Of a DNA stretch of 49,022 bases, positions 1-49,022 are shown in pieces (the stretch's first letter is position 1; every line of letters begins with the position of its first letter). The position numbers were made by a program, and so were the translations under genes. This DNA comes from a virus. Taxonomy: Duplodnaviria; Caudoviricetes. The notes below the pieces were generated by a model. That model was not told the origin of the DNA, did not search any database, and worked only from the letters and a program-made list of their open reading frames with translations. The stretch covers positions 1 through 49,022 of IMG/VR virus record IMGVR_UViG_3300037195_000203. One strand, written 5' to 3'.

Positions 1-77
1 CATGAGAAAACTCTTGAGACTCTAAGTATAGAAGCTAGTAAGAGTACAGATCCAGAACAAACTAAGGAACTATACCA
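1..77. repeat. End overlap identical to 48944..49020 (circular assembly overlap)
   Basis: Exact 77-bp match; it falls in the middle of a gene. Confidence 0.95.
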
Positions 78-1773
78 GAAGGCACAAGACTTATTTAACT
101 TTACAAACAAACCAGCAGGTGCATCAGATGCAGCAGCTAGGGAATCTTTGTTAGGTGTAATTAATAAGGGTTTAATTGATGGTAACGTAGGTGGCTTTAA
201 CGCAGCTACGGACTTCGGTTTTTTAGATAACCTTTCTTTAGCAGAACAAAAGACACACAACTTTGCACAGCGTCAATATCAAACTGGGTTTGATCAAGAT
301 ATAGGTAGTAACCTTGCTCGTATAGAGTTGAATGCTTTAGATGCCACTTCACCTGAAGCCGTTGATGCAGTTATAGATCAAGCGGAACAAGAGATTCGTC
401 AAATAGGTGCTACAAGAGCATTACCTACAGAACGTTCTGAAGAGATCATTAATAAAGCATTACTTAAGTTAGAGAAGATTAGGCGAGCTGGTATACCTAA
501 AGCGATTGCTACATCATTAAAAGAAGAACAACTTAATGTTGCTAAGACAGGTTTATTAAATGAAGATGCTGGTATACGCGCTGGTACAGTAGCTACTGTA
601 CATAGTAATAAAATATTAGGTCAAGCACATGATTCTAATATACTTGATAAGATCAGAGAAGCTAGTAACGCAACTGATGATATACCTGATGACCAATTAT
701 ATATGAGTATGGTCAAACAAGGTGGTGCGTTTAAACTTAAACCAGCAGCAGATTACTATAAGTCCAGACAACCTAAGCCTGATCAATTCATTCAGAATAC
801 GAAGAGTTTAATACACGCTTTATCTACAGGTAGTTTTGAAGGTAAAGATGGACGTTACAATGAAGATGGTCTGAATGCCATATCAATGATAAATCAGTTT
901 GACGGTGTAAAGTTACAGAATGATTTAGGTGAGTCTTACAATACACTTGAGCTAATCCGTTTAGGTATACAATCAGGTGATACAACCCAAAACATAATGA
1001 AGAGTATCGAAGATTATAAAAACTTTGATGGTCAGGTTAAGGGTATATGGGGTGGTGCAGAGACACGACAAGATCATATAAAGTACCGTATAAGTTTAGC
1101 TAAGACACCACAAGGTGGTACGTTAATACCAAACCCTACACCAGCAATGTTGACACAAGCTACTAGCAATTACAAAAAGTGGATGAAGATCTATGATAAT
1201 GATGAAACGGCAGCTAATGCTAGATTAAGTAATTGGTTAGCAGGTAACACATCTACTGTACGTGGACAGGTTATTACAGGCAAGAATTGGGGCATAAAGT
1301 TTGGTTATCCTTTAGATACATTACTCAACGCAATGGATAGAACACAGCGTTACACAGCGACAGGTTCTCCTGTTTCTTATATGTCTACCCAATTAGCACC
1401 TTTAGTAGGTAAGCAAGGTGAACCTGTACCTAGTACGGAGTACATGAAACATCTACGTTTTGAAACATCTCCTGATGGTGAGTCTATCCTAATGAGTACA
1501 GCTAATGGTTTACAGGTTGAGCATATAACTAAAGATGAATTACAAATAGAAGCTAACTACTTAAATCAACAAAAGAATATGGATGACGTATTAACCGTAG
1601 AACAGAAAGTACAAGCACATGGTCAACATCAAGGTCAAGGTATAATAACCGACTGGAAAACCCTGTTTGGTAAATCTGAAGATAAAAACGTACAAACACA
1701 TAGTCAACGCCCCGGTATAATAACTAACTGGAAAACACAGTTTGGCGGAGCTGAAGATAAAGAGGATAAATAA
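1..1773 (+). CDS. Internal virion (ejection) protein B, T7 gp15-like position; 3' part of a gene split by the contig ends
   Basis: Frame 1 is open from base 1 to TAA at 1771-1773 and is in frame with the ORF starting ATG 48335 across the 77-bp end overlap (joined length ~793 aa). It lies between internal virion protein A and the giant virion protein. Confidence 0.75.
   Translation, partial: HEKTLETLSIEASKSTDPEQTKELYQKAQDLFNFTNKPAGASDAAARESLLGVINKGLIDGNVGGFNAATDFGFLDNLSLAEQKTHNFAQRQYQTGFDQDIGSNLARIELNALDATSPEAVDAVIDQAEQEIRQIGATRALPTERSEEIINKALLKLEKIRRAGIPKAIATSLKEEQLNVAKTGLLNEDAGIRAGTVATVHSNKILGQAHDSNILDKIREASNATDDIPDDQLYMSMVKQGGAFKLKPAADYYKSRQPKPDQFIQNTKSLIHALSTGSFEGKDGRYNEDGLNAISMINQFDGVKLQNDLGESYNTLELIRLGIQSGDTTQNIMKSIEDYKNFDGQVKGIWGGAETRQDHIKYRISLAKTPQGGTLIPNPTPAMLTQATSNYKKWMKIYDNDETAANARLSNWLAGNTSTVRGQVITGKNWGIKFGYPLDTLLNAMDRTQRYTATGSPVSYMSTQLAPLVGKQGEPVPSTEYMKHLRFETSPDGESILMSTANGLQVEHITKDELQIEANYLNQQKNMDDVLTVEQKVQAHGQHQGQGIITDWKTLFGKSEDKNVQTHSQRPGIITNWKTQFGGAEDKEDK
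1609..1761 (+). repeat. Imperfect tandem duplication at the C-terminus of internal virion protein B
   Basis: VQAHGQHQGQGIITDWKTLFGKSEDK (1609-1686) vs VQTHSQRPGIITNWKTQFGGAEDK (1690-1761); also visible at DNA level. Confidence 0.85.
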
Positions 1774-4700
1774 TGTTAGAAGAAGACAACGTACAGAATA
1801 AAGTTGCAGAGTCTTCTAAGATACTAAAAGAAGCTGGCTTTACACAGGCACAAATAGAAGAACGTGCTGCCCAGATGGGCTTAAATAATGCAGTTACACA
1901 AAACTTAGTCAGCAGCTATAAGCCTCTCCCAACAGGGAGGGGTTCTAGTAACTTAGATGTAAAACAACCACTCAAGCTAGATCGTTGGGTAGATGGTGAT
2001 ACAGCAGTATTATCAGATAGTAGTCGTATCCGCTTACAAAGTGTTGATACAGCAGAGATGGATACACCAGAGGGTAAGGCAGCACATCAGTATACGAAAA
2101 CTATTGCTCCTACTACTGGTGATTATCAAGTAGAGAAAGAAGGTTTCGGCTTGTATGGTCGAGAGATTGGACAAGTAACAAGGGTTATTAATGATACACC
2201 AATAGACTTACATCTTGTACAGATGGAAGCAAACTATACTAAGTATCACACAGCTTACGGAGCTAACCCAGATAGTACATTAGATGATAGATACAATGCT
2301 TACTTCAGTAGGTATGCTCCTATGCAATGGGGAGAATCTTTTGAGCCACTACCTAAAGACGAAATACAGTTAATGCACCAAAACAAGATTCGTTTAGCAC
2401 AGGCTGTAGAAGGTTTCCAAGAAGGAGATGTATCTCAAGAAGAAGTAGACCAAGCACTTTATGAAGTGTTTAAAGATCCTAACAAAGTAGTACGTTACAG
2501 AAAGACCTTAGATAACTTTGAGCAAGATGTAAAAGACGATGACTCATCAGTAAAAGGTTTATTCAGACGTGCAGCAAGAGATCCTGAATACAGAGAAGCC
2601 TACAATAAAGCTATGGCTGGTACACCAGCTAAGTTTGTAGTAAAGAAACAATTACATCATAACTTCTATAAGAAGTGGGATATGGCGTACAAAGAGTATG
2701 ATGCAATTACTCATATTGGTAATGTATTAGAATTACAAAAAGCTAGAGACATTGGACATAACCCAGAGATCTCTGACAATGAATTAATATCCGGCGCACC
2801 GGATCGTTACCATGAACAAATAATAGCAGAAGCTAGACTCAATGGTACACACTCTGCATCTGTATTAAGAGATCATATAGTAGAGAATCATGAACGTGGT
2901 CTATTCTTAGATGACTTACCTTGGTGGGAACAGTTCGCATTTAGTACGGGTACAGCTCTCTTACAACCACAAACCTATGTGACATTGCCTCTAGGTTTGG
3001 CAGCAGGTAGTGCAACAGCTACAGTAGCTATGTTCGCTAAGTTTGCCCCTTTACGATCAAGTGCAGCAATCATGGGTATATGGGGAGCTACAGCAGGTAT
3101 AGAGGAAACCATTTATGGTCTACCTCGTTTAGCTGGCGATCCAACCTACGATAGTAGACATCTTGCGTTAGATGGTGTGATGGGTATTGGTGCAGGTACT
3201 ACTATATCTGGTTTAGTTATAGGTGGTAAGTATGTAGGTGAGAAAGCTTTTAAGAATCAGATAAAGAAAGCGCAACATAAGAAGATGCTACAAGAAGCGC
3301 GTAAAAAGAATGTAGCAGAATTAGATAATCGCAGAGCAAGAGAGATAAGCGATTTAGTTAAAGAGAATACTGATGGTGATGATTCTTCTGGAGGAACTTT
3401 TACAAGAACAAGTACAACTACTGACGCAGATACAGCAACACAAGTTGCAGAGATCATAGCAGAAGATGTAACAGCTACAGCAATAGTTCGTACAATTGAT
3501 TTAGAACCAGAACTAACAGAAGATATATTAATAGCTCAGATAGATGCTGGTGAAAGAGAGTTCGTACAATCTGTCACAGAAGAAGGTGACGTTTACACAG
3601 CTCATTGGAAGAAGCGCCCAAAAGCGTTAGAAGGTGTAGCCTCTAAGACACCTGCTAAGAAACCTACTGACGTCGTATCGTTAGATACAATTAATAAAGT
3701 TAGTAAAGATCTTATGCAACCTATTGTCTATACAATGAGGAACATATTCCCAAATGGTACACCCGCACAACATCTTTTATCTACTATAGAGATAGTTAAT
3801 AGAGCAGCTCATGCTGATCAGATGGAAGCAGTAGAGAAGTTAAACGCTACTGTAGTCAGGGTATTATCAAAGTTCCCTGATGGTAAAGTGCCAGCAAGTG
3901 TAGCAACAGACCTACAACGATTAGCATATAACCAAACATCTCATTCAGCTAAACATGTGTTAGCTAACATTTTAGAAGATAAGTCAGCTAACCCAACTAA
4001 AGATCTTAAGGCTTTGATAAAGAGTATTAAGGATCAAGAACATCTTTGGGAAGGTTACGACCCTATACCTTTATCAAGAGAAGAGTTTTATAAAGCTCAT
4101 TCAGATATGATCTCAAGAGATCAACAATTCTTAGAAGACTCAACAGTTAATACTCTAACAGAAAGTATACCAGTAGAGTTATCACAACTAAGAGATATTA
4201 TGGCTCTTAACGAGAAAGCTCGTATACTAGATGCTAAGAATGAATCTCAACAAGCCGGTACATACCTTGACGTAGAAAGAGGTATATACAAAAAGGATAA
4301 GGATGGTAAACGTTTAGGTGATACATATCAACCAGTAGATAAACCAGTATTTATACATCGTACACCAGAACCACTAAAAGCTACACCTGTACAGCTCCTT
4401 AAGATACCACCACCACCTAAACGTAAGAAAGCGCGTTTAACAAAGAAAGGTGGACAAGGTGCTAAGAATGCTAAACAGAAGCAGTACGATAAAGAGTACG
4501 AGGCTGCACAGCTACGTTACGATAATACAGTTAAATCTATAGAATTAGCTAATGTCAAAAGACGTGAAAAGCATACAGAAGATCTGCCTAAATCTGAATT
4601 TACTAAGTTAGTAGAAGAATTAAATGGTCTGATGGATACTCGTATACAACAGTATACAACGCAAAGTGATGTACCTAGAGGTTCAAAAGGTTATGATGAT

Positions 4701-7700
4701 ACACCTACTAAACAAATACCTAAACATACAGATACACAGAAGAAACATAGAGAGCAACAGCAGATACTTCCTGATGAAGCTAGAGCTAAACTCTTTAAAG
4801 AGGCTGAGACTGTAGAAGGTTTAGTTAAACTTGTTAAGAAGTATAAGAAGACTGAAGCTGGTAATAAACGAGCAGCACAGCTTAAAGCTAAAGGTTGGAA
4901 GCAAGTTAATATTGTTCGTCAACTTAAGAAAGAAGGTTTAGTAGAACTAACTGAAACTAAAGAGTTAACGAAAGCTGGTAAGACTCGTCTAAAAGCTATC
5001 ATGAAAAAGGGTACTAAAGTATCTGAACAAGTACAACAGGAAGTACCTCGTATACAGCGTACAGAGACATCTCTACACGAAGGAACTAAGCATAGTTCTG
5101 AAGGTGTACAAGAGAAAGCTGGTGAAGGCTCTCTTGAAGAGAAAGATCTTGAGCATATACAGGAGTACGATGATACGGAAGTAGAATTATATGGTGACGC
5201 TACTGGGTTTATTAAAGACCCTGACGAGACTATGTTTAAAGATCCTAACGTAGAGATTAAGGAAGATGATGTATCTAGTGGTTTAATACCTAAATCTATG
5301 ACGGTTACTACTACAACAAATATACGTGATACTCAGAAGCTTACTGGAGAAGTACCTACTAAAGATATAGAGCATCTTAATGATCGTCTTATGTCTGACA
5401 TAGAGAAAGACTTATTAGATAAGTATGAGACTAAAGTAGATACCTATGCTGAAAATGTTGGTATGGATAAGATACGTAAAGTTTGGAAGAAAGATCCTAA
5501 GAGAACACAAGAAGTTCATCAACGTATGATCAACTCTCGTTCTATGGATACGGTTGTCGCTGTAGTTAGAGTGTCAGAGACTATCGCTAATGAAGCTAAA
5601 CAAGTATCAAGTAAGCCTGTAGTTAAATCCAAGCTACACTCTGATGATCTTAGCACCGAACAAGTTGAGATGTTAAACTCCTTGACCAAACAGGAACATG
5701 ATCAATTATTCAATGACGCTGGTTCGTTAGATATTGAACAACTACAGACGCTTATACAAAAGGCAGAACATGCAGAACGTTTACATGGGCCATTTAAAGA
5801 GCATGTAGAACCAGTAGTTAAAGAGCATATAGAGGCTGTACAAAAGGTAACTAAACGTTTACCTAAACCAGAAGATCCAGTAGTAACACCAGGAGGTAAG
5901 CCTAATACGTTAGTCGACCTTACTGTACCAGAAGGTAAATTAGCCAAACAAGCTGATCAACTCTATGAAGACATCAGTGTACTAGAGTTACATTTAGAGT
6001 ATAGAGATGATCTTGCTACTACCGCTGCACAATACGGTTGGGATGCAGATGTTTATACACAGACTGTAATAGATAGTTTAGATAGAGCGCGAGCTACATT
6101 AAAGACTATTGAAACACATCTACGCAGAGATCCTACTATACCTACTGTACATCCAGAAGCTAAGCATAAGCTCGGTACAGCCATACAAACACAACGTAAA
6201 ATTAATACACCTAAAGATAAGATAGATGTATTAGATGAAAATAATCGTTGGGTTAACAGGGCTGCACCACCAGAGACTCCTGAGACAGTTTGGGAAGAAG
6301 TGTTAAGACGTAGAGCTACAGAAGCTAGAATGAATTTTATTGGCCCACATTTAGAGCCAGTAATACCTAAAATAGCTGACACTACAGCTAGTCCTGTAGA
6401 AGTACCTGTAACCTCACCACCTCCAACAAGTAATCCGTTAGAGCGTCCTGTCACTGAGCAAGAGATAGAAAGCTTACATCACGAACCTGCATCACTTACC
6501 CCAGAACAACGGGTAGATATAGGTGTACGTGAATCAGCCGCAATGACTAAGATGAAGGAGAATTCTGTAGGTGCTATTATTAGTGCCACTACGAAATGGC
6601 TATCCTCTGGAGAATCAGCAGAACTAGCTAACGCCTTAGATCATGATGGTATGTCTGAATACATAGGCAACCTAGCTGGTAGTATTACACAAGATCTAAC
6701 TACTGTATTACAAAATGCTCCTTTAGAGACATTACGTATGTTTGGTGCATTAGTGCCAGAATCAGCAGCAGGGTTTGGTGGTAAAGTTCAACGTAAGGCT
6801 TCAGGTGCTATCATTAAAGATGCTAAGTATCGTGAGTCATTGACACAGATTATGCCTGATTACGTACAACTCATGGATGATTTCTGTAAAGAGAAGGGTT
6901 ATAACTTTGTTCGTAGAGCCTTCGCTCAACAACAAGCTGGTATGGATAATGAAGCTGTTGATATGTTCAACAAACAAGTATTCAAAATTCAAGAGTTACG
7001 TAAGCAAGGTTTAGAGCTAACACCAGATATTAGTCCTTCCGTAATAGAGTTTGTTAAACGTTGGGATAACTATACGGGTTATAGCCATAAAATTCTTGTA
7101 GAAGCTGACGCAGGTGGATTTACAGCTAAACGTAAAGTTAAGCACTACATACCTCACGTATGGAAATTAAATAACCTACATGGTGCAGTTAGTAAACATG
7201 GTGAAGACTTAGTAGAGAAAGTCTTAGCTAAAGGTTACAGAGAGTCATCTAACAGATCTACACCTTTGTCCGTAAAAGATTCAATAGCTATGGCTAAAGA
7301 GCAAATAGCTTGGATCAGGAAGCAAGAGAGTGAGCCAGATGATCAATACGCACCTCCATCAGATAGTAGAGCGAGAGAGCGTAAAGAGATTAATACTTTA
7401 GCCGAGATAGATGGTTTATCTGTATTAGATCTACTTGATACAGAAGTTGCAGGTATAGCAACTAAATATTCTCATCGAGTAGGTGGTTGGATTGGTTTGG
7501 CAGAGTCTACTAATGGTTTAATCAAAAATGATGTAGATATACAGTCATGGAGAGCAATCATACAAGCTGAAGGTCAGAGCCAGGGTTTACCAACTAAGGA
7601 GTTAGATAACTACCTTCAATGGTATGATGATACTATCGAAATGATGATGGGTAGACCAACAAGAGACGGCCTAGATGAACGCCTTAGAGATTTTAAAGAT

Positions 7701-8909
7701 GCCTCGGCATTGACTCGAATGGGTGGTTTAGGTATGGCACAGCTCATTGAGACTGGTCAGGTGATCACTCGTGCAACCATTAATCTGTTCTCTGATTTCG
7801 ATACTGTAAAAGCTATTTTCAATACAGCCGGTATAGATCTACTAAGTGTAAATGATAGTAAGAATCCCTTAATGAAAGAGATACAATCTATTAGTAGTTT
7901 GTCTAATGATGTAGAGTGGTTAGATAGACAGTCAGTACATTTGGATCAACATGAAGTAGACAAATCCAAACCTATGAGAGCATTCTCATTACTGTTAGCT
8001 GATAAGGCTACGTTTGGTTCGTTGAAAGCGCCAGCTAGTAGACTACTAGGTAAGACTACAGGATATAACATGATTCGTCGTGCCCAGTCTCGCATAGTAC
8101 AAACAAGCTTTATGCATGATGTCGCCAATCATTTCTTGAGTGGTACAGGTAAGATGGGTAATAAACGCCTAGCTGATCTCGGTGTAACAGATGTAGATGG
8201 TATTAATGATGCTATGAAAGATCAGTTCATCAAGTATGCTGAAATGGACGAGAATGGAGTACTCACTAAACTTAATATAGAGAAGTGGGATAAGCCAGTC
8301 AGAGATCAATTACAGTATGCAATGATTCGTGATGAAGCTCAGATGATCCAACGTACCTTAGTAGGCGAAGCACCTCCTTGGCATAACAAACCTATGTTAG
8401 CTTTAATAGCTCAATTTAGAGAGATGATGATTGTTTCTCAAAATAAGCAGCTAGCAAGGTCTATGAAGTTTGCTGATAAGGAAGCTGTAACAGCAACTTT
8501 GTTAAACACAGCTATGGCAGGTCTAGTACGTTACGCTAAGTTCGCAGGTCTAGCAGCAGGTACAGCAGCTATCACAGGACAGGAGATTGAAACACCTACA
8601 GGTGAACAGATGCAACTACATAAGTATATCTTGCAATTAGGTATATTTGGTGATGCATACGATCTAGTCTTAGGAGGACATAACATAGTAGAGGAAGGTG
8701 TGTATGATCACACTACAGTAGATAGAGCTTTATCAGAAGTTCCTGTCTATGGTCTAGCTAAAGACTACGTTAACGTAGGACTAGGTTGGGATGATGGACG
8801 ACTACAAGCTACCAAAGGTATAGTACCTCTTGGTAACACAGCTTATGGAGATCACTTTTTCACAGGTATCAATGAGATCATTGAAAACCTTAAACACAGA
8901 CAGGAGTAA
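1773..8909 (+). CDS. Giant internal virion/ejection protein (gp16-like position) with N-terminal staphylococcal nuclease (SNase) domain
   Basis: 2378 aa, last internal virion gene before the tail fibre. N-terminal motifs VDGDT, RIRLQSVDTAE and LYGR match SNase. The C-terminal ~750 aa (e.g. HYIPHVW, LTRMGGLGMAQLIE) resemble SP6/phiKMV-type internal core proteins. Confidence 0.8.
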   Translation: MLEEDNVQNKVAESSKILKEAGFTQAQIEERAAQMGLNNAVTQNLVSSYKPLPTGRGSSNLDVKQPLKLDRWVDGDTAVLSDSSRIRLQSVDTAEMDTPEGKAAHQYTKTIAPTTGDYQVEKEGFGLYGREIGQVTRVINDTPIDLHLVQMEANYTKYHTAYGANPDSTLDDRYNAYFSRYAPMQWGESFEPLPKDEIQLMHQNKIRLAQAVEGFQEGDVSQEEVDQALYEVFKDPNKVVRYRKTLDNFEQDVKDDDSSVKGLFRRAARDPEYREAYNKAMAGTPAKFVVKKQLHHNFYKKWDMAYKEYDAITHIGNVLELQKARDIGHNPEISDNELISGAPDRYHEQIIAEARLNGTHSASVLRDHIVENHERGLFLDDLPWWEQFAFSTGTALLQPQTYVTLPLGLAAGSATATVAMFAKFAPLRSSAAIMGIWGATAGIEETIYGLPRLAGDPTYDSRHLALDGVMGIGAGTTISGLVIGGKYVGEKAFKNQIKKAQHKKMLQEARKKNVAELDNRRAREISDLVKENTDGDDSSGGTFTRTSTTTDADTATQVAEIIAEDVTATAIVRTIDLEPELTEDILIAQIDAGEREFVQSVTEEGDVYTAHWKKRPKALEGVASKTPAKKPTDVVSLDTINKVSKDLMQPIVYTMRNIFPNGTPAQHLLSTIEIVNRAAHADQMEAVEKLNATVVRVLSKFPDGKVPASVATDLQRLAYNQTSHSAKHVLANILEDKSANPTKDLKALIKSIKDQEHLWEGYDPIPLSREEFYKAHSDMISRDQQFLEDSTVNTLTESIPVELSQLRDIMALNEKARILDAKNESQQAGTYLDVERGIYKKDKDGKRLGDTYQPVDKPVFIHRTPEPLKATPVQLLKIPPPPKRKKARLTKKGGQGAKNAKQKQYDKEYEAAQLRYDNTVKSIELANVKRREKHTEDLPKSEFTKLVEELNGLMDTRIQQYTTQSDVPRGSKGYDDTPTKQIPKHTDTQKKHREQQQILPDEARAKLFKEAETVEGLVKLVKKYKKTEAGNKRAAQLKAKGWKQVNIVRQLKKEGLVELTETKELTKAGKTRLKAIMKKGTKVSEQVQQEVPRIQRTETSLHEGTKHSSEGVQEKAGEGSLEEKDLEHIQEYDDTEVELYGDATGFIKDPDETMFKDPNVEIKEDDVSSGLIPKSMTVTTTTNIRDTQKLTGEVPTKDIEHLNDRLMSDIEKDLLDKYETKVDTYAENVGMDKIRKVWKKDPKRTQEVHQRMINSRSMDTVVAVVRVSETIANEAKQVSSKPVVKSKLHSDDLSTEQVEMLNSLTKQEHDQLFNDAGSLDIEQLQTLIQKAEHAERLHGPFKEHVEPVVKEHIEAVQKVTKRLPKPEDPVVTPGGKPNTLVDLTVPEGKLAKQADQLYEDISVLELHLEYRDDLATTAAQYGWDADVYTQTVIDSLDRARATLKTIETHLRRDPTIPTVHPEAKHKLGTAIQTQRKINTPKDKIDVLDENNRWVNRAAPPETPETVWEEVLRRRATEARMNFIGPHLEPVIPKIADTTASPVEVPVTSPPPTSNPLERPVTEQEIESLHHEPASLTPEQRVDIGVRESAAMTKMKENSVGAIISATTKWLSSGESAELANALDHDGMSEYIGNLAGSITQDLTTVLQNAPLETLRMFGALVPESAAGFGGKVQRKASGAIIKDAKYRESLTQIMPDYVQLMDDFCKEKGYNFVRRAFAQQQAGMDNEAVDMFNKQVFKIQELRKQGLELTPDISPSVIEFVKRWDNYTGYSHKILVEADAGGFTAKRKVKHYIPHVWKLNNLHGAVSKHGEDLVEKVLAKGYRESSNRSTPLSVKDSIAMAKEQIAWIRKQESEPDDQYAPPSDSRARERKEINTLAEIDGLSVLDLLDTEVAGIATKYSHRVGGWIGLAESTNGLIKNDVDIQSWRAIIQAEGQSQGLPTKELDNYLQWYDDTIEMMMGRPTRDGLDERLRDFKDASALTRMGGLGMAQLIETGQVITRATINLFSDFDTVKAIFNTAGIDLLSVNDSKNPLMKEIQSISSLSNDVEWLDRQSVHLDQHEVDKSKPMRAFSLLLADKATFGSLKAPASRLLGKTTGYNMIRRAQSRIVQTSFMHDVANHFLSGTGKMGNKRLADLGVTDVDGINDAMKDQFIKYAEMDENGVLTKLNIEKWDKPVRDQLQYAMIRDEAQMIQRTLVGEAPPWHNKPMLALIAQFREMMIVSQNKQLARSMKFADKEAVTATLLNTAMAGLVRYAKFAGLAAGTAAITGQEIETPTGEQMQLHKYILQLGIFGDAYDLVLGGHNIVEEGVYDHTTVDRALSEVPVYGLAKDYVNVGLGWDDGRLQATKGIVPLGNTAYGDHFFTGINEIIENLKHRQE

Positions 8910-8911
8910 AT

Positions 8912-9865
8912 ATGGCTAGGAGTATAAAAACTCATGTTAGCGCTGGTACTGCTGTACTCTATCCAATTGACTTTAACATGGACTTCATTCAGAGAGATTT
9001 CGTATACGTGTATACGGGATCTCATGATAACTACATAGATCAGTTAAGTTATACGTGGATAGATGATACACAGATACAACTATCTGCACCAGAGGTATTT
9101 GGTACAGAGATACATATACGTAGGGTAATACCTCGTGACGCACAAATAAACAATTATACAGATAACGCTATATTGCATGAACGTAACTTAGATACCTCTT
9201 ATGCACAAGCCCTTATGATCTTAGAAGAGATCGCAGATGGTTTCTTGTCCGCAGAAGATGCATTCACAATGTTATCAGATATAGATATGCAAGGTTATCT
9301 AATACATAACGTAGGTGATGGTGTAGTAGCTACTGATGCAATTAATTTACTACAAGCACAAACCTTAGTAGCACAGGTATTTCAAGGAGAGCATACAGAA
9401 ATAGCCGCAGCAGGTTCTTACGTTACAGATGGTGTAACTACCTACTGGCAAACCGCAGCTACGGAATATACTTCTGAATCTGTATTTAGAGTTACTTTAG
9501 GAGGTTTATTACAAGAACCTGTTACAGATTATACAATAGATACCAGTGGTCGTTTGAGCTTTACAGCCGGAATACAACCCGCAGGATCAAGGTTAAGCAT
9601 ATTCTGGTTTAAACCTGTAGTAGTACAACCTGGGAACGGTACAGGGTTCGTGTCGGTTGCTATGACTACCGGTACTTCTATAAGTACAATAGTTACTAGC
9701 GTACCTACAGGTGGTTCTGTATTAGTAGATGATCAAATCATAACATTGAATGGAGTAGTACAAGAACCTACATTAGATTTTACTATAGCTTCTGGTATTA
9801 TCACCATACCTAACATACCCGCAAGTACTCGGGTCGTAATACGCTCAGTGAAAATAACCTCATAA
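8912..9865 (+). CDS. Tail fibre adaptor (T7 gp17 N-terminal domain) with two repeated C-terminal modules
   Basis: FNMDFIQRDFVYV...IRRVIP...NLDTSYAQALMILEE matches the gp17 N-terminal pattern; repeats VTLGGLLQEPVTDYTI and ITLNGVVQEPTLDFTI. Confidence 0.85.
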   Translation: MARSIKTHVSAGTAVLYPIDFNMDFIQRDFVYVYTGSHDNYIDQLSYTWIDDTQIQLSAPEVFGTEIHIRRVIPRDAQINNYTDNAILHERNLDTSYAQALMILEEIADGFLSAEDAFTMLSDIDMQGYLIHNVGDGVVATDAINLLQAQTLVAQVFQGEHTEIAAAGSYVTDGVTTYWQTAATEYTSESVFRVTLGGLLQEPVTDYTIDTSGRLSFTAGIQPAGSRLSIFWFKPVVVQPGNGTGFVSVAMTTGTSISTIVTSVPTGGSVLVDDQIITLNGVVQEPTLDFTIASGIITIPNIPASTRVVIRSVKITS

Positions 9866-9877
9866 AAGGATAAAATA

Positions 9878-11695
9878 ATGGTAACAAAAGTAAACTCCTC
9901 TTTACGGGACTTCGCTGAACAAGAAGTTTACGTATCGAGTTACGCAACAATACAAGATGCTATAGATGATGCATATACTAGGGAAATACCTAGAGTCATT
10001 GTAGATGAGGATCTTGCATTAACAACAACAATCAACATGAAACGTGGTGTAGATGTAGAAGGTTATAAAGACACACGTATCATCTGGACATTACCTAATA
10101 ACTCTACATTACCTATAGTTAGTATGGCTGCAAACTCTAATCTTAGCGACCTCTACTTAGAGATAAATAGTGTTGGTTATCAAGGCCCGGGAGTAGAATA
10201 CCTAAGTGAGTACTTAGAAGCTACACGAGTAGAAGCTGGTGGTAGAAGTCTTGGTAGTTCTGGTATAGATTATTTCCAAGCTAGATCATCTAATTTAAGA
10301 AATCTAACTATACATCTAACAACAGTAGTTGCTTCTAGTACTTCAGCAGCAATTACAATGTTACATAATGGTTTAGGTATAAGCCAATGGGGTCATGTTA
10401 TACAAGATGTACGTATTTATGGTATATTCTATTATGGTATAGCTTTCATTAACGATCAACAATATGCTACAGGTACACCAAATGTTAAGTCCCCTTGGTG
10501 TAATGGTTGTATCGTAGATAATGTAAATATGGATAATGTGTATAATGGCTTCCTGTTTGATGCACGAAATACAGCAGGTAATGCAGTAGAAAAACCTATT
10601 GGCCCGAGCGCACACAGAATATCGAATGTACAGGTACAAGCACATAGTTGGTCTATGTACTTTGCTAAGTTAATGTGTTATAGAGATATTCAGTTCATAA
10701 ATTGTAAGCCTTGGGATTGGGATCAACCAGCTTCACCTTACACAAATAACCCTTACTACATTACAGAACCAAGTGATACAAGTATAATTGACAACAATAG
10801 ACACGTAGGTTTACAAATATACGGTCTTAGTTCCAAAAGTGACTTGGAAATTGATCCTGCAGTTTCTATTAGGACAACAAATCGTATTAGTTTAAATGTT
10901 ACTACCAAAGAACCTTCTTATGGCCCAGCTACGATACAGATGCCAGATATAGGCGCGGGTCTTAACACAGGTAACGGTACAGCAGGTGCATATACTTACA
11001 AAGATCTTCTAAAACTAGCACCGGGGATATACACTACTAACGATGCTGCACATAGTACATTACTAGGTCTGAATCCAGTAGGTGTAAGTACTAGCATCAG
11101 CGTAGCATGTATAGAAGTATTAGGAGGTTTTCAAGGTAGACGTTTGTTTAGAGCATACCAACAAACTATTAATAATGTTGGTACACCTATAACACAAACA
11201 GACGAAGCTTGTTTCTATGCGTTCATAGCGACAGATGCCACTAACTTTGAAGGTCATGCTTGGTTAGATGATGATATTGATCCAACATTCTGGCGAGATG
11301 CTAACGGCCTATCTCCAGCAGATACATTATCTGGTACTATATTCCCTGTACATACAGGTAAATACGTAGGACAACCCTATGTATGGACAACATACGCACA
11401 GACATTCTACTGGAATGGTTCTGCATGGACTACAGGTATACTAAACAGAGGGCCAGCGAGTAGACCCACTTCCGCTGCACATGGTACATTAAACATATCA
11501 GCAGTAGGACAAGGTTTGGAATTTTACGATGCTGGTTTAGCTGCATGGGTAACTAGCACACGTCCTCCAATAGGTTTAACAGCAGCACGTACAACAAGTC
11601 CCCGAGTTGGCGAACCGTTCTTCGATACAACATTAGGTATACCTATCTGGTATGACGGGAGTAATTGGGTAAACGCTTCTGGCGTTACAGTATAA
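9878..11695 (+). CDS. Tailspike / receptor-binding protein, probable beta-helix depolymerase
   Basis: ATIQDAIDDA start typical of pectate-lyase-like spikes; Asn/Ile-rich beta-helix-like repeats; C-terminal VGEPFFDTTLGIPIWYDGSNW-type repeats. Confidence 0.75.
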   Translation: MVTKVNSSLRDFAEQEVYVSSYATIQDAIDDAYTREIPRVIVDEDLALTTTINMKRGVDVEGYKDTRIIWTLPNNSTLPIVSMAANSNLSDLYLEINSVGYQGPGVEYLSEYLEATRVEAGGRSLGSSGIDYFQARSSNLRNLTIHLTTVVASSTSAAITMLHNGLGISQWGHVIQDVRIYGIFYYGIAFINDQQYATGTPNVKSPWCNGCIVDNVNMDNVYNGFLFDARNTAGNAVEKPIGPSAHRISNVQVQAHSWSMYFAKLMCYRDIQFINCKPWDWDQPASPYTNNPYYITEPSDTSIIDNNRHVGLQIYGLSSKSDLEIDPAVSIRTTNRISLNVTTKEPSYGPATIQMPDIGAGLNTGNGTAGAYTYKDLLKLAPGIYTTNDAAHSTLLGLNPVGVSTSISVACIEVLGGFQGRRLFRAYQQTINNVGTPITQTDEACFYAFIATDATNFEGHAWLDDDIDPTFWRDANGLSPADTLSGTIFPVHTGKYVGQPYVWTTYAQTFYWNGSAWTTGILNRGPASRPTSAAHGTLNISAVGQGLEFYDAGLAAWVTSTRPPIGLTAARTTSPRVGEPFFDTTLGIPIWYDGSNWVNASGVTV

Positions 11696-11704
11696 GGAGT
11701 TACT

Positions 11705-12694
11705 ATGAATATAACTAAAGACCTCATGTACGCCATAGGTCAAAAAGATATTACGGGATCAGGGTTCGTAGCTAAGTTTGGTGAAGTGCCAGACTTAGAT
11801 ATAGCTGATGGTGTAGTACCTGTCTGGGATGCTATGGGAGCGTACACTAAACCAACACAAGGTCGTATCCATGACTTAGTATCTGACGACGTAGCCGATA
11901 AAGCTACGTTAGTCACCTCTGGTACATTTACAACTATTAGTCAAAACGTATTAACCGATACAACAAAAGACTTTATAGCATTAGGTGTAACTGCTGGTGA
12001 CTCTATTGTAGATGATACCAACATAGGTGTAGCCACTATAGCAAGTGTAACAACTACTACAATTACAGTACAAAGTAGTATGTTCAACCCTAATAATGGT
12101 GAAGAGCGTAGATCTAGTATAGGTGCATCTTACCGTATTGCTAGATCAACAGGTACTTCTCCTGTGTTCACACACGTATCTGGCCTAAGTTCCTTCTTCC
12201 TAGAACAAGAAGAATTTGTCTTACTAGATAACAGTGTAGATGGTTCGGCTGTAGCTACTACAGGTAGTTACGCGCGTATATTCCACATGCGCGTATATGG
12301 CAGTAACACTACAGGTTTAGCCGGTACATTAACTGCTACTGCCCAGACAGATGGTACGTTAACAGCACAGATCATAGGTGGTAACAACCAGACTATGATG
12401 GCTATATATACTATACCTATAGATAAGAAAGGTTGGATAACAGGTTGGCATTGTCATCTCTCACGTAGAGGTAACACTGTATCTAACGTTACCTTACGAG
12501 GTGGTACATTAGGTGGTATAACTTACCCTATTGATAAAGTAGCATTATCTTACGCAGGTAGTAGTACTTATGATAAACCTTTCAGATATGGCTTCTTCTT
12601 CCCCGGAGGTACAGACATCTATGTAACAGCAGATACAGATCGAGATGCCTCTGGTATATACGCAGCCTTTGATATACATTTAATAAAGAAATAG
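11705..12694 (+). CDS. Putative virion structural / fibre-associated protein
   Basis: Beta-rich, Thr/Ser/Gly-rich 329 aa; strong RBS (AAGGAG); tail module context. Confidence 0.55.
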   Translation: MNITKDLMYAIGQKDITGSGFVAKFGEVPDLDIADGVVPVWDAMGAYTKPTQGRIHDLVSDDVADKATLVTSGTFTTISQNVLTDTTKDFIALGVTAGDSIVDDTNIGVATIASVTTTTITVQSSMFNPNNGEERRSSIGASYRIARSTGTSPVFTHVSGLSSFFLEQEEFVLLDNSVDGSAVATTGSYARIFHMRVYGSNTTGLAGTLTATAQTDGTLTAQIIGGNNQTMMAIYTIPIDKKGWITGWHCHLSRRGNTVSNVTLRGGTLGGITYPIDKVALSYAGSSTYDKPFRYGFFFPGGTDIYVTADTDRDASGIYAAFDIHLIKK

Positions 12695-12701
12695 GACAAT
12701 T

Positions 12702-12974
12702 ATGTCAGTAACCGATATATTAATCATGATACTTGGCGCAGCATTAACTTTAATAACATCCTTCTACTGGCGAAATGAGACAAGGAGAAATGAACAGATA
12801 CTTGACTTGGAGCATGAATTGGAGAAAATTAAAGAGACCGTACAGCATACAGAGAAAGAAGTAGCTGTATTATGTGCAGATGTTATATCTAGTAATAAAT
12901 TAACTAAAACTAACCTTGAGTTTGTTAGTAAGAACATTGACGAACTCAAAAGAATGATATTGGAGAGACACTAA
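12702..12974 (+). CDS. Putative holin or lysis accessory (N-terminal TM helix plus coiled coil)
   Basis: ILIMILGAALTLITSFYW TM segment; position between tail genes and terminase, like T7 gp17.5. Confidence 0.45.
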   Translation: MSVTDILIMILGAALTLITSFYWRNETRRNEQILDLEHELEKIKETVQHTEKEVAVLCADVISSNKLTKTNLEFVSKNIDELKRMILERH

Positions 12975-13165
12975 TGCAAGCAATTTTATTGAAAGCATTA
13001 ACAGCCGTACTAACTAAACTGTTAGCAAGCTTCGCTACAGAAGCTCTACTAGAATGGGTGCTGTTCAAAATAGCACACGTTATCGTAGAACATACCGATA
13101 CACCTCATGATGACGAGTTCCTTGTTCAGTTGGAAAGTATTTATGGAGTAACTAATAAGGAGTAA
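12974..13165 (+). CDS. Small hydrophobic protein, possibly lysis-related
   Basis: TAATG coupling to the upstream gene; amphipathic/hydrophobic helix. Confidence 0.45.
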   Translation: MQAILLKALTAVLTKLLASFATEALLEWVLFKIAHVIVEHTDTPHDDEFLVQLESIYGVTNKE

Positions 13166-13168
13166 CAT

Positions 13169-13489
13169 ATGGCAGAGAACAAAGCGACAGAAGCAGCACT
13201 ATGTGAATTACATGGTACGGTAGCTAAAGTCCTTACTAGCCAGATACAACGTCAAGAAGAGAGTACTACTTTCGATGCAGATGGTGTAGAAGTACCTACA
13301 GGTGAGATGGAGTACGTTGTTGCACCAGCTACACTAGCTACGGCTATTAAATTCCTTAAAGATAATGACATAACCGCTGATAGAGAGAAAGACTCTAACA
13401 TGGGTAACTTACGAGAGGCTCTTGCTACTAAGCAGAAGCACTCAAGACTCAAGTTAGTAGACCCTGAGAAGGCAGCAAGCGAGATGTAA
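13169..13489 (+). CDS. terS: Terminase small subunit
   Basis: ELHG...PATLATAIKFLKDNDIT motif of T7 gp18-like proteins; directly upstream of TerL. Confidence 0.85.
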   Translation: MAENKATEAALCELHGTVAKVLTSQIQRQEESTTFDADGVEVPTGEMEYVVAPATLATAIKFLKDNDITADREKDSNMGNLREALATKQKHSRLKLVDPEKAASEM

Positions 13490-13490
13490 C

Positions 13491-15506
13491 ATGGTAGAAA
13501 TGACTCGAGAAGAGGCTATAGCTCTAATACCTACTGAAGATATAGATAAACTACTCCTTGCGAGGGGTAATAAACTATCTAAACTAACGTCAGATTTAGA
13601 TGAACTCCTTGATGATGACGATGGTCTCTATGGTACGAATGAGGCTGGTGAAGATGAGTTTTGCCGCGTATTGGCAGACAGGGCAGCATTCAGTAAACTA
13701 CCCGAGATAGAACAAGAAGCCATACTTAGATGGGATGAGGTCGATGCCTTACGAGATCATTACGCACTGTTTGAAGATTTCCTGTATGATTGTATGACCG
13801 AGTTAATGGGCTTCCAATGTAGTGAGCTACAGGTGGACATTGCTCGGTTTTTACAGTCAGATGTACAAAACGGGATGATACAAGCACAACGTTCCCAAGC
13901 TAAGTCTACTATTGTAGCTATGTTTGCTGTATGGCAACTAATACATGATTGTAAACATCGTGTGCTGATAATATCTGCGGGTAGCGAGGTTGCAGCCGAG
14001 ATTGCCAATTGGGTAATACAGATAATTATGAACTGGGACATACTCGAATGTATGCGACCAGATCGTCAACATGGAGATAGAGCGTCAAGTAAGGCATTTG
14101 ACATTCATTGGCAGTTAAAAGGGCCAGAGAAATCACCATCAGTAGCATGTATAGGTATAACAGCTAACATGCAAGGTAGACGTGCAGACCTCTTAATACC
14201 AGATGATATTGAATCATCAAAGAATGGTACAACAGAAACACAACGTAACGCCTTAGAACATCTCTCAAAGGATTTTACATCTATTTGTCAGAAAGGTCGG
14301 ATTATGTACTTAGGTACTCCGCAGACAGTAGATTCCATATACAATAACCTATCAGAACGTGGGTTCGTTATACGAGTATGGACAGGTAGGTTTCCTACAG
14401 AAGAAGAAGAGAAGGTCTATGGTGATACATTAGCACCGTTCATAGTGCAACAGATGGAAGCAGACCCTACATTGCGTAAAGGTGGCGGCTTATCTGGTGA
14501 TCGGGGCAAGCCCACTGATCCGCTCCTATTGGGCGAAGAGGCTCTTGTAAAGAAAGAGCTAGATCAGGGTGCGGCATACTTTAATTTGCAGCACATGCTA
14601 AATACGGAGCTGTCAGACAGCCTTCGGCATCCCTTAAAGCCTAAAAATCTGGTTGTCATGGATTTTGCCACGGATAAAACATCCGGCGAGATAACATGGC
14701 TACCAAGCCCAGAGAAGAAGATACCAGCACAAGGTTTCAATTGTAAACCACAACTATATAGACCGTTCACAGTTAGTACAGAGATGTACGAGTATGAAGG
14801 TAAACATATGTATGTGGATACTGCTGGTGGCGGTGAGAATGGAGATGAGACAGTAGCAGCAGTCACTTACTTCCTACATGGTTACATATTCTTAGCTGAA
14901 CTATGTAAACTACAAGGTGGGTATGGTGATGACAAATATAATACCCTTAGCCAATTAGCACTTAAACATGGTGTTAACGGTATAGAGGTAGAGAAGAACT
15001 TTGGCTTTGGTGCGTTTGCATCAGCTTGGCGTCCTGTACTTGCAAAAGTATATAGAGATGCTGGTAAGTCAGGTTGTCCCGCAATAGAGGATGTGTGGGA
15101 GTCCGGCCAAAAGGAACTACGTATCATAGATACATTAGAACCTATAATGGCGCGGCACAGATTAATAGTACATACTGATATAATTGAGTATGACTTGAAC
15201 TCTGTAAAGAAATACCCAGTAGCAGATCAACCTTCGTATCAATTCTTTCATCAGATGTCAAAGATCAGTAGAGAGAAAGGAGCATTAATACATGATGACT
15301 CCATTGATGCAGTAGCAGGATCTTGTAGAAAGTGGGTAGATCATATAGCTGTCGATGAGAAGATAGCCTCCAAACAAAAAGAGACTGACGAGAACGTTGC
15401 TTTCTTTGCAGAATGGGGAGCTGACACAGGACAGTGGCACAACAACGGGACTTTAGGATTAGCGTCTGATAGATTCCAATCGAAAACAAACAGGAGGGTA
15501 CATTGA
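13491..15506 (+). CDS. terL: Terminase large subunit (T7 gp19-like)
   Basis: AQRSQAKST Walker A variant, GRRADLLIPDDIE Walker B, LGTPQ, VDTAGGG nuclease motif, HDDSIDA. Confidence 0.95.
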   Translation: MVEMTREEAIALIPTEDIDKLLLARGNKLSKLTSDLDELLDDDDGLYGTNEAGEDEFCRVLADRAAFSKLPEIEQEAILRWDEVDALRDHYALFEDFLYDCMTELMGFQCSELQVDIARFLQSDVQNGMIQAQRSQAKSTIVAMFAVWQLIHDCKHRVLIISAGSEVAAEIANWVIQIIMNWDILECMRPDRQHGDRASSKAFDIHWQLKGPEKSPSVACIGITANMQGRRADLLIPDDIESSKNGTTETQRNALEHLSKDFTSICQKGRIMYLGTPQTVDSIYNNLSERGFVIRVWTGRFPTEEEEKVYGDTLAPFIVQQMEADPTLRKGGGLSGDRGKPTDPLLLGEEALVKKELDQGAAYFNLQHMLNTELSDSLRHPLKPKNLVVMDFATDKTSGEITWLPSPEKKIPAQGFNCKPQLYRPFTVSTEMYEYEGKHMYVDTAGGGENGDETVAAVTYFLHGYIFLAELCKLQGGYGDDKYNTLSQLALKHGVNGIEVEKNFGFGAFASAWRPVLAKVYRDAGKSGCPAIEDVWESGQKELRIIDTLEPIMARHRLIVHTDIIEYDLNSVKKYPVADQPSYQFFHQMSKISREKGALIHDDSIDAVAGSCRKWVDHIAVDEKIASKQKETDENVAFFAEWGADTGQWHNNGTLGLASDRFQSKTNRRVH

Positions 15507-15790
15507 GTACACCAAATCCAATAAAGGTACGTAGAGGGGATTTCCCTAAAACACGTACACACAGTATTAGTAACATTACAAGTATACTCGTGGCAACCTT
15601 TAATCAATGTAGACGTTCACCAGCACGCATGGAAGAACTGAAAGCAGTATTAAAATTTGCATACAATAAGGTAGTACAGTATGAGAAGGACTGGAAAGAA
15701 CAAGAAGCAGCTATCGAAAAAGCAGCTAAAGAACAGGCTGAGGCAGCAGCAGCGGCAGAACAAGCAACTACTTCGGGAGATGATAAGTAA
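15503..15790 (+). CDS. Hypothetical protein
   Basis: TTG start overlapping the TerL stop, with GGAGG RBS; Ala/Glu-rich tail. Confidence 0.65.
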   Translation: MSTPNPIKVRRGDFPKTRTHSISNITSILVATFNQCRRSPARMEELKAVLKFAYNKVVQYEKDWKEQEAAIEKAAKEQAEAAAAAEQATTSGDDK

Positions 15791-16143
15791 TGGCTAATAC
15801 AGCAGGAATTATTGAGCGTACACTAGCTCAAATGGCAACCGCCACAGACACAGTAAATGTACTAGATCCTGACGGTGATCCAGCATTAGTACGTACTTCT
15901 ATTGATCAACATATGATAGTACGAGCAACTAACCATGATGATGATGATGGTAGTACAGGAGCAGTTACAGAAGGTATGGCTATCTTCTTGAGTCGCTTCC
16001 ACGGTGACCCTTGGGTACGAGTAGGACATCAGGTAACTAAGATTATCTATCCACCTACAGCTTCACCAAGTCCGGGGACTGACGTAAGCGTACTATTCGT
16101 TAACTACGACTACAGTTCAGCTACATGGGCTATGTTGACTTAA
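15790..16143 (+). CDS. Hypothetical protein, possibly virion decoration
   Basis: TAATG coupling; codon usage resembling the capsid gene; followed by a hairpin. Confidence 0.6.
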   Translation: MANTAGIIERTLAQMATATDTVNVLDPDGDPALVRTSIDQHMIVRATNHDDDDGSTGAVTEGMAIFLSRFHGDPWVRVGHQVTKIIYPPTASPSPGTDVSVLFVNYDYSSATWAMLT

Positions 16144-16150
16144 TCAATAT

Positions 16151-16168
16151 GGAGGGTGAAAGCCCTCC
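16151..16168 (+). promoter_or_regulatory. GNRA-capped hairpin (GGAGGGT-GAAA-GCCCTCC), no U-tract
   Basis: 7-bp stem between genes; possible stability element or weak terminator. Confidence 0.5.
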
Positions 16169-16183
16169 ACTATAAGGAGTACT

Positions 16184-16501
16184 ATGAGTACACACGTAGA
16201 ACATACAATACCAGCAACTAATGGTGTACATCTTATACCAGTTAATAGTAATGCTAATCTGTCTATTACTCCTACAGTACATAGTTCAGGTACATATACA
16301 GCGGGTACATTAGTATACAGAGCGCGAGCTTATGGTGCTACAGAGTACGAGACGTTAAGTCCTAACTCTTCATCATTAGTATCTGGTTCAAGACAAACTA
16401 TAAGTATCGTAGGTCAACCAATAAGTCATATAGAAGTAACAGTAGCCAGTTTTGCAGGTACAGCAGATACTATAGCATTCTCTGTTAACGATTGGGAGTA
16501 A
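16184..16501 (+). CDS. Hypothetical beta-rich protein, likely structural
   Basis: AAGGAG RBS; Thr/Ser-rich. Confidence 0.6.
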   Translation: MSTHVEHTIPATNGVHLIPVNSNANLSITPTVHSSGTYTAGTLVYRARAYGATEYETLSPNSSSLVSGSRQTISIVGQPISHIEVTVASFAGTADTIAFSVNDWE

Positions 16502-16503
16502 TT

Positions 16504-18246
16504 ATGGATACTGTAGCCGGTATAAGTACAGTAGCAGGTATTACTACTACACAAGGTGCAACCTCTAGGATAGTAATACCTATTGATGCTATTACATATT
16601 ATGCATGTGATAGAGCTACAGAAGCAGAGAGTACCTTAGAGCAAGTTAATAAGCTTGTCAGTGTCACAATGGGTGGTGCTGAACACGTACCATTTGAAGG
16701 TCTTTTGATAGAAGGGCCAACTACTAATATGATGCCAGTACCTACAGATATATCTGATCCCTCATGGGATTTAGCAGGAACAGGAACGGCTTCTACACCT
16801 ATAGTAACAAAAGATTACGGAGAGGTAGGAGTATCACGTATTCAGATGGACTTGAATGGCGGTACAACAAGTTCTGATATTGCTAGAGTCACAGCAAAGA
16901 ACCTACCAGCACCGACCATTGGTTTAGACTATACGTTATCTTTTGAGGCGAAACTAAACACTGGTACATCAGAAGATATTACAATATACATGGCGGGTAA
17001 TTCTGCTGGAGGCTCTGCAACAATAACCGATTCGTGGCAGAGGTTTGTTGTAACTTATGAGGCAGCTGGTGTTAGTCCTGTGTTCGGTGTAGCTTTGAGA
17101 GGTAGTTTCGCAACATCTAAAAGTATAGATATGCTTGTTAAAATGGATGATGTTACGTTTACAAAAGGTTTTCAAGTTGAAGAATCTAGTCATGCTTCTA
17201 GTTTCACAGTTGGTTCGAGGGCGAGTGCTGATACTAGAATCAGTACATATACAAGACTAGGTGCTTCTGCGTCAACACCTTTAGCTATATCAAGCGGTGG
17301 CGGGTCAGGCACGCTTGATGGATCAGGTTACGAATTCACTGCAAGCGGTGGTCGGTGCTATGCAACTGATCAAACGTCACCTATACCATTTGATTCTACT
17401 CGTAGATTTTTTAGTATTCGATTAGACACGCTTCCAGGTTCTATAGATAACTTTGCTATGGCGTTCTTTGATGATGATGATTTGGGATTGGTAACAGCAG
17501 GTTTAACACTTCAAACCGTTTGGAACGGTACAAAATTCACTGCTATAAATTTGGGGAGTTTGGGCGCGCCGGTTGATCAGGGGGAGTTAGAATTCACAGC
17601 AGGCGATGAATTAGCACTGGTGTGTGATGACACGGGGGATGTTGAGATATGGCATAAACCCGCAGCGGGGCCGATTGTTCAAGTTGGTTCTACTGTAAAT
17701 GTCACCCCAGTGCCAGCAATAGTAAGCTACGCAGCTTTAGGCCTTGGCCCTGGTTCGTGGGGCGGGGAAATACTTCAAAGCCCATCAGTGCCAACAGGCG
17801 CAACTCTGATTGAAACATCAATTGCGGAACAATGGTCGGGTGATGACTTTGAACTAAGTTTCACACATATACTCGACTATGACGTAGCTACTGCAAGCAC
17901 CAGTTCCCCATATATAACTCGAATGCCTTCTTCGGGAACAGATGATTTCACGATAGTATTATCCAAAGCGCAACCAGATAGAATAGATTGTTCATTTAAA
18001 GTGGGTGGCGTAACAAGTGCATCAACTACTTTGTATCTAACAAGTGGAAATATGGTTGTAGGTACACAGTTGGATATTACTGTCAGTCTAAAAGATGGTG
18101 ATTTTACATTAACTGTTAACGGGCAGACTGATACTGACACTACTACTGACACAGTACCTTGGCAGGCAACACAGGTGTTGGGTTCAAGTGGTGGTTCATC
18201 CGAATCATCGGGTATTTACAAACAGTATTTATTTAAATCAATTTAA
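16504..18246 (+). CDS. Second fibre/spike protein with carbohydrate-binding-like modules
   Basis: LLIEGPTTN...YTLSFEAK...WQRFVVT...FQVEESSHASSF pattern of phage spike/CBM-like domains; ATG 16504 follows GGAG. Confidence 0.6.
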   Translation: MDTVAGISTVAGITTTQGATSRIVIPIDAITYYACDRATEAESTLEQVNKLVSVTMGGAEHVPFEGLLIEGPTTNMMPVPTDISDPSWDLAGTGTASTPIVTKDYGEVGVSRIQMDLNGGTTSSDIARVTAKNLPAPTIGLDYTLSFEAKLNTGTSEDITIYMAGNSAGGSATITDSWQRFVVTYEAAGVSPVFGVALRGSFATSKSIDMLVKMDDVTFTKGFQVEESSHASSFTVGSRASADTRISTYTRLGASASTPLAISSGGGSGTLDGSGYEFTASGGRCYATDQTSPIPFDSTRRFFSIRLDTLPGSIDNFAMAFFDDDDLGLVTAGLTLQTVWNGTKFTAINLGSLGAPVDQGELEFTAGDELALVCDDTGDVEIWHKPAAGPIVQVGSTVNVTPVPAIVSYAALGLGPGSWGGEILQSPSVPTGATLIETSIAEQWSGDDFELSFTHILDYDVATASTSSPYITRMPSSGTDDFTIVLSKAQPDRIDCSFKVGGVTSASTTLYLTSGNMVVGTQLDITVSLKDGDFTLTVNGQTDTDTTTDTVPWQATQVLGSSGGSSESSGIYKQYLFKSI

Positions 18247-18290
18247 TAACCAATTTAACAAATAGCACTTGGAAACAGGTGCTTAATATT

Positions 18291-18875
18291 ATGAACATAC
18301 AAATAAACGAACAATTAATAGAACAAGAAAGAGACTTTGAGAGAGCAGTACTACCTGAACTTATTAAAGATAAAGGTATACATGTTTTAGAAGACACACA
18401 GTACAAAGAGAATATAAAAGCACATGAGTTCTATAGCTTCCCTATATGGGATAATGTAATGTGTTACTTCGAACAAGCTCCTAAGATACACCATAGGTTA
18501 ACACCTTGGAAAGAAATAGGACAAAAGTTAAATCTAAACAATAAGCAGTTAGATCAATTAAAGAAATTGTATGATTTAGCAGATTGTAAAGGTTACTTAC
18601 CACCGGATATATTTAAAGGTAAGAACAAAGTAAGAGAGATTAAGAGTTTAGTACAAAATAATATTATTTGTACACTTAATCCAGAGTTAGGTAAGCGTAG
18701 AGAAGGTTTCTTACTTAACCCATGCGTACTTTGGGCCAGAGAATGGTGGAGTCCTTGGGCACAAGGAGGTTTAGCCATGATGTGGATGAACGAGATAGAA
18801 ACAACGCTACCAGTACTACATAGGTACGGTTTTAGCTTCGATGATGGTGCAAAATATGTACATTTTAGGCAATAA
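18291..18875 (+). CDS. Hypothetical protein, possible winged-helix DNA-binding protein
   Basis: EIKSLVQNNII...FLLNPCVLW resembles the wing of RepL-like wHTH proteins (weak); last gene before the putative genome end. Confidence 0.55.
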   Translation: MNIQINEQLIEQERDFERAVLPELIKDKGIHVLEDTQYKENIKAHEFYSFPIWDNVMCYFEQAPKIHHRLTPWKEIGQKLNLNNKQLDQLKKLYDLADCKGYLPPDIFKGKNKVREIKSLVQNNIICTLNPELGKRREGFLLNPCVLWAREWWSPWAQGGLAMMWMNEIETTLPVLHRYGFSFDDGAKYVHFRQ

Positions 18876-19140
18876 AAGGGCAATAAATGAGCCGCTGTGG
18901 GGCGGCTGTAACCCACGTGGCACTAAGGCTGTAGCCATATTTACAAGTAGATACGCATATATAAGGGGCACTGCCGCTTCGCTACCCCTTAGTCATTCAT
19001 AGCATAGCTATTCATAGTTCTATACGCTCCTAGTTAATACAGTAAGTAAGCTATTAAGTAAGATACCTTATGTACTAAAAGAAGTACTACATGAAGTACC
19101 CAAATATTAAAAATGGGTGAGAAATACGGAGGGGTACTCC

Positions 19141-19335
19141 GCTCCTTCGTCGCGTCAAGTTTCCCCCATAGCCTCCAACAATAAGATAGGTGCACACAAA
19201 CTACTCCTTTGTACTGATAGTTTCTACCTTGTATAACTTATGTGCTAGTTTGGTGCTGGGTAGAGCAGCTCCTTCGTCGCTGGATATGTCTCCTTTTTGA
19301 TAGGACTCAATACATCTATTGTCTCCTTTTTGATA
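19141..19335 (+). repeat. Short direct repeats: GCTCCTTCGTCGC x2 (19141, 19268) and TGTCTCCTTTTTGATA x2 (19287, 19320)
   Basis: Exact matches read from the sequence. Confidence 0.9.
19209..19237 (+). promoter_or_regulatory. Candidate host sigma70 early promoter
   Basis: TTGTAC - 17 nt - TATAAC upstream of the first early gene. Confidence 0.45.
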
Positions 19336-19394
19336 CACCTGAAATCCTTCTTGTGTATTAACTTACTTACACTTAATTACTAAAGGTATTACCT

Positions 19395-19553
19395 ATGTCT
19401 AATTCTATAAACATCCTCATTGATGATCGTATCTGGTGTGACCTGTCTACTAAAGAAGGTACATACATACGTACTGAAAACCTAACCTTGGAACAAGCTT
19501 TAGCTTACTTCGAGACTGGTTACACTGTGGACTGTCATGGTCTACCATTCTAA
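19395..19553 (+). CDS. Small early protein (52 aa, MSNSINILIDDRIWCD...), not in the ORF track
   Basis: Shares a 21-bp leader TTACTAAAGGTATTACCTATG with the next gene. Confidence 0.65.
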   Translation: MSNSINILIDDRIWCDLSTKEGTYIRTENLTLEQALAYFETGYTVDCHGLPF

Positions 19554-19560
19554 CTCACCT

Positions 19561-19638
19561 TTGGGTAGCTTCGGCTACCCTATCGTAGGTGTAGCAATTG
19601 TGCTACATCTTAATTACTTACTAAAGGTATTACCTATG
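19561..19638 (+). repeat. Double-hairpin early-gene leader, copy 1
   Basis: GGGTAGC-TTCG-GCTACCC, then TGTAGCA-ATTG-TGCTACA, then RBS-TATTACCT-ATG. Confidence 0.85.
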
Positions 19639-19860
19639 ACTACATTATCTAACCAAGGTTACATCCTACGTTGTAACAACTCTATTGTCTGTGAACTCTA
19701 CACAGATATAGATGATGCTAAAGTAATAGCTCGTGAACTCCAAGATGAGTATCCACAAGCTACGCTGTCTTTACGTCGTTATGATGTTAACCTTGATGAG
19801 TTTGAATGGTTATGTATGGAAGATATGAGTAGAGAGATCTACTCATTTCTTAACAAATAA
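19636..19860 (+). CDS. Small early protein (74 aa; probable true start 19636)
   Basis: Conserved leader ends at ATG 19636; the track start at 19537 would run through the hairpins. Confidence 0.7.
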   Translation: MTTLSNQGYILRCNNSIVCELYTDIDDAKVIARELQDEYPQATLSLRRYDVNLDEFEWLCMEDMSREIYSFLNK

Positions 19861-19865
19861 CCTTC

Positions 19866-19940
19866 TTGGGTAGCTTCGGCTACCCTATCGTGGGTACAGC
19901 AATCCTGCTGTAGCTTATTAACTTTGGAGTATTACCTATG
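19866..19940 (+). repeat. Double-hairpin early-gene leader, copy 2
   Basis: First 26 bp identical to copy 1; second stem TACAGCA-ATCC-TGCTGTA shows compensatory changes. Confidence 0.85.
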
Positions 19941-20279
19941 TTTAAATTTACTAAAGCTACTATCAACGTCCTACAAGATGTATGTATTAAAGATTGGAAC
20001 ATTGATGCATATGGATGTGAGTCATGTACTAACATTACATTACTTGTACAGGATATACATGATGATTGTGTATCTATTGAGATGTCTAGCTATCGTTTAT
20101 CCTCTGTAAATGAATCTATTGTAGACGTACATGGTATAATCTTTGTACCTAAAGAGTTACTATACAGTAAGGGATTAAAAGCTGTTTGTTTACTTAATAA
20201 TAAACAGTTTCGAAAACTAACCAATGGTATGTCTCGTATGTCTCATCCTTTACAAGAGCTTGCAAACCTTTACCTTTAA
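19938..20279 (+). CDS. Early hypothetical protein
   Basis: GGAG RBS plus conserved TATTACCTATG leader. Confidence 0.7.
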   Translation: MFKFTKATINVLQDVCIKDWNIDAYGCESCTNITLLVQDIHDDCVSIEMSSYRLSSVNESIVDVHGIIFVPKELLYSKGLKAVCLLNNKQFRKLTNGMSRMSHPLQELANLYL

Positions 20280-20366
20280 CCTACATTTATTAAGGAGATA
20301 CCCTTCTAATGTATAACTATCATGTTATTGCTTACATTATCTATCTCACCTACTTGGAGACTTAAT

Positions 20367-20489
20367 ATGTCTATTTTATCTGATATACCAACACATCTAA
20401 CTTGGGTGCATAAAGCACTCGTAACCTTTGCTTGCACTAACATATATATTGTTAGTTGCTCATATATCTTATTTGGGAGAATGATATGA
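20367..20489 (+). CDS. Small hydrophobic early protein (40 aa), not in the ORF track
   Basis: GGAG RBS; ATGA overlap with the next gene. Confidence 0.5.
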   Translation: MSILSDIPTHLTWVHKALVTFACTNIYIVSCSYILFGRMI

Positions 20490-20743
20490 ATACTGTATCT
20501 ATACACTTTGATCCTATTGATCTTGATGTCTATAACCTTGAGAATTGTCCAGAGGGCGGACGTTATTATCAGTATCCAGAACCTATCATCGCTGATGATC
20601 CTTATTATGGAGATGGTGCATGGTTGTCTACCTTTGGTGATCATCATGCCCAGTTAATGATTAAACTTGAAGACCTACCTAAAGCTATTAACAAGCTTAA
20701 TGAGTTAGGTTTACTTCCACAACTCTTTGAGGTAATGCAATGA
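20486..20743 (+). CDS. Early hypothetical protein
   Basis: GGGAG RBS; ATG 20486. Confidence 0.65.
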   Translation: MNTVSIHFDPIDLDVYNLENCPEGGRYYQYPEPIIADDPYYGDGAWLSTFGDHHAQLMIKLEDLPKAINKLNELGLLPQLFEVMQ

Positions 20744-20835
20744 ACTATGTTGTAAGAAGTATCCGTCCACCAACCTTTGAAGAGTTAGTTATTGCGATAG
20801 CTCTAACTTACATCCTCTACCAATGGTTATTCTAA
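20740..20835 (+). CDS. Single-TM micro-protein (31 aa), not in the ORF track
   Basis: GAGG RBS, ATGA overlap; LVIAIALTYILYQWLF. Confidence 0.5.
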   Translation: MNYVVRSIRPPTFEELVIAIALTYILYQWLF

Positions 20836-20851
20836 CCACGTACTACCAACT

Positions 20852-20890
20852 GTTCCAAGCTCGTAACTGGATAGCCAGCCGAGCTGGAAC
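20852..20890 (+). promoter_or_regulatory. Irregular long hairpin upstream of RNAP1 (RNase III-like site)
   Basis: GTTCC-A-AGCTCG...CGAGCT-GGAAC with inner CTGG/CCAG. Confidence 0.5.
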
Positions 20891-20941
20891 TTCAACAACA
20901 ACGAATTAAAGTACTCATTCTTTATTTACAGGATTATTATT

Positions 20942-23020
20942 ATGTCTTCATCTAACAAGCAAGTAATCGCAGCAATAGCTAACTCTATCTCAACTGGTAT
21001 TGAAGCTGAAATTAACCAACAACGTCATGATGCTAACGATCGCATTGGAGCGCGGGAAGTAGCTCGTTCGTACATCAATGACAACTTATCTTCAATGCCA
21101 GAGCTAGTAACTGGTAAATATATTGTATCTTATCTAGACAACCGTGGTGAGAAGCAGTCTAAGGTACAGTCTAAGAACTTAGCTGTATGGTGTGTTGTAC
21201 TGCAAACTACTATTGAGACTGGCCATACAACAGAGGTGTTATTAGCATCTATTCTTATGGACTGGGCAAAGGATGAGTTCAATGAAGAGTGGGACAAGAA
21301 AGATACTCAAACCCTATGTCTTAAGTTTATTGAACATATGCGTGACTTGTGGATACTATCTGATAAACGTACCACTATTCAGTACGTCGATGAAGAGGGT
21401 GAAACCCAGACGGGTAAAGTTACAAAGTTGTGCCAGTCGTTCTTAGAACTCATGATGGATATTACGAAACATCTACGTTCTAACTCTCATATGTTGTGTC
21501 GTCCTTTGGTTAACCAACCCATGGACTGGACTGATAACCTCAATGGTGTCGGTACTAACGCTGGACTTAAACTCATCAAGGGCAACCCTGCTACTGGTGA
21601 TGCTATAGCCCAACCAGTACTTGATGCTGTAAACACACTACAAGCTGTTAAGTTCATTGTAGCACCTGCTATGATTGATACAGCTTATGACCTACTGGAT
21701 AACGCTGACTATGAAACAGTTGAAGAAGAACGGATGTACACCGAGATTACCTTACCTCGATACGAGAAAGAAAGTTTCTTCTTTCCAGTTACGATGGATT
21801 CACGTGGTCGTATGTACTATCGAGGAGGACTACTTACACCTCAAGGAACTGACTTCTGTAAAGCAGCATTCCAGTTCGCAGAGTCTATGCCTCTTGGATC
21901 TACTGGTCTTGATGCGATTTGTTTGCATGTTGCTAATTGCCTTGGTCATGACAAGCTTAGTTATAATGATAGGCTCGCTTGTATTGAGCAGTACATTGAC
22001 TGTGGTGACTTTGATGCTATCAATGATCACATTGATGTCGCTACTCGCTGGCCTAAGTCGGATGTGTTTCAAGCAACTGTTGCAATATTGGAACTAAAGC
22101 GCATCCTATTGTTAATTGAAAGAGGTGATGCTGTGTGTGATATACAGTCGAACCTTGTTTGCCATCAAGATGGTACGTGTAATGGTTTACAACATATGTC
22201 TGCTATTACTCGTAACTATGAGACAGCTAAGACAGTTAACTGCACAGCTAGTACTCACGATGATGATCCTCTGGACATCTATGGTATCGTTGCTACTGAA
22301 GCTACTAAGTCTAAAGCTCTATCGCCTGAAGCTGTGAAGCTTATGATGAAGTACGGACGTTCTATGGCTAAAGATGGTGTAATGATTACTGGCTATGGTG
22401 CTGGTGAAGTTACCGTACAGAATGGGGTATACAAATTCCTCGTTTCTAAGCACGAGAATGGGGCTGTGGCCAACGAAATTGGTAAAGCCTATGTGGAAGC
22501 CATGCAGTTTAAAGCTGCCGCTGTGAAGACGCTCACGAAGGCTGTGAAGAGTCGTGTTGAATCTGCTTTAGAGTTTGGACGCGAGAAGTTCCAATGGACT
22601 ACAGCAGATGGTTTTGTGGCTACTACAGAGTACAGAGACCTAGAAGTTAACAGAGTACGTGCGGGTGTGTTCAATGCATTAGTACGTAACATGCATCCAC
22701 TACCATTAGATGAAATTAAATCAATAGGGGCAATGGCTCCTAACTTCATACACAGCATTGATGCTACACACCTACGTATGGTGGTTAATGGTTGTGGTCA
22801 CGATCTTGTAACAATACATGATTCCATTGGCTCACATGCAGCTACATACTTTGATACAGCGACAGTAATTCGTAAAGAATTCGTAGCAGTACATGAGTAT
22901 GATGCATTAGAGAACCTATGTAAAAACATGGGTGTTGGTTCAAATCAAGTACGTACTCCGAAGTTTCGTGGTACCTACGACATTAACGAGGCACTAGAGT
23001 CCTCATACATCTTTTCATAG
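20942..23020 (+). CDS. Single-subunit T7-type RNA polymerase 1 (early, compact, thumb-truncated)
   Basis: DSRGRMY; motif A HQDGTCNGLQH; motif B RSMAKDGVMITGYG; PNFIHSIDATH; motif C IHDS; C-terminal YIFS. Confidence 0.93.
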   Translation: MSSSNKQVIAAIANSISTGIEAEINQQRHDANDRIGAREVARSYINDNLSSMPELVTGKYIVSYLDNRGEKQSKVQSKNLAVWCVVLQTTIETGHTTEVLLASILMDWAKDEFNEEWDKKDTQTLCLKFIEHMRDLWILSDKRTTIQYVDEEGETQTGKVTKLCQSFLELMMDITKHLRSNSHMLCRPLVNQPMDWTDNLNGVGTNAGLKLIKGNPATGDAIAQPVLDAVNTLQAVKFIVAPAMIDTAYDLLDNADYETVEEERMYTEITLPRYEKESFFFPVTMDSRGRMYYRGGLLTPQGTDFCKAAFQFAESMPLGSTGLDAICLHVANCLGHDKLSYNDRLACIEQYIDCGDFDAINDHIDVATRWPKSDVFQATVAILELKRILLLIERGDAVCDIQSNLVCHQDGTCNGLQHMSAITRNYETAKTVNCTASTHDDDPLDIYGIVATEATKSKALSPEAVKLMMKYGRSMAKDGVMITGYGAGEVTVQNGVYKFLVSKHENGAVANEIGKAYVEAMQFKAAAVKTLTKAVKSRVESALEFGREKFQWTTADGFVATTEYRDLEVNRVRAGVFNALVRNMHPLPLDEIKSIGAMAPNFIHSIDATHLRMVVNGCGHDLVTIHDSIGSHAATYFDTATVIRKEFVAVHEYDALENLCKNMGVGSNQVRTPKFRGTYDINEALESSYIFS

Positions 23021-23028
23021 GAGATATT

Positions 23029-23211
23029 ATGGTACAAGTTGGTAGTAAACATCCGAAGTCAGTAAGTAAATTAAATCATGAACTATTTACTAAAGCTAAA
23101 GAAATTATGGAAGATGATACAATCCCACAGACTGACTGGCATATGGGACTTGTAAATTTAAGTAACGTGATAGATTATCTTGAATCAAACTATAACATAA
23201 CACCAAAGTAA
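23029..23211 (+). CDS. Hypothetical protein
   Basis: AGGAG RBS directly after RNAP1. Confidence 0.6.
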   Translation: MVQVGSKHPKSVSKLNHELFTKAKEIMEDDTIPQTDWHMGLVNLSNVIDYLESNYNITPK

Positions 23212-23218
23212 ACTTAAT

Positions 23219-23292
23219 TTAGTTACTGGTACGTTAAATACGGCGAGACCTCCATTACTCTGAAAGGAGAGTGTACGCGTACCAGCAACTAA
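23219..23292 (+). promoter_or_regulatory. Long stem-loop (RNase III-like site or structured leader)
   Basis: TTAGTTACTGGTACG / CGTACCAGCAACTAA, one mismatch; inner ACTCT/AGAGT hairpin. Confidence 0.55.
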
Positions 23293-23317
23293 CCTTATTT
23301 ATTAACTGGAGAATACC

Positions 23318-23545
23318 GTGAAAATACAACAACACCCTAAAAACCCTGCTAACCAACCGTTTAATCTAGCATGGTTAGCAGGTGATGGTAAAATAAAATA
23401 TAAAGCCACCACCAAACGCAACCGCAAAGCGGGTAAACGTTTAAACGCCCGTATCAATGATCACGAAAAAACAGCCGCAGCGGCAGATGCCAGACCATTT
23501 GGTATAGGTAGTCGCGGTATGACTAAGCCGGGTTCGTTACAATGA
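23318..23545 (+). CDS. Small basic hypothetical protein
   Basis: GTG start with GGAG RBS; Lys/Arg-rich. Confidence 0.6.
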   Translation: MKIQQHPKNPANQPFNLAWLAGDGKIKYKATTKRNRKAGKRLNARINDHEKTAAAADARPFGIGSRGMTKPGSLQ

Positions 23546-23712
23546 ACCTTTACGTATTACTACTAACTATATTTTGTTCGACAACACTACTAGGTTATTT
23601 CAAGATATACACAGAGATAGCCTCTAGGAAGTCGCGCTTATGGACTGCGATTGATAGCGCATCCAATTTAGTAGTTCTAATTATTATCTTCGCGCTCCTA
23701 AGTGGGGCGTGA
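23542..23712 (+). CDS. Two-TM small membrane protein (56 aa), not in the ORF track
   Basis: ATGA overlap; MNLYVLLLTIFCSTTLLGYF...LVVLIIIFALLSGA. Confidence 0.55.
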   Translation: MNLYVLLLTIFCSTTLLGYFKIYTEIASRKSRLWTAIDSASNLVVLIIIFALLSGA

Positions 23713-23721
23713 ATACTATTT

Positions 23722-23800
23722 AAGTATTGTAAGTCTTCAGAAAGCCTCTCTACAACGGAGACCATAGCTCTAGTTGAAGGCTTACAGTACTTTTTTTTTT
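23722..23800 (+). terminator. 19-bp stem-loop followed by T10 (terminator and/or RNase III site)
   Basis: AAGTATTGTAAGTCTTCAG pairs with TTGAAGGCTTACAGTACTT using three G-U pairs; T run at 23791-23800. Confidence 0.6.
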
Positions 23801-23801
23801 A

Positions 23802-24010
23802 TCTGCGGATACATGGCGCAGAAGTATTTCGTTTGTTCAGCGAGAACTGAAGGAGCGAACTAAAGAGCTTTGTTAATACATTGTGGCTCTATAATCTCAA
23901 TTGTATAGAGGGTTATGTCGGTTTGTATCAACTACCTCGTAGAACAATAAGCTCCTAGACACGACATAAAAAGGTCAGAACCCGTCCTAAGCATGACGTT
24001 AAAAGGCTCA
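23802..24010 (+). ncRNA. Candidate structured non-coding RNA (hairpin cluster)
   Basis: Consecutive stems TCTGCG/CGCAGA, TTCAG/CTGAA (extended), CTCTATA/TATAGAG, TTATGTCG/CGACATAA, CGTC/GACG; no ORF. Confidence 0.4.
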
Positions 24011-24032
24011 CCAAATTCATTAAGGAGATACT

Positions 24033-24263
24033 ATGAAACAGACATTAAAAGCAAACGCAGTTTTTCCAGAAACAAATCTAACAGCACGAGGTAAAGAAGG
24101 TCCACGACATCCAGAGAGTTTTACTGGTGCTAATCGTACTGAATATAATCATAGTACTCATGGTACAGATAACTGGCGTGAACGTCATAACAATAAACCA
24201 GTACTTATAACACGCAGAGCTGTTACAGGTACATACGCAAACAGGATGGGATACAATGTATAA
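24033..24263 (+). CDS. Hypothetical protein
   Basis: TAAGGAG RBS. Confidence 0.65.
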   Translation: MKQTLKANAVFPETNLTARGKEGPRHPESFTGANRTEYNHSTHGTDNWRERHNNKPVLITRRAVTGTYANRMGYNV

Positions 24264-24411
24264 ATTAACCAAAACAGAAAGAAAGTTAGCAAAGAAATCC
24301 CCGAAACATTTACAAGCAGCCAAAGATTATAAACAACAAATAATTAATAACGGCTACGTGAAGATTGAAGCACTAATCTCGTCTTACCTAGACAGAGGTT
24401 GTACTCCATAG
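24256..24411 (+). CDS. Small basic protein (51 aa), not in the ORF track
   Basis: Overlaps the upstream stop; MYKLTKTERKLAKKSPKHLQ... Confidence 0.5.
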   Translation: MYKLTKTERKLAKKSPKHLQAAKDYKQQIINNGYVKIEALISSYLDRGCTP

Positions 24412-24488
24412 AGAAGTAGGTTCTTCTCGTCGACGAGCTGACCCGTTAGACTAGCTCACTAACATAACGACACATACAGGAAAAATAT

Positions 24489-24947
24489 ATGTCAGAAGTA
24501 GAAGCAACACCAGCGTTCGATTTAGGCGCACTAGCAGCACTAGCAGTAGTAAACAATAACAAAGCAGGTAGCGGTGGTGTTCCATCATTCAAGCTAAGTA
24601 TTGAAGCTGCCCGTGACGCTATCGTTTGTAAGAACGGCAACCGTCGCCAAGTAGAAGGTGCTCCACAAGCACTAACATTAAGTCTTGGTCGTGTAACTCT
24701 TGATCTATCAGCAGTAGGTGTAAAGAATGCTACCCGCATTAACGTACCTGAAGCAGATGTAGAGAACTACACAGGTCAACTACTTGCAGCAGTGCAAGCA
24801 GGTATCTTTGATGATGCTATTAAAGCCGCTCAGTTCAAAGCTGACCCAGCTAACCGTAAACCTGTAGAGAAGGTTGTGGTAACGGAAGATCAACTAGATC
24901 CTCCAGCAGATGTAGACCTTGATGCTATCGACTTGGAAGAGTTGTAA
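24489..24947 (+). CDS. Hypothetical protein with acidic C-terminal tail (possible ssDNA-binding or transcription cofactor)
   Basis: Tail EDQLDPPADVDLDAIDLEEL; codon usage resembling highly expressed genes; followed by a hairpin. Confidence 0.7.
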   Translation: MSEVEATPAFDLGALAALAVVNNNKAGSGGVPSFKLSIEAARDAIVCKNGNRRQVEGAPQALTLSLGRVTLDLSAVGVKNATRINVPEADVENYTGQLLAAVQAGIFDDAIKAAQFKADPANRKPVEKVVVTEDQLDPPADVDLDAIDLEEL

Positions 24948-24958
24948 GCTTTACCTTT

Positions 24959-24978
24959 AGGGAGTGTAACAGCTCCCT
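24959..24978 (+). terminator. Hairpin after the acidic-tail gene
   Basis: AGGGAGT-GTAACA-GCTCCCT; weak U-tract. Confidence 0.45.
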
Positions 24979-24989
24979 TAGTTAAATAA

Positions 24990-25056
24990 TTAGTATACTT
25001 AGACATGTGGACGGTGGTGGGTATTGTTTAGGAGTCCACAGCTCTAAGTATATTGA
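24990..25056 (+). promoter_or_regulatory. Long interrupted stem (RNase III-like)
   Basis: TAGTATACTTAGA/TCTAAGTATATTG plus TGTGGAC/GTCCACA. Confidence 0.6.
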
Positions 25057-25070
25057 CTAGAGGAAGTATT

Positions 25071-25331
25071 ATGGTACATTTAAGAGAAGTAACTAAGAAG
25101 AAAACGGCTCATAGAATTTTGTATGATGCACTAAGTCCAGAACATTACGCACAATATTGTAGAGATGTTAATAAAATGAGTCCTAGGGCAATGATGGAAA
25201 GCAAACCTCATCATATCCTAAATTATACTACGGATTTATTAGATGTTTGGACCACTTATTGGCAACCTATTTATTATCAATTAAAGGAAGGAACTTATGT
25301 TTGGGAAGGAACAACCACATATCAACAATGA
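25071..25331 (+). CDS. Hypothetical protein (probable start 25071)
   Basis: GAGG RBS before ATG 25071. Confidence 0.55.
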   Translation: MVHLREVTKKKTAHRILYDALSPEHYAQYCRDVNKMSPRAMMESKPHHILNYTTDLLDVWTTYWQPIYYQLKEGTYVWEGTTTYQQ

Positions 25332-25399
25332 AGACGATGTAGGTGATCTCATTAAAGAGATACACAACAAAGAGCAAATAACCTTAGAGGTTCAAGAGA

Positions 25400-26197
25400 A
25401 TGTCATGGTTAGAGACAGCAAAGAACCTACCAGTAGGACACAAGACAAGAGCTGATTGCCCTGAATGTGGAGCTGGTACTAACACTAACGCTGCTATTGT
25501 TAACCATTCACACAAAGCATACAGTTTATATTGTAATGCATGTGGAGCTAACCCCTTTGAACTAAAAGGTAAGTTATCATTAACAGAACTAGCACACATA
25601 AGGAGCTTAAATGAGCACGCTAAACAGCCATTACGAAGCATTGCATTACCACGAGACTTCAGTACCGACATCCCAAGAGAAGGAAGAAGTTGGCTCTACA
25701 AGGCTGGAATTACAGAGTCTATCTGGCGAGAGTATAATATCGGCTATTCAGAAGCTATGCGAAGAGTTGTGCTCCCAGTATACAACAAAGCAGGTAATCT
25801 TATATGGTTCCAGTGCAGAGCAGTTCTTGAAGGACAGAAGCCTAAGTATATACAACCTAGCAGAGATAGAAGTGAAGTCTTGTTTTACAGTAGAAGAGAT
25901 AAAACTGGCGATAGCAAAATTGTATTGGTTGAAGACATTATGTCAGCCATTAGAGTGGGAAAGCAGACACCTACCGTATCGCTCCTTGGAACAAAAATTT
26001 CAAGCTATCAAGCAAACATCTTATCACAGTACAACACCGTATATACGTGGCTTGATAGCGACAGAGCAGGAGTTAAAGGTGCAGCACTCATTAGAAAGCG
26101 TCTTGGACTTACTACAGATGTTAGAAACATCACGTCTAGTAAAGATCCCAAGTACTTAACAGACAACAAGATAAGAGAGAAATTAAATGAAAGTTAA
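25400..26197 (+). CDS. DNA primase (Zn finger plus TOPRIM)
   Basis: CPECG...CNACG; PKY; LVEDIMSA; WLDSDRAG; KDPK. Confidence 0.92.
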   Translation: MSWLETAKNLPVGHKTRADCPECGAGTNTNAAIVNHSHKAYSLYCNACGANPFELKGKLSLTELAHIRSLNEHAKQPLRSIALPRDFSTDIPREGRSWLYKAGITESIWREYNIGYSEAMRRVVLPVYNKAGNLIWFQCRAVLEGQKPKYIQPSRDRSEVLFYSRRDKTGDSKIVLVEDIMSAIRVGKQTPTVSLLGTKISSYQANILSQYNTVYTWLDSDRAGVKGAALIRKRLGLTTDVRNITSSKDPKYLTDNKIREKLNES

Positions 26198-26375
26198 ATT
26201 TACGTTAGGTGTTACTAAACCTTGGTTAACACCTAACAAGGAATATGATGTTATACCTGAAGAAGAAGCACTCGCGTTCTCTATAATAGATGACGTTGGT
26301 GATGAAATATATTGTTTATTTGAAGATTGTGTATATCTAAATGGTGGGGATTGGGAGATCGTAGAAGATGATTAA
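26187..26375 (+). CDS. Small hypothetical protein (SH3-like beta domain)
   Basis: LTPNKEYDV...IIDDVG...WEIV. Confidence 0.65.
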   Translation: MKVKFTLGVTKPWLTPNKEYDVIPEEEALAFSIIDDVGDEIYCLFEDCVYLNGGDWEIVEDD

Positions 26376-26451
26376 TTTCACAACATTAGATTTACTATTT
26401 ATATTCGCAACAGTAATGTGCATATTTATTGCACTAGGAGCAAAAGGATGA
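26368..26451 (+). CDS. Single-TM micro-protein (27 aa), not in the ORF track
   Basis: MINFTTLDLLFIFATVMCIFIALGAKG; overlaps both neighbours and fills the gap exactly. Confidence 0.5.
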   Translation: MINFTTLDLLFIFATVMCIFIALGAKG

Positions 26452-27038
26452 AGATAAAAACATATGCAAGTAATTGGTATATTACAGCTAATAAAGAGTA
26501 CGAAGTAACAGAAGAAATGACTGGGCTGTGGCGGATAATAGATGATGCGGGCAGACCCATACACATCGGTAAAGACTATAGTTCACACACTAATTCCGTA
26601 TGGGAAGTAGTATCACAAATAGCACCACATGAAGGTCGTGAATTAGACCTAGTACTAGCAGGTACAAAACCTATGGGACTCATTGAGAAAGCTAAAGACC
26701 CAGAGCAATACCAACGCCTATATGACATAGCAGACCTCAAACGTTTACGCTTTATGTTAGTAGAAGAGGGTACAGTAGTCTTTGCATTACTACCTAACAG
26801 GGGATTACTAGTTGATTACTATAACCTCGTTAATGGTAAGACTGTAGTTAAAGATAATAAGGAATACCAAACCTTAATGGGTAGACTCTTTGGATATACT
26901 GAAGAAGAAATCACAGCATTTATTAACGCAGACATACAATGTAACTGTAGTAACTGTCAGGGTGTACAAGGTAAAGCACCCGTGATTAAAGCTTCAGCTA
27001 GAGCGTTATCACCAGCATTTGCGGTAGGTGGGGTATGA
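26448..27038 (+). CDS. Two-domain hypothetical protein; N-terminal domain paralogous to 26187..26375
   Basis: ITANKEYEV...IIDDAG...WEVV, then HEGRELDLVLAGTKP...GRLFGY; start 26448 has GGAG RBS. Confidence 0.7.
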   Translation: MKIKTYASNWYITANKEYEVTEEMTGLWRIIDDAGRPIHIGKDYSSHTNSVWEVVSQIAPHEGRELDLVLAGTKPMGLIEKAKDPEQYQRLYDIADLKRLRFMLVEEGTVVFALLPNRGLLVDYYNLVNGKTVVKDNKEYQTLMGRLFGYTEEEITAFINADIQCNCSNCQGVQGKAPVIKASARALSPAFAVGGV

Positions 27039-27511
27039 AAACATTTACAGCCGGGGAACGTATGGAACAGTGTCGTATAGAAGAAGCTTACAAACAAGGT
27101 GCAGTTATTGAAAAACGTAAACCCGATGCATTCGGTAGACGATATAGAACATGGTACATTGGTGAACGAACACCAGCATTTAATTGGAAAGAAGGTTGGG
27201 AATATAGAGTTAAAGAACCTGTTACACATAGACCATCAGCAGCACCTATACATAAAACTAAGGAACAAAAAATGAAAACAGAAACAATTACAACAGTTAG
27301 CGGTTACGATGTTAATACAATTAGTATAACACAATTAGTTAACCTAAAAACAAAAGCAGAAGTATCAGTAAACGCCTGTAATGCCAACATAGAACACGCA
27401 CAACAGCAGATCGAAAATCATAAAGCTGCTATTAAAGACCAACGTCAGAAGCTTAAAGAAACCAAAGCTTCTCTAGTAGTACTTAACCGAGCCATTAGAG
27501 AGAAAGTATGA
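27035..27511 (+). CDS. Hypothetical protein with C-terminal coiled coil
   Basis: ATGA overlaps on both sides. Confidence 0.65.
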   Translation: MKTFTAGERMEQCRIEEAYKQGAVIEKRKPDAFGRRYRTWYIGERTPAFNWKEGWEYRVKEPVTHRPSAAPIHKTKEQKMKTETITTVSGYDVNTISITQLVNLKTKAEVSVNACNANIEHAQQQIENHKAAIKDQRQKLKETKASLVVLNRAIREKV

Positions 27512-28761
27512 TTGAGATAGCCTTATTACGTATTATAAAATATAAGGCTCAATTCGATAAGATATGTGGCTACATACCAGATGCCAGTATGGATAAGACA
27601 ACAGTCTCCATAGCTAAAGATATTGGTAAATACTTTGAATTATGTCCTACAGAAGAGGTTATTAACTTCGAAGTATTTAATAAGATGTTCTTTGAGAATT
27701 GGCATAAGAAACTGAAGGATTCAGACCAAGATTACTTCAAGAAAGTAATTAAACGCATGGAAGAAGATGAGTCAGAAGAAATCACAGCAATGATGATTAA
27801 TAGCCTTATCGAATTAGAAGCCGCCACAAACGTAGCTAACCTTGTTAGTCAGTATGAATCAGGAGAGGAGATTGAATTCCTCAGAGAGTTACATGCATTA
27901 ACAGACGAAGCTAATAAGAAGACAGAGTTTAACACCAGTATGGAGTTTGCAGACGTAGACGACAATACCATAGCTGATGAAGGCGATGACGAAGGATTAA
28001 CATGGCCTTGGGACTGTATGAATGAGACATACAGAAACATACATGGTGGTGATGCACATATCGTAGCAGCAAGGCCAGGGATGGGTAAGACTACATTCTT
28101 GACACAACTTAATGCACATATTGCACCACAGTTAGAAGAACATAAGTTTATCGTATGGTTCAATAACGAATCAAAACGACAAAGGATCATGGCGCACCAA
28201 ATCAAGAGTGCGTTAGGTAAGACAAGTAGTGAGCTGAAAGAATTAAAAGATGCAGGTACGATGCGCGAAGAGTACATCAAAGCCGTAGGACATCCATCAA
28301 AGATCCGTGTATTTGACGTACATGGTATGGCACATTACCAAATAGACGAGATGTTAGAAAAGCTTGGGCATGAGAATATAGGACTGATCGTATTTGATAT
28401 GCTAGATAATTTACGTTATCCAGTAAAAGAAGGTACGAGAGAAGACCAACGACTTGAATCATTGTACAAGTGGGCTAGAGAGCTTGGAGTTAAACTTGAC
28501 TGTCCCACCTTTCAAACAAGCCAAGTAAGTAACGAGGGAGCAAACCTGTTATTTCCATTGGAAGGTATGTTGAAAGACAGCAAGACTGGCAAGCAAGGTG
28601 CCTGTGATAACATCATAATGATAGGTTGTGAAAGTGATGATCCACTGGCTGCGGATGTAAGAGCTTTTAGTATGCCTAAAACAAAAACAAAGAGAGAAGG
28701 TCAACCTGATCTCCGTGAGGAGAACATGAGACTTAACTCAGATATAGGACGCTACGTATGA
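27508..28761 (+). CDS. DnaB-like replicative helicase
   Basis: Walker A AARPGMGKTT; FNNE; VFDMLD; TSQ; DSKTGKQGACD. Confidence 0.93.
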   Translation: MIEIALLRIIKYKAQFDKICGYIPDASMDKTTVSIAKDIGKYFELCPTEEVINFEVFNKMFFENWHKKLKDSDQDYFKKVIKRMEEDESEEITAMMINSLIELEAATNVANLVSQYESGEEIEFLRELHALTDEANKKTEFNTSMEFADVDDNTIADEGDDEGLTWPWDCMNETYRNIHGGDAHIVAARPGMGKTTFLTQLNAHIAPQLEEHKFIVWFNNESKRQRIMAHQIKSALGKTSSELKELKDAGTMREEYIKAVGHPSKIRVFDVHGMAHYQIDEMLEKLGHENIGLIVFDMLDNLRYPVKEGTREDQRLESLYKWARELGVKLDCPTFQTSQVSNEGANLLFPLEGMLKDSKTGKQGACDNIIMIGCESDDPLAADVRAFSMPKTKTKREGQPDLREENMRLNSDIGRYV

Positions 28762-28964
28762 GTGCTTTAGATGTACAAGAAGGTGGTAATCATTATAAGA
28801 ATATGAAGATACAACCTTTAGAATATACATTAGCTAACGAATTAGGTTTCTGCGAAGGTAACATAATTAAATACGTTAGTAGACACAAATCAAAGAATGG
28901 TATAGAAGATCTAAAGAAAGCTCGTCACTACATTAACCTATTAATAGAATTAGGAAGCAAATGA
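28758..28964 (+). CDS. DUF3310 / T7 gp1.7-like nucleotide kinase family protein
   Basis: GGNHY...IQP...FCEGNIIKYVSR..KNGIEDLKKARHY. Confidence 0.85.
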   Translation: MSALDVQEGGNHYKNMKIQPLEYTLANELGFCEGNIIKYVSRHKSKNGIEDLKKARHYINLLIELGSK

Positions 28965-30607
28965 GTGAATTTAGAACACAGTTAGGTGCAGATATATTTG
29001 CACAGAAGTACGCTAATTATGAAGGTCAAACATGGTCTGAAAAAGCCACAATGTTAGCAGAAATAGCTCGACCATATACGAACTCCTGTGAGTTTATAAA
29101 CATTAGTAACGTTATACGTAAAATGCAATTCTTACCAGCCGGTAGATACATTTACTACGCAGGTAGAGAAGCAAACTTTTATAACAATTGTTTCATATTT
29201 AAAAGTCAAGAAGACACTAGAGAGGCTTGGGCTGATCTAATGTATGAAACAGTATCCGCTACTATGTGTGGTGGTGGAGTAGGTAACGACTACTCAATAT
29301 TTAGACCGAGAGGTGAGCCGTTAAGTAGAACAGGTGGTGAGGCTTCTGGCCCAGTACCTCTAATGATGATGGTTAACGATAACGGTCGCTACGTCATGCA
29401 AGGTGGTTCAAGAAGAACTGCTAACTATGCAAGCCTTAACTGGCAGCATGGTGACGTACATGAGTTCTTACATGCAAAGGATTGGGAGCATCAGTTTATT
29501 AAAGGTGCATTCAATGAAGATGGAGAACCTATGACAGTTAAAATGGCTAAGGAAGCAGACTTTAATTATAAAGCTCCTTTAGATATGACTAACATTAGTG
29601 TGAACTACGACGATCATTGGCGAGAGCTTATGTACAGAAGTGAACACCCTATATACGTAGACAATGTTAGACAAGCTTGCTTACATGGTGAGCCGGGATT
29701 TAGTTTCAACTTCGGTAAACATTCTAACGAGACAGGACGTAATGCATGTACAGAAGTTACCAGTGAAGACAATGGTGACGTATGTAACATAGGCTCTTGT
29801 AATATGGCTAACATAGACACCATAGAAGAGTTTGAGAAAGTTGTACGCTTAGGGACAATATTCCTCTGTTGTGGTCTACTAGAAGCAGACTTACCATCAG
29901 ACTTAATCAAAGAGGTTAGAGCAAAGAATAACCGTATAGGTTTAGGTTTAATGGGTGTACATGAATGGTTACTTAAACGTGGCTACAGGTACGAGTTTGT
30001 AAATGAACTACGAGAGTGGATGGAAGTATATGAAAGAGTCTCAACAGAAACAGCAACCAAGTTCTGTAATTACATGGGAATCCCTGTCCCAGTTGCAATT
30101 CGATCAATCGCTCCAACAGGCAGCATCGGACTACTTGCAGGAACTACTACGGGTATCGAACCTATATATGCAACAGCATATAAGCGAAGGTTCTTGTCAG
30201 GAGGAAGTACTTGGAACTATCAATACTGCCTTGACGCAACAGCTAAATGCATTGTCGATTCAGGGGTTGATCCAACAAGTATCGAAACAGCAAGCCAGCT
30301 TGCACTGGAACCTAGGAGAAGGATAGAATTTCAAGCCAACATGCAAGACTACGTGGATATGGCTATAAGCTCTACACTTAATCTGCCTGCATGGGGAACT
30401 GAAGGAAACAACGAAAGTACAGTACAAGAACTAGCTGATATATTATCAGAGTTCGCACCTAGACTAAGAGGCATTACATTCTACCCAGATGGTAGTAGAG
30501 GTGGTCAGCCGATCACAGAGATACCTTGGGGAGAAGCTAAATGGTTAGAAGGTGAAACATATATAGAAGGGAATGATCCCTGTAACGGAGGCTCTTGCGG
30601 CTCATGA
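28961..30607 (+). CDS. nrdJ: Ribonucleotide reductase, class II (B12-dependent), compact
   Basis: PAGR, NNCF, GEPG, NACTE, CNIGS, IGLGLMG, APTGS, GITFYPDGSR, C-terminal Cys pair; no class I YY motif and no beta-subunit gene in the genome. Confidence 0.85.
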   Translation: MSEFRTQLGADIFAQKYANYEGQTWSEKATMLAEIARPYTNSCEFINISNVIRKMQFLPAGRYIYYAGREANFYNNCFIFKSQEDTREAWADLMYETVSATMCGGGVGNDYSIFRPRGEPLSRTGGEASGPVPLMMMVNDNGRYVMQGGSRRTANYASLNWQHGDVHEFLHAKDWEHQFIKGAFNEDGEPMTVKMAKEADFNYKAPLDMTNISVNYDDHWRELMYRSEHPIYVDNVRQACLHGEPGFSFNFGKHSNETGRNACTEVTSEDNGDVCNIGSCNMANIDTIEEFEKVVRLGTIFLCCGLLEADLPSDLIKEVRAKNNRIGLGLMGVHEWLLKRGYRYEFVNELREWMEVYERVSTETATKFCNYMGIPVPVAIRSIAPTGSIGLLAGTTTGIEPIYATAYKRRFLSGGSTWNYQYCLDATAKCIVDSGVDPTSIETASQLALEPRRRIEFQANMQDYVDMAISSTLNLPAWGTEGNNESTVQELADILSEFAPRLRGITFYPDGSRGGQPITEIPWGEAKWLEGETYIEGNDPCNGGSCGS

Positions 30608-31023
30608 TGCAATTTATAAAACTTAGAGAAGATGCTATCTTACCACATCGTGCTACACCACATGCAGCAGGTTGTGACATAGCAGCAGTAGAAGATACAT
30701 GCATACCGGCTAACAGTAGAAAACTTGTTAGTACAGGTATAGCTTGGTTTAATGATGGATCATTAGACAACAGAAACATATGGGCTAAGTTAGAACCACG
30801 TTCTAGTCTAGCTTGTAAAGGGATTGATGTAGGCGCAGGTGTTATTGATAATGACTACAAGAAAGAAATTAAAGTACTTATCATTAACAACAGTGCAGAA
30901 GATTATCATTTTATACGAGGTGATCGTATAGCACAAATGGTTATCCAGAGATACCAAACAGCAGTAGGAGAAACAAACTCCGCTGAAGATAGAGTGGGTG
31001 GGTTTGGTAGTACTGGGAAGTAG
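30604..31023 (+). CDS. dut: dUTPase (trimeric)
   Basis: AAGCDI, PRSSLA, GVIDNDY, GDRIAQ, RVGGFGSTG. Confidence 0.95.
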   Translation: MMQFIKLREDAILPHRATPHAAGCDIAAVEDTCIPANSRKLVSTGIAWFNDGSLDNRNIWAKLEPRSSLACKGIDVGAGVIDNDYKKEIKVLIINNSAEDYHFIRGDRIAQMVIQRYQTAVGETNSAEDRVGGFGSTGK

Positions 31024-31243
31024 GCTGCGGCCTACAAAGTCCTGACACCCATCTTGTCAGGCAATAATGTACCCGTTAGGGATTTAGTACTGGTTACTAA
31101 GTCTGTTAATCGCAGTTTGTAAGTCGAACGACAACTAACGGGTACTTTCAAATAGTATATTAAGAGGTGGGTACGTCAAACCAGTAGGTAGTAATGCAGG
31201 CTATTGAAGATTTGCTGCAACGTACTCAGCTCTTAATATATTA
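31020..31243 (+). ncRNA. Candidate multi-domain structured RNA
   Basis: Four consecutive stem domains, including an 11-bp perfect stem and a 14+9-bp stem, with loop-loop complementarity. Confidence 0.5.
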
Positions 31244-31258
31244 CTAAAGGAGTAAACA

Positions 31259-31459
31259 ATGACAGCAGAAGAATTAAGGGAACAGATAGTACCTATGTTT
31301 GCTATAAAGAAAGATGTAAACGTATCTATGAAATATGCTTTAGATATAGGTAAAGCAGAAGGTATGCCAGAAGCATACATGATGATAGCCGTATTAGTTT
31401 ACGCTAATACACTACTAGAACAATTAGCTAAACAGGTAGAAGACAATGAACGAAAGTAG
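31259..31459 (+). CDS. Hypothetical protein
   Basis: AAGGAG RBS. Confidence 0.7.
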   Translation: MTAEELREQIVPMFAIKKDVNVSMKYALDIGKAEGMPEAYMMIAVLVYANTLLEQLAKQVEDNERK

Positions 31460-31835
31460 ACATTTTAAACAAGCAACAGATCCTATGTTAGCTTGCCCTT
31501 GTTGTGGTAAAGGTGGCCCAAGTGTAGCAGTACTTATGATACTAGAATATATCAAAGACTACTTCAATGGAGCTACAGTACATGTAACAAGTTGCGGTAG
31601 ATGTATACCTTATAATAGATCTATAGGTAGTACAGATGGATCACAGCATGTAGTTAAAGAAGAAAATAACTGGACAGCAGAGGCAGTAGATATTGTAGTA
31701 GACGGGCATACACCAGAAGATGTACGTATGGCTTTATACAGACTACCTTATGCACATTTGTTAGGTATTGGTTACTACAGAGATGAATTCACACATATAG
31801 ATGCGCGCGGTTACGCTGCAAGGTGGGATGGGTAA
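31446..31835 (+). CDS. Peptidase M15 family Zn peptidase (probable endolysin)
   Basis: CPCCG, TSCGRC..YN..IG...SQH, AVDI, IGYY..FTHIDAR. Confidence 0.88.
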   Translation: MNESRHFKQATDPMLACPCCGKGGPSVAVLMILEYIKDYFNGATVHVTSCGRCIPYNRSIGSTDGSQHVVKEENNWTAEAVDIVVDGHTPEDVRMALYRLPYAHLLGIGYYRDEFTHIDARGYAARWDG

Positions 31836-31921
31836 TGTGTAAACCACCAACTAAACAAGACCACATACTATTTACAGTATTTATTATGTACTGCGTAATA
31901 TGTGTAGCGTGTATATTATGA
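31835..31921 (+). CDS. Single-TM micro-protein (28 aa), not in the ORF track
   Basis: TAATG coupling; ILFTVFIMYCVICVACIL. Confidence 0.5.
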   Translation: MCKPPTKQDHILFTVFIMYCVICVACIL

Positions 31922-32001
31922 TAGAATTATTAGTAGGTTTTGCTATAGGTTTTGCAGCAAGTATGATAATAGACTTCTTACTATGGAGAAAATATGTCTA
32001 A
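31918..32001 (+). CDS. Single-TM micro-protein (27 aa), not in the ORF track
   Basis: ATGA coupling; MIELLVGFAIGFAASMIIDFLLWRKYV. Confidence 0.5.
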   Translation: MIELLVGFAIGFAASMIIDFLLWRKYV

Positions 32002-34321
32002 TGTAATGAGCTTCGATTTAGAAGTAGAGAACCATATATACAATAAACGACTAGCAGGGCCATTTGATGAACGCAATTATATTGTACAGATCGGGTACTC
32101 TATCAATGGTGGACAGCCACAAGAGAAGTACTATAACGAGTGGCACAGAGAGAACGTCTTACCAGATCTTTCGGACATTGATGTACTCGTTGGTTTTAAC
32201 ACTAAGTTTGACCTATTATGGGTATGGAAAGAACCTGAATTAATTAAGTTCCTCAAGAAAGGTGGAACTATATATTGTGGACAGTTAGCAGAATACCTTA
32301 TGGGTGGTATGCAACAAGAAGTCCAGATGTGTAGTATGAACCAAATAGCAGAAAGCTATGGTGGCGGTTGTAAGATAGATGCAGTAAAGGAGATGTGGGA
32401 AGATGGTTATAAGACATCAGAGATACCACAAAATCTATTAACAGATTACCTAATAGGTGACGGTAAAGTTATCGTAGGTGACGTACATAACACATGGCTT
32501 ATCTATAAAGGCCAGATCAAAAGGATGCTACAAGAACATCCTAAAGAATTTAGAACAATGATGAAGTTTCGTATGGATGGTTTATTAGCCACCACCGAGA
32601 TGGAATACAACGGAATGTACGTTGATGCTGTAAAAGGTGCAGAGATGCGCGAAGGTTTAGTAACCGAGTTAGCAGCAGCACAAAAAGAATTAGAACAATT
32701 TATACCAGAGTTACCTCCTGAATTAGTATTTAACTGGAACAGCCCATTACAAAAATCATGTTTGATATTTGGTGGCACAGCTAAGTATGAGAAATGGGTA
32801 CAACATACAGATGGTAATGGAAACGGTTTATATGCTCAGAAGAAAGAAGCATGGCCTCTATTCACCTGTAACGGCTTTACAGAGCCAGTAGACCCTCACT
32901 CTGGTGAAGTAATACTAGCAGGTAAGTTATACGTTATGCCTATACCAGAGGGAACTGAAGGAGCTTTTAAGCATAAGGATCGCTGGTATTTAGCTCAGAA
33001 CAAATTTAAAGGTGGTAAAAACGCTGGTCATGGTAAATTTAAGCAGGTATCAGTACCAGACTATGACAAACCAAAAGGTGCTAAGAAAGATCATTACTTC
33101 ACCTTTGATGGTTACGTTCAACCAAAGCCACAGTGGAAAGGAGATTCCACGGATGCATATGATGAACCCTTGTACTCGACAGCAGCAGACGTAATAGACG
33201 ATCTTAAACATTTAGGTCTACCATTTACTGACGCTTTGTCTAAGCAAACAAGTATAGCTAAAGACCTTGGCACATATTATTGGTCTGTAGATAAGCAAGG
33301 TAAGAAGAAGGGAATGCTGGTCTTAGTAGAAACTGAGACAGGACTCATACATCATAAACTTAATCACACGTCTACGGTAACATCTCGTTTGTCATCTAGC
33401 GACCCTAACTTACAGACACTACCTCGGGGTAATACATCGGACGTTAAGAAGATGTTCGTTACCAGATTCGTGGGCGGTATGTTAGCAGAGATAGATTACT
33501 CTCAATTAGAAATAGTTGTACAGGGTGTATTAACTAACGACCCACAATTACGTCAAGATCTTAAAGATGGTATAGATTTCCATATCATGAGACTATGTGA
33601 AAAATTACCAGATTATACATATAGCCAACTATGGGATATGCATCATGTACAAGGTGTAGGTTGGGTAGCTGTAGAACGTACAGGATCTAAGAACTTTAGT
33701 TTCTTACGTGCCTATGGTGGTGGTGTAGCAGCAATCATGTTACAAACAGGATTATCTAAACAAGATGTAGAGATACTCATAAAAGCAGAAGAAACACGTT
33801 TCCCCGGTATAGTTAAATTTGATAAACGTCTTGAATCACATATAGATGGTACTGCTAAGGCATGCGGTAAACTATTCATAGATGGTGTAATGTTTAATCA
33901 AAAGGCGGCACATTGGGACAGTCCTACAGGGACTCGCTATATGTGGAAGCAAGAGATAGCACCTAAATTCTTACAAGATAAAGGTAAGTATACAAGCTTC
34001 TCACCAACTACACGTAAAAACTATCCAGTTCAAGGGTTTGGTGGAGAGATAGTACAAACAATGTTAGGTAAAGTATTCAGGTACTTTGTAGCTAATGATA
34101 TGTTCAATGGAGATGTCCTATTAATTAACACTGTACACGATTGTGTATTGTTAGATGGTAGAGATGGTATCCTACAGACAGTAGCTAAAGAGGTACAAAC
34201 AATACTAGAAGATGTACCTAACACATTCAATAACGCATATGAAAAATTAAATATAGATGTCCCGTTCCCATGTGAAACAGAAATAGGTAAAGACCTATTC
34301 CACATGACGACATTACATTAG
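31994..34321 (+). CDS. DNA polymerase family A with 3'-5' exonuclease
   Basis: FDLE, GFNTKFDL, TSRLSSSDPNLQ, IDYSQLE, RTGSKNFSFLRAYG, NYPVQG, VHD. Confidence 0.96.
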   Translation: MSNVMSFDLEVENHIYNKRLAGPFDERNYIVQIGYSINGGQPQEKYYNEWHRENVLPDLSDIDVLVGFNTKFDLLWVWKEPELIKFLKKGGTIYCGQLAEYLMGGMQQEVQMCSMNQIAESYGGGCKIDAVKEMWEDGYKTSEIPQNLLTDYLIGDGKVIVGDVHNTWLIYKGQIKRMLQEHPKEFRTMMKFRMDGLLATTEMEYNGMYVDAVKGAEMREGLVTELAAAQKELEQFIPELPPELVFNWNSPLQKSCLIFGGTAKYEKWVQHTDGNGNGLYAQKKEAWPLFTCNGFTEPVDPHSGEVILAGKLYVMPIPEGTEGAFKHKDRWYLAQNKFKGGKNAGHGKFKQVSVPDYDKPKGAKKDHYFTFDGYVQPKPQWKGDSTDAYDEPLYSTAADVIDDLKHLGLPFTDALSKQTSIAKDLGTYYWSVDKQGKKKGMLVLVETETGLIHHKLNHTSTVTSRLSSSDPNLQTLPRGNTSDVKKMFVTRFVGGMLAEIDYSQLEIVVQGVLTNDPQLRQDLKDGIDFHIMRLCEKLPDYTYSQLWDMHHVQGVGWVAVERTGSKNFSFLRAYGGGVAAIMLQTGLSKQDVEILIKAEETRFPGIVKFDKRLESHIDGTAKACGKLFIDGVMFNQKAAHWDSPTGTRYMWKQEIAPKFLQDKGKYTSFSPTTRKNYPVQGFGGEIVQTMLGKVFRYFVANDMFNGDVLLINTVHDCVLLDGRDGILQTVAKEVQTILEDVPNTFNNAYEKLNIDVPFPCETEIGKDLFHMTTLH

Positions 34322-34329
34322 GAGAGAGC

Positions 34330-35166
34330 ATGACCGAAGAAGTAACACAACTAGACTTTGCAGCAATGGGTACAGCAGCAGCAGAGACAGAAGATTTAAC
34401 AAAAGACGCACCCGCATTTGAACGTAAGACATTAGAGAAAGGCCCATGCCTACTACGTCTACGTACCTACATTGAGACAGGTAGACATGCTAGTAGGAAT
34501 CCAGCACACAAACCAGCTCTAGGTGTTAGTCTAGTATTTGAAGTAAGTTCAAAGAAACATCTTATAGACATTGATGGTAATTTAGTGCCTTCCTTATTGT
34601 ACATTGACCTAAATAAAGGTAGTACAGGAACTAGCCGTTACCGTAAGTTATTCAACTCTATGAATAAAGCGTTAGGTGGTAAACATAAGAACTTCCTTAC
34701 TATGATTAATCAGCCACTTAAAGGTGAGATTACTCATAACATTACTGACGAGGGTACAGAGAAAGCTAAGACTTGGGCTAACATAGATGACAAAGGTGTA
34801 TGGTCATTCGTACCAGCAGAGCGCATTATCTTAGATGAAGATGGTGAAGAGGAGTCACGTACTCCATTGAAAGTACGTGAACTACACGGTACACCTACAG
34901 CATTCCTATGGGAGAACGCAGGTCTAACAGATGATCAAGTAATAGCTATGTGGAATTGTATCCACATCGAAGGTACTCGTACTTCTAAAGACAAAGATGG
35001 TACAGAGAAAGTAGTATCAAAGAACACCTATCAAGAGAAGATCATGGCTAACTTGGAGTGGGAAGGTTCACGTACTCAAGCTCTAACACAAGAGAACATC
35101 CTAGATGAATCTTTGTTAGAAGAAGAGATCGAAGTATCAGATGAAGAAGACGTACCAACACTATAG
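34330..35166 (+). CDS. Replication-module protein with acidic tail (probable SSB)
   Basis: Position between polymerase and exonuclease as in phiKMV-like phages; tail LLEEEIEVSDEEDVPTL. Confidence 0.6.
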   Translation: MTEEVTQLDFAAMGTAAAETEDLTKDAPAFERKTLEKGPCLLRLRTYIETGRHASRNPAHKPALGVSLVFEVSSKKHLIDIDGNLVPSLLYIDLNKGSTGTSRYRKLFNSMNKALGGKHKNFLTMINQPLKGEITHNITDEGTEKAKTWANIDDKGVWSFVPAERIILDEDGEEESRTPLKVRELHGTPTAFLWENAGLTDDQVIAMWNCIHIEGTRTSKDKDGTEKVVSKNTYQEKIMANLEWEGSRTQALTQENILDESLLEEEIEVSDEEDVPTL

Positions 35167-35174
35167 AGGCTAGT

Positions 35175-36176
35175 ATGGACTTTGCAAAAATAGGTGCAAA
35201 CGTCAACAGCTCAGAGAGTTCTACTTTTATTAAAGGTAGGACTCTTCAATTAGATGCAGACTTCTTGAGTTATGACTGCGCTAATACAGAAGAATCTATA
35301 GCTGAGAACGTTAAACACATCAGAAATAAAGTTAAAATGCATATGCGTCAAGCAGGTGCAGAATTTTGTAACCTCCATCTAACAATGGGGATGAAAGGTG
35401 GTCGGGAGCAAATGGCTTCAGTAAAACCTTACCAACACAAACGTGGTGCAGATAGAGATCCAGCACGTACAGAAAGAAAGGTAGCTCTACGTAATGAAAT
35501 GGCTAACTTCAACTTCCGTACTTGTAAGCCAGTGGTTAACCTATATCAAGAAGCAGATGATTCATTGACACAATATCAAGTAGCTGATGTAAAGAACTCA
35601 GTACTTATGTCAGGTGATAAAGATCTCTGGATGGTAGAAGGATTACATTGTGATTATAAGACAGGCCGTTTATGGTCTACGCAAGGTTACGGTAAGACAG
35701 AGTATAGAGATACAGTGAAGTCAGATGGTACATTTGCACCTAAGTTGATAGGTGAAGGTACTTCATGGTTCTGGTATCAAGTAGTGATGGGAGATACAGC
35801 AGACACAATCCCGGGCTTACCAAAGTTGTCAGGTAAATTAGCAGAGAAGTATGTACCAAACAAGAAACCCAACCCTAAACGTAAGGCTATTGCTTGTGGC
35901 GAAGCTAAAGCGCATGCTATGTTAAAAGACGTTAAGGATGATAGACAGGCTTATCAGAGAGTATTTGATGCTTATTGTCAGTGGTATGGTGATACAGCTA
36001 AAGCTATGTTCTTTGAACAAGCATTCCTACTTTGGATGCGTAAGACAGAAGATCCTTGTGATGTATTAAAGTTTCTTAAACCACTAGGTTTTAACTACAC
36101 TCTAACTACTGATCAGTCACAAAGATTACTTAGGTATGCAGAGTTTAAAGCTATACAAGAGGAGCGTAACGAATGA
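35175..36176 (+). CDS. 5'-3' exonuclease (T7 gp6-like)
   Basis: LDADF, EADD, SGDKDL, MGDTADTIPGL. Confidence 0.92.
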   Translation: MDFAKIGANVNSSESSTFIKGRTLQLDADFLSYDCANTEESIAENVKHIRNKVKMHMRQAGAEFCNLHLTMGMKGGREQMASVKPYQHKRGADRDPARTERKVALRNEMANFNFRTCKPVVNLYQEADDSLTQYQVADVKNSVLMSGDKDLWMVEGLHCDYKTGRLWSTQGYGKTEYRDTVKSDGTFAPKLIGEGTSWFWYQVVMGDTADTIPGLPKLSGKLAEKYVPNKKPNPKRKAIACGEAKAHAMLKDVKDDRQAYQRVFDAYCQWYGDTAKAMFFEQAFLLWMRKTEDPCDVLKFLKPLGFNYTLTTDQSQRLLRYAEFKAIQEERNE

Positions 36177-36421
36177 TATTTGCAGTACCACAAGGTGGAG
36201 AAGGTTCAGAAAATGACAAGTCAACTACATACCATATAATTGATACAGAATCTACTTGTCCACGTACAAACAAACGTAAGTTAAAGATGTACTTAACAGA
36301 GATGGGTGTACCCACACGAGAGCATAAGACTGTCCTCAAGAAGCTAGGCTTCTGGGGTGCAGCTCTCGCACCCGCTACTCAGGAAGAGATTCTAAGAGCA
36401 GCACACAGGGTACTACAATGA
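36173..36421 (+). CDS. Hypothetical protein
   Basis: ATGA overlaps on both sides; GAGGAG RBS. Confidence 0.65.
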   Translation: MIFAVPQGGEGSENDKSTTYHIIDTESTCPRTNKRKLKMYLTEMGVPTREHKTVLKKLGFWGAALAPATQEEILRAAHRVLQ

Positions 36422-37299
36422 AAATACAGAAGGCTTTACACCTCTACAAAGAGTTAGAGAAGAAGACTCCTAAATGCTACAACAAAGAATACGCAGTATT
36501 CGAAAAGTATGATGGTTGGTATGGTTATATAGACATCGTAGATGGTGAGATGACTAATATTAAATCAGCAGCAGATAGAGAGATACCTTCTTTAGTACAG
36601 TTTAGTAAGCAGATAAATGAACTAGCAGACGTAGGTAACGTATCTGGTCGATTAATATTTGAGATACTTCTAGAGAGTGTGCCTGAATTTAGTATTCTGA
36701 ATGGGATCCTGAACAGATCTAAAGGCGATTGTAGCGCACCTGATCCATATATAATGGTTCATGACTTCGTGCCTGTAGGCGAACTGAAGCCCTTAGCTGG
36801 CGCATTTCAAAACAGGTATTTTGAGTTACAAGTCTTTGTACCTAAGTTCAACAACCCAGCCGTACGTAGAGCGCCTGTACTAGATTACATTAGTGATGTA
36901 GATAAAGCACAACAGTTAGCAGAGTATATCTGGGATGCTGGTGGCGAAGGTGTGATACTGAAGGAACTTTTAGCTCATTATCAATGGGGTAAACGTAACT
37001 GTACTTTAATGAAGATTAAAGAAGAGGTTACACAAGATCTCCTTGTAGTAGGTATGTACAAAGGTGCAGGTAAGTATGCTGGTACATTAGGTGGTTTAGT
37101 AGTAGCTAATAAAGCAGGTATTACACATCGTGTAGCGGGTATGTCTGACGCAGAACGAGACAAGTGGTGGAAGACTCCAGAGTTTATCATGGGTAAAGTA
37201 GTAGAAGTTAAAGCTATGAAAGAATTACCTAATGGTTCATTAAGAGAACCACGCTTCAAATGTGTTAGATATAACAAAAACAAAGGGGATATTGATTAG
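36418..37299 (+). CDS. ATP-dependent DNA ligase
   Basis: EKYDG, GEGVILK, MKIK, GSLREPRF. Confidence 0.93.
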   Translation: MKIQKALHLYKELEKKTPKCYNKEYAVFEKYDGWYGYIDIVDGEMTNIKSAADREIPSLVQFSKQINELADVGNVSGRLIFEILLESVPEFSILNGILNRSKGDCSAPDPYIMVHDFVPVGELKPLAGAFQNRYFELQVFVPKFNNPAVRRAPVLDYISDVDKAQQLAEYIWDAGGEGVILKELLAHYQWGKRNCTLMKIKEEVTQDLLVVGMYKGAGKYAGTLGGLVVANKAGITHRVAGMSDAERDKWWKTPEFIMGKVVEVKAMKELPNGSLREPRFKCVRYNKNKGDID

Positions 37300-37367
37300 T
37301 GGAATTAATACTCTTTATATTCATCTTGTTAGTAATAGCACAGGCATTTAAGAAAAATGACGAATAG
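37299..37367 (+). CDS. Possible single-TM micro-protein (22 aa, GTG start)
   Basis: MELILFIFILLVIAQAFKKNDE; fills the ligase-endonuclease gap. Confidence 0.4.
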   Translation: MELILFIFILLVIAQAFKKNDE

Positions 37368-37737
37368 AATGAAGGTGAGCCAATTAGGTTCAGTAGTTCA
37401 GCTATTAACAAAGAAGCAGGGAGGGAAGTGCGCTGTATGTGGCTTCCCTTTCACACAGCGCGATAGACCAGTACTAGATCATGACCATGATACAGGTAGG
37501 GTACGTGGTGTACTTCATAATAGCTGCAATGGCGCAGAAGGTAGAATAAAATCAAAAGCGAAGATGGGTCATACAGGTGTTAGTGCAGCAGACTATGTGA
37601 TAGGTTTAGGTAAATACTTAGAACTACATAAGAAGCCACAAACTCGTTTGATACATCATACACATTTAACAGAAGACGAGAAGCGTTTAAAGAGAAACGC
37701 TAAAGCTCGTAAAAGGCGTAGAGCTAAGAAGGCATAA
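37357..37737 (+). CDS. Endonuclease VII family Holliday junction resolvase
   Basis: QGGKCAVC...LDHDHDTGRVRGVLHNSCNGAEG. Confidence 0.92.
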   Translation: MTNRMKVSQLGSVVQLLTKKQGGKCAVCGFPFTQRDRPVLDHDHDTGRVRGVLHNSCNGAEGRIKSKAKMGHTGVSAADYVIGLGKYLELHKKPQTRLIHHTHLTEDEKRLKRNAKARKRRRAKKA

Positions 37738-40154
37738 TGACAGTAGATGAGCAGATACAAGAGCAAATCCTATGGGAACATGAGTGCATACGCAGAGGTT
37801 CTGATAGGTACTACGCACAACAAGATAGATTAAAGTCATCTGGACAAGGTGATCAAGCAGACAATATGAGTCTATTACTCAGGGATCGTATTGAAGATGT
37901 AGCACTGGAGTTAGAGACTATACATAAGACTACAGTAGGTAAAGGTGCAGGTACGAACTGGCTACTAGACAGAGCTTTAGTAGAAGGTGACTACCATAGA
38001 TTAGCTTTCATAGGTATGAAGGTTGTCTTTCAGGTAATGCTCATGCCACGTAATAATACAGTATTAAAGATTTGTTTGGATATAGCCTCAAGGTTAGAAG
38101 CAGATGTTAAATGTATTATCTTTGAAGCTATGCACCCTAACTACTACGCAGTGGTTAATAACTCATTTAAAACCCAGAAAGTTAAGGACTATAAACATCG
38201 CCATAAGGTTATGATGTTAAAGTACAACGAGTTCGATATAGGGTGGCATGATTGGACACAAGCCAACAAAGCACATATAGGCTCTAAAGTACTGTTAGCA
38301 ATAATGAATGTATTTGACGATATTATCTATGTCCATAAACAATGGGAGCGTGGTAAAGGTACAGCAATATTAAAGACTACGGAAGAGTTTGAAGTATGGA
38401 CAGAAGAGTTTGAAAAGGTACGTTCTATAATGCATCCATTCTTACTTCCTCTGAAGATACCACCTAGAGCATGGACTCAAGGCAAAGGTGGTGGTTATTA
38501 CACGCCTCAGATGACAGCTCGCCTACCTTTCGTTAAGACAAGAGGTAAGGCACATACTGACTATGTTAAACAACATCCTATGGAACATCATACAGATGCT
38601 ATCAATAAGATGCAACGTACAGCATGGAAGGTAAATAACGAAGTACTGGAAGTACAGAAATTAGTTTATGAGAAAGGACTGAAGGTTGGTATACCTAGTT
38701 CACAAGAACTAGTAGTACCTAGTTTCCCTGAACATCTTAAAAGCATAGAGAAAGATACACTGACAGAAGCACAGAGAAAGGAAGTTAGTAATTGGAAAGC
38801 TAGAGCTAAAGCTGTACATGGTAAAGAGCAAGAACGTAAAGGACAAGTCTTAGCGTTCATGCAATCACATGCATTAGCTAAGGAACTAGAAGACTGGGAA
38901 GAGTTCTATTTCGCATACAACGCAGACTTTAGAGGTCGTATCTACTGTGCAACGTCAGGTTTAAGCCCACAAGGTGCTGATGCTGCTAAAGGCTTATTAC
39001 AATTTGCCAAAGGTGTAGAGTTAGGTGAGTCAGGAGTATATTGGTTAGCCGTACAAGGTGCTAATACATATGGTAATGACAAACTTAAGTATGACGATAG
39101 AGTTCAATGGGTTATGGATAACGAGGATTATATACATAGAGTAGTAGATGATCCAATAAGCGCCAGAGAGTTTTGGGGTAATGCAGATAAGCCTTACCAG
39201 TTCTTAGCATTCTGCTTTGAATGGGCTAGATCAGATTATGGTAGAGATCCTAAAACAAAAGGTTATTTACCTGTAGGTTTAGATGGTTCATGTAATGGAC
39301 TACAACACTTCTCGGCTATGTTACGAGATGACGTGGGAGCAAAAGCTACCAATTTATGTAATAGTGAACTACCTTCAGACATATATCAAGATGTAGCAGA
39401 TGTTTGTATGAAGAAGTTACAGGCAGAGTTTGATGACTGTGGAGATGCGCGGGCTAAGATATGGTTACGTGTAGGAGTTAATAGGAAATGTGCTAAACGT
39501 CCTGTAATGACATTACCATATGGAGCTACACAAGAGTCAGCAAGACATTACATAATGGAATATGTACAAGCTAATTGGGGTAAGTTTAATCTATCAGAGA
39601 AACATCAATGGGAGTTCGCAGTCTACTTAACGCCTATCTTATGGGAGTCCATAGGAGAAGTAGTAGTAGCGGCTAGGGCAGCAATGTCATGGTTGAAGAA
39701 GTGCGTAGGCCCAGAATATTCTCATTGGGTAACACCATTAGGTTTCCCAGTATACCAGTACTACAAGAAAGTAGAGTCAATACTCATTGCTACTATGTTA
39801 AACGGTTCACTAAGTCTATCACTTAAAGACGTAGAACAACCAGGACTACCTAATAGTTACGCACAGAAGAATGGTGTATCACCAAACTTTGTACATAGCA
39901 TAGATAGTACACACATGGTAATGACTATTAATGATACAGACTTTCATAGTTATGCAATGATACATGATGACTTTGGTACACATGCTGGTAGAACAGAAGA
40001 GTTATTCACCTCTATTAGAAAAACATTCAAAGAACTATATACAAAGTATGACCCATTACAAGAATGGGCAGAACAAGTAGGTAAAGAGTGTCCACTAATA
40101 AAAGGTGTTTACGATATTAACGATATTACAGATGCCGCCTACTTCTTCGGGTAG
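37737..40154 (+). CDS. Single-subunit T7-type RNA polymerase 2 (late; phiKMV-like position)
   Basis: GGGYY, DFRGRIY, LDGSCNGLQHF, RKCAKRPVMTLPYG, PNFVHSIDSTH, IHDDFG, C-terminal YFFG. Confidence 0.96.
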   Translation: MTVDEQIQEQILWEHECIRRGSDRYYAQQDRLKSSGQGDQADNMSLLLRDRIEDVALELETIHKTTVGKGAGTNWLLDRALVEGDYHRLAFIGMKVVFQVMLMPRNNTVLKICLDIASRLEADVKCIIFEAMHPNYYAVVNNSFKTQKVKDYKHRHKVMMLKYNEFDIGWHDWTQANKAHIGSKVLLAIMNVFDDIIYVHKQWERGKGTAILKTTEEFEVWTEEFEKVRSIMHPFLLPLKIPPRAWTQGKGGGYYTPQMTARLPFVKTRGKAHTDYVKQHPMEHHTDAINKMQRTAWKVNNEVLEVQKLVYEKGLKVGIPSSQELVVPSFPEHLKSIEKDTLTEAQRKEVSNWKARAKAVHGKEQERKGQVLAFMQSHALAKELEDWEEFYFAYNADFRGRIYCATSGLSPQGADAAKGLLQFAKGVELGESGVYWLAVQGANTYGNDKLKYDDRVQWVMDNEDYIHRVVDDPISAREFWGNADKPYQFLAFCFEWARSDYGRDPKTKGYLPVGLDGSCNGLQHFSAMLRDDVGAKATNLCNSELPSDIYQDVADVCMKKLQAEFDDCGDARAKIWLRVGVNRKCAKRPVMTLPYGATQESARHYIMEYVQANWGKFNLSEKHQWEFAVYLTPILWESIGEVVVAARAAMSWLKKCVGPEYSHWVTPLGFPVYQYYKKVESILIATMLNGSLSLSLKDVEQPGLPNSYAQKNGVSPNFVHSIDSTHMVMTINDTDFHSYAMIHDDFGTHAGRTEELFTSIRKTFKELYTKYDPLQEWAEQVGKECPLIKGVYDINDITDAAYFFG

Positions 40155-40176
40155 CATTTATGGAGACTTTTACAAA

Positions 40177-40383
40177 ATGAACAACGTAGATTTACAACTT
40201 AGCCCTAATGGTATCGGTAGAGCGCACATGCTAGAACTTTACCAAACGTTCAGACCTAAAGAAATTAAGCCACCTATTACGAAAGATCAGATAATGTATG
40301 AAGCAGGACAACAAAGCATCATACATTACATAGAGAGGAGGTTCTTTGATGGACAAATCAGCGCAGCAACTTTCGATTTATAG
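40177..40383 (+). CDS. Small hypothetical protein after the late RNAP (probable start 40177)
   Basis: GGAG RBS; IMYEAGQQSIIHYIE pattern seen in phiKMV/T7-like small pre-structural genes. Confidence 0.65.
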   Translation: MNNVDLQLSPNGIGRAHMLELYQTFRPKEIKPPITKDQIMYEAGQQSIIHYIERRFFDGQISAATFDL

Positions 40384-40798
40384 TTGGGACGTTTTATCGG
40401 TAGAAGATAGACGGGCTAAGATATTAGAATTAGAAGCATACAGTAAGACACAACCTCAAGTAGAACTACCACCAATTGAACTATTTGGTAATGGTTTGTA
40501 CTTACGGGCTTTAAAGATACCAAAAAACACAGTGTTAGTTGGTGAAATACATCTCCAAGAAACAATGAACATAGTAATGTATGGTGAGATAGTAGTAGCT
40601 ACAGATGAAGGTGTTAAGACTATATATGGTGGTGACATCTTCAATAGTCCCGCAGGTACGAAACGTGCAGGCGTAGCCTTAGAAGATACATACTGGTTAG
40701 TTATACATGCTACAGAATCCACAGATATTGATAAGATTAAAGAAGAGTTTATAGCTCCCAATTATGAAGCATTATCTAAACATTTGGAGAAGATGTAA
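40349..40798 (+). CDS. Cupin-fold hypothetical protein
   Basis: FGNGLYLR..IPK...G.IH...SPAGTKRAG pattern; GGAGG RBS. Confidence 0.65.
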   Translation: MDKSAQQLSIYSWDVLSVEDRRAKILELEAYSKTQPQVELPPIELFGNGLYLRALKIPKNTVLVGEIHLQETMNIVMYGEIVVATDEGVKTIYGGDIFNSPAGTKRAGVALEDTYWLVIHATESTDIDKIKEEFIAPNYEALSKHLEKM

Positions 40799-41064
40799 TG
40801 GTATGGGCAGCATCAGGTTATGTGTTTACTGCTTTAACAGTTAGTGTTGCAGCACAACAACAACAAGCACATGAGGCACGCAAACGTGTCAGAAAGGCTA
40901 GGAAAGATCAACTAGAGGATGAACAACGTGCCAGAGATCAAGAACGTTTTGCTAAACGAGAGGGAGAAGGTATCGGTGAGTTAGGTAAAGTAGACCTCGG
41001 TGTAGATGATCTTATAGATCCGAAATCAAAACAGATCCGTAAAGGATCTACATTACAGATTTAG
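40798..41064 (+). CDS. Small virion assembly protein (gp7.3-like position)
   Basis: Immediately upstream of the portal; ends GSTLQI. Confidence 0.55.
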   Translation: MVWAASGYVFTALTVSVAAQQQQAHEARKRVRKARKDQLEDEQRARDQERFAKREGEGIGELGKVDLGVDDLIDPKSKQIRKGSTLQI

Positions 41065-41072
41065 GAGAACAT

Positions 41073-42605
41073 ATGGATTTAGAACTAGCAAAAGAAAAGT
41101 ATTTAACAGGAGACTTTAAACTCAAAGGAGAGTTTAGGTCTAGTAGAGGTAGACAGACAGTACTATCAAGATGTGAGGTATACGCAGGTTGGACATTACC
41201 AACCTTGTTTCCTTATGATGGTGATGAAACAGAAGAGATGCAGAATGATTATCAGTCAGTAGGCGCACAAGCTGTGACCAATTTGGCTAACAAGATAATG
41301 ATGGCACTCTTCCAACCATCACGTCCATTTTATAAGATGGAACTGTCACCAGAACAACAGTCAGAACTAGAAGAGAATGGTTTGCCACAGGCAGCCATAG
41401 ATAAAGCTTTAGCAGCAGCAGAACGTCAAGGTATGAAAGACCTAGACAAGATGAATGCTAGAGTTGTAATGACGGAGATTATACAACAACTAATAGTATG
41501 TGGTAATGCATTACTATACATACCACCTAAAGAGGGAGCTCTACAAGGTTATAGTTTAAGAGATTATGCTATACGTAGAAACCTTAGAGGTGAGATGGTA
41601 CGTTTAATCATTAGAGAGACTAATGGTGTATTAGCTTTATCTGATGAACTACAAGCGCTAGCTTTACTAAAAGGCTATCGTGAGGACGATGAAGTATCTT
41701 TGTACACAGGGGTACAGCGTGTAACTAACGACAAGTTTCTCGTATGGCAAGAGCTAGAAGATCTTTGTTATTGTCACGATAGAGTTGGTTGGGTAAATGA
41801 AGACGAACTTAATTGGATACCACTAGCATGGAACATAGCGCGTAATAAGGATTATGGTACAGGCTTAGTAGAAAACTACTCAGGTGACTTCCATTCTTTA
41901 TCTACATTAGCAGAATCTAAACTAGATTACACAACTATAATCACAGATGTTAAGTTCTTAGTCAATCCAACAGGTATGACAGATGTTAGAAAAATTAGTA
42001 ACTCCGCGTCAGGTGCTTATGTACATGGTCGTGAAGAAGACATATCTACATTAGCAGCAGACATAGCTCAAGCAGGTGACTATCTTACAGCATCCTTTGC
42101 TGACGTAGAGAGACGTATAGGTGTAGCATTCCTTATGAACAGTGCAGTTACAAGAGACGCAGAGCGTGTGACAGCAGAAGAGATTAGAATGCAAGCAACA
42201 GAGCTTGAACAATCGTTAGGTGGTGTATATTCCAGACTAGCAAAAGAATTACAACTACCGCTAGCTAGTAGGCTTATGAAGAAGCAAGGTGAAATATTTA
42301 AAGATATAGAACCTGTAATAGTTACCGGACTAGAGTCATTATCTCGTAGTTCAGAGTTAGATAGGATTAGGAATTACTTCTCCGATTTAATACCTTTAAG
42401 TGAACTACCTCCCCAAGTTGGAGAACAAGTAGATCCAGCAAAATTAATGGCAGTATTAGGTGCAGGTCATGGAGTCGATTACGACAAGATGATGCGTACA
42501 CCAGAAGAAGTACAAGCCTACCGTAAACAGATAGCAGAGCAGAATGCCGCAGCAGCAGGGGCAGAAGCCGGTGCTGTATCGCAGGCTCAGGAACAACCAC
42601 AATGA
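41073..42605 (+). CDS. Portal (head-tail connector)
   Basis: QSVGAQAVTNLANK, YGTGLVE, RDAERVTAEEIR, LGGVYSRL. Confidence 0.96.
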   Translation: MDLELAKEKYLTGDFKLKGEFRSSRGRQTVLSRCEVYAGWTLPTLFPYDGDETEEMQNDYQSVGAQAVTNLANKIMMALFQPSRPFYKMELSPEQQSELEENGLPQAAIDKALAAAERQGMKDLDKMNARVVMTEIIQQLIVCGNALLYIPPKEGALQGYSLRDYAIRRNLRGEMVRLIIRETNGVLALSDELQALALLKGYREDDEVSLYTGVQRVTNDKFLVWQELEDLCYCHDRVGWVNEDELNWIPLAWNIARNKDYGTGLVENYSGDFHSLSTLAESKLDYTTIITDVKFLVNPTGMTDVRKISNSASGAYVHGREEDISTLAADIAQAGDYLTASFADVERRIGVAFLMNSAVTRDAERVTAEEIRMQATELEQSLGGVYSRLAKELQLPLASRLMKKQGEIFKDIEPVIVTGLESLSRSSELDRIRNYFSDLIPLSELPPQVGEQVDPAKLMAVLGAGHGVDYDKMMRTPEEVQAYRKQIAEQNAAAAGAEAGAVSQAQEQPQ

Positions 42606-43390
42606 CAGATGAAGTAAAGACAGAACAACAACAACTAGATGAACTGGCAGCATTAACACCAGAAGAAAGGACAGCAGTTGGTGAACTATATGCCGCAGGT
42701 AAAGAGCAAGAGAAAGGAGGTGATGAATCTCCTGTAGAAGGGAATAAAGAAGAACCTATTAAAATACAGTTTGATAAAACGGCTGTAGAACAGGTAGAAG
42801 CTTTTCTTCTTGAAGCTGGACTCGATACAGGTAAGGTAGCCGCAGCAGTTACCGAGAACGATGGTGTAACACCAGAGATCTTAGCTAAGTTAGTTGAACA
42901 ACATGGTGAGAGTGTCGCCAATCTTATTAAAGATAAACTAGAAGGTATTAATGACTCCTTCAAAGCAACACAAAAGCAGCAAGATCAAGAGATCTTTGAC
43001 TTCGTAAAAGAAGCGTTCCCTGAAGAGACTATAGATGATGGTGAGAAGATATGGAGTGACCTATCAGGTTGGGCTAAATCGGAAGCATCAGGTATATCCG
43101 AAAGTGAACGTACAGAGATTAACGGCCTGTTAGCGGGTGGTGGTCTAGGTGCGAAGTTAGCAGCACAAGAATTGGTGTCAGCATTTAAGGCATCACCAAG
43201 TTTTACTCAAAGCCCACAGCTTCAAGAAGCATCAGGTTTAAGTAATGAACACGGTCTAAAACCGTTAAGTCGTCAAGAGTATGGTCGCGAGATGCGTAAA
43301 CTTGAAGCACAAGGTCACGTCTATGGTCAGAGTTACGATATGGAGCAGTTAGATGCTCGTCGTTCTTTGGGTATGAAACGTGGTAGATAA
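42602..43390 (+). CDS. Capsid scaffolding protein
   Basis: Acidic; located between portal and capsid; W..LSGWAK; C-terminal LDARR. Confidence 0.85.
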   Translation: MTDEVKTEQQQLDELAALTPEERTAVGELYAAGKEQEKGGDESPVEGNKEEPIKIQFDKTAVEQVEAFLLEAGLDTGKVAAAVTENDGVTPEILAKLVEQHGESVANLIKDKLEGINDSFKATQKQQDQEIFDFVKEAFPEETIDDGEKIWSDLSGWAKSEASGISESERTEINGLLAGGGLGAKLAAQELVSAFKASPSFTQSPQLQEASGLSNEHGLKPLSRQEYGREMRKLEAQGHVYGQSYDMEQLDARRSLGMKRGR

Positions 43391-43415
43391 TATAAAATCC
43401 TAGGAGAGTAAATAT

Positions 43416-44525
43416 ATGGCGATTATAGGCCAACCAGTAGCAACGGAGCAAACGCGCTCCGGTCACATTGCAGGCATTGATTCCGGCAATGTAAACCCAC
43501 TATATGTAGAGCAGTATGCAGATGGGGTAGAACATCAGTTCTTGAAAGATAGTATCATGCGTAAGTACTTCAACATCAAATCCGTTCGCGGCACAGATGT
43601 AGTTGGCTCACGTAGAATCGGTAACGTAGCATTACAAGCTGTTACACGTAATCAACGACCCGCCTCAAATTCACCAACGTTCGATAACATTCAATTAAAG
43701 ATTGATACCATCGTACTAGCACGTTCAAACACGTTCTTGTTAGAAGAGTTCCAAGAGTCTATTGATTCTCGTAAAGAGATTGCTGTAGAACATGGTTTGG
43801 AGATTGGTAAGTTCTTCGACGAAGCGTTTGTTATCCAAGCTATCAAAGCTTGTCAGATCACTAACGTAGATCCAGATGGTAATAACTCTGGTGGTTGGGT
43901 ACAAACAGGTGATTGGCCTGTATATCGTATGGGTGATGCAGCATTAGGTACATTACCTTCTGTTATTAACCGTACAGCACCAGCCGAGTTCAAAGGTGGT
44001 ACAGTTATTGTACTAGAGAACGCAGCCGACGAAACAGATCCTACAGATCTAGTTGCAGGTATCATGCGTATGTGTCAAGCCGTTGAAGAGAAAGATGTAG
44101 AGATCAGTACTGGTACATTGTTAATGCGTCCAGCACAATACTACACTTTACTTGAGAACGATAAGTTGCTAGATGCAGACTTCTCAACAGGTAATGGTGA
44201 CTACGCCAAAGGTAAAGTCCTCAAGATTAATAACCTACGTGTAGAGATCACTAACCGTTTCCCTTCAGCAGCAGCTACAGGACATTTCTTGTCTAACGCA
44301 GGTAACGGTAATGCCTACGATACAACTACAGCAGATGCGAACTGCGTAGCTGTATACCTAACACCTAAAGCTTTGCTTGCAGGTGAAACAATTCCACTGA
44401 CTTCAGATGTCTACTACGACAAGAAAGAAGTTCAATGGTTCATTGATAGTTATCTATCATTCGGTGTAACTCCATCTCGTTCGGATGCGACAGCAGGTTT
44501 GTTTACCTCAACACCAACAACTTAA
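43416..44525 (+). CDS. Major capsid protein
   Basis: LYVEQY..GV, IDT, HGLEIGKFFDEA, PAQYYTLL; T7/phiKMV-type pattern and synteny. Confidence 0.93.
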   Translation: MAIIGQPVATEQTRSGHIAGIDSGNVNPLYVEQYADGVEHQFLKDSIMRKYFNIKSVRGTDVVGSRRIGNVALQAVTRNQRPASNSPTFDNIQLKIDTIVLARSNTFLLEEFQESIDSRKEIAVEHGLEIGKFFDEAFVIQAIKACQITNVDPDGNNSGGWVQTGDWPVYRMGDAALGTLPSVINRTAPAEFKGGTVIVLENAADETDPTDLVAGIMRMCQAVEEKDVEISTGTLLMRPAQYYTLLENDKLLDADFSTGNGDYAKGKVLKINNLRVEITNRFPSAAATGHFLSNAGNGNAYDTTTADANCVAVYLTPKALLAGETIPLTSDVYYDKKEVQWFIDSYLSFGVTPSRSDATAGLFTSTPTT

Positions 44526-44548
44526 TCGTTAAAGATATAGTTGTATTT

Positions 44549-44575
44549 TAGAGTGCCTTCTTAGAGGGCACTTTA
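44549..44575 (+). promoter_or_regulatory. 12-bp stem-loop after the capsid gene
   Basis: TAGAGTGCCTTC-TTA-GAGGGCACTTTA. Confidence 0.55.
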
Positions 44576-44595
44576 TAAATATTACTTAGAACACT

Positions 44596-44628
44596 AAGGG
44601 GGTAGCTTAATTGCTACTCCCTTTTTTT
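44596..44628 (+). terminator. Intrinsic terminator after the capsid gene (T-phi equivalent)
   Basis: GGGGGTAGC-TTAATT-GCTACTCCC followed by a run of seven T. Confidence 0.85.
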
Positions 44629-44648
44629 GCTTAAAACAGGAGACTATA

Positions 44649-45224
44649 ATGGGCGAACTAGAAGCAGTAAATATGTTGCTAAAAGCAATAGGGATGAGTC
44701 CTGTAAACTCATTAGAGGAATCACATCCTGACGTAGAGACAGCACGTTCTACATTACATAGAGTAAGGAAGTCAGTACAACAACGTGGTTGGTGGTTTAA
44801 CATTGATTACAATGTTACTTATACACCCGATAACGTTGGTCATATAGACATACCTTCTTTCATATATAATGTAGTACCCTTAGAACCTACCTATGTAATG
44901 AGAGGATCTAAGCTTTATGATACAGAGAACAACACCTATGTATTTACAGATGATGTTATTATATCTACACAAGTTAAGATATTAGAATGGGCAGATATGC
45001 ATGAAACTCTACAAGATTATTGTGCTTACTATGCAGCAGCTCAGTATGTCCGTGAAGAGTTAGAGGATACAGCTAAAGAAGATTCCTTCAAGGCTGATGC
45101 CGGTATAGCCATGTTACAACTACGTGACTTGGATTTAGAAGCGGGTCAATATAATGTCTTTGATAATGCCAGAGTAGCGCGAGCTAGAGGTGGTGTACGT
45201 CCATATAACCTAGGGAGAAACTAA
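44649..45224 (+). CDS. Tail tubular protein A (gp11-like)
   Basis: ELEAVNMLL.AIG.SPVNSL, Q.RGWWFN, RG.KLYD. Confidence 0.92.
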   Translation: MGELEAVNMLLKAIGMSPVNSLEESHPDVETARSTLHRVRKSVQQRGWWFNIDYNVTYTPDNVGHIDIPSFIYNVVPLEPTYVMRGSKLYDTENNTYVFTDDVIISTQVKILEWADMHETLQDYCAYYAAAQYVREELEDTAKEDSFKADAGIAMLQLRDLDLEAGQYNVFDNARVARARGGVRPYNLGRN

Positions 45225-47731
45225 TGCGAGTATCTAGTAAATATCCCGTACCTATAGATGGTGTTAGTACAACACAAGAGATCAGTAGGAAGTATGGTTA
45301 TGCAGAAGAACAAATTAATATGCGTAGTAACCCAATCGCTAAATTGACAAGACGTCCTAGTTTAGAATGGGAATACTTAGCAGCAGCTAGTACAGCTACA
45401 GCAGAGATCCATTCTTATGTACGTAGAGGTATAACCTATAGATTAATTATAGATTCTACTGGTACAGTAAAAGGTTATAGGGATGATGTAGAAGTTACAG
45501 TAAACAACGCCCTAACCTCTTCTTATTTACAAGGTGACTTAGCGTTTACTACTATATATGATACAACTTTCGTTGCTAATAAAGATGTGATAGTAGCAGC
45601 AGAAGCTGCCCCTACTACGATTACAGGGCCAAAGGTATGTTATATAAACATAGTGGATGCTATGAATTACAGAGAATCTTTAACAATAGATCTACAAGAA
45701 GAAGATGGTACAGAAGTATTATCTATAACCCTATCTGTATATGCAGCCACACATATAGATGCAGACGCACAAAGAGCAACTAACCAAGTAGCAGCAGATA
45801 TAGCTGCGGCTATAAACGGAACATATGTGCCAGTAGCACCAATTAGATTAACAGTTGTAGGTTCTGCCCCAAACATGGAGGCTATAGCGTTAGGTTCTTG
45901 TGTGGCTATATATATGAATACAACAGGTATAGCAGATGTAGATCAGAATAGAGTAATAACTACTGTATCTTCAGGTCAGGGTGATGGGTCTGTAGTAGTA
46001 ATTAGCCCACTAATAGAATCTACGGAGGGTCTACCTAAGTATGCTATAGATGGAACTGTCGTTACAGTACAACCAAACCCAACATCAGACAAAGGTGTAT
46101 ATTACTTAAAAGCTACACCAACGACAAAAGAGAACAATATACAACCATCTAGTATAGTACAGTATTGGAATGGGACATTACCTACCTACTCTAGTCCTTT
46201 CACTATATTAAACAATAGAGATATAACATACACTATAGCTACTTACGTAATGCAAGAGGTTATATGGAACGAAACTACAGCCCCATTAGAAGCTAACAAT
46301 TTTGTTGCTAGTACTATGCCACATACGATCACATACGACCACACGTCTGGTGAGTTCAGTGTAGAAGAACGCGAATGGCAAGAACGTAAAGCAGGGGATA
46401 ATGTATCTAACAGTTTCCCGTCTTTCATAGGTACAGAGATAAAAGGTCTATCATACTTTCAGAAACGTCTAGTTATGTTATCTGAAAATGAAGTACATAT
46501 GACAGAGACAGATAATATCTTTAATTGGTTCAGGAAGTCAGCAGCGCAGTTATTAGTTACAGACCCTATAGGTATTTCACCTTCAGCGAGTGATGTGGAT
46601 ATACTAGAACATGTAATACCTCATAACAGAGATTTACTTGTACTAGCATCTAACGCACAGTTTAAGATCCCAGGAACTCCAGCAGCTACACCGCAGACAG
46701 TATCAATGGGATTAACAACAGCGTACAACTGTCAGACAGTAGTAGCTCCTGTGTCCATAGGTGACTCTGTGTTCATACCAACAAAGTACGGTGATAGTAC
46801 AGGTATGTTAGTTTATGATAGTAAGACACAAAACAATAAAGATCAGGCTACTTCTGTAACCGATCATGTTATTGGTTATATGTCCGGCAACATTACCAAC
46901 TTAGTATCTAGTTCCAACTTAGGGATGATGTTATTAACTACAGACAATACACCTGATAATGTAGTATTCGTATATGAAGAAGAAGTTATCGACGGTGAGC
47001 GTCAACAAACAGCTTGGTCTAAATGGGAGTTCCCTACAGACGATAGTGTTATATCTGTAGAGTTTGAGAATGATGTAGCAACCTTTGTTATAAACAACAA
47101 TGATGATCTACATATCAAGACTATTAACATGTTTAGTGAATCAGAAACTAATATAAATAAAATCTTCTTAGATGATCTCATTTATATTGATCACAACATA
47201 ACCACAGTAACATTACCTACAGACTATAGTCCTACAGGTGATGTAGAGGTAGTTTGTGATGAAGATTCTTACTATCCCTATGTTAATATGAAATATACAC
47301 GTATAGGAGATGTCTTAACATTCGACGAACCTATAGCTGCATCAGCAGGTAAGGTATACATAGGTACAAGCTTCTCTTCTAACTACCGTCCTACAAGACC
47401 ATTTATGAGAGATGAAAATGGAACTACGTATGAAGCACAACGTATTCGTGTTAATAGATGGAAACCCACTATTGTAGAAACAGCAGACATTAGCTTTAAG
47501 ATCATATCTGAATTTAGTAAGTATGGTGATCAAAACTTTAATGCTAGGTTAGTTAACAGAATCAACAACCTTGTTGGTGTACAACCTCTCCACAGTGGTA
47601 CTATTAAGTTCGGTTACTCACAAAATGCACATACAGCTAAAGCAGAGTTCTATACAGATGGTCACTTAAATATGACGATAGCCAACATCGAATGGGATGG
47701 TCAGTATAAAGAATCGGCTAGGAGAATATAA
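45224..47731 (+). CDS. Tail tubular protein B (gp12-like)
   Basis: GVS, LTRRP, MPH, R.AGD..SN.FPSF, FQKRL, AWSKW. Confidence 0.92.
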   Translation: MRVSSKYPVPIDGVSTTQEISRKYGYAEEQINMRSNPIAKLTRRPSLEWEYLAAASTATAEIHSYVRRGITYRLIIDSTGTVKGYRDDVEVTVNNALTSSYLQGDLAFTTIYDTTFVANKDVIVAAEAAPTTITGPKVCYINIVDAMNYRESLTIDLQEEDGTEVLSITLSVYAATHIDADAQRATNQVAADIAAAINGTYVPVAPIRLTVVGSAPNMEAIALGSCVAIYMNTTGIADVDQNRVITTVSSGQGDGSVVVISPLIESTEGLPKYAIDGTVVTVQPNPTSDKGVYYLKATPTTKENNIQPSSIVQYWNGTLPTYSSPFTILNNRDITYTIATYVMQEVIWNETTAPLEANNFVASTMPHTITYDHTSGEFSVEEREWQERKAGDNVSNSFPSFIGTEIKGLSYFQKRLVMLSENEVHMTETDNIFNWFRKSAAQLLVTDPIGISPSASDVDILEHVIPHNRDLLVLASNAQFKIPGTPAATPQTVSMGLTTAYNCQTVVAPVSIGDSVFIPTKYGDSTGMLVYDSKTQNNKDQATSVTDHVIGYMSGNITNLVSSSNLGMMLLTTDNTPDNVVFVYEEEVIDGERQQTAWSKWEFPTDDSVISVEFENDVATFVINNNDDLHIKTINMFSESETNINKIFLDDLIYIDHNITTVTLPTDYSPTGDVEVVCDEDSYYPYVNMKYTRIGDVLTFDEPIAASAGKVYIGTSFSSNYRPTRPFMRDENGTTYEAQRIRVNRWKPTIVETADISFKIISEFSKYGDQNFNARLVNRINNLVGVQPLHSGTIKFGYSQNAHTAKAEFYTDGHLNMTIANIEWDGQYKESARRI

Positions 47732-48333
47732 TGCAAGATCAGAACAAAACAATGATATATTTACAAGCAGCACAAGCTGGTATGCAGTCGATACATCTAG
47801 CTAGAGGTGGTGATACACCAGCAACTAGAGCAGCATACAACGAAGCTTACGCAGCAGCAGTAGAGAGATCTAATGCTACGAGACAGATAAATATAGCAGA
47901 AGCAAACATAGCTGCCACTATGCAAGATAAAGTATTGAGTAATATGAAGATACAACAAAATCAAATGCAGGCAGCAGCAGTAGCCACCTTGACATCAGCA
48001 GCCGCTGGTGTTGGAGGTAGGTCTGTAGAAGATGTTATGTATGGTATAGATAGTAACGCTATCAATGCTATGGAAGCAACTGACGCTATAGCAGAACAAC
48101 AGATTGAGAAACTTGGAGCAACTATCTTTGATGCTAAATCAAAGCATGACTCTGTAACAGAAACAAGACGTAGTACTACAGGTGGTTTATTGCAAGCCTT
48201 TAGTTCAATAGATCGTAAAGATCTTGATAGGTTAGCTACACTATTAGACACATCTGATAAAGATACATCTGAACAACGTAATGGTGGGATGACCCGTGAT
48301 GAAGAATCTTTCTCAGATAACATAGGAGGATAG
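47731..48333 (+). CDS. Internal virion protein A (gp14-like)
   Basis: Ala/Gln-rich helical protein with AAAGVGGRSV; synteny. Confidence 0.75.
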   Translation: MQDQNKTMIYLQAAQAGMQSIHLARGGDTPATRAAYNEAYAAAVERSNATRQINIAEANIAATMQDKVLSNMKIQQNQMQAAAVATLTSAAAGVGGRSVEDVMYGIDSNAINAMEATDAIAEQQIEKLGATIFDAKSKHDSVTETRRSTTGGLLQAFSSIDRKDLDRLATLLDTSDKDTSEQRNGGMTRDEESFSDNIGG

Positions 48334-48334
48334 T

Positions 48335-49022
48335 ATGCCAGAGGCAATACAAGTTCCCTTACGTAGTGCTGTAAAAGACGCTAACGCAGGGATAGTAAAT
48401 GATACTGTTGCCAAGCAACATGCTAGAACAGAATCAATAAAACAAAGAAAAGCTTCTGAGTTAGAAACAGGTGTAGAATCCTTTAGTACATCCTTTGGTA
48501 AGATAGTAGAGCAGTATGCTGATGAACATGTGGCAGACGTTAAGTTACAGAAAGAACTTAAAGGTCGTATGGATCAAGGTAGTGATCTTGCTATTAACGC
48601 TATATCAGAAGATAAGAAACGTCATGGGTGGCAAGAAGCTTTATTCGGTCAAGACATTGAATATAGAGCTGCCCAGCAACAGCAAGCTAAGAACATTATA
48701 CGAGATAAGTATAACGAGACTTTGTATAGTATTAGCCAGCATGCTGGTGAAACACCTGAAGAATACCAGAAGCGTTTATCTGGTACGCTCACGGAGATTA
48801 TAGAGCCGTTTGAAGGTGATAAAGAAACCCAGGGTCTATTGGCTAATGCTTGGATGGATCATGCTGAAAAGTTGTCTAACGTCCATTTTAAAGAGCATTA
48901 TGGGTATAATCTGCAACAGCAACGTTTAGCTATGGACGACCACCATGAGAAAACTCTTGAGACTCTAAGTATAGAAGCTAGTAAGAGTACAGATCCAGAA
49001 CAAACTAAGGAACTATACCAAA
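48335..49022 (+). CDS. Internal virion protein B, 5' part (continues at base 1)
   Basis: GGAGG RBS, ATG 48335 (MPEAIQVPLRS...), open to the window end and in frame with 1..1773. Confidence 0.75.
   Translation, partial: MPEAIQVPLRSAVKDANAGIVNDTVAKQHARTESIKQRKASELETGVESFSTSFGKIVEQYADEHVADVKLQKELKGRMDQGSDLAINAISEDKKRHGWQEALFGQDIEYRAAQQQQAKNIIRDKYNETLYSISQHAGETPEEYQKRLSGTLTEIIEPFEGDKETQGLLANAWMDHAEKLSNVHFKEHYGYNLQQQRLAMDDHHEKTLETLSIEASKSTDPEQTKELYQ
48944..49020. repeat. End overlap identical to 1..77
   Basis: Exact match. Confidence 0.95.

Follow-up and report, generated by a model that had tools for sequence, protein, structure and literature searches.

A compact early and a late-slot T7-family RNA polymerase in the genome of an uncultured marine T7-like phage

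Genome and module layout

The window, that is, the whole 49,022-nt stretch of DNA analysed here, constitutes one whole genome in circularly permuted form, whose ends overlap by 77 nt (positions 1-77 equal 48944-49020). It belongs to an uncultured marine T7-like phage that encodes two intact RNA polymerases (RNAPs), named here E, for the early one, and L, for the late one. The traits of Autographivirales are present: T7-like portal, capsid, tail tube and terminase, an own RNAP, genes on one strand and a size of 40-50 kb. The features are collected in Table 1. Among the small early ORFs, where none of the three scanned matched a PHROG, a 59-nt repeat with a UUCG hairpin occurs twice (19561-19619 and 19866-19924). 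Neither tRNA nor Rfam searches gave a match in the window.

Table 1. Features of the window, in order of position
Feature	Position	Strand	Basis
Late module, second part, running on over the circular join	148..18875	+	PHROG 342, tail-fibre PHROGs, PF22530
Content of this part: internal virion proteins (one of 2378 aa), tail fibres, terminase subunits	large subunit 13491-15506	+	
Right-end AT-rich site (...CATATATAAGGGG)	18940..18968	+	similar site at right end of relatives
Probable genome end/terminal-repeat region, limits approximate, by analogy	19104..19283	+	TCCCCCATAG motif at 19162
Conserved ATATGTCTC(C/T)TTT box and partial second copy, likely concatemer-junction pause signal	19284..19334	+	
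Small early ORFs upstream of E	19395..20743	+	ORF list
E, compact early T7-family RNAP with short thumb, 692 aa	20942..23020	+	open ORF, PF00940, catalytic motifs, model
Long hairpin then ten T, terminator-like, 0.77 kb past E	23722..23800	+	folding vs shuffles
Middle (replication) module	24033..37737	+	Pfam; exonuclease and gene order from R8W match
Middle genes, first half: primase, helicase, ribonucleotide reductase, dUTPase, M15 peptidase	25400, 27508, 28961, 30595, 31446	+	Pfam
Middle genes, rest: DNA polymerase A, exonuclease, ligase, endonuclease VII	31994, 35175, 36418, 37357	+	exonuclease: R8W match
L, standard late-slot T7-family RNAP, 805 aa, between endonuclease VII and virion genes	37737..40154	+	open ORF, PF00940, PHROG 414
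Late module, first part	40105..48943	+	Pfam/PHROG, terminator scan, synteny with R8W and H4/4
Content of this part: short tail-fibre-like protein, portal, scaffold, major capsid, tail tube proteins, internal virion proteins	portal 41073, scaffold 42602, major capsid 43416	+	
Terminator downstream of major capsid	44596-44623		terminator scan

Anatomy and descent of the two polymerases

Both genes are open on the plus strand and, as the original prediction held, each carries the full set of T7-type motifs when aligned to T7 RNAP. E matches PF00940 (6e-51) and PHROG 414, with D286-x-R-G-R290, D410 (T7 D537), R473/K477/Y485/G486 (R627/K631/Y639/G640), H604 and H626/D627 (H811/D812). L matches the same families (PF00940, 7e-95; PHROG 414, L residues 5-804, 816 profile positions), with D397xRGR, D516, R583/K587/Y595/G596, H720 and H743/D744. 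All catalytic residues of E, including both catalytic aspartates, are invariant in 108/108 aligned sequences, and the 12 catalytic positions of L in 120/120; judged by these active sites, neither enzyme looks dead.

The predicted structural model of E (pLDDT 94.5) superposes on T7 RNAP with Z 40.9 and rmsd 3.3 over 613 aligned residues spanning 6-691. In the model, E has the whole T7 fold, with right hand, N-terminal domain, intercalating hairpin and specificity loop, the last two corresponding in position to beta-hairpins at 139-163 and 559-590. Within the loop, E568 (107/108), R573 (108/108) and G575 (105/108) are kept. The description of both enzymes as complete was borne out for L, which is full length, and for E as regards this modelled fold, with a qualification for two regions of E. 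At T7 positions of about 151-190, which we take to be the limits of subdomain H, E aligns 2 residues against 40-41 in T7 and L, in a sequence alignment near 20% identity, leaving about 40 residues without an aligned partner. Also, the thumb span, from anchor to anchor, is 57 residues in E against 102 in T7, 109 in L and 77 in Xp10; over 108 E sequences it is 54-73 residues, about half the T7 length, and the full-length T7 thumb (330-410) is absent. The thumb stabilises elongation (PMC11617373), and with so short a thumb E may not be a plain processive mRNA polymerase.

E and L are separately descended T7-family RNAPs. They share 29% identity across 457 C-terminal columns only, with N-terminal parts lacking a significant match, in agreement with the high divergence claimed for them. 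The two specificity-loop sequences that had been quoted as unrelated were also correct and lie at the position of the T7 loop; this loop is conserved among E sequences (0.59) and variable among L sequences (0.48). That E is a duplicate of L was rejected, a single clade of E plus L having p-AU 0.005. In the trees, which were built for the RNAPs only, L falls together with the enzymes of Atu_ph02, Xp10 and Anchaing (support 97/88). Since these are single late-slot polymerases, E rather than L is probably the add-on. This grouping, along with the endonuclease-RNAP-portal slot as in Atu_ph02, suggests that L represents the ancestral late enzyme of phiKMV type, and E seems to have been gained in a single event at the clade's base.

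E is under purifying selection in the relatives, with dN/dS of 0.126 between R8W and H4/4 and 0.129 between L007 and L008. Core genes range from 0.04 to 0.12, and E has the highest value of the eight genes compared (L, 0.038). Of the two, E is the faster-evolving (mean distance 0.58; L, 0.45), and their distances correlate with r 0.97 over 9 genomes and 0.87 over 18 pairs without the Vibrio group: both genes are inherited jointly across this marine phage clade. PhPV1.2 was excluded from the pair analyses, as it gave three matches, contains repeated blocks of genes and has an early copy of 366 aa.

Relatives and known arrangements

T7-type phages are defined by one self-made RNAP, and its placement in the early or the late slot separates the main lineages. 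In the window both slots are filled, as had been pointed out, and this is a real and conserved condition that we also found in cultured isolates. Both slots are likewise occupied in the Alteromonas phages R8W and H4/4 and, among Vibrio phages, in JSF7, phiV141 and 20 K-series records, as well as in 3/3 complete IMG/VR genomes tested; a scan of IMG/VR with a single sequence found nothing. In uvMED S42-C7, considered as a further double, both matches look like a single gene split over the record ends.

The original caveat that such relatives may be deposited already was well placed, as they have been since 2017. The announcement of H4/4 in that year lists "two DNA-dependent RNA polymerases" (PMC5658483). 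A 2025 survey describes Autographiviridae with two RNAPs, includes H4/4 and R8W in its AG-14, as its supplement does, and suggests a division of labour, the same hypothesis as in the original prediction (PMC12361551). The arrangement itself is already published and its novelty is lower than was proposed, so the value lies in testing it and in the anatomy of E. Our analysis adds the invariance of E, its purifying selection, the co-divergence of E and L, the non-duplicate origin and the short thumb.

The closest arrangement is that of H4/4 and R8W (Foturvirus, Autographivirales, AG-14), with the same two slots and gene order. As in the two-RNAP subgroup of AG-14, the RNAPs of the window lie before and after the replication module, and both are orthologous to those of H4/4 and R8W. 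Identities to these phages are 41% for E, 57-59% for L (59% to R8W gp33), 61% for capsid and 75% for terminase; in the trees, however, E of the window falls in an environmental branch, unlike E of H4/4 and R8W. Whole-genome similarity is about 18.6% to R8W and 17.3% to H4/4 (VIRIDIC-like blastn sum). ICTV sets the genus threshold at 70% intergenomic similarity at least, and at about 17-19% the window lies below it for Foturvirus. With about 19% similarity to R8W, its phage is probably a new genus. The text of the survey describes AG-14 as having a short extra RNAP before the structural genes, whereas here and in H4/4 and R8W the short enzyme is early and the 800-aa one pre-structural (PMC12361551). 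In the survey, AG-10.1 marine phages have an extra RNAP of ~650 aa; they thus also hold two RNAP genes, one of them compact, but both upstream of the replication module (PMC12361551).

The Vibrio phages JSF7 and phiV141 (Tawavirus) and the K385 series also fill both slots, with 32% (E) and 43-45% (L) identity to the window; they differ in the E specificity loop, lack the ATATGTCTC box and show genome similarity <5%. Phages of phiKMV/KP34 type and Atu_ph02 type have one RNAP between replication and virion genes, which is the slot of L (the single RNAP of Atu_ph02 included), and no early enzyme; Atu_ph02 shares the terminal-repeat motif of the window. In T7, one RNAP transcribes both middle and late genes. 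The gene 1 RNAP of T7 and SP6 occupies an early slot like E, about 1.7 kb from the left end, and has the same fold, but E is 190 aa shorter, is not near T7 or K1E in the trees, and no family of repeated promoters was found.

A relay with a small middle-gene enzyme recalls coliphage N4, whose programme uses three polymerases: vRNAP, RNAPII and host RNAP (PMC4496689). The 692 aa of E resemble the size of gp15 plus gp16 (269+404 aa), yet E is one chain from one ORF and not two subunits, its structural match is much weaker to N4 gp16 (Z 21.6) than to T7, and PF21894 matches far below cut-off. E was thus rejected as an N4 RNAPII-like enzyme. Within the scope of detectable similarity, which a very distant fold could escape, a six-frame search with E and L profiles and a motif check of the 2378-aa protein detected no third polymerase and no virion-borne RNAP, and the host and phage enzymes would act in the opposite order to that of N4.

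Transcription signals and the proposed relay

The gene order is best read as a three-step relay, towards which we lean slightly. The host polymerase would make the compact enzyme E, E would transcribe the replication genes, and L, coded at the end of these, would transcribe the virion genes. In this way, middle transcription would have passed from the host polymerase to E, and so, probably, would the pulling-in of the DNA. In T7, the TE terminator stops host RNAP, and a pause of the phage RNAP after the terminal repeat triggers packaging. More weakly, on this model, a terminator after E might stop the host polymerase, and L might start at the right end, pause at the box after the terminal repeat and trigger packaging. 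A wider reading, to which we give a little less than even weight, is that E may be a distinct clade of minimal single-chain RNAPs (half thumb, no subdomain H) with their own conserved promoter class, running middle transcription; with L they would form a putative natural orthogonal pair, a reversed N4-style three-tier programme (host, E, L) in a T7-like phage. A clade that stably keeps both slots occupied offers a natural experiment on the handover of a transcription step from host to phage, and the cultured R8W and H4/4 make the relay testable now. Should E prove processive in spite of the short thumb, it would be a 77-kDa-class single-chain RNAP of interest for mechanism and in vitro transcription, with over 100 natural variants available.

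Each RNAP had been expected to have its own promoter class, but neither a middle nor a late class emerged from four motif searches. Scans for T7-style families of 20-mer and 14-mer repeats within the genome gave nothing convincing in the middle or late regions among the matches listed, and neither was a convincing KP34-style short repeated promoter found near the end of L among those listed. Across genomes, only left-end motifs exceeded shuffles in the 10-11-mer scan; the best middle 11-mer (6/13 sources vs 4-5 in shuffles) is a coding remnant. A candidate promoter at the GHVYG codons of the scaffold gene, which precedes the capsid gene, was discarded because synonymous codons vary freely, its conservation being at protein level only. 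The late-slot enzyme of KP34 has only four promoters, which repeat-hunting mispredicted, so such a failure is expected (PMC6834552). No strong sigma-70 site was found at the left end of the window, and sigma-70-like sites number 31 overall, below the 46.8 of the shuffles.

The hairpin past E (-29.4 kcal/mol, z -5.6, 0/200 shuffles) is a long branched stem and not a classic short terminator. Terminator-like sites occur within 1.5 kb after E in 5/12 loci against 7/121 control windows, and are absent there in 7/12 loci, including R8W and H4/4.

At the left end, the TCCCCCATAG motif is common to 9/13 relatives (shuffles, 6 at most) and lies within the annotated 217-bp repeat of H4/4. Judging from the circular assembly and the motif position relative to H4/4, the phage may have direct terminal repeats; in one run, the depth of the contig points to a doubled stretch of greater length. 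The ATATGTCTC box stands at the left end of 6/6 Foturvirus-like genomes and 0/3 Vibrio genomes; its second copy in the window is absent in two runs. The box starts at base 218 of H4/4, the first base past the repeat, and T7 has its junction signal at the same place, where the counterpart ATCTGTT starts at base 161. By analogy, this position favours the box as a likely concatemer-junction pause signal. The right-end AT-rich site is a candidate late/packaging promoter or protein-binding site, with no second copy within the window; as an L promoter it was rejected, since G002 and G003 have this site in common yet differ in both the L and the E loop, and it thus covaries with neither.

Four other explanations were weighed. 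The first, unlikely though the strongest of them, is that E is active with low processivity and has a main job other than mRNA, either the synthesis of short RNAs for opening or priming the replication origin or the pulling-in of DNA, with host RNAP transcribing the replication genes as it does in phiKMV-type phages with a single RNAP. It would suit the short thumb, but residues 6-691 of the E model can be aligned with T7 elongation complexes, the phage carries its own primase, and the terminators after E, where present, would block the host enzyme.

A less probable possibility is that E starts at the left-end box upstream of its own gene, early and middle genes forming one unit with positive feedback, and host RNAP or packaged E making the first molecules only. 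The box is the sole strongly conserved multi-copy motif, always on the plus strand and upstream of E, its layout with TTTT and G is like that of phage promoters, the Vibrio phages that lack it have a different E loop, and the E loop is the more conserved one. However, its start just past the terminal repeat, as in the T7 class II pause, fits a junction pause better, in the single-RNAP Atu_ph02 the pause sequence of T7 type follows this repeat motif at a distance of 225 nt, tandem copies of the box are spaced by 19-35 nt, and C follows TTTT in 5/21 instances. The box as E promoter was therefore demoted to a minor rival.

We consider it improbable that E and L act on overlapping promoters, E being a booster or back-up where the host polymerase is weak or blocked. 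The searches above separated no promoter classes and the KP34 RNAP reads two unrelated promoters (PMC6834552), but the loops of E and L are unrelated and E is kept in 9/9 whole genomes compared over about 55% L divergence, which is unusual for a dispensable gene.

Finally, a decaying relic or a chimeric assembly is very improbable and already largely refuted: E has the highest dN/dS and no contig among those listed from independent runs spans both genes, but the active sites are invariant, the same pair occurs in cultured isolates, two other runs cover 30/30 bins between E and L and differ little there, and all three strain variants found in the two genes are synonymous.

Two polymerase genes and their published relatives

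Two DNA-dependent RNA polymerases (RNAPs) were already listed in the announcement of the Alteromonas phage H4/4 (PMC5658483). In the text of a paper on Autographiviridae groups, an extra RNAP is described for 23 members of AG-10.1 and 17 of AG-14, R8W and H4/4 being assigned to the latter, and different RNAPs are suggested to serve different genes (PMC12361551). There the short AG-14 enzyme is placed before the structural genes, whereas in the genomes examined here it is early. Nowhere does the phrase 'RNA polymerase' occur in the paper on R8W (PMC8228385), and the one on PhPV1.2 refers to several ORFs for RNAPs but offers no model (PMC13733069). We found no experimental study of such an RNAP pair in the open-licence literature. 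The two-RNAP arrangement is real, well conserved and already known: both the layout (PMC5658483) and the same relay hypothesis (PMC12361551) are in print. Our study adds a probable new genus beside Foturvirus, the window being only about 19% similar to the R8W genome, evidence for the early enzyme as a separately acquired short-thumbed family, and a variant of the junction box.

A single podophage genome, complete and circularly permuted, makes up the window: bases 1-77 recur at 48944-49020, and the + strand carries the long ORFs. The compact early RNAP (E) is located some 1.7 kb in from the inferred left end, and the standard-length one (L) is flanked by endonuclease VII and the portal module. 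As predicted, both are T7-type: alignment to T7 RNAP, taken from the T7 record, gives each of them counterparts of D537, R627, K631, Y639, G640, H811, D812 and DxRGR. Their predicted divergence also stands (29% identity over 457 columns), and profiles of both families detected no third polymerase in any reading frame of the window.

Polymerase genes and other features of the window
Feature	Position	Strand	Remarks
E	20942-23020	+	open ORF, 692 aa; PF00940 and PHROG 414 matches
L	37737-40154	+	open ORF, 805 aa; PF00940 and PHROG 414 matches
Box ATATGTCTCTTTT	19284-19334; H4/4 record 218-272		1-3 copies
Hairpin and ten T	0.77 kb after E		z -5.6
UUCG hairpin, repeated	19561-19619; 19866-19924		between early genes
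GAGC...GCTCAC hairpin	24411-24489		ahead of conserved 152-aa gene
Non-coding gaps	23800-24033; 31023-31259		230 nt, structured-looking
198-aa ORF	18279-18875		right end
Contig of run X2	19093-20002		910 nt
Internal virion protein	1773-8909		2378 aa
Internal-virion-protein ORF	48334-48943 and 1-1773		apparently crosses circular join
Ribonucleotide reductase	28961-30607		single gene
dUTPase	30595-31023		
M15 peptidase	31446-31835		

A possible transcription relay

On a slightly better than even estimate, the two enzymes would act in a relay. Host RNAP would transcribe the genes of small early proteins and E; E would transcribe the 14-kb replication module, which ends with L; and L would transcribe the virion genes and also serve packaging. 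Gene content and gene order are observed, as are conservation and ancestry, while we infer which enzyme makes which transcript. The scheme would work like the N4 relay (PMC4496689), yet the window does not look N4-type: E is a single chain, and the profile search showed no virion-carried polymerase. In agreement, the predicted model of E (pLDDT 94.5) matches T7 RNAP elongation complexes (Z 40.9, rmsd 3.3, 613 aligned, residues 6-691) better than N4 gp16 (Z 21.6) or mini-vRNAP (21.4).

The model keeps hairpins at the places of the T7 intercalating hairpin and specificity loop. Two regions of E are shortened, however. Its thumb spans 57 residues (54-73 across the E family), where T7 has 102 and L 109, and hardly any residues of E pair with T7 151-190, in an alignment of low identity. 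The thumb acts as a clamp on the elongation complex, and the H domain contributes to the RNA exit channel (PMC11617373). That E instead makes short RNAs or serves DNA entry is unlikely, but it is the alternative we take most seriously. Terminator-like sites occur within 1.5 kb after E at 5/12 loci compared with 7/121 control windows (Fisher p 0.0014), for a window size picked after viewing the data and for related loci.

The relay, as originally proposed, gave each enzyme its own promoter class, and this part of the prediction is so far not supported: motif searches of the DNA yielded no middle or late class. This is weak evidence, because KP34 has four promoters and a predicted one failed in vitro (PMC6834552). 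Scans of the window's left end gave no strong sigma-70 site; JSF7 has one. In two relatives, the genome G003 (rotated 2346, 9545) and JSF7 (rotated 1473, 9426), a non-coding element of the right end has a second copy in the middle region, ahead of the replication genes, as a candidate origin or promoter. The UUCG hairpins we take to resemble RNase III or RNA-stability sites. The GAGC...GCTCAC hairpin recurs in R8W, H4/4 and two other relatives (G002, G004), and the two gaps gave no Rfam or tRNA match.

The left-end box and the genome ends

The sole strongly conserved DNA motif is the left-end box, found in 6/6 Foturvirus-like genomes and 0/3 Vibrio ones. A longer form has 10 IMG/VR matches: five with E downstream, three that end before E and carry a related terminase, and two with neither. 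The box starts at H4/4 base 218, immediately after the annotated 217-bp repeat. The T7 terminal repeat has a length of 160, and T7 ATCTGTT begins at base 161. Atu_ph02, a single-RNAP phage, retains the T7-type sequence 225 nt past the shared repeat motif. The box sits where T7 has its concatemer-junction pause, but with a different sequence; a preprint describes the T7 element as a class II pause located in the early region (bioRxiv 10.64898/2026.02.12.705533). By this analogy we read the box as a candidate packaging pause for L. That it is instead the promoter at which E starts is a minor and rather improbable rival.

Box copy number differs among strains of the window phage (33-nt skip in runs X4 and X5). 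In run X2, the 910-nt contig has depth 144, with 65-68 on either side; a terminal repeat of some 150 bp would not account for this doubling, which is absent in X1. The 198-aa ORF has a weak helix-turn-helix match (E-value 0.1) and no PHROG match, and by eye we take it to resemble plasmid RepL-type proteins; the 100 nt past it hold about a dozen differences in all four runs compared.

History and conservation of the pair

RNAP trees were built from 69 rows (what remained of 87 once 18 fragments or near-duplicates had been removed) and 38 rows, with K1E standing for SP6, a Phikmvvirus for phiKMV, and mitochondrial RNAPs left out. In both, the E sequences form one clade and the L sequences another, and the two branch as mirror images. 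A joint E and L clade was rejected (p-AU 0.005 under LG+G4; the E stem is long and the test shares the model's bias). E and L distances correlate with r 0.97 in 9 genomes and r 0.93 in 21 pairs, 12 of which were matched only by equal length of the sequences carrying them. L clusters with Atu_ph02, Xp10 and Anchaing (support 97/88), and the only RNAP of Atu_ph02 occupies the same slot. From the sequences, L is probably ancestral and E was probably added once, then kept.

In E, the specificity loop is conserved to the same degree as the remaining protein (0.59 vs 0.60), whereas the loop of L varies (0.48 vs 0.68); this suggests that the target of E is a conserved one. Overlapping roles of E and L are improbable.

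Catalytic positions are invariant in all 108 aligned E sequences (the query and 107 of the 120 listed among 168 matches, the self match and 12 shorter or partial ones left out) and in 120/120 for L. For E, dN/dS comes to 0.126 when R8W is compared with H4/4, and to 0.129 for two environmental relatives that are closer to each other; L has 0.038 and seven other genes 0.04-0.12. The three strain variants in E and L of the window are all synonymous, and by these sequence measures both genes look alive.

A tblastn search with E against 50,697 phage records matched 2,681 places in 2,649 records, so double-place records are about 1% of those matched, most of them from the H4/4-R8W-Vibrio clade. The two-RNAP genomes sought were found: 26 of the 40 matches listed have two places per record, namely H4/4 (2 records), R8W, JSF7 (2), phiV141 and 20 Vibrio K-series records, and annotations of relatives place both RNAPs in the window's two slots. 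L was present in 4/5 tested IMG/VR contigs with full E (5 of 12 such contigs) and in 3/3 complete ones, the fifth being a fragment without the slot. A chimeric assembly, named beforehand as a refutation, is countered by this recurrence and by runs X4 and X5, neither marked as source, which cover 30/30 bins between the genes; none of the pieces listed from these runs bridges the whole stretch. A relic or artefact is very improbable. In the PhPV1.2 record (PQ511476), blocks of genes are repeated and the early RNAP is partial; this record is possibly misassembled.

Residues about 61-200 of the internal virion protein are weakly staphylococcal-nuclease-like (PF00565, E-value 0.03, below cut-off), and its long insert is unmatched in relatives. 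Where the window has its single reductase gene, dUTPase and M15 peptidase, R8W carries two reductase subunits, thymidylate synthase and pyrophosphatase.

Follow-up and report, generated by a model that had tools for sequence, protein, structure and literature searches.

A minimal single-chain T7-type RNA polymerase with a truncated thumb in a two-polymerase, T7-like phage genome

Thumb and subdomain H are taken to keep T7 RNA polymerase (RNAP) on its template. According to PMC11617373, the T7 thumb comprises residues 330–410, basic thumb residues stabilise the elongation complex, and the loop of the intercalating hairpin covers residues 232–242. Phage N4 RNAPII, as described in PMC4496689, is a heterodimer of 673 aa whose thumb and N-terminal domain (NTD) are both truncated; it transcribes the middle genes and is recruited by, and needs, gp2. 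Short-thumb RNAPs also occur close to the left end of the genome in Foturvirus and Tawavirus, phages that carry two polymerases. Annotation of the pair exists in GenBank, where the early enzymes of the Alteromonas phages vB_AspP-H4/4 and vB_AmeP-R8W are called merely "putative RNA polymerase". In the literature searched, which did not extend to subscription papers or the H4/4 announcement, no description of the anatomy of the short enzyme and no test of it was found, and no paper matched two RNA polymerases in Autographiviridae phages; the one match for two RNA polymerases in an Alteromonas phage concerned an N4-like phage. The main text of the R8W paper contains no mention of "RNA polymerase", and the short enzyme is not taken up in the passages of the PhPV1.2 paper. 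Neither the minimal anatomy nor the extent of the short-thumb clade appears to have been described.

The whole stretch of DNA analysed here (49,022 nt, hereafter the window) represents the full genome of a marine, T7-like phage, assembled as a circle with ends that overlap by 77 nt. Only two of its ORFs matched PF00940, and they were designated RNAP1 and RNAP2 (Table 1); the two are just 29% identical over the core. From the position of the terminal-repeat motif, compared with its positions in T7 and H4/4, the left genome end was placed near 19140, so that RNAP1 starts about 1.8 kb inside it. The gene order runs from RNAP1 at this end through primase, helicase, DNA polymerase, exonuclease and ligase to RNAP2 and then the structural genes; the primase is of the DnaG type and, like the helicase, is the window's own. 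A giant virion RNAP is absent, with only two RNA_pol ORFs in the window and a 2378-aa ORF that matches internal virion proteins.

Table 1. Features of the window discussed in the text
Feature	Position	Strand	Basis or remark
TTCCCCCATAG, terminal-repeat motif	19161..19171	+	in T7 at position 24, in H4/4 at position 20
Two copies of the clade left-end motif, consensus ATATGTCTCTTTTG	19284..19333	+	motif search
Stable RNA hairpin just upstream of RNAP1	20852..20892	+	z -4.8, 0/200 shuffles
RNAP1, 692-aa single-chain T7-type RNA polymerase	20942..23020	+	PF00940, E 6e-51
Predicted beta-hairpin 59–77, R68 in 97% of homologues	21116..21172	+	model and conservation
Five-residue link 114–118; about 50 aa missing at T7 subdomain H	21281..21295	+	models and landmarks
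Predicted long beta-hairpin 139–163, aligned to T7 intercalating-hairpin region	21356..21430	+	model and profile alignment
Thumb-spanning segment L233–R290	21638..21811	+	sequence landmarks and model
Catalytic core: D410 (motif A), R473/K477/Y485 (motif B), H626-D627 (motif C)	22169..22822	+	alignment, n = 111
Specificity loop 564–590	22631..22711	+	conservation across homologues
152-aa protein, acidic C-terminal tail, candidate cofactor	24489..24947	+	conserved gene in the RNAP1-to-primase interval
RNAP2, 805 aa, full thumb and subdomain H	37737..40154	+	immediately upstream of structural genes

Several other features of the genome were recorded. A ribonucleotide reductase large chain is encoded at 28961–30607 with no small-chain gene recognised alongside it; H4/4 and R8W have both. 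The interval separating the terminase module from the right end (16492–18875) contains ORFs of 584 and 198 aa of no known family, the latter with homologues in loci L007 and L008. Identical hairpins, GGGTAGC-TTCG-GCTACCC, occur in the early region at 19563–19580 and 19868–19885 inside a 59-nt direct repeat, and this pair was absent from the 33 other loci compared. Neither the window nor any of 8 loci yielded a tRNA or tmRNA call with ARAGORN. Intergenic stretches at ~7365–7470 of L166 (H4/4) and ~4770–4830 of G004 (rotated) end in a short frame resembling a tmRNA tag peptide, and ARAGORN called no tmRNA there.

The thumb-spanning segment was measured between the counterpart of T7 A323 and the DxxGR Asp, using translations from the T7 and N4 records for those two phages. 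In RNAP1, LQAVKF starts at residue 233 and DSRGR at 286, giving 53 aa from start to start, while MQRTAW (292) and DFRGR (397) delimit 105 aa in RNAP2; these re-measured counts are those of the preliminary description. The same landmarks gave 98 aa for T7 and 69 aa for N4 gp15 (RNAPII), and the loss in RNAP1 amounts to 52 aa against RNAP2 and 45 aa against T7. Given the residue range of the T7 thumb, the 53-aa segment is the thumb, in agreement with the earlier assignment. A segment of 50–69 aa (median 53) was present in 111/111 aligned full-length RNAP1 homologues, and the short thumb is therefore not a product of chance or sequencing error. Ordinary RNAPs had segments of 90–109 aa (n = 57, from 77 rows after setting aside 17 RNAP1-type sequences, N4 and 2 fragments without the anchor). 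Among the 50%-identity representatives from a profile search (148 of 150 matches listed, 15 without DxRGR dropped), 133 were measurable: 53 fell at 40–74 aa, two of them N-truncated, and 80 at 90–156 aa, with none at 75–89 aa.

The AlphaFold2 model of RNAP1, built on the 111-row alignment (pLDDT 94.5), has a thumb helix at 242–253, a six-residue loop and short helices at 260–269 and 273–276, and the RNAP2 model has a 41-residue thumb helix (344–384) after a 30-residue loop. The thumb helix of RNAP1 is at most 17 residues long in this confident model, so the structural comparison gave no normal-length thumb and sided with the truncation claimed earlier. Profile alignment to T7-type enzymes resolved the thumb losses into three blocks in the region of T7 346–404. 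What is left is acidic, with 4 K+R and 11 D+E in residues 233–285 and family medians of 4 K+R and 9 D+E (median net charge -5), compared with K+R/D+E counts of 16/15 in the RNAP2 family, 18/12 in T7 and 12/10 in N4.

The NTD of RNAP1 is 59 aa shorter than that of RNAP2 (233 vs 292 aa). A shorter NTD had been noted previously (692 vs 805 aa overall) with no location given, and about 49 of the 59 missing residues could now be placed in one block. Measured between the promoter-binding helix and a conserved Trp (T7 W204), this block has 38 aa in RNAP1 (34–51 in its family), 87 in RNAP2 (86–92 in its family) and 94 in T7. Going by the T7 domain boundaries, we take the missing block to be subdomain H. 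Helices 134–146 and 152–165 of the RNAP2 model lie at this position and have no counterpart in the RNAP1 model. The hhalign register of the NTD (RNAP1 74–135 against T7 153–224) was set aside in favour of the helix order in both models and the conserved Trp; the choice of register decides which helices were lost, and the size of the loss is independent of it. Both the subdomain H expected of a factor-independent T7/T3/SP6-type RNAP (38 vs 94 aa) and the full-length basic thumb of such an enzyme (53 vs 98 aa; 4 vs 18 K+R) are absent from RNAP1. The predicted hairpin 59–77 lies roughly where T7 has its AT-rich recognition loop and may have a corresponding role. Judging from the model, this hairpin, the retained long hairpin and the conserved specificity loop are unlike the needs of a bare ssDNA-dependent enzyme.

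The catalytic residues listed in Table 1 and the DxxGR residues D286/R288/G289/R290 were invariant in 111/111 homologues (38–61% identity); by this alignment the active site is intact, and RNA synthesis is predicted. The specificity loop is likewise conserved at Y564 (100%), E568 (99%), R573 (100%), G575 (97%) and D590 (98%), and its W-to-P landmark distance is 48 in RNAP1, 52 in RNAP2, 53 in T7 and 45 in N4, which bears out the difference of about 4 aa from RNAP2 noted before. R571 and R573 align to T7 R746 and N748, which are promoter-reading residues. The RNAP1 model aligned to T7 RNAP (8dh5_M) with a VIA Z score of 40.9 and an rmsd of 3.4 over 614 residues, and a T7-like right-hand fold with NTD and specificity loop is predicted. 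It aligned better to T7 elongation complexes (625–643 residues) than to the promoter complex 1cez (501). The idea that RNAP1 is locked in the elongation conformation was rejected, since the RNAP2 control behaved alike (758–765 vs 588), indicating prediction bias and making the fit of the RNAP1 model uninformative.

By analogy with N4, RNAP1 may be a single-chain counterpart of N4 RNAPII, responsible for the early-to-middle genes as far as RNAP2 and likely assisted by a cofactor, a reading to which we give about an even chance. Its slot appears analogous to that of N4 RNAPII, being the first in the genome and followed by replication genes with a second polymerase at their end. RNAP1 would be the phage's first own polymerase, reading a short promoter through the conserved specificity loop and opening the DNA with the retained hairpin. 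It would then transcribe the 12–17 kb replication block ending in RNAP2, as N4 RNAPII does the N4 middle genes, and in doing so would pull DNA into the cell as well. Lacking both the basic tip of the thumb and subdomain H, it would hold the RNA:DNA hybrid weakly, so that a helper would probably be needed. RNAP2 would afterwards serve the late genes and packaging.

The short-thumb enzymes form a lineage of their own. In a tree built from 386 core columns with thumb and NTD excluded (26 of 56 alignment rows used), the 8 short-thumb sequences of the 26 grouped in a single clade (UFBoot 100), distinct from that of RNAP2 (100), these supports being split values that re-rooted trees displace along the rooting path. 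Given these separate clades, RNAP1 did not arise by recent truncation of an RNAP2 copy. N4 RNAPII joined the short-thumb clade at UFBoot 91, below 95, on a very long branch, and this grouping may be an artefact. The clade includes enzymes of 643–649 aa that likewise lie between terminase and primase. The smallest short-thumb RNAPs have 542–555 aa, one of them on a 45.8-kb contig; proteins P0276, P0284, P0288 and P0291 are T7-type RNAPs of this size with motifs A, B and C present and a thumb segment of 48–50 aa. Two RNAP matches were found in 26/26 of the best 26 phage records and two RNAPs in 4/5 IMG/VR records (3/3 of the complete ones; the fifth record is 82% complete). RNAP1 has all the traits of the Foturvirus/Tawavirus clade of early short RNAPs, namely thumb, position, full-size partner and core phylogeny.

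One record seemed to point to a decaying or dispensable duplicate whose polymerase activity is not needed, as the last third of RNAP1 is missing from that of the cultured Tawavirus-like phage PhPV1.2 (L180, PQ511476). However, this record has inverted and duplicated blocks and a split DNA polymerase and is likely misassembled, and the missing third is inconclusive because the record is scrambled and duplicated. The invariance of the catalytic residues across 111 homologues at only 38–61% identity and the age of the clade, separate from that of RNAP2, also speak against decay, which we regard as very improbable.

The upstream region was analysed for host and phage promoters. Between the terminal repeat and RNAP1 in 17 loci (L102 left out as a contig-edge match), sigma-70 sites matching at least 10/12 positions numbered 0 against 5.6 expected, and those at 9/12 numbered 13 against 31.5; the T7 control gave 2 against 0.08 at 10/12 and, for its three A promoters, 3 against 0.5. 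This shortage leaves the first transcription of the RNAP1 gene unexplained and keeps alive an alternative in which RNAP1 is a left-end starter and genome-entry motor that initiates at tandem ATATGTCTCTTTTG sites, possibly from a few virion-carried copies. Host sigma-70 promoters would then be unneeded early. The 14-bp motif was found in 31 copies in 18/34 loci, 1–3 per locus, just inside the terminal repeat; on both strands of 11 genomes it occurred at the left end only in 8 and was absent in 3 (Tawavirus). Set in the T7 promoter register, it carries T at -8, C at -7 and C at -5 as T7 phiOL does, followed by a T-run from -4 to -1 (T at -3 to -1 in 30/30), and G at +1 in 21/31 copies. The invariant specificity loop also suggests one shared promoter.

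Other observations weigh against this alternative, which we consider unlikely. The first copy of the motif lies at the position of T7 ATCTGTT (T7 161 after the 160-bp repeat; H4/4 217–218 after the 217-bp repeat), matches it at 5/7 positions and has a T-run behind it, as in a class II packaging pause. In T7, ATCTGTT is the concatemer-junction pause, a class II pause used in packaging; no paper on ATCTGTT at the concatemer junction was found in the literature searched. Moreover, the window's own copies have T at +1, and TATAAT-like words are depleted in coding DNA anyway. By its sequence, the motif could be a pause signal for packaging or else a promoter in the T7 register, and a possible role in genome entry takes a lead from the tandem, promoter-shaped copies at the left end.

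No repeated consensus promoters for RNAP1 or RNAP2 were found along the genome, and three motif searches returned no middle-region consensus. Discovery within and across genomes yielded only ribosome-binding sites, terminal elements and one right-end promoter-like site. This phiOR-like site, at 18950–18969 in the window and at the right ends of R8W, H4/4, G002, G003 and G004, is single, lies ~150–300 bp before the terminal repeat and ends in TATA-rich bases and GGG. It is preceded in relatives by a conserved ATAAATCAATGACTT, which resembles an IHF site; in G003 a second copy lies upstream of the primase. A conserved non-coding block, GTGACT.ATAACAC...ATGCG...GTGAG, possibly a structured RNA, stands upstream of the DNA polymerase in R8W, H4/4, G002 and G004 and was not seen in the corresponding gap of the window.

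Terminator-like sites were present between RNAP1 and primase in 9/22 loci (69 kb), five of them 33–83 nt past the RNAP1 stop, compared with 2 in 122 kb of the middle region (10 genomes); two of the nine positive loci are close relatives, and the T7 locus compared was too short to serve as a control. The window and 12 more of the 22 loci had no strict terminator in this interval, and a hairpin with T-run near 23790 of the window was not significant (z -1.5). The stable hairpin just upstream of RNAP1 is likely a processing site.

These sites bear on the proposal that RNAP1 is a low-processivity primer maker at the replication origin, with host RNAP reading the early and middle genes in the phiKMV-type fashion. 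The precedent is T7, whose own RNAP primes replication from promoters lying directly behind gene 1; the loss of both hybrid-holding elements predicts short products, and no distributed promoters were found. On the other hand, the genome has a DnaG-type primase and a helicase, and terminators after RNAP1 together with the lack of strong host promoters leave the middle block without an obvious route for host RNAP. Considering the window's own primase and helicase and the terminators before the replication genes in several relatives, a primer-only role is the weakest of the options raised in the preliminary description and appears decidedly improbable.

For the preferred N4 RNAPII-like reading, an accessory factor was sought. 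A tblastn comparison of N4 gp1 and gp2 with the window and 16 loci revealed no homologue, the one match being at E 0.02 inside another R8W gene; a structural analogue of gp2 may nevertheless be encoded. The 152-aa protein encoded between RNAP1 and primase has homologues in 20 RNAP1-bearing genomes or loci, Vibrio phages included, and its matches among 50,697 phage records were restricted to the RNAP1 phage group (3 and 24 records). Its gene was not found in G005 or L125, in both of which the RNAP1-to-primase span was covered. Comparison of the family with N4 gp2 by hhalign gave a probability of 0.1%, and the ESM Atlas returned only unnamed clusters <0.9. The 152-aa protein is the best candidate for an RNAP1 accessory factor, as weakly suggested by co-occurrence within one lineage. 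Conserved, paired small inverted repeats (TGAGG..CCTCA followed by GAGC..GCTCAC) stand ahead of the gene at ~24405–24465 of the window and in R8W, H4/4, G002 and G004; the window pair folds no better than shuffles (z -0.3).

The retained promoter-opening elements fit autonomy and count against the cofactor reading. RNAP1 could accordingly be imagined as an autonomous, processive T7-like enzyme in which two hairpins stand in for the lost thumb tip and subdomain H, so that a cofactor would not be required. Hairpins 139–163 and 59–77 are confidently modelled, with R68 97% conserved, and the lack of a detected gp2 homologue and of the 152-aa gene in two lineages would agree with this. Nevertheless, the thumb remnant is net acidic family-wide (median -5), and factors are required by N4 RNAPII, the closest small enzyme that has been characterised, as well as by most T7-like RNAPs. 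Autonomy is therefore rather improbable in our judgement.

A widespread natural single-chain enzyme with half a thumb, no subdomain H and a retained active site offers a test of the minimal needs of processive elongation, and it provides a hypothesis for the presence of two polymerases in a group of cultured marine Alteromonas and Vibrio phages. With 540–690 aa, such enzymes save between one fifth and two fifths of the size of T7 RNAP and would make compact expression tools if processive; cultured hosts and phages exist (H4/4, R8W). In its boldest form, the proposal would be that RNAP1 represents an overlooked class of minimal single-chain RNAPs (down to ~545 aa) that elongate without a thumb clamp or subdomain H and start infection alone from tandem ATATGTCTCTTTTG sites. 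Possibly delivered with the virion, they would replace sigma-70 promoters and pull the genome in, giving an N4-like cascade in a T7-like phage. We regard this combination as speculative and doubtful.

Among the known systems, T7 RNAP shares with RNAP1 the fold, motifs A/B/C, DxxGR, a hairpin at the intercalating position and an early gene position. RNAP1 differs from it in having 45 aa less in the thumb, which is acidic, ~56 aa less at subdomain H and 5 aa less in the specificity loop, and in being accompanied by a second RNAP of the same genome. N4 RNAPII (gp15/gp16) resembles RNAP1 in its minimal size (673 vs 692 aa), the truncation of both thumb and NTD, the shortness of the specificity loop (45 vs 48) and its place as a second polymerase in a cascade, which upholds the preliminary description of RNAP1 as a minimal, N4 RNAPII-like enzyme of one chain. 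N4 gp16 aligned to the RNAP1 model with a Z score of 21.6 and an rmsd of 3.3 over 319 residues (6dt7, among the best 50 VIA rows with one chain per entry); gp15 (6dt7 chain A) lay outside those 50 rows, so the thumb comparison is one of sequence only. However, RNAP1 has a shorter thumb (53 vs 69 aa) and a longer NTD (232 vs 166 aa), and N4 RNAPII is a heterodimer split after the DxxGR region, whereas RNAP1 is one 692-aa ORF with 111 full-length single-chain homologues. N4 RNAPII also needs gp2 and follows a virion RNAP, in contrast to RNAP1, with which no gp2 homologue was detected.

The Tawavirus-type Vibrio phages and their kin are closer. JSF7, phiV141 and K385 carry a short RNAP of 673–698 aa with 32% identity and a 66-aa thumb, and they have a second, full-size RNAP like the window, a layout shared by the K series of Vibrio phages; the specificity loop of JSF7 differs from that of RNAP1, and the exact left-end motif is absent from these phages, unlike the window. 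In the Foturvirus phages H4/4 (gp3) and R8W (gp05), the early RNAP is 41% identical to RNAP1 over the full length with a thumb segment of 65 aa against 53 aa, and both phages have in common with the window the two-RNAP layout, the position of RNAP1, the left-end motif and the 152-aa neighbour.
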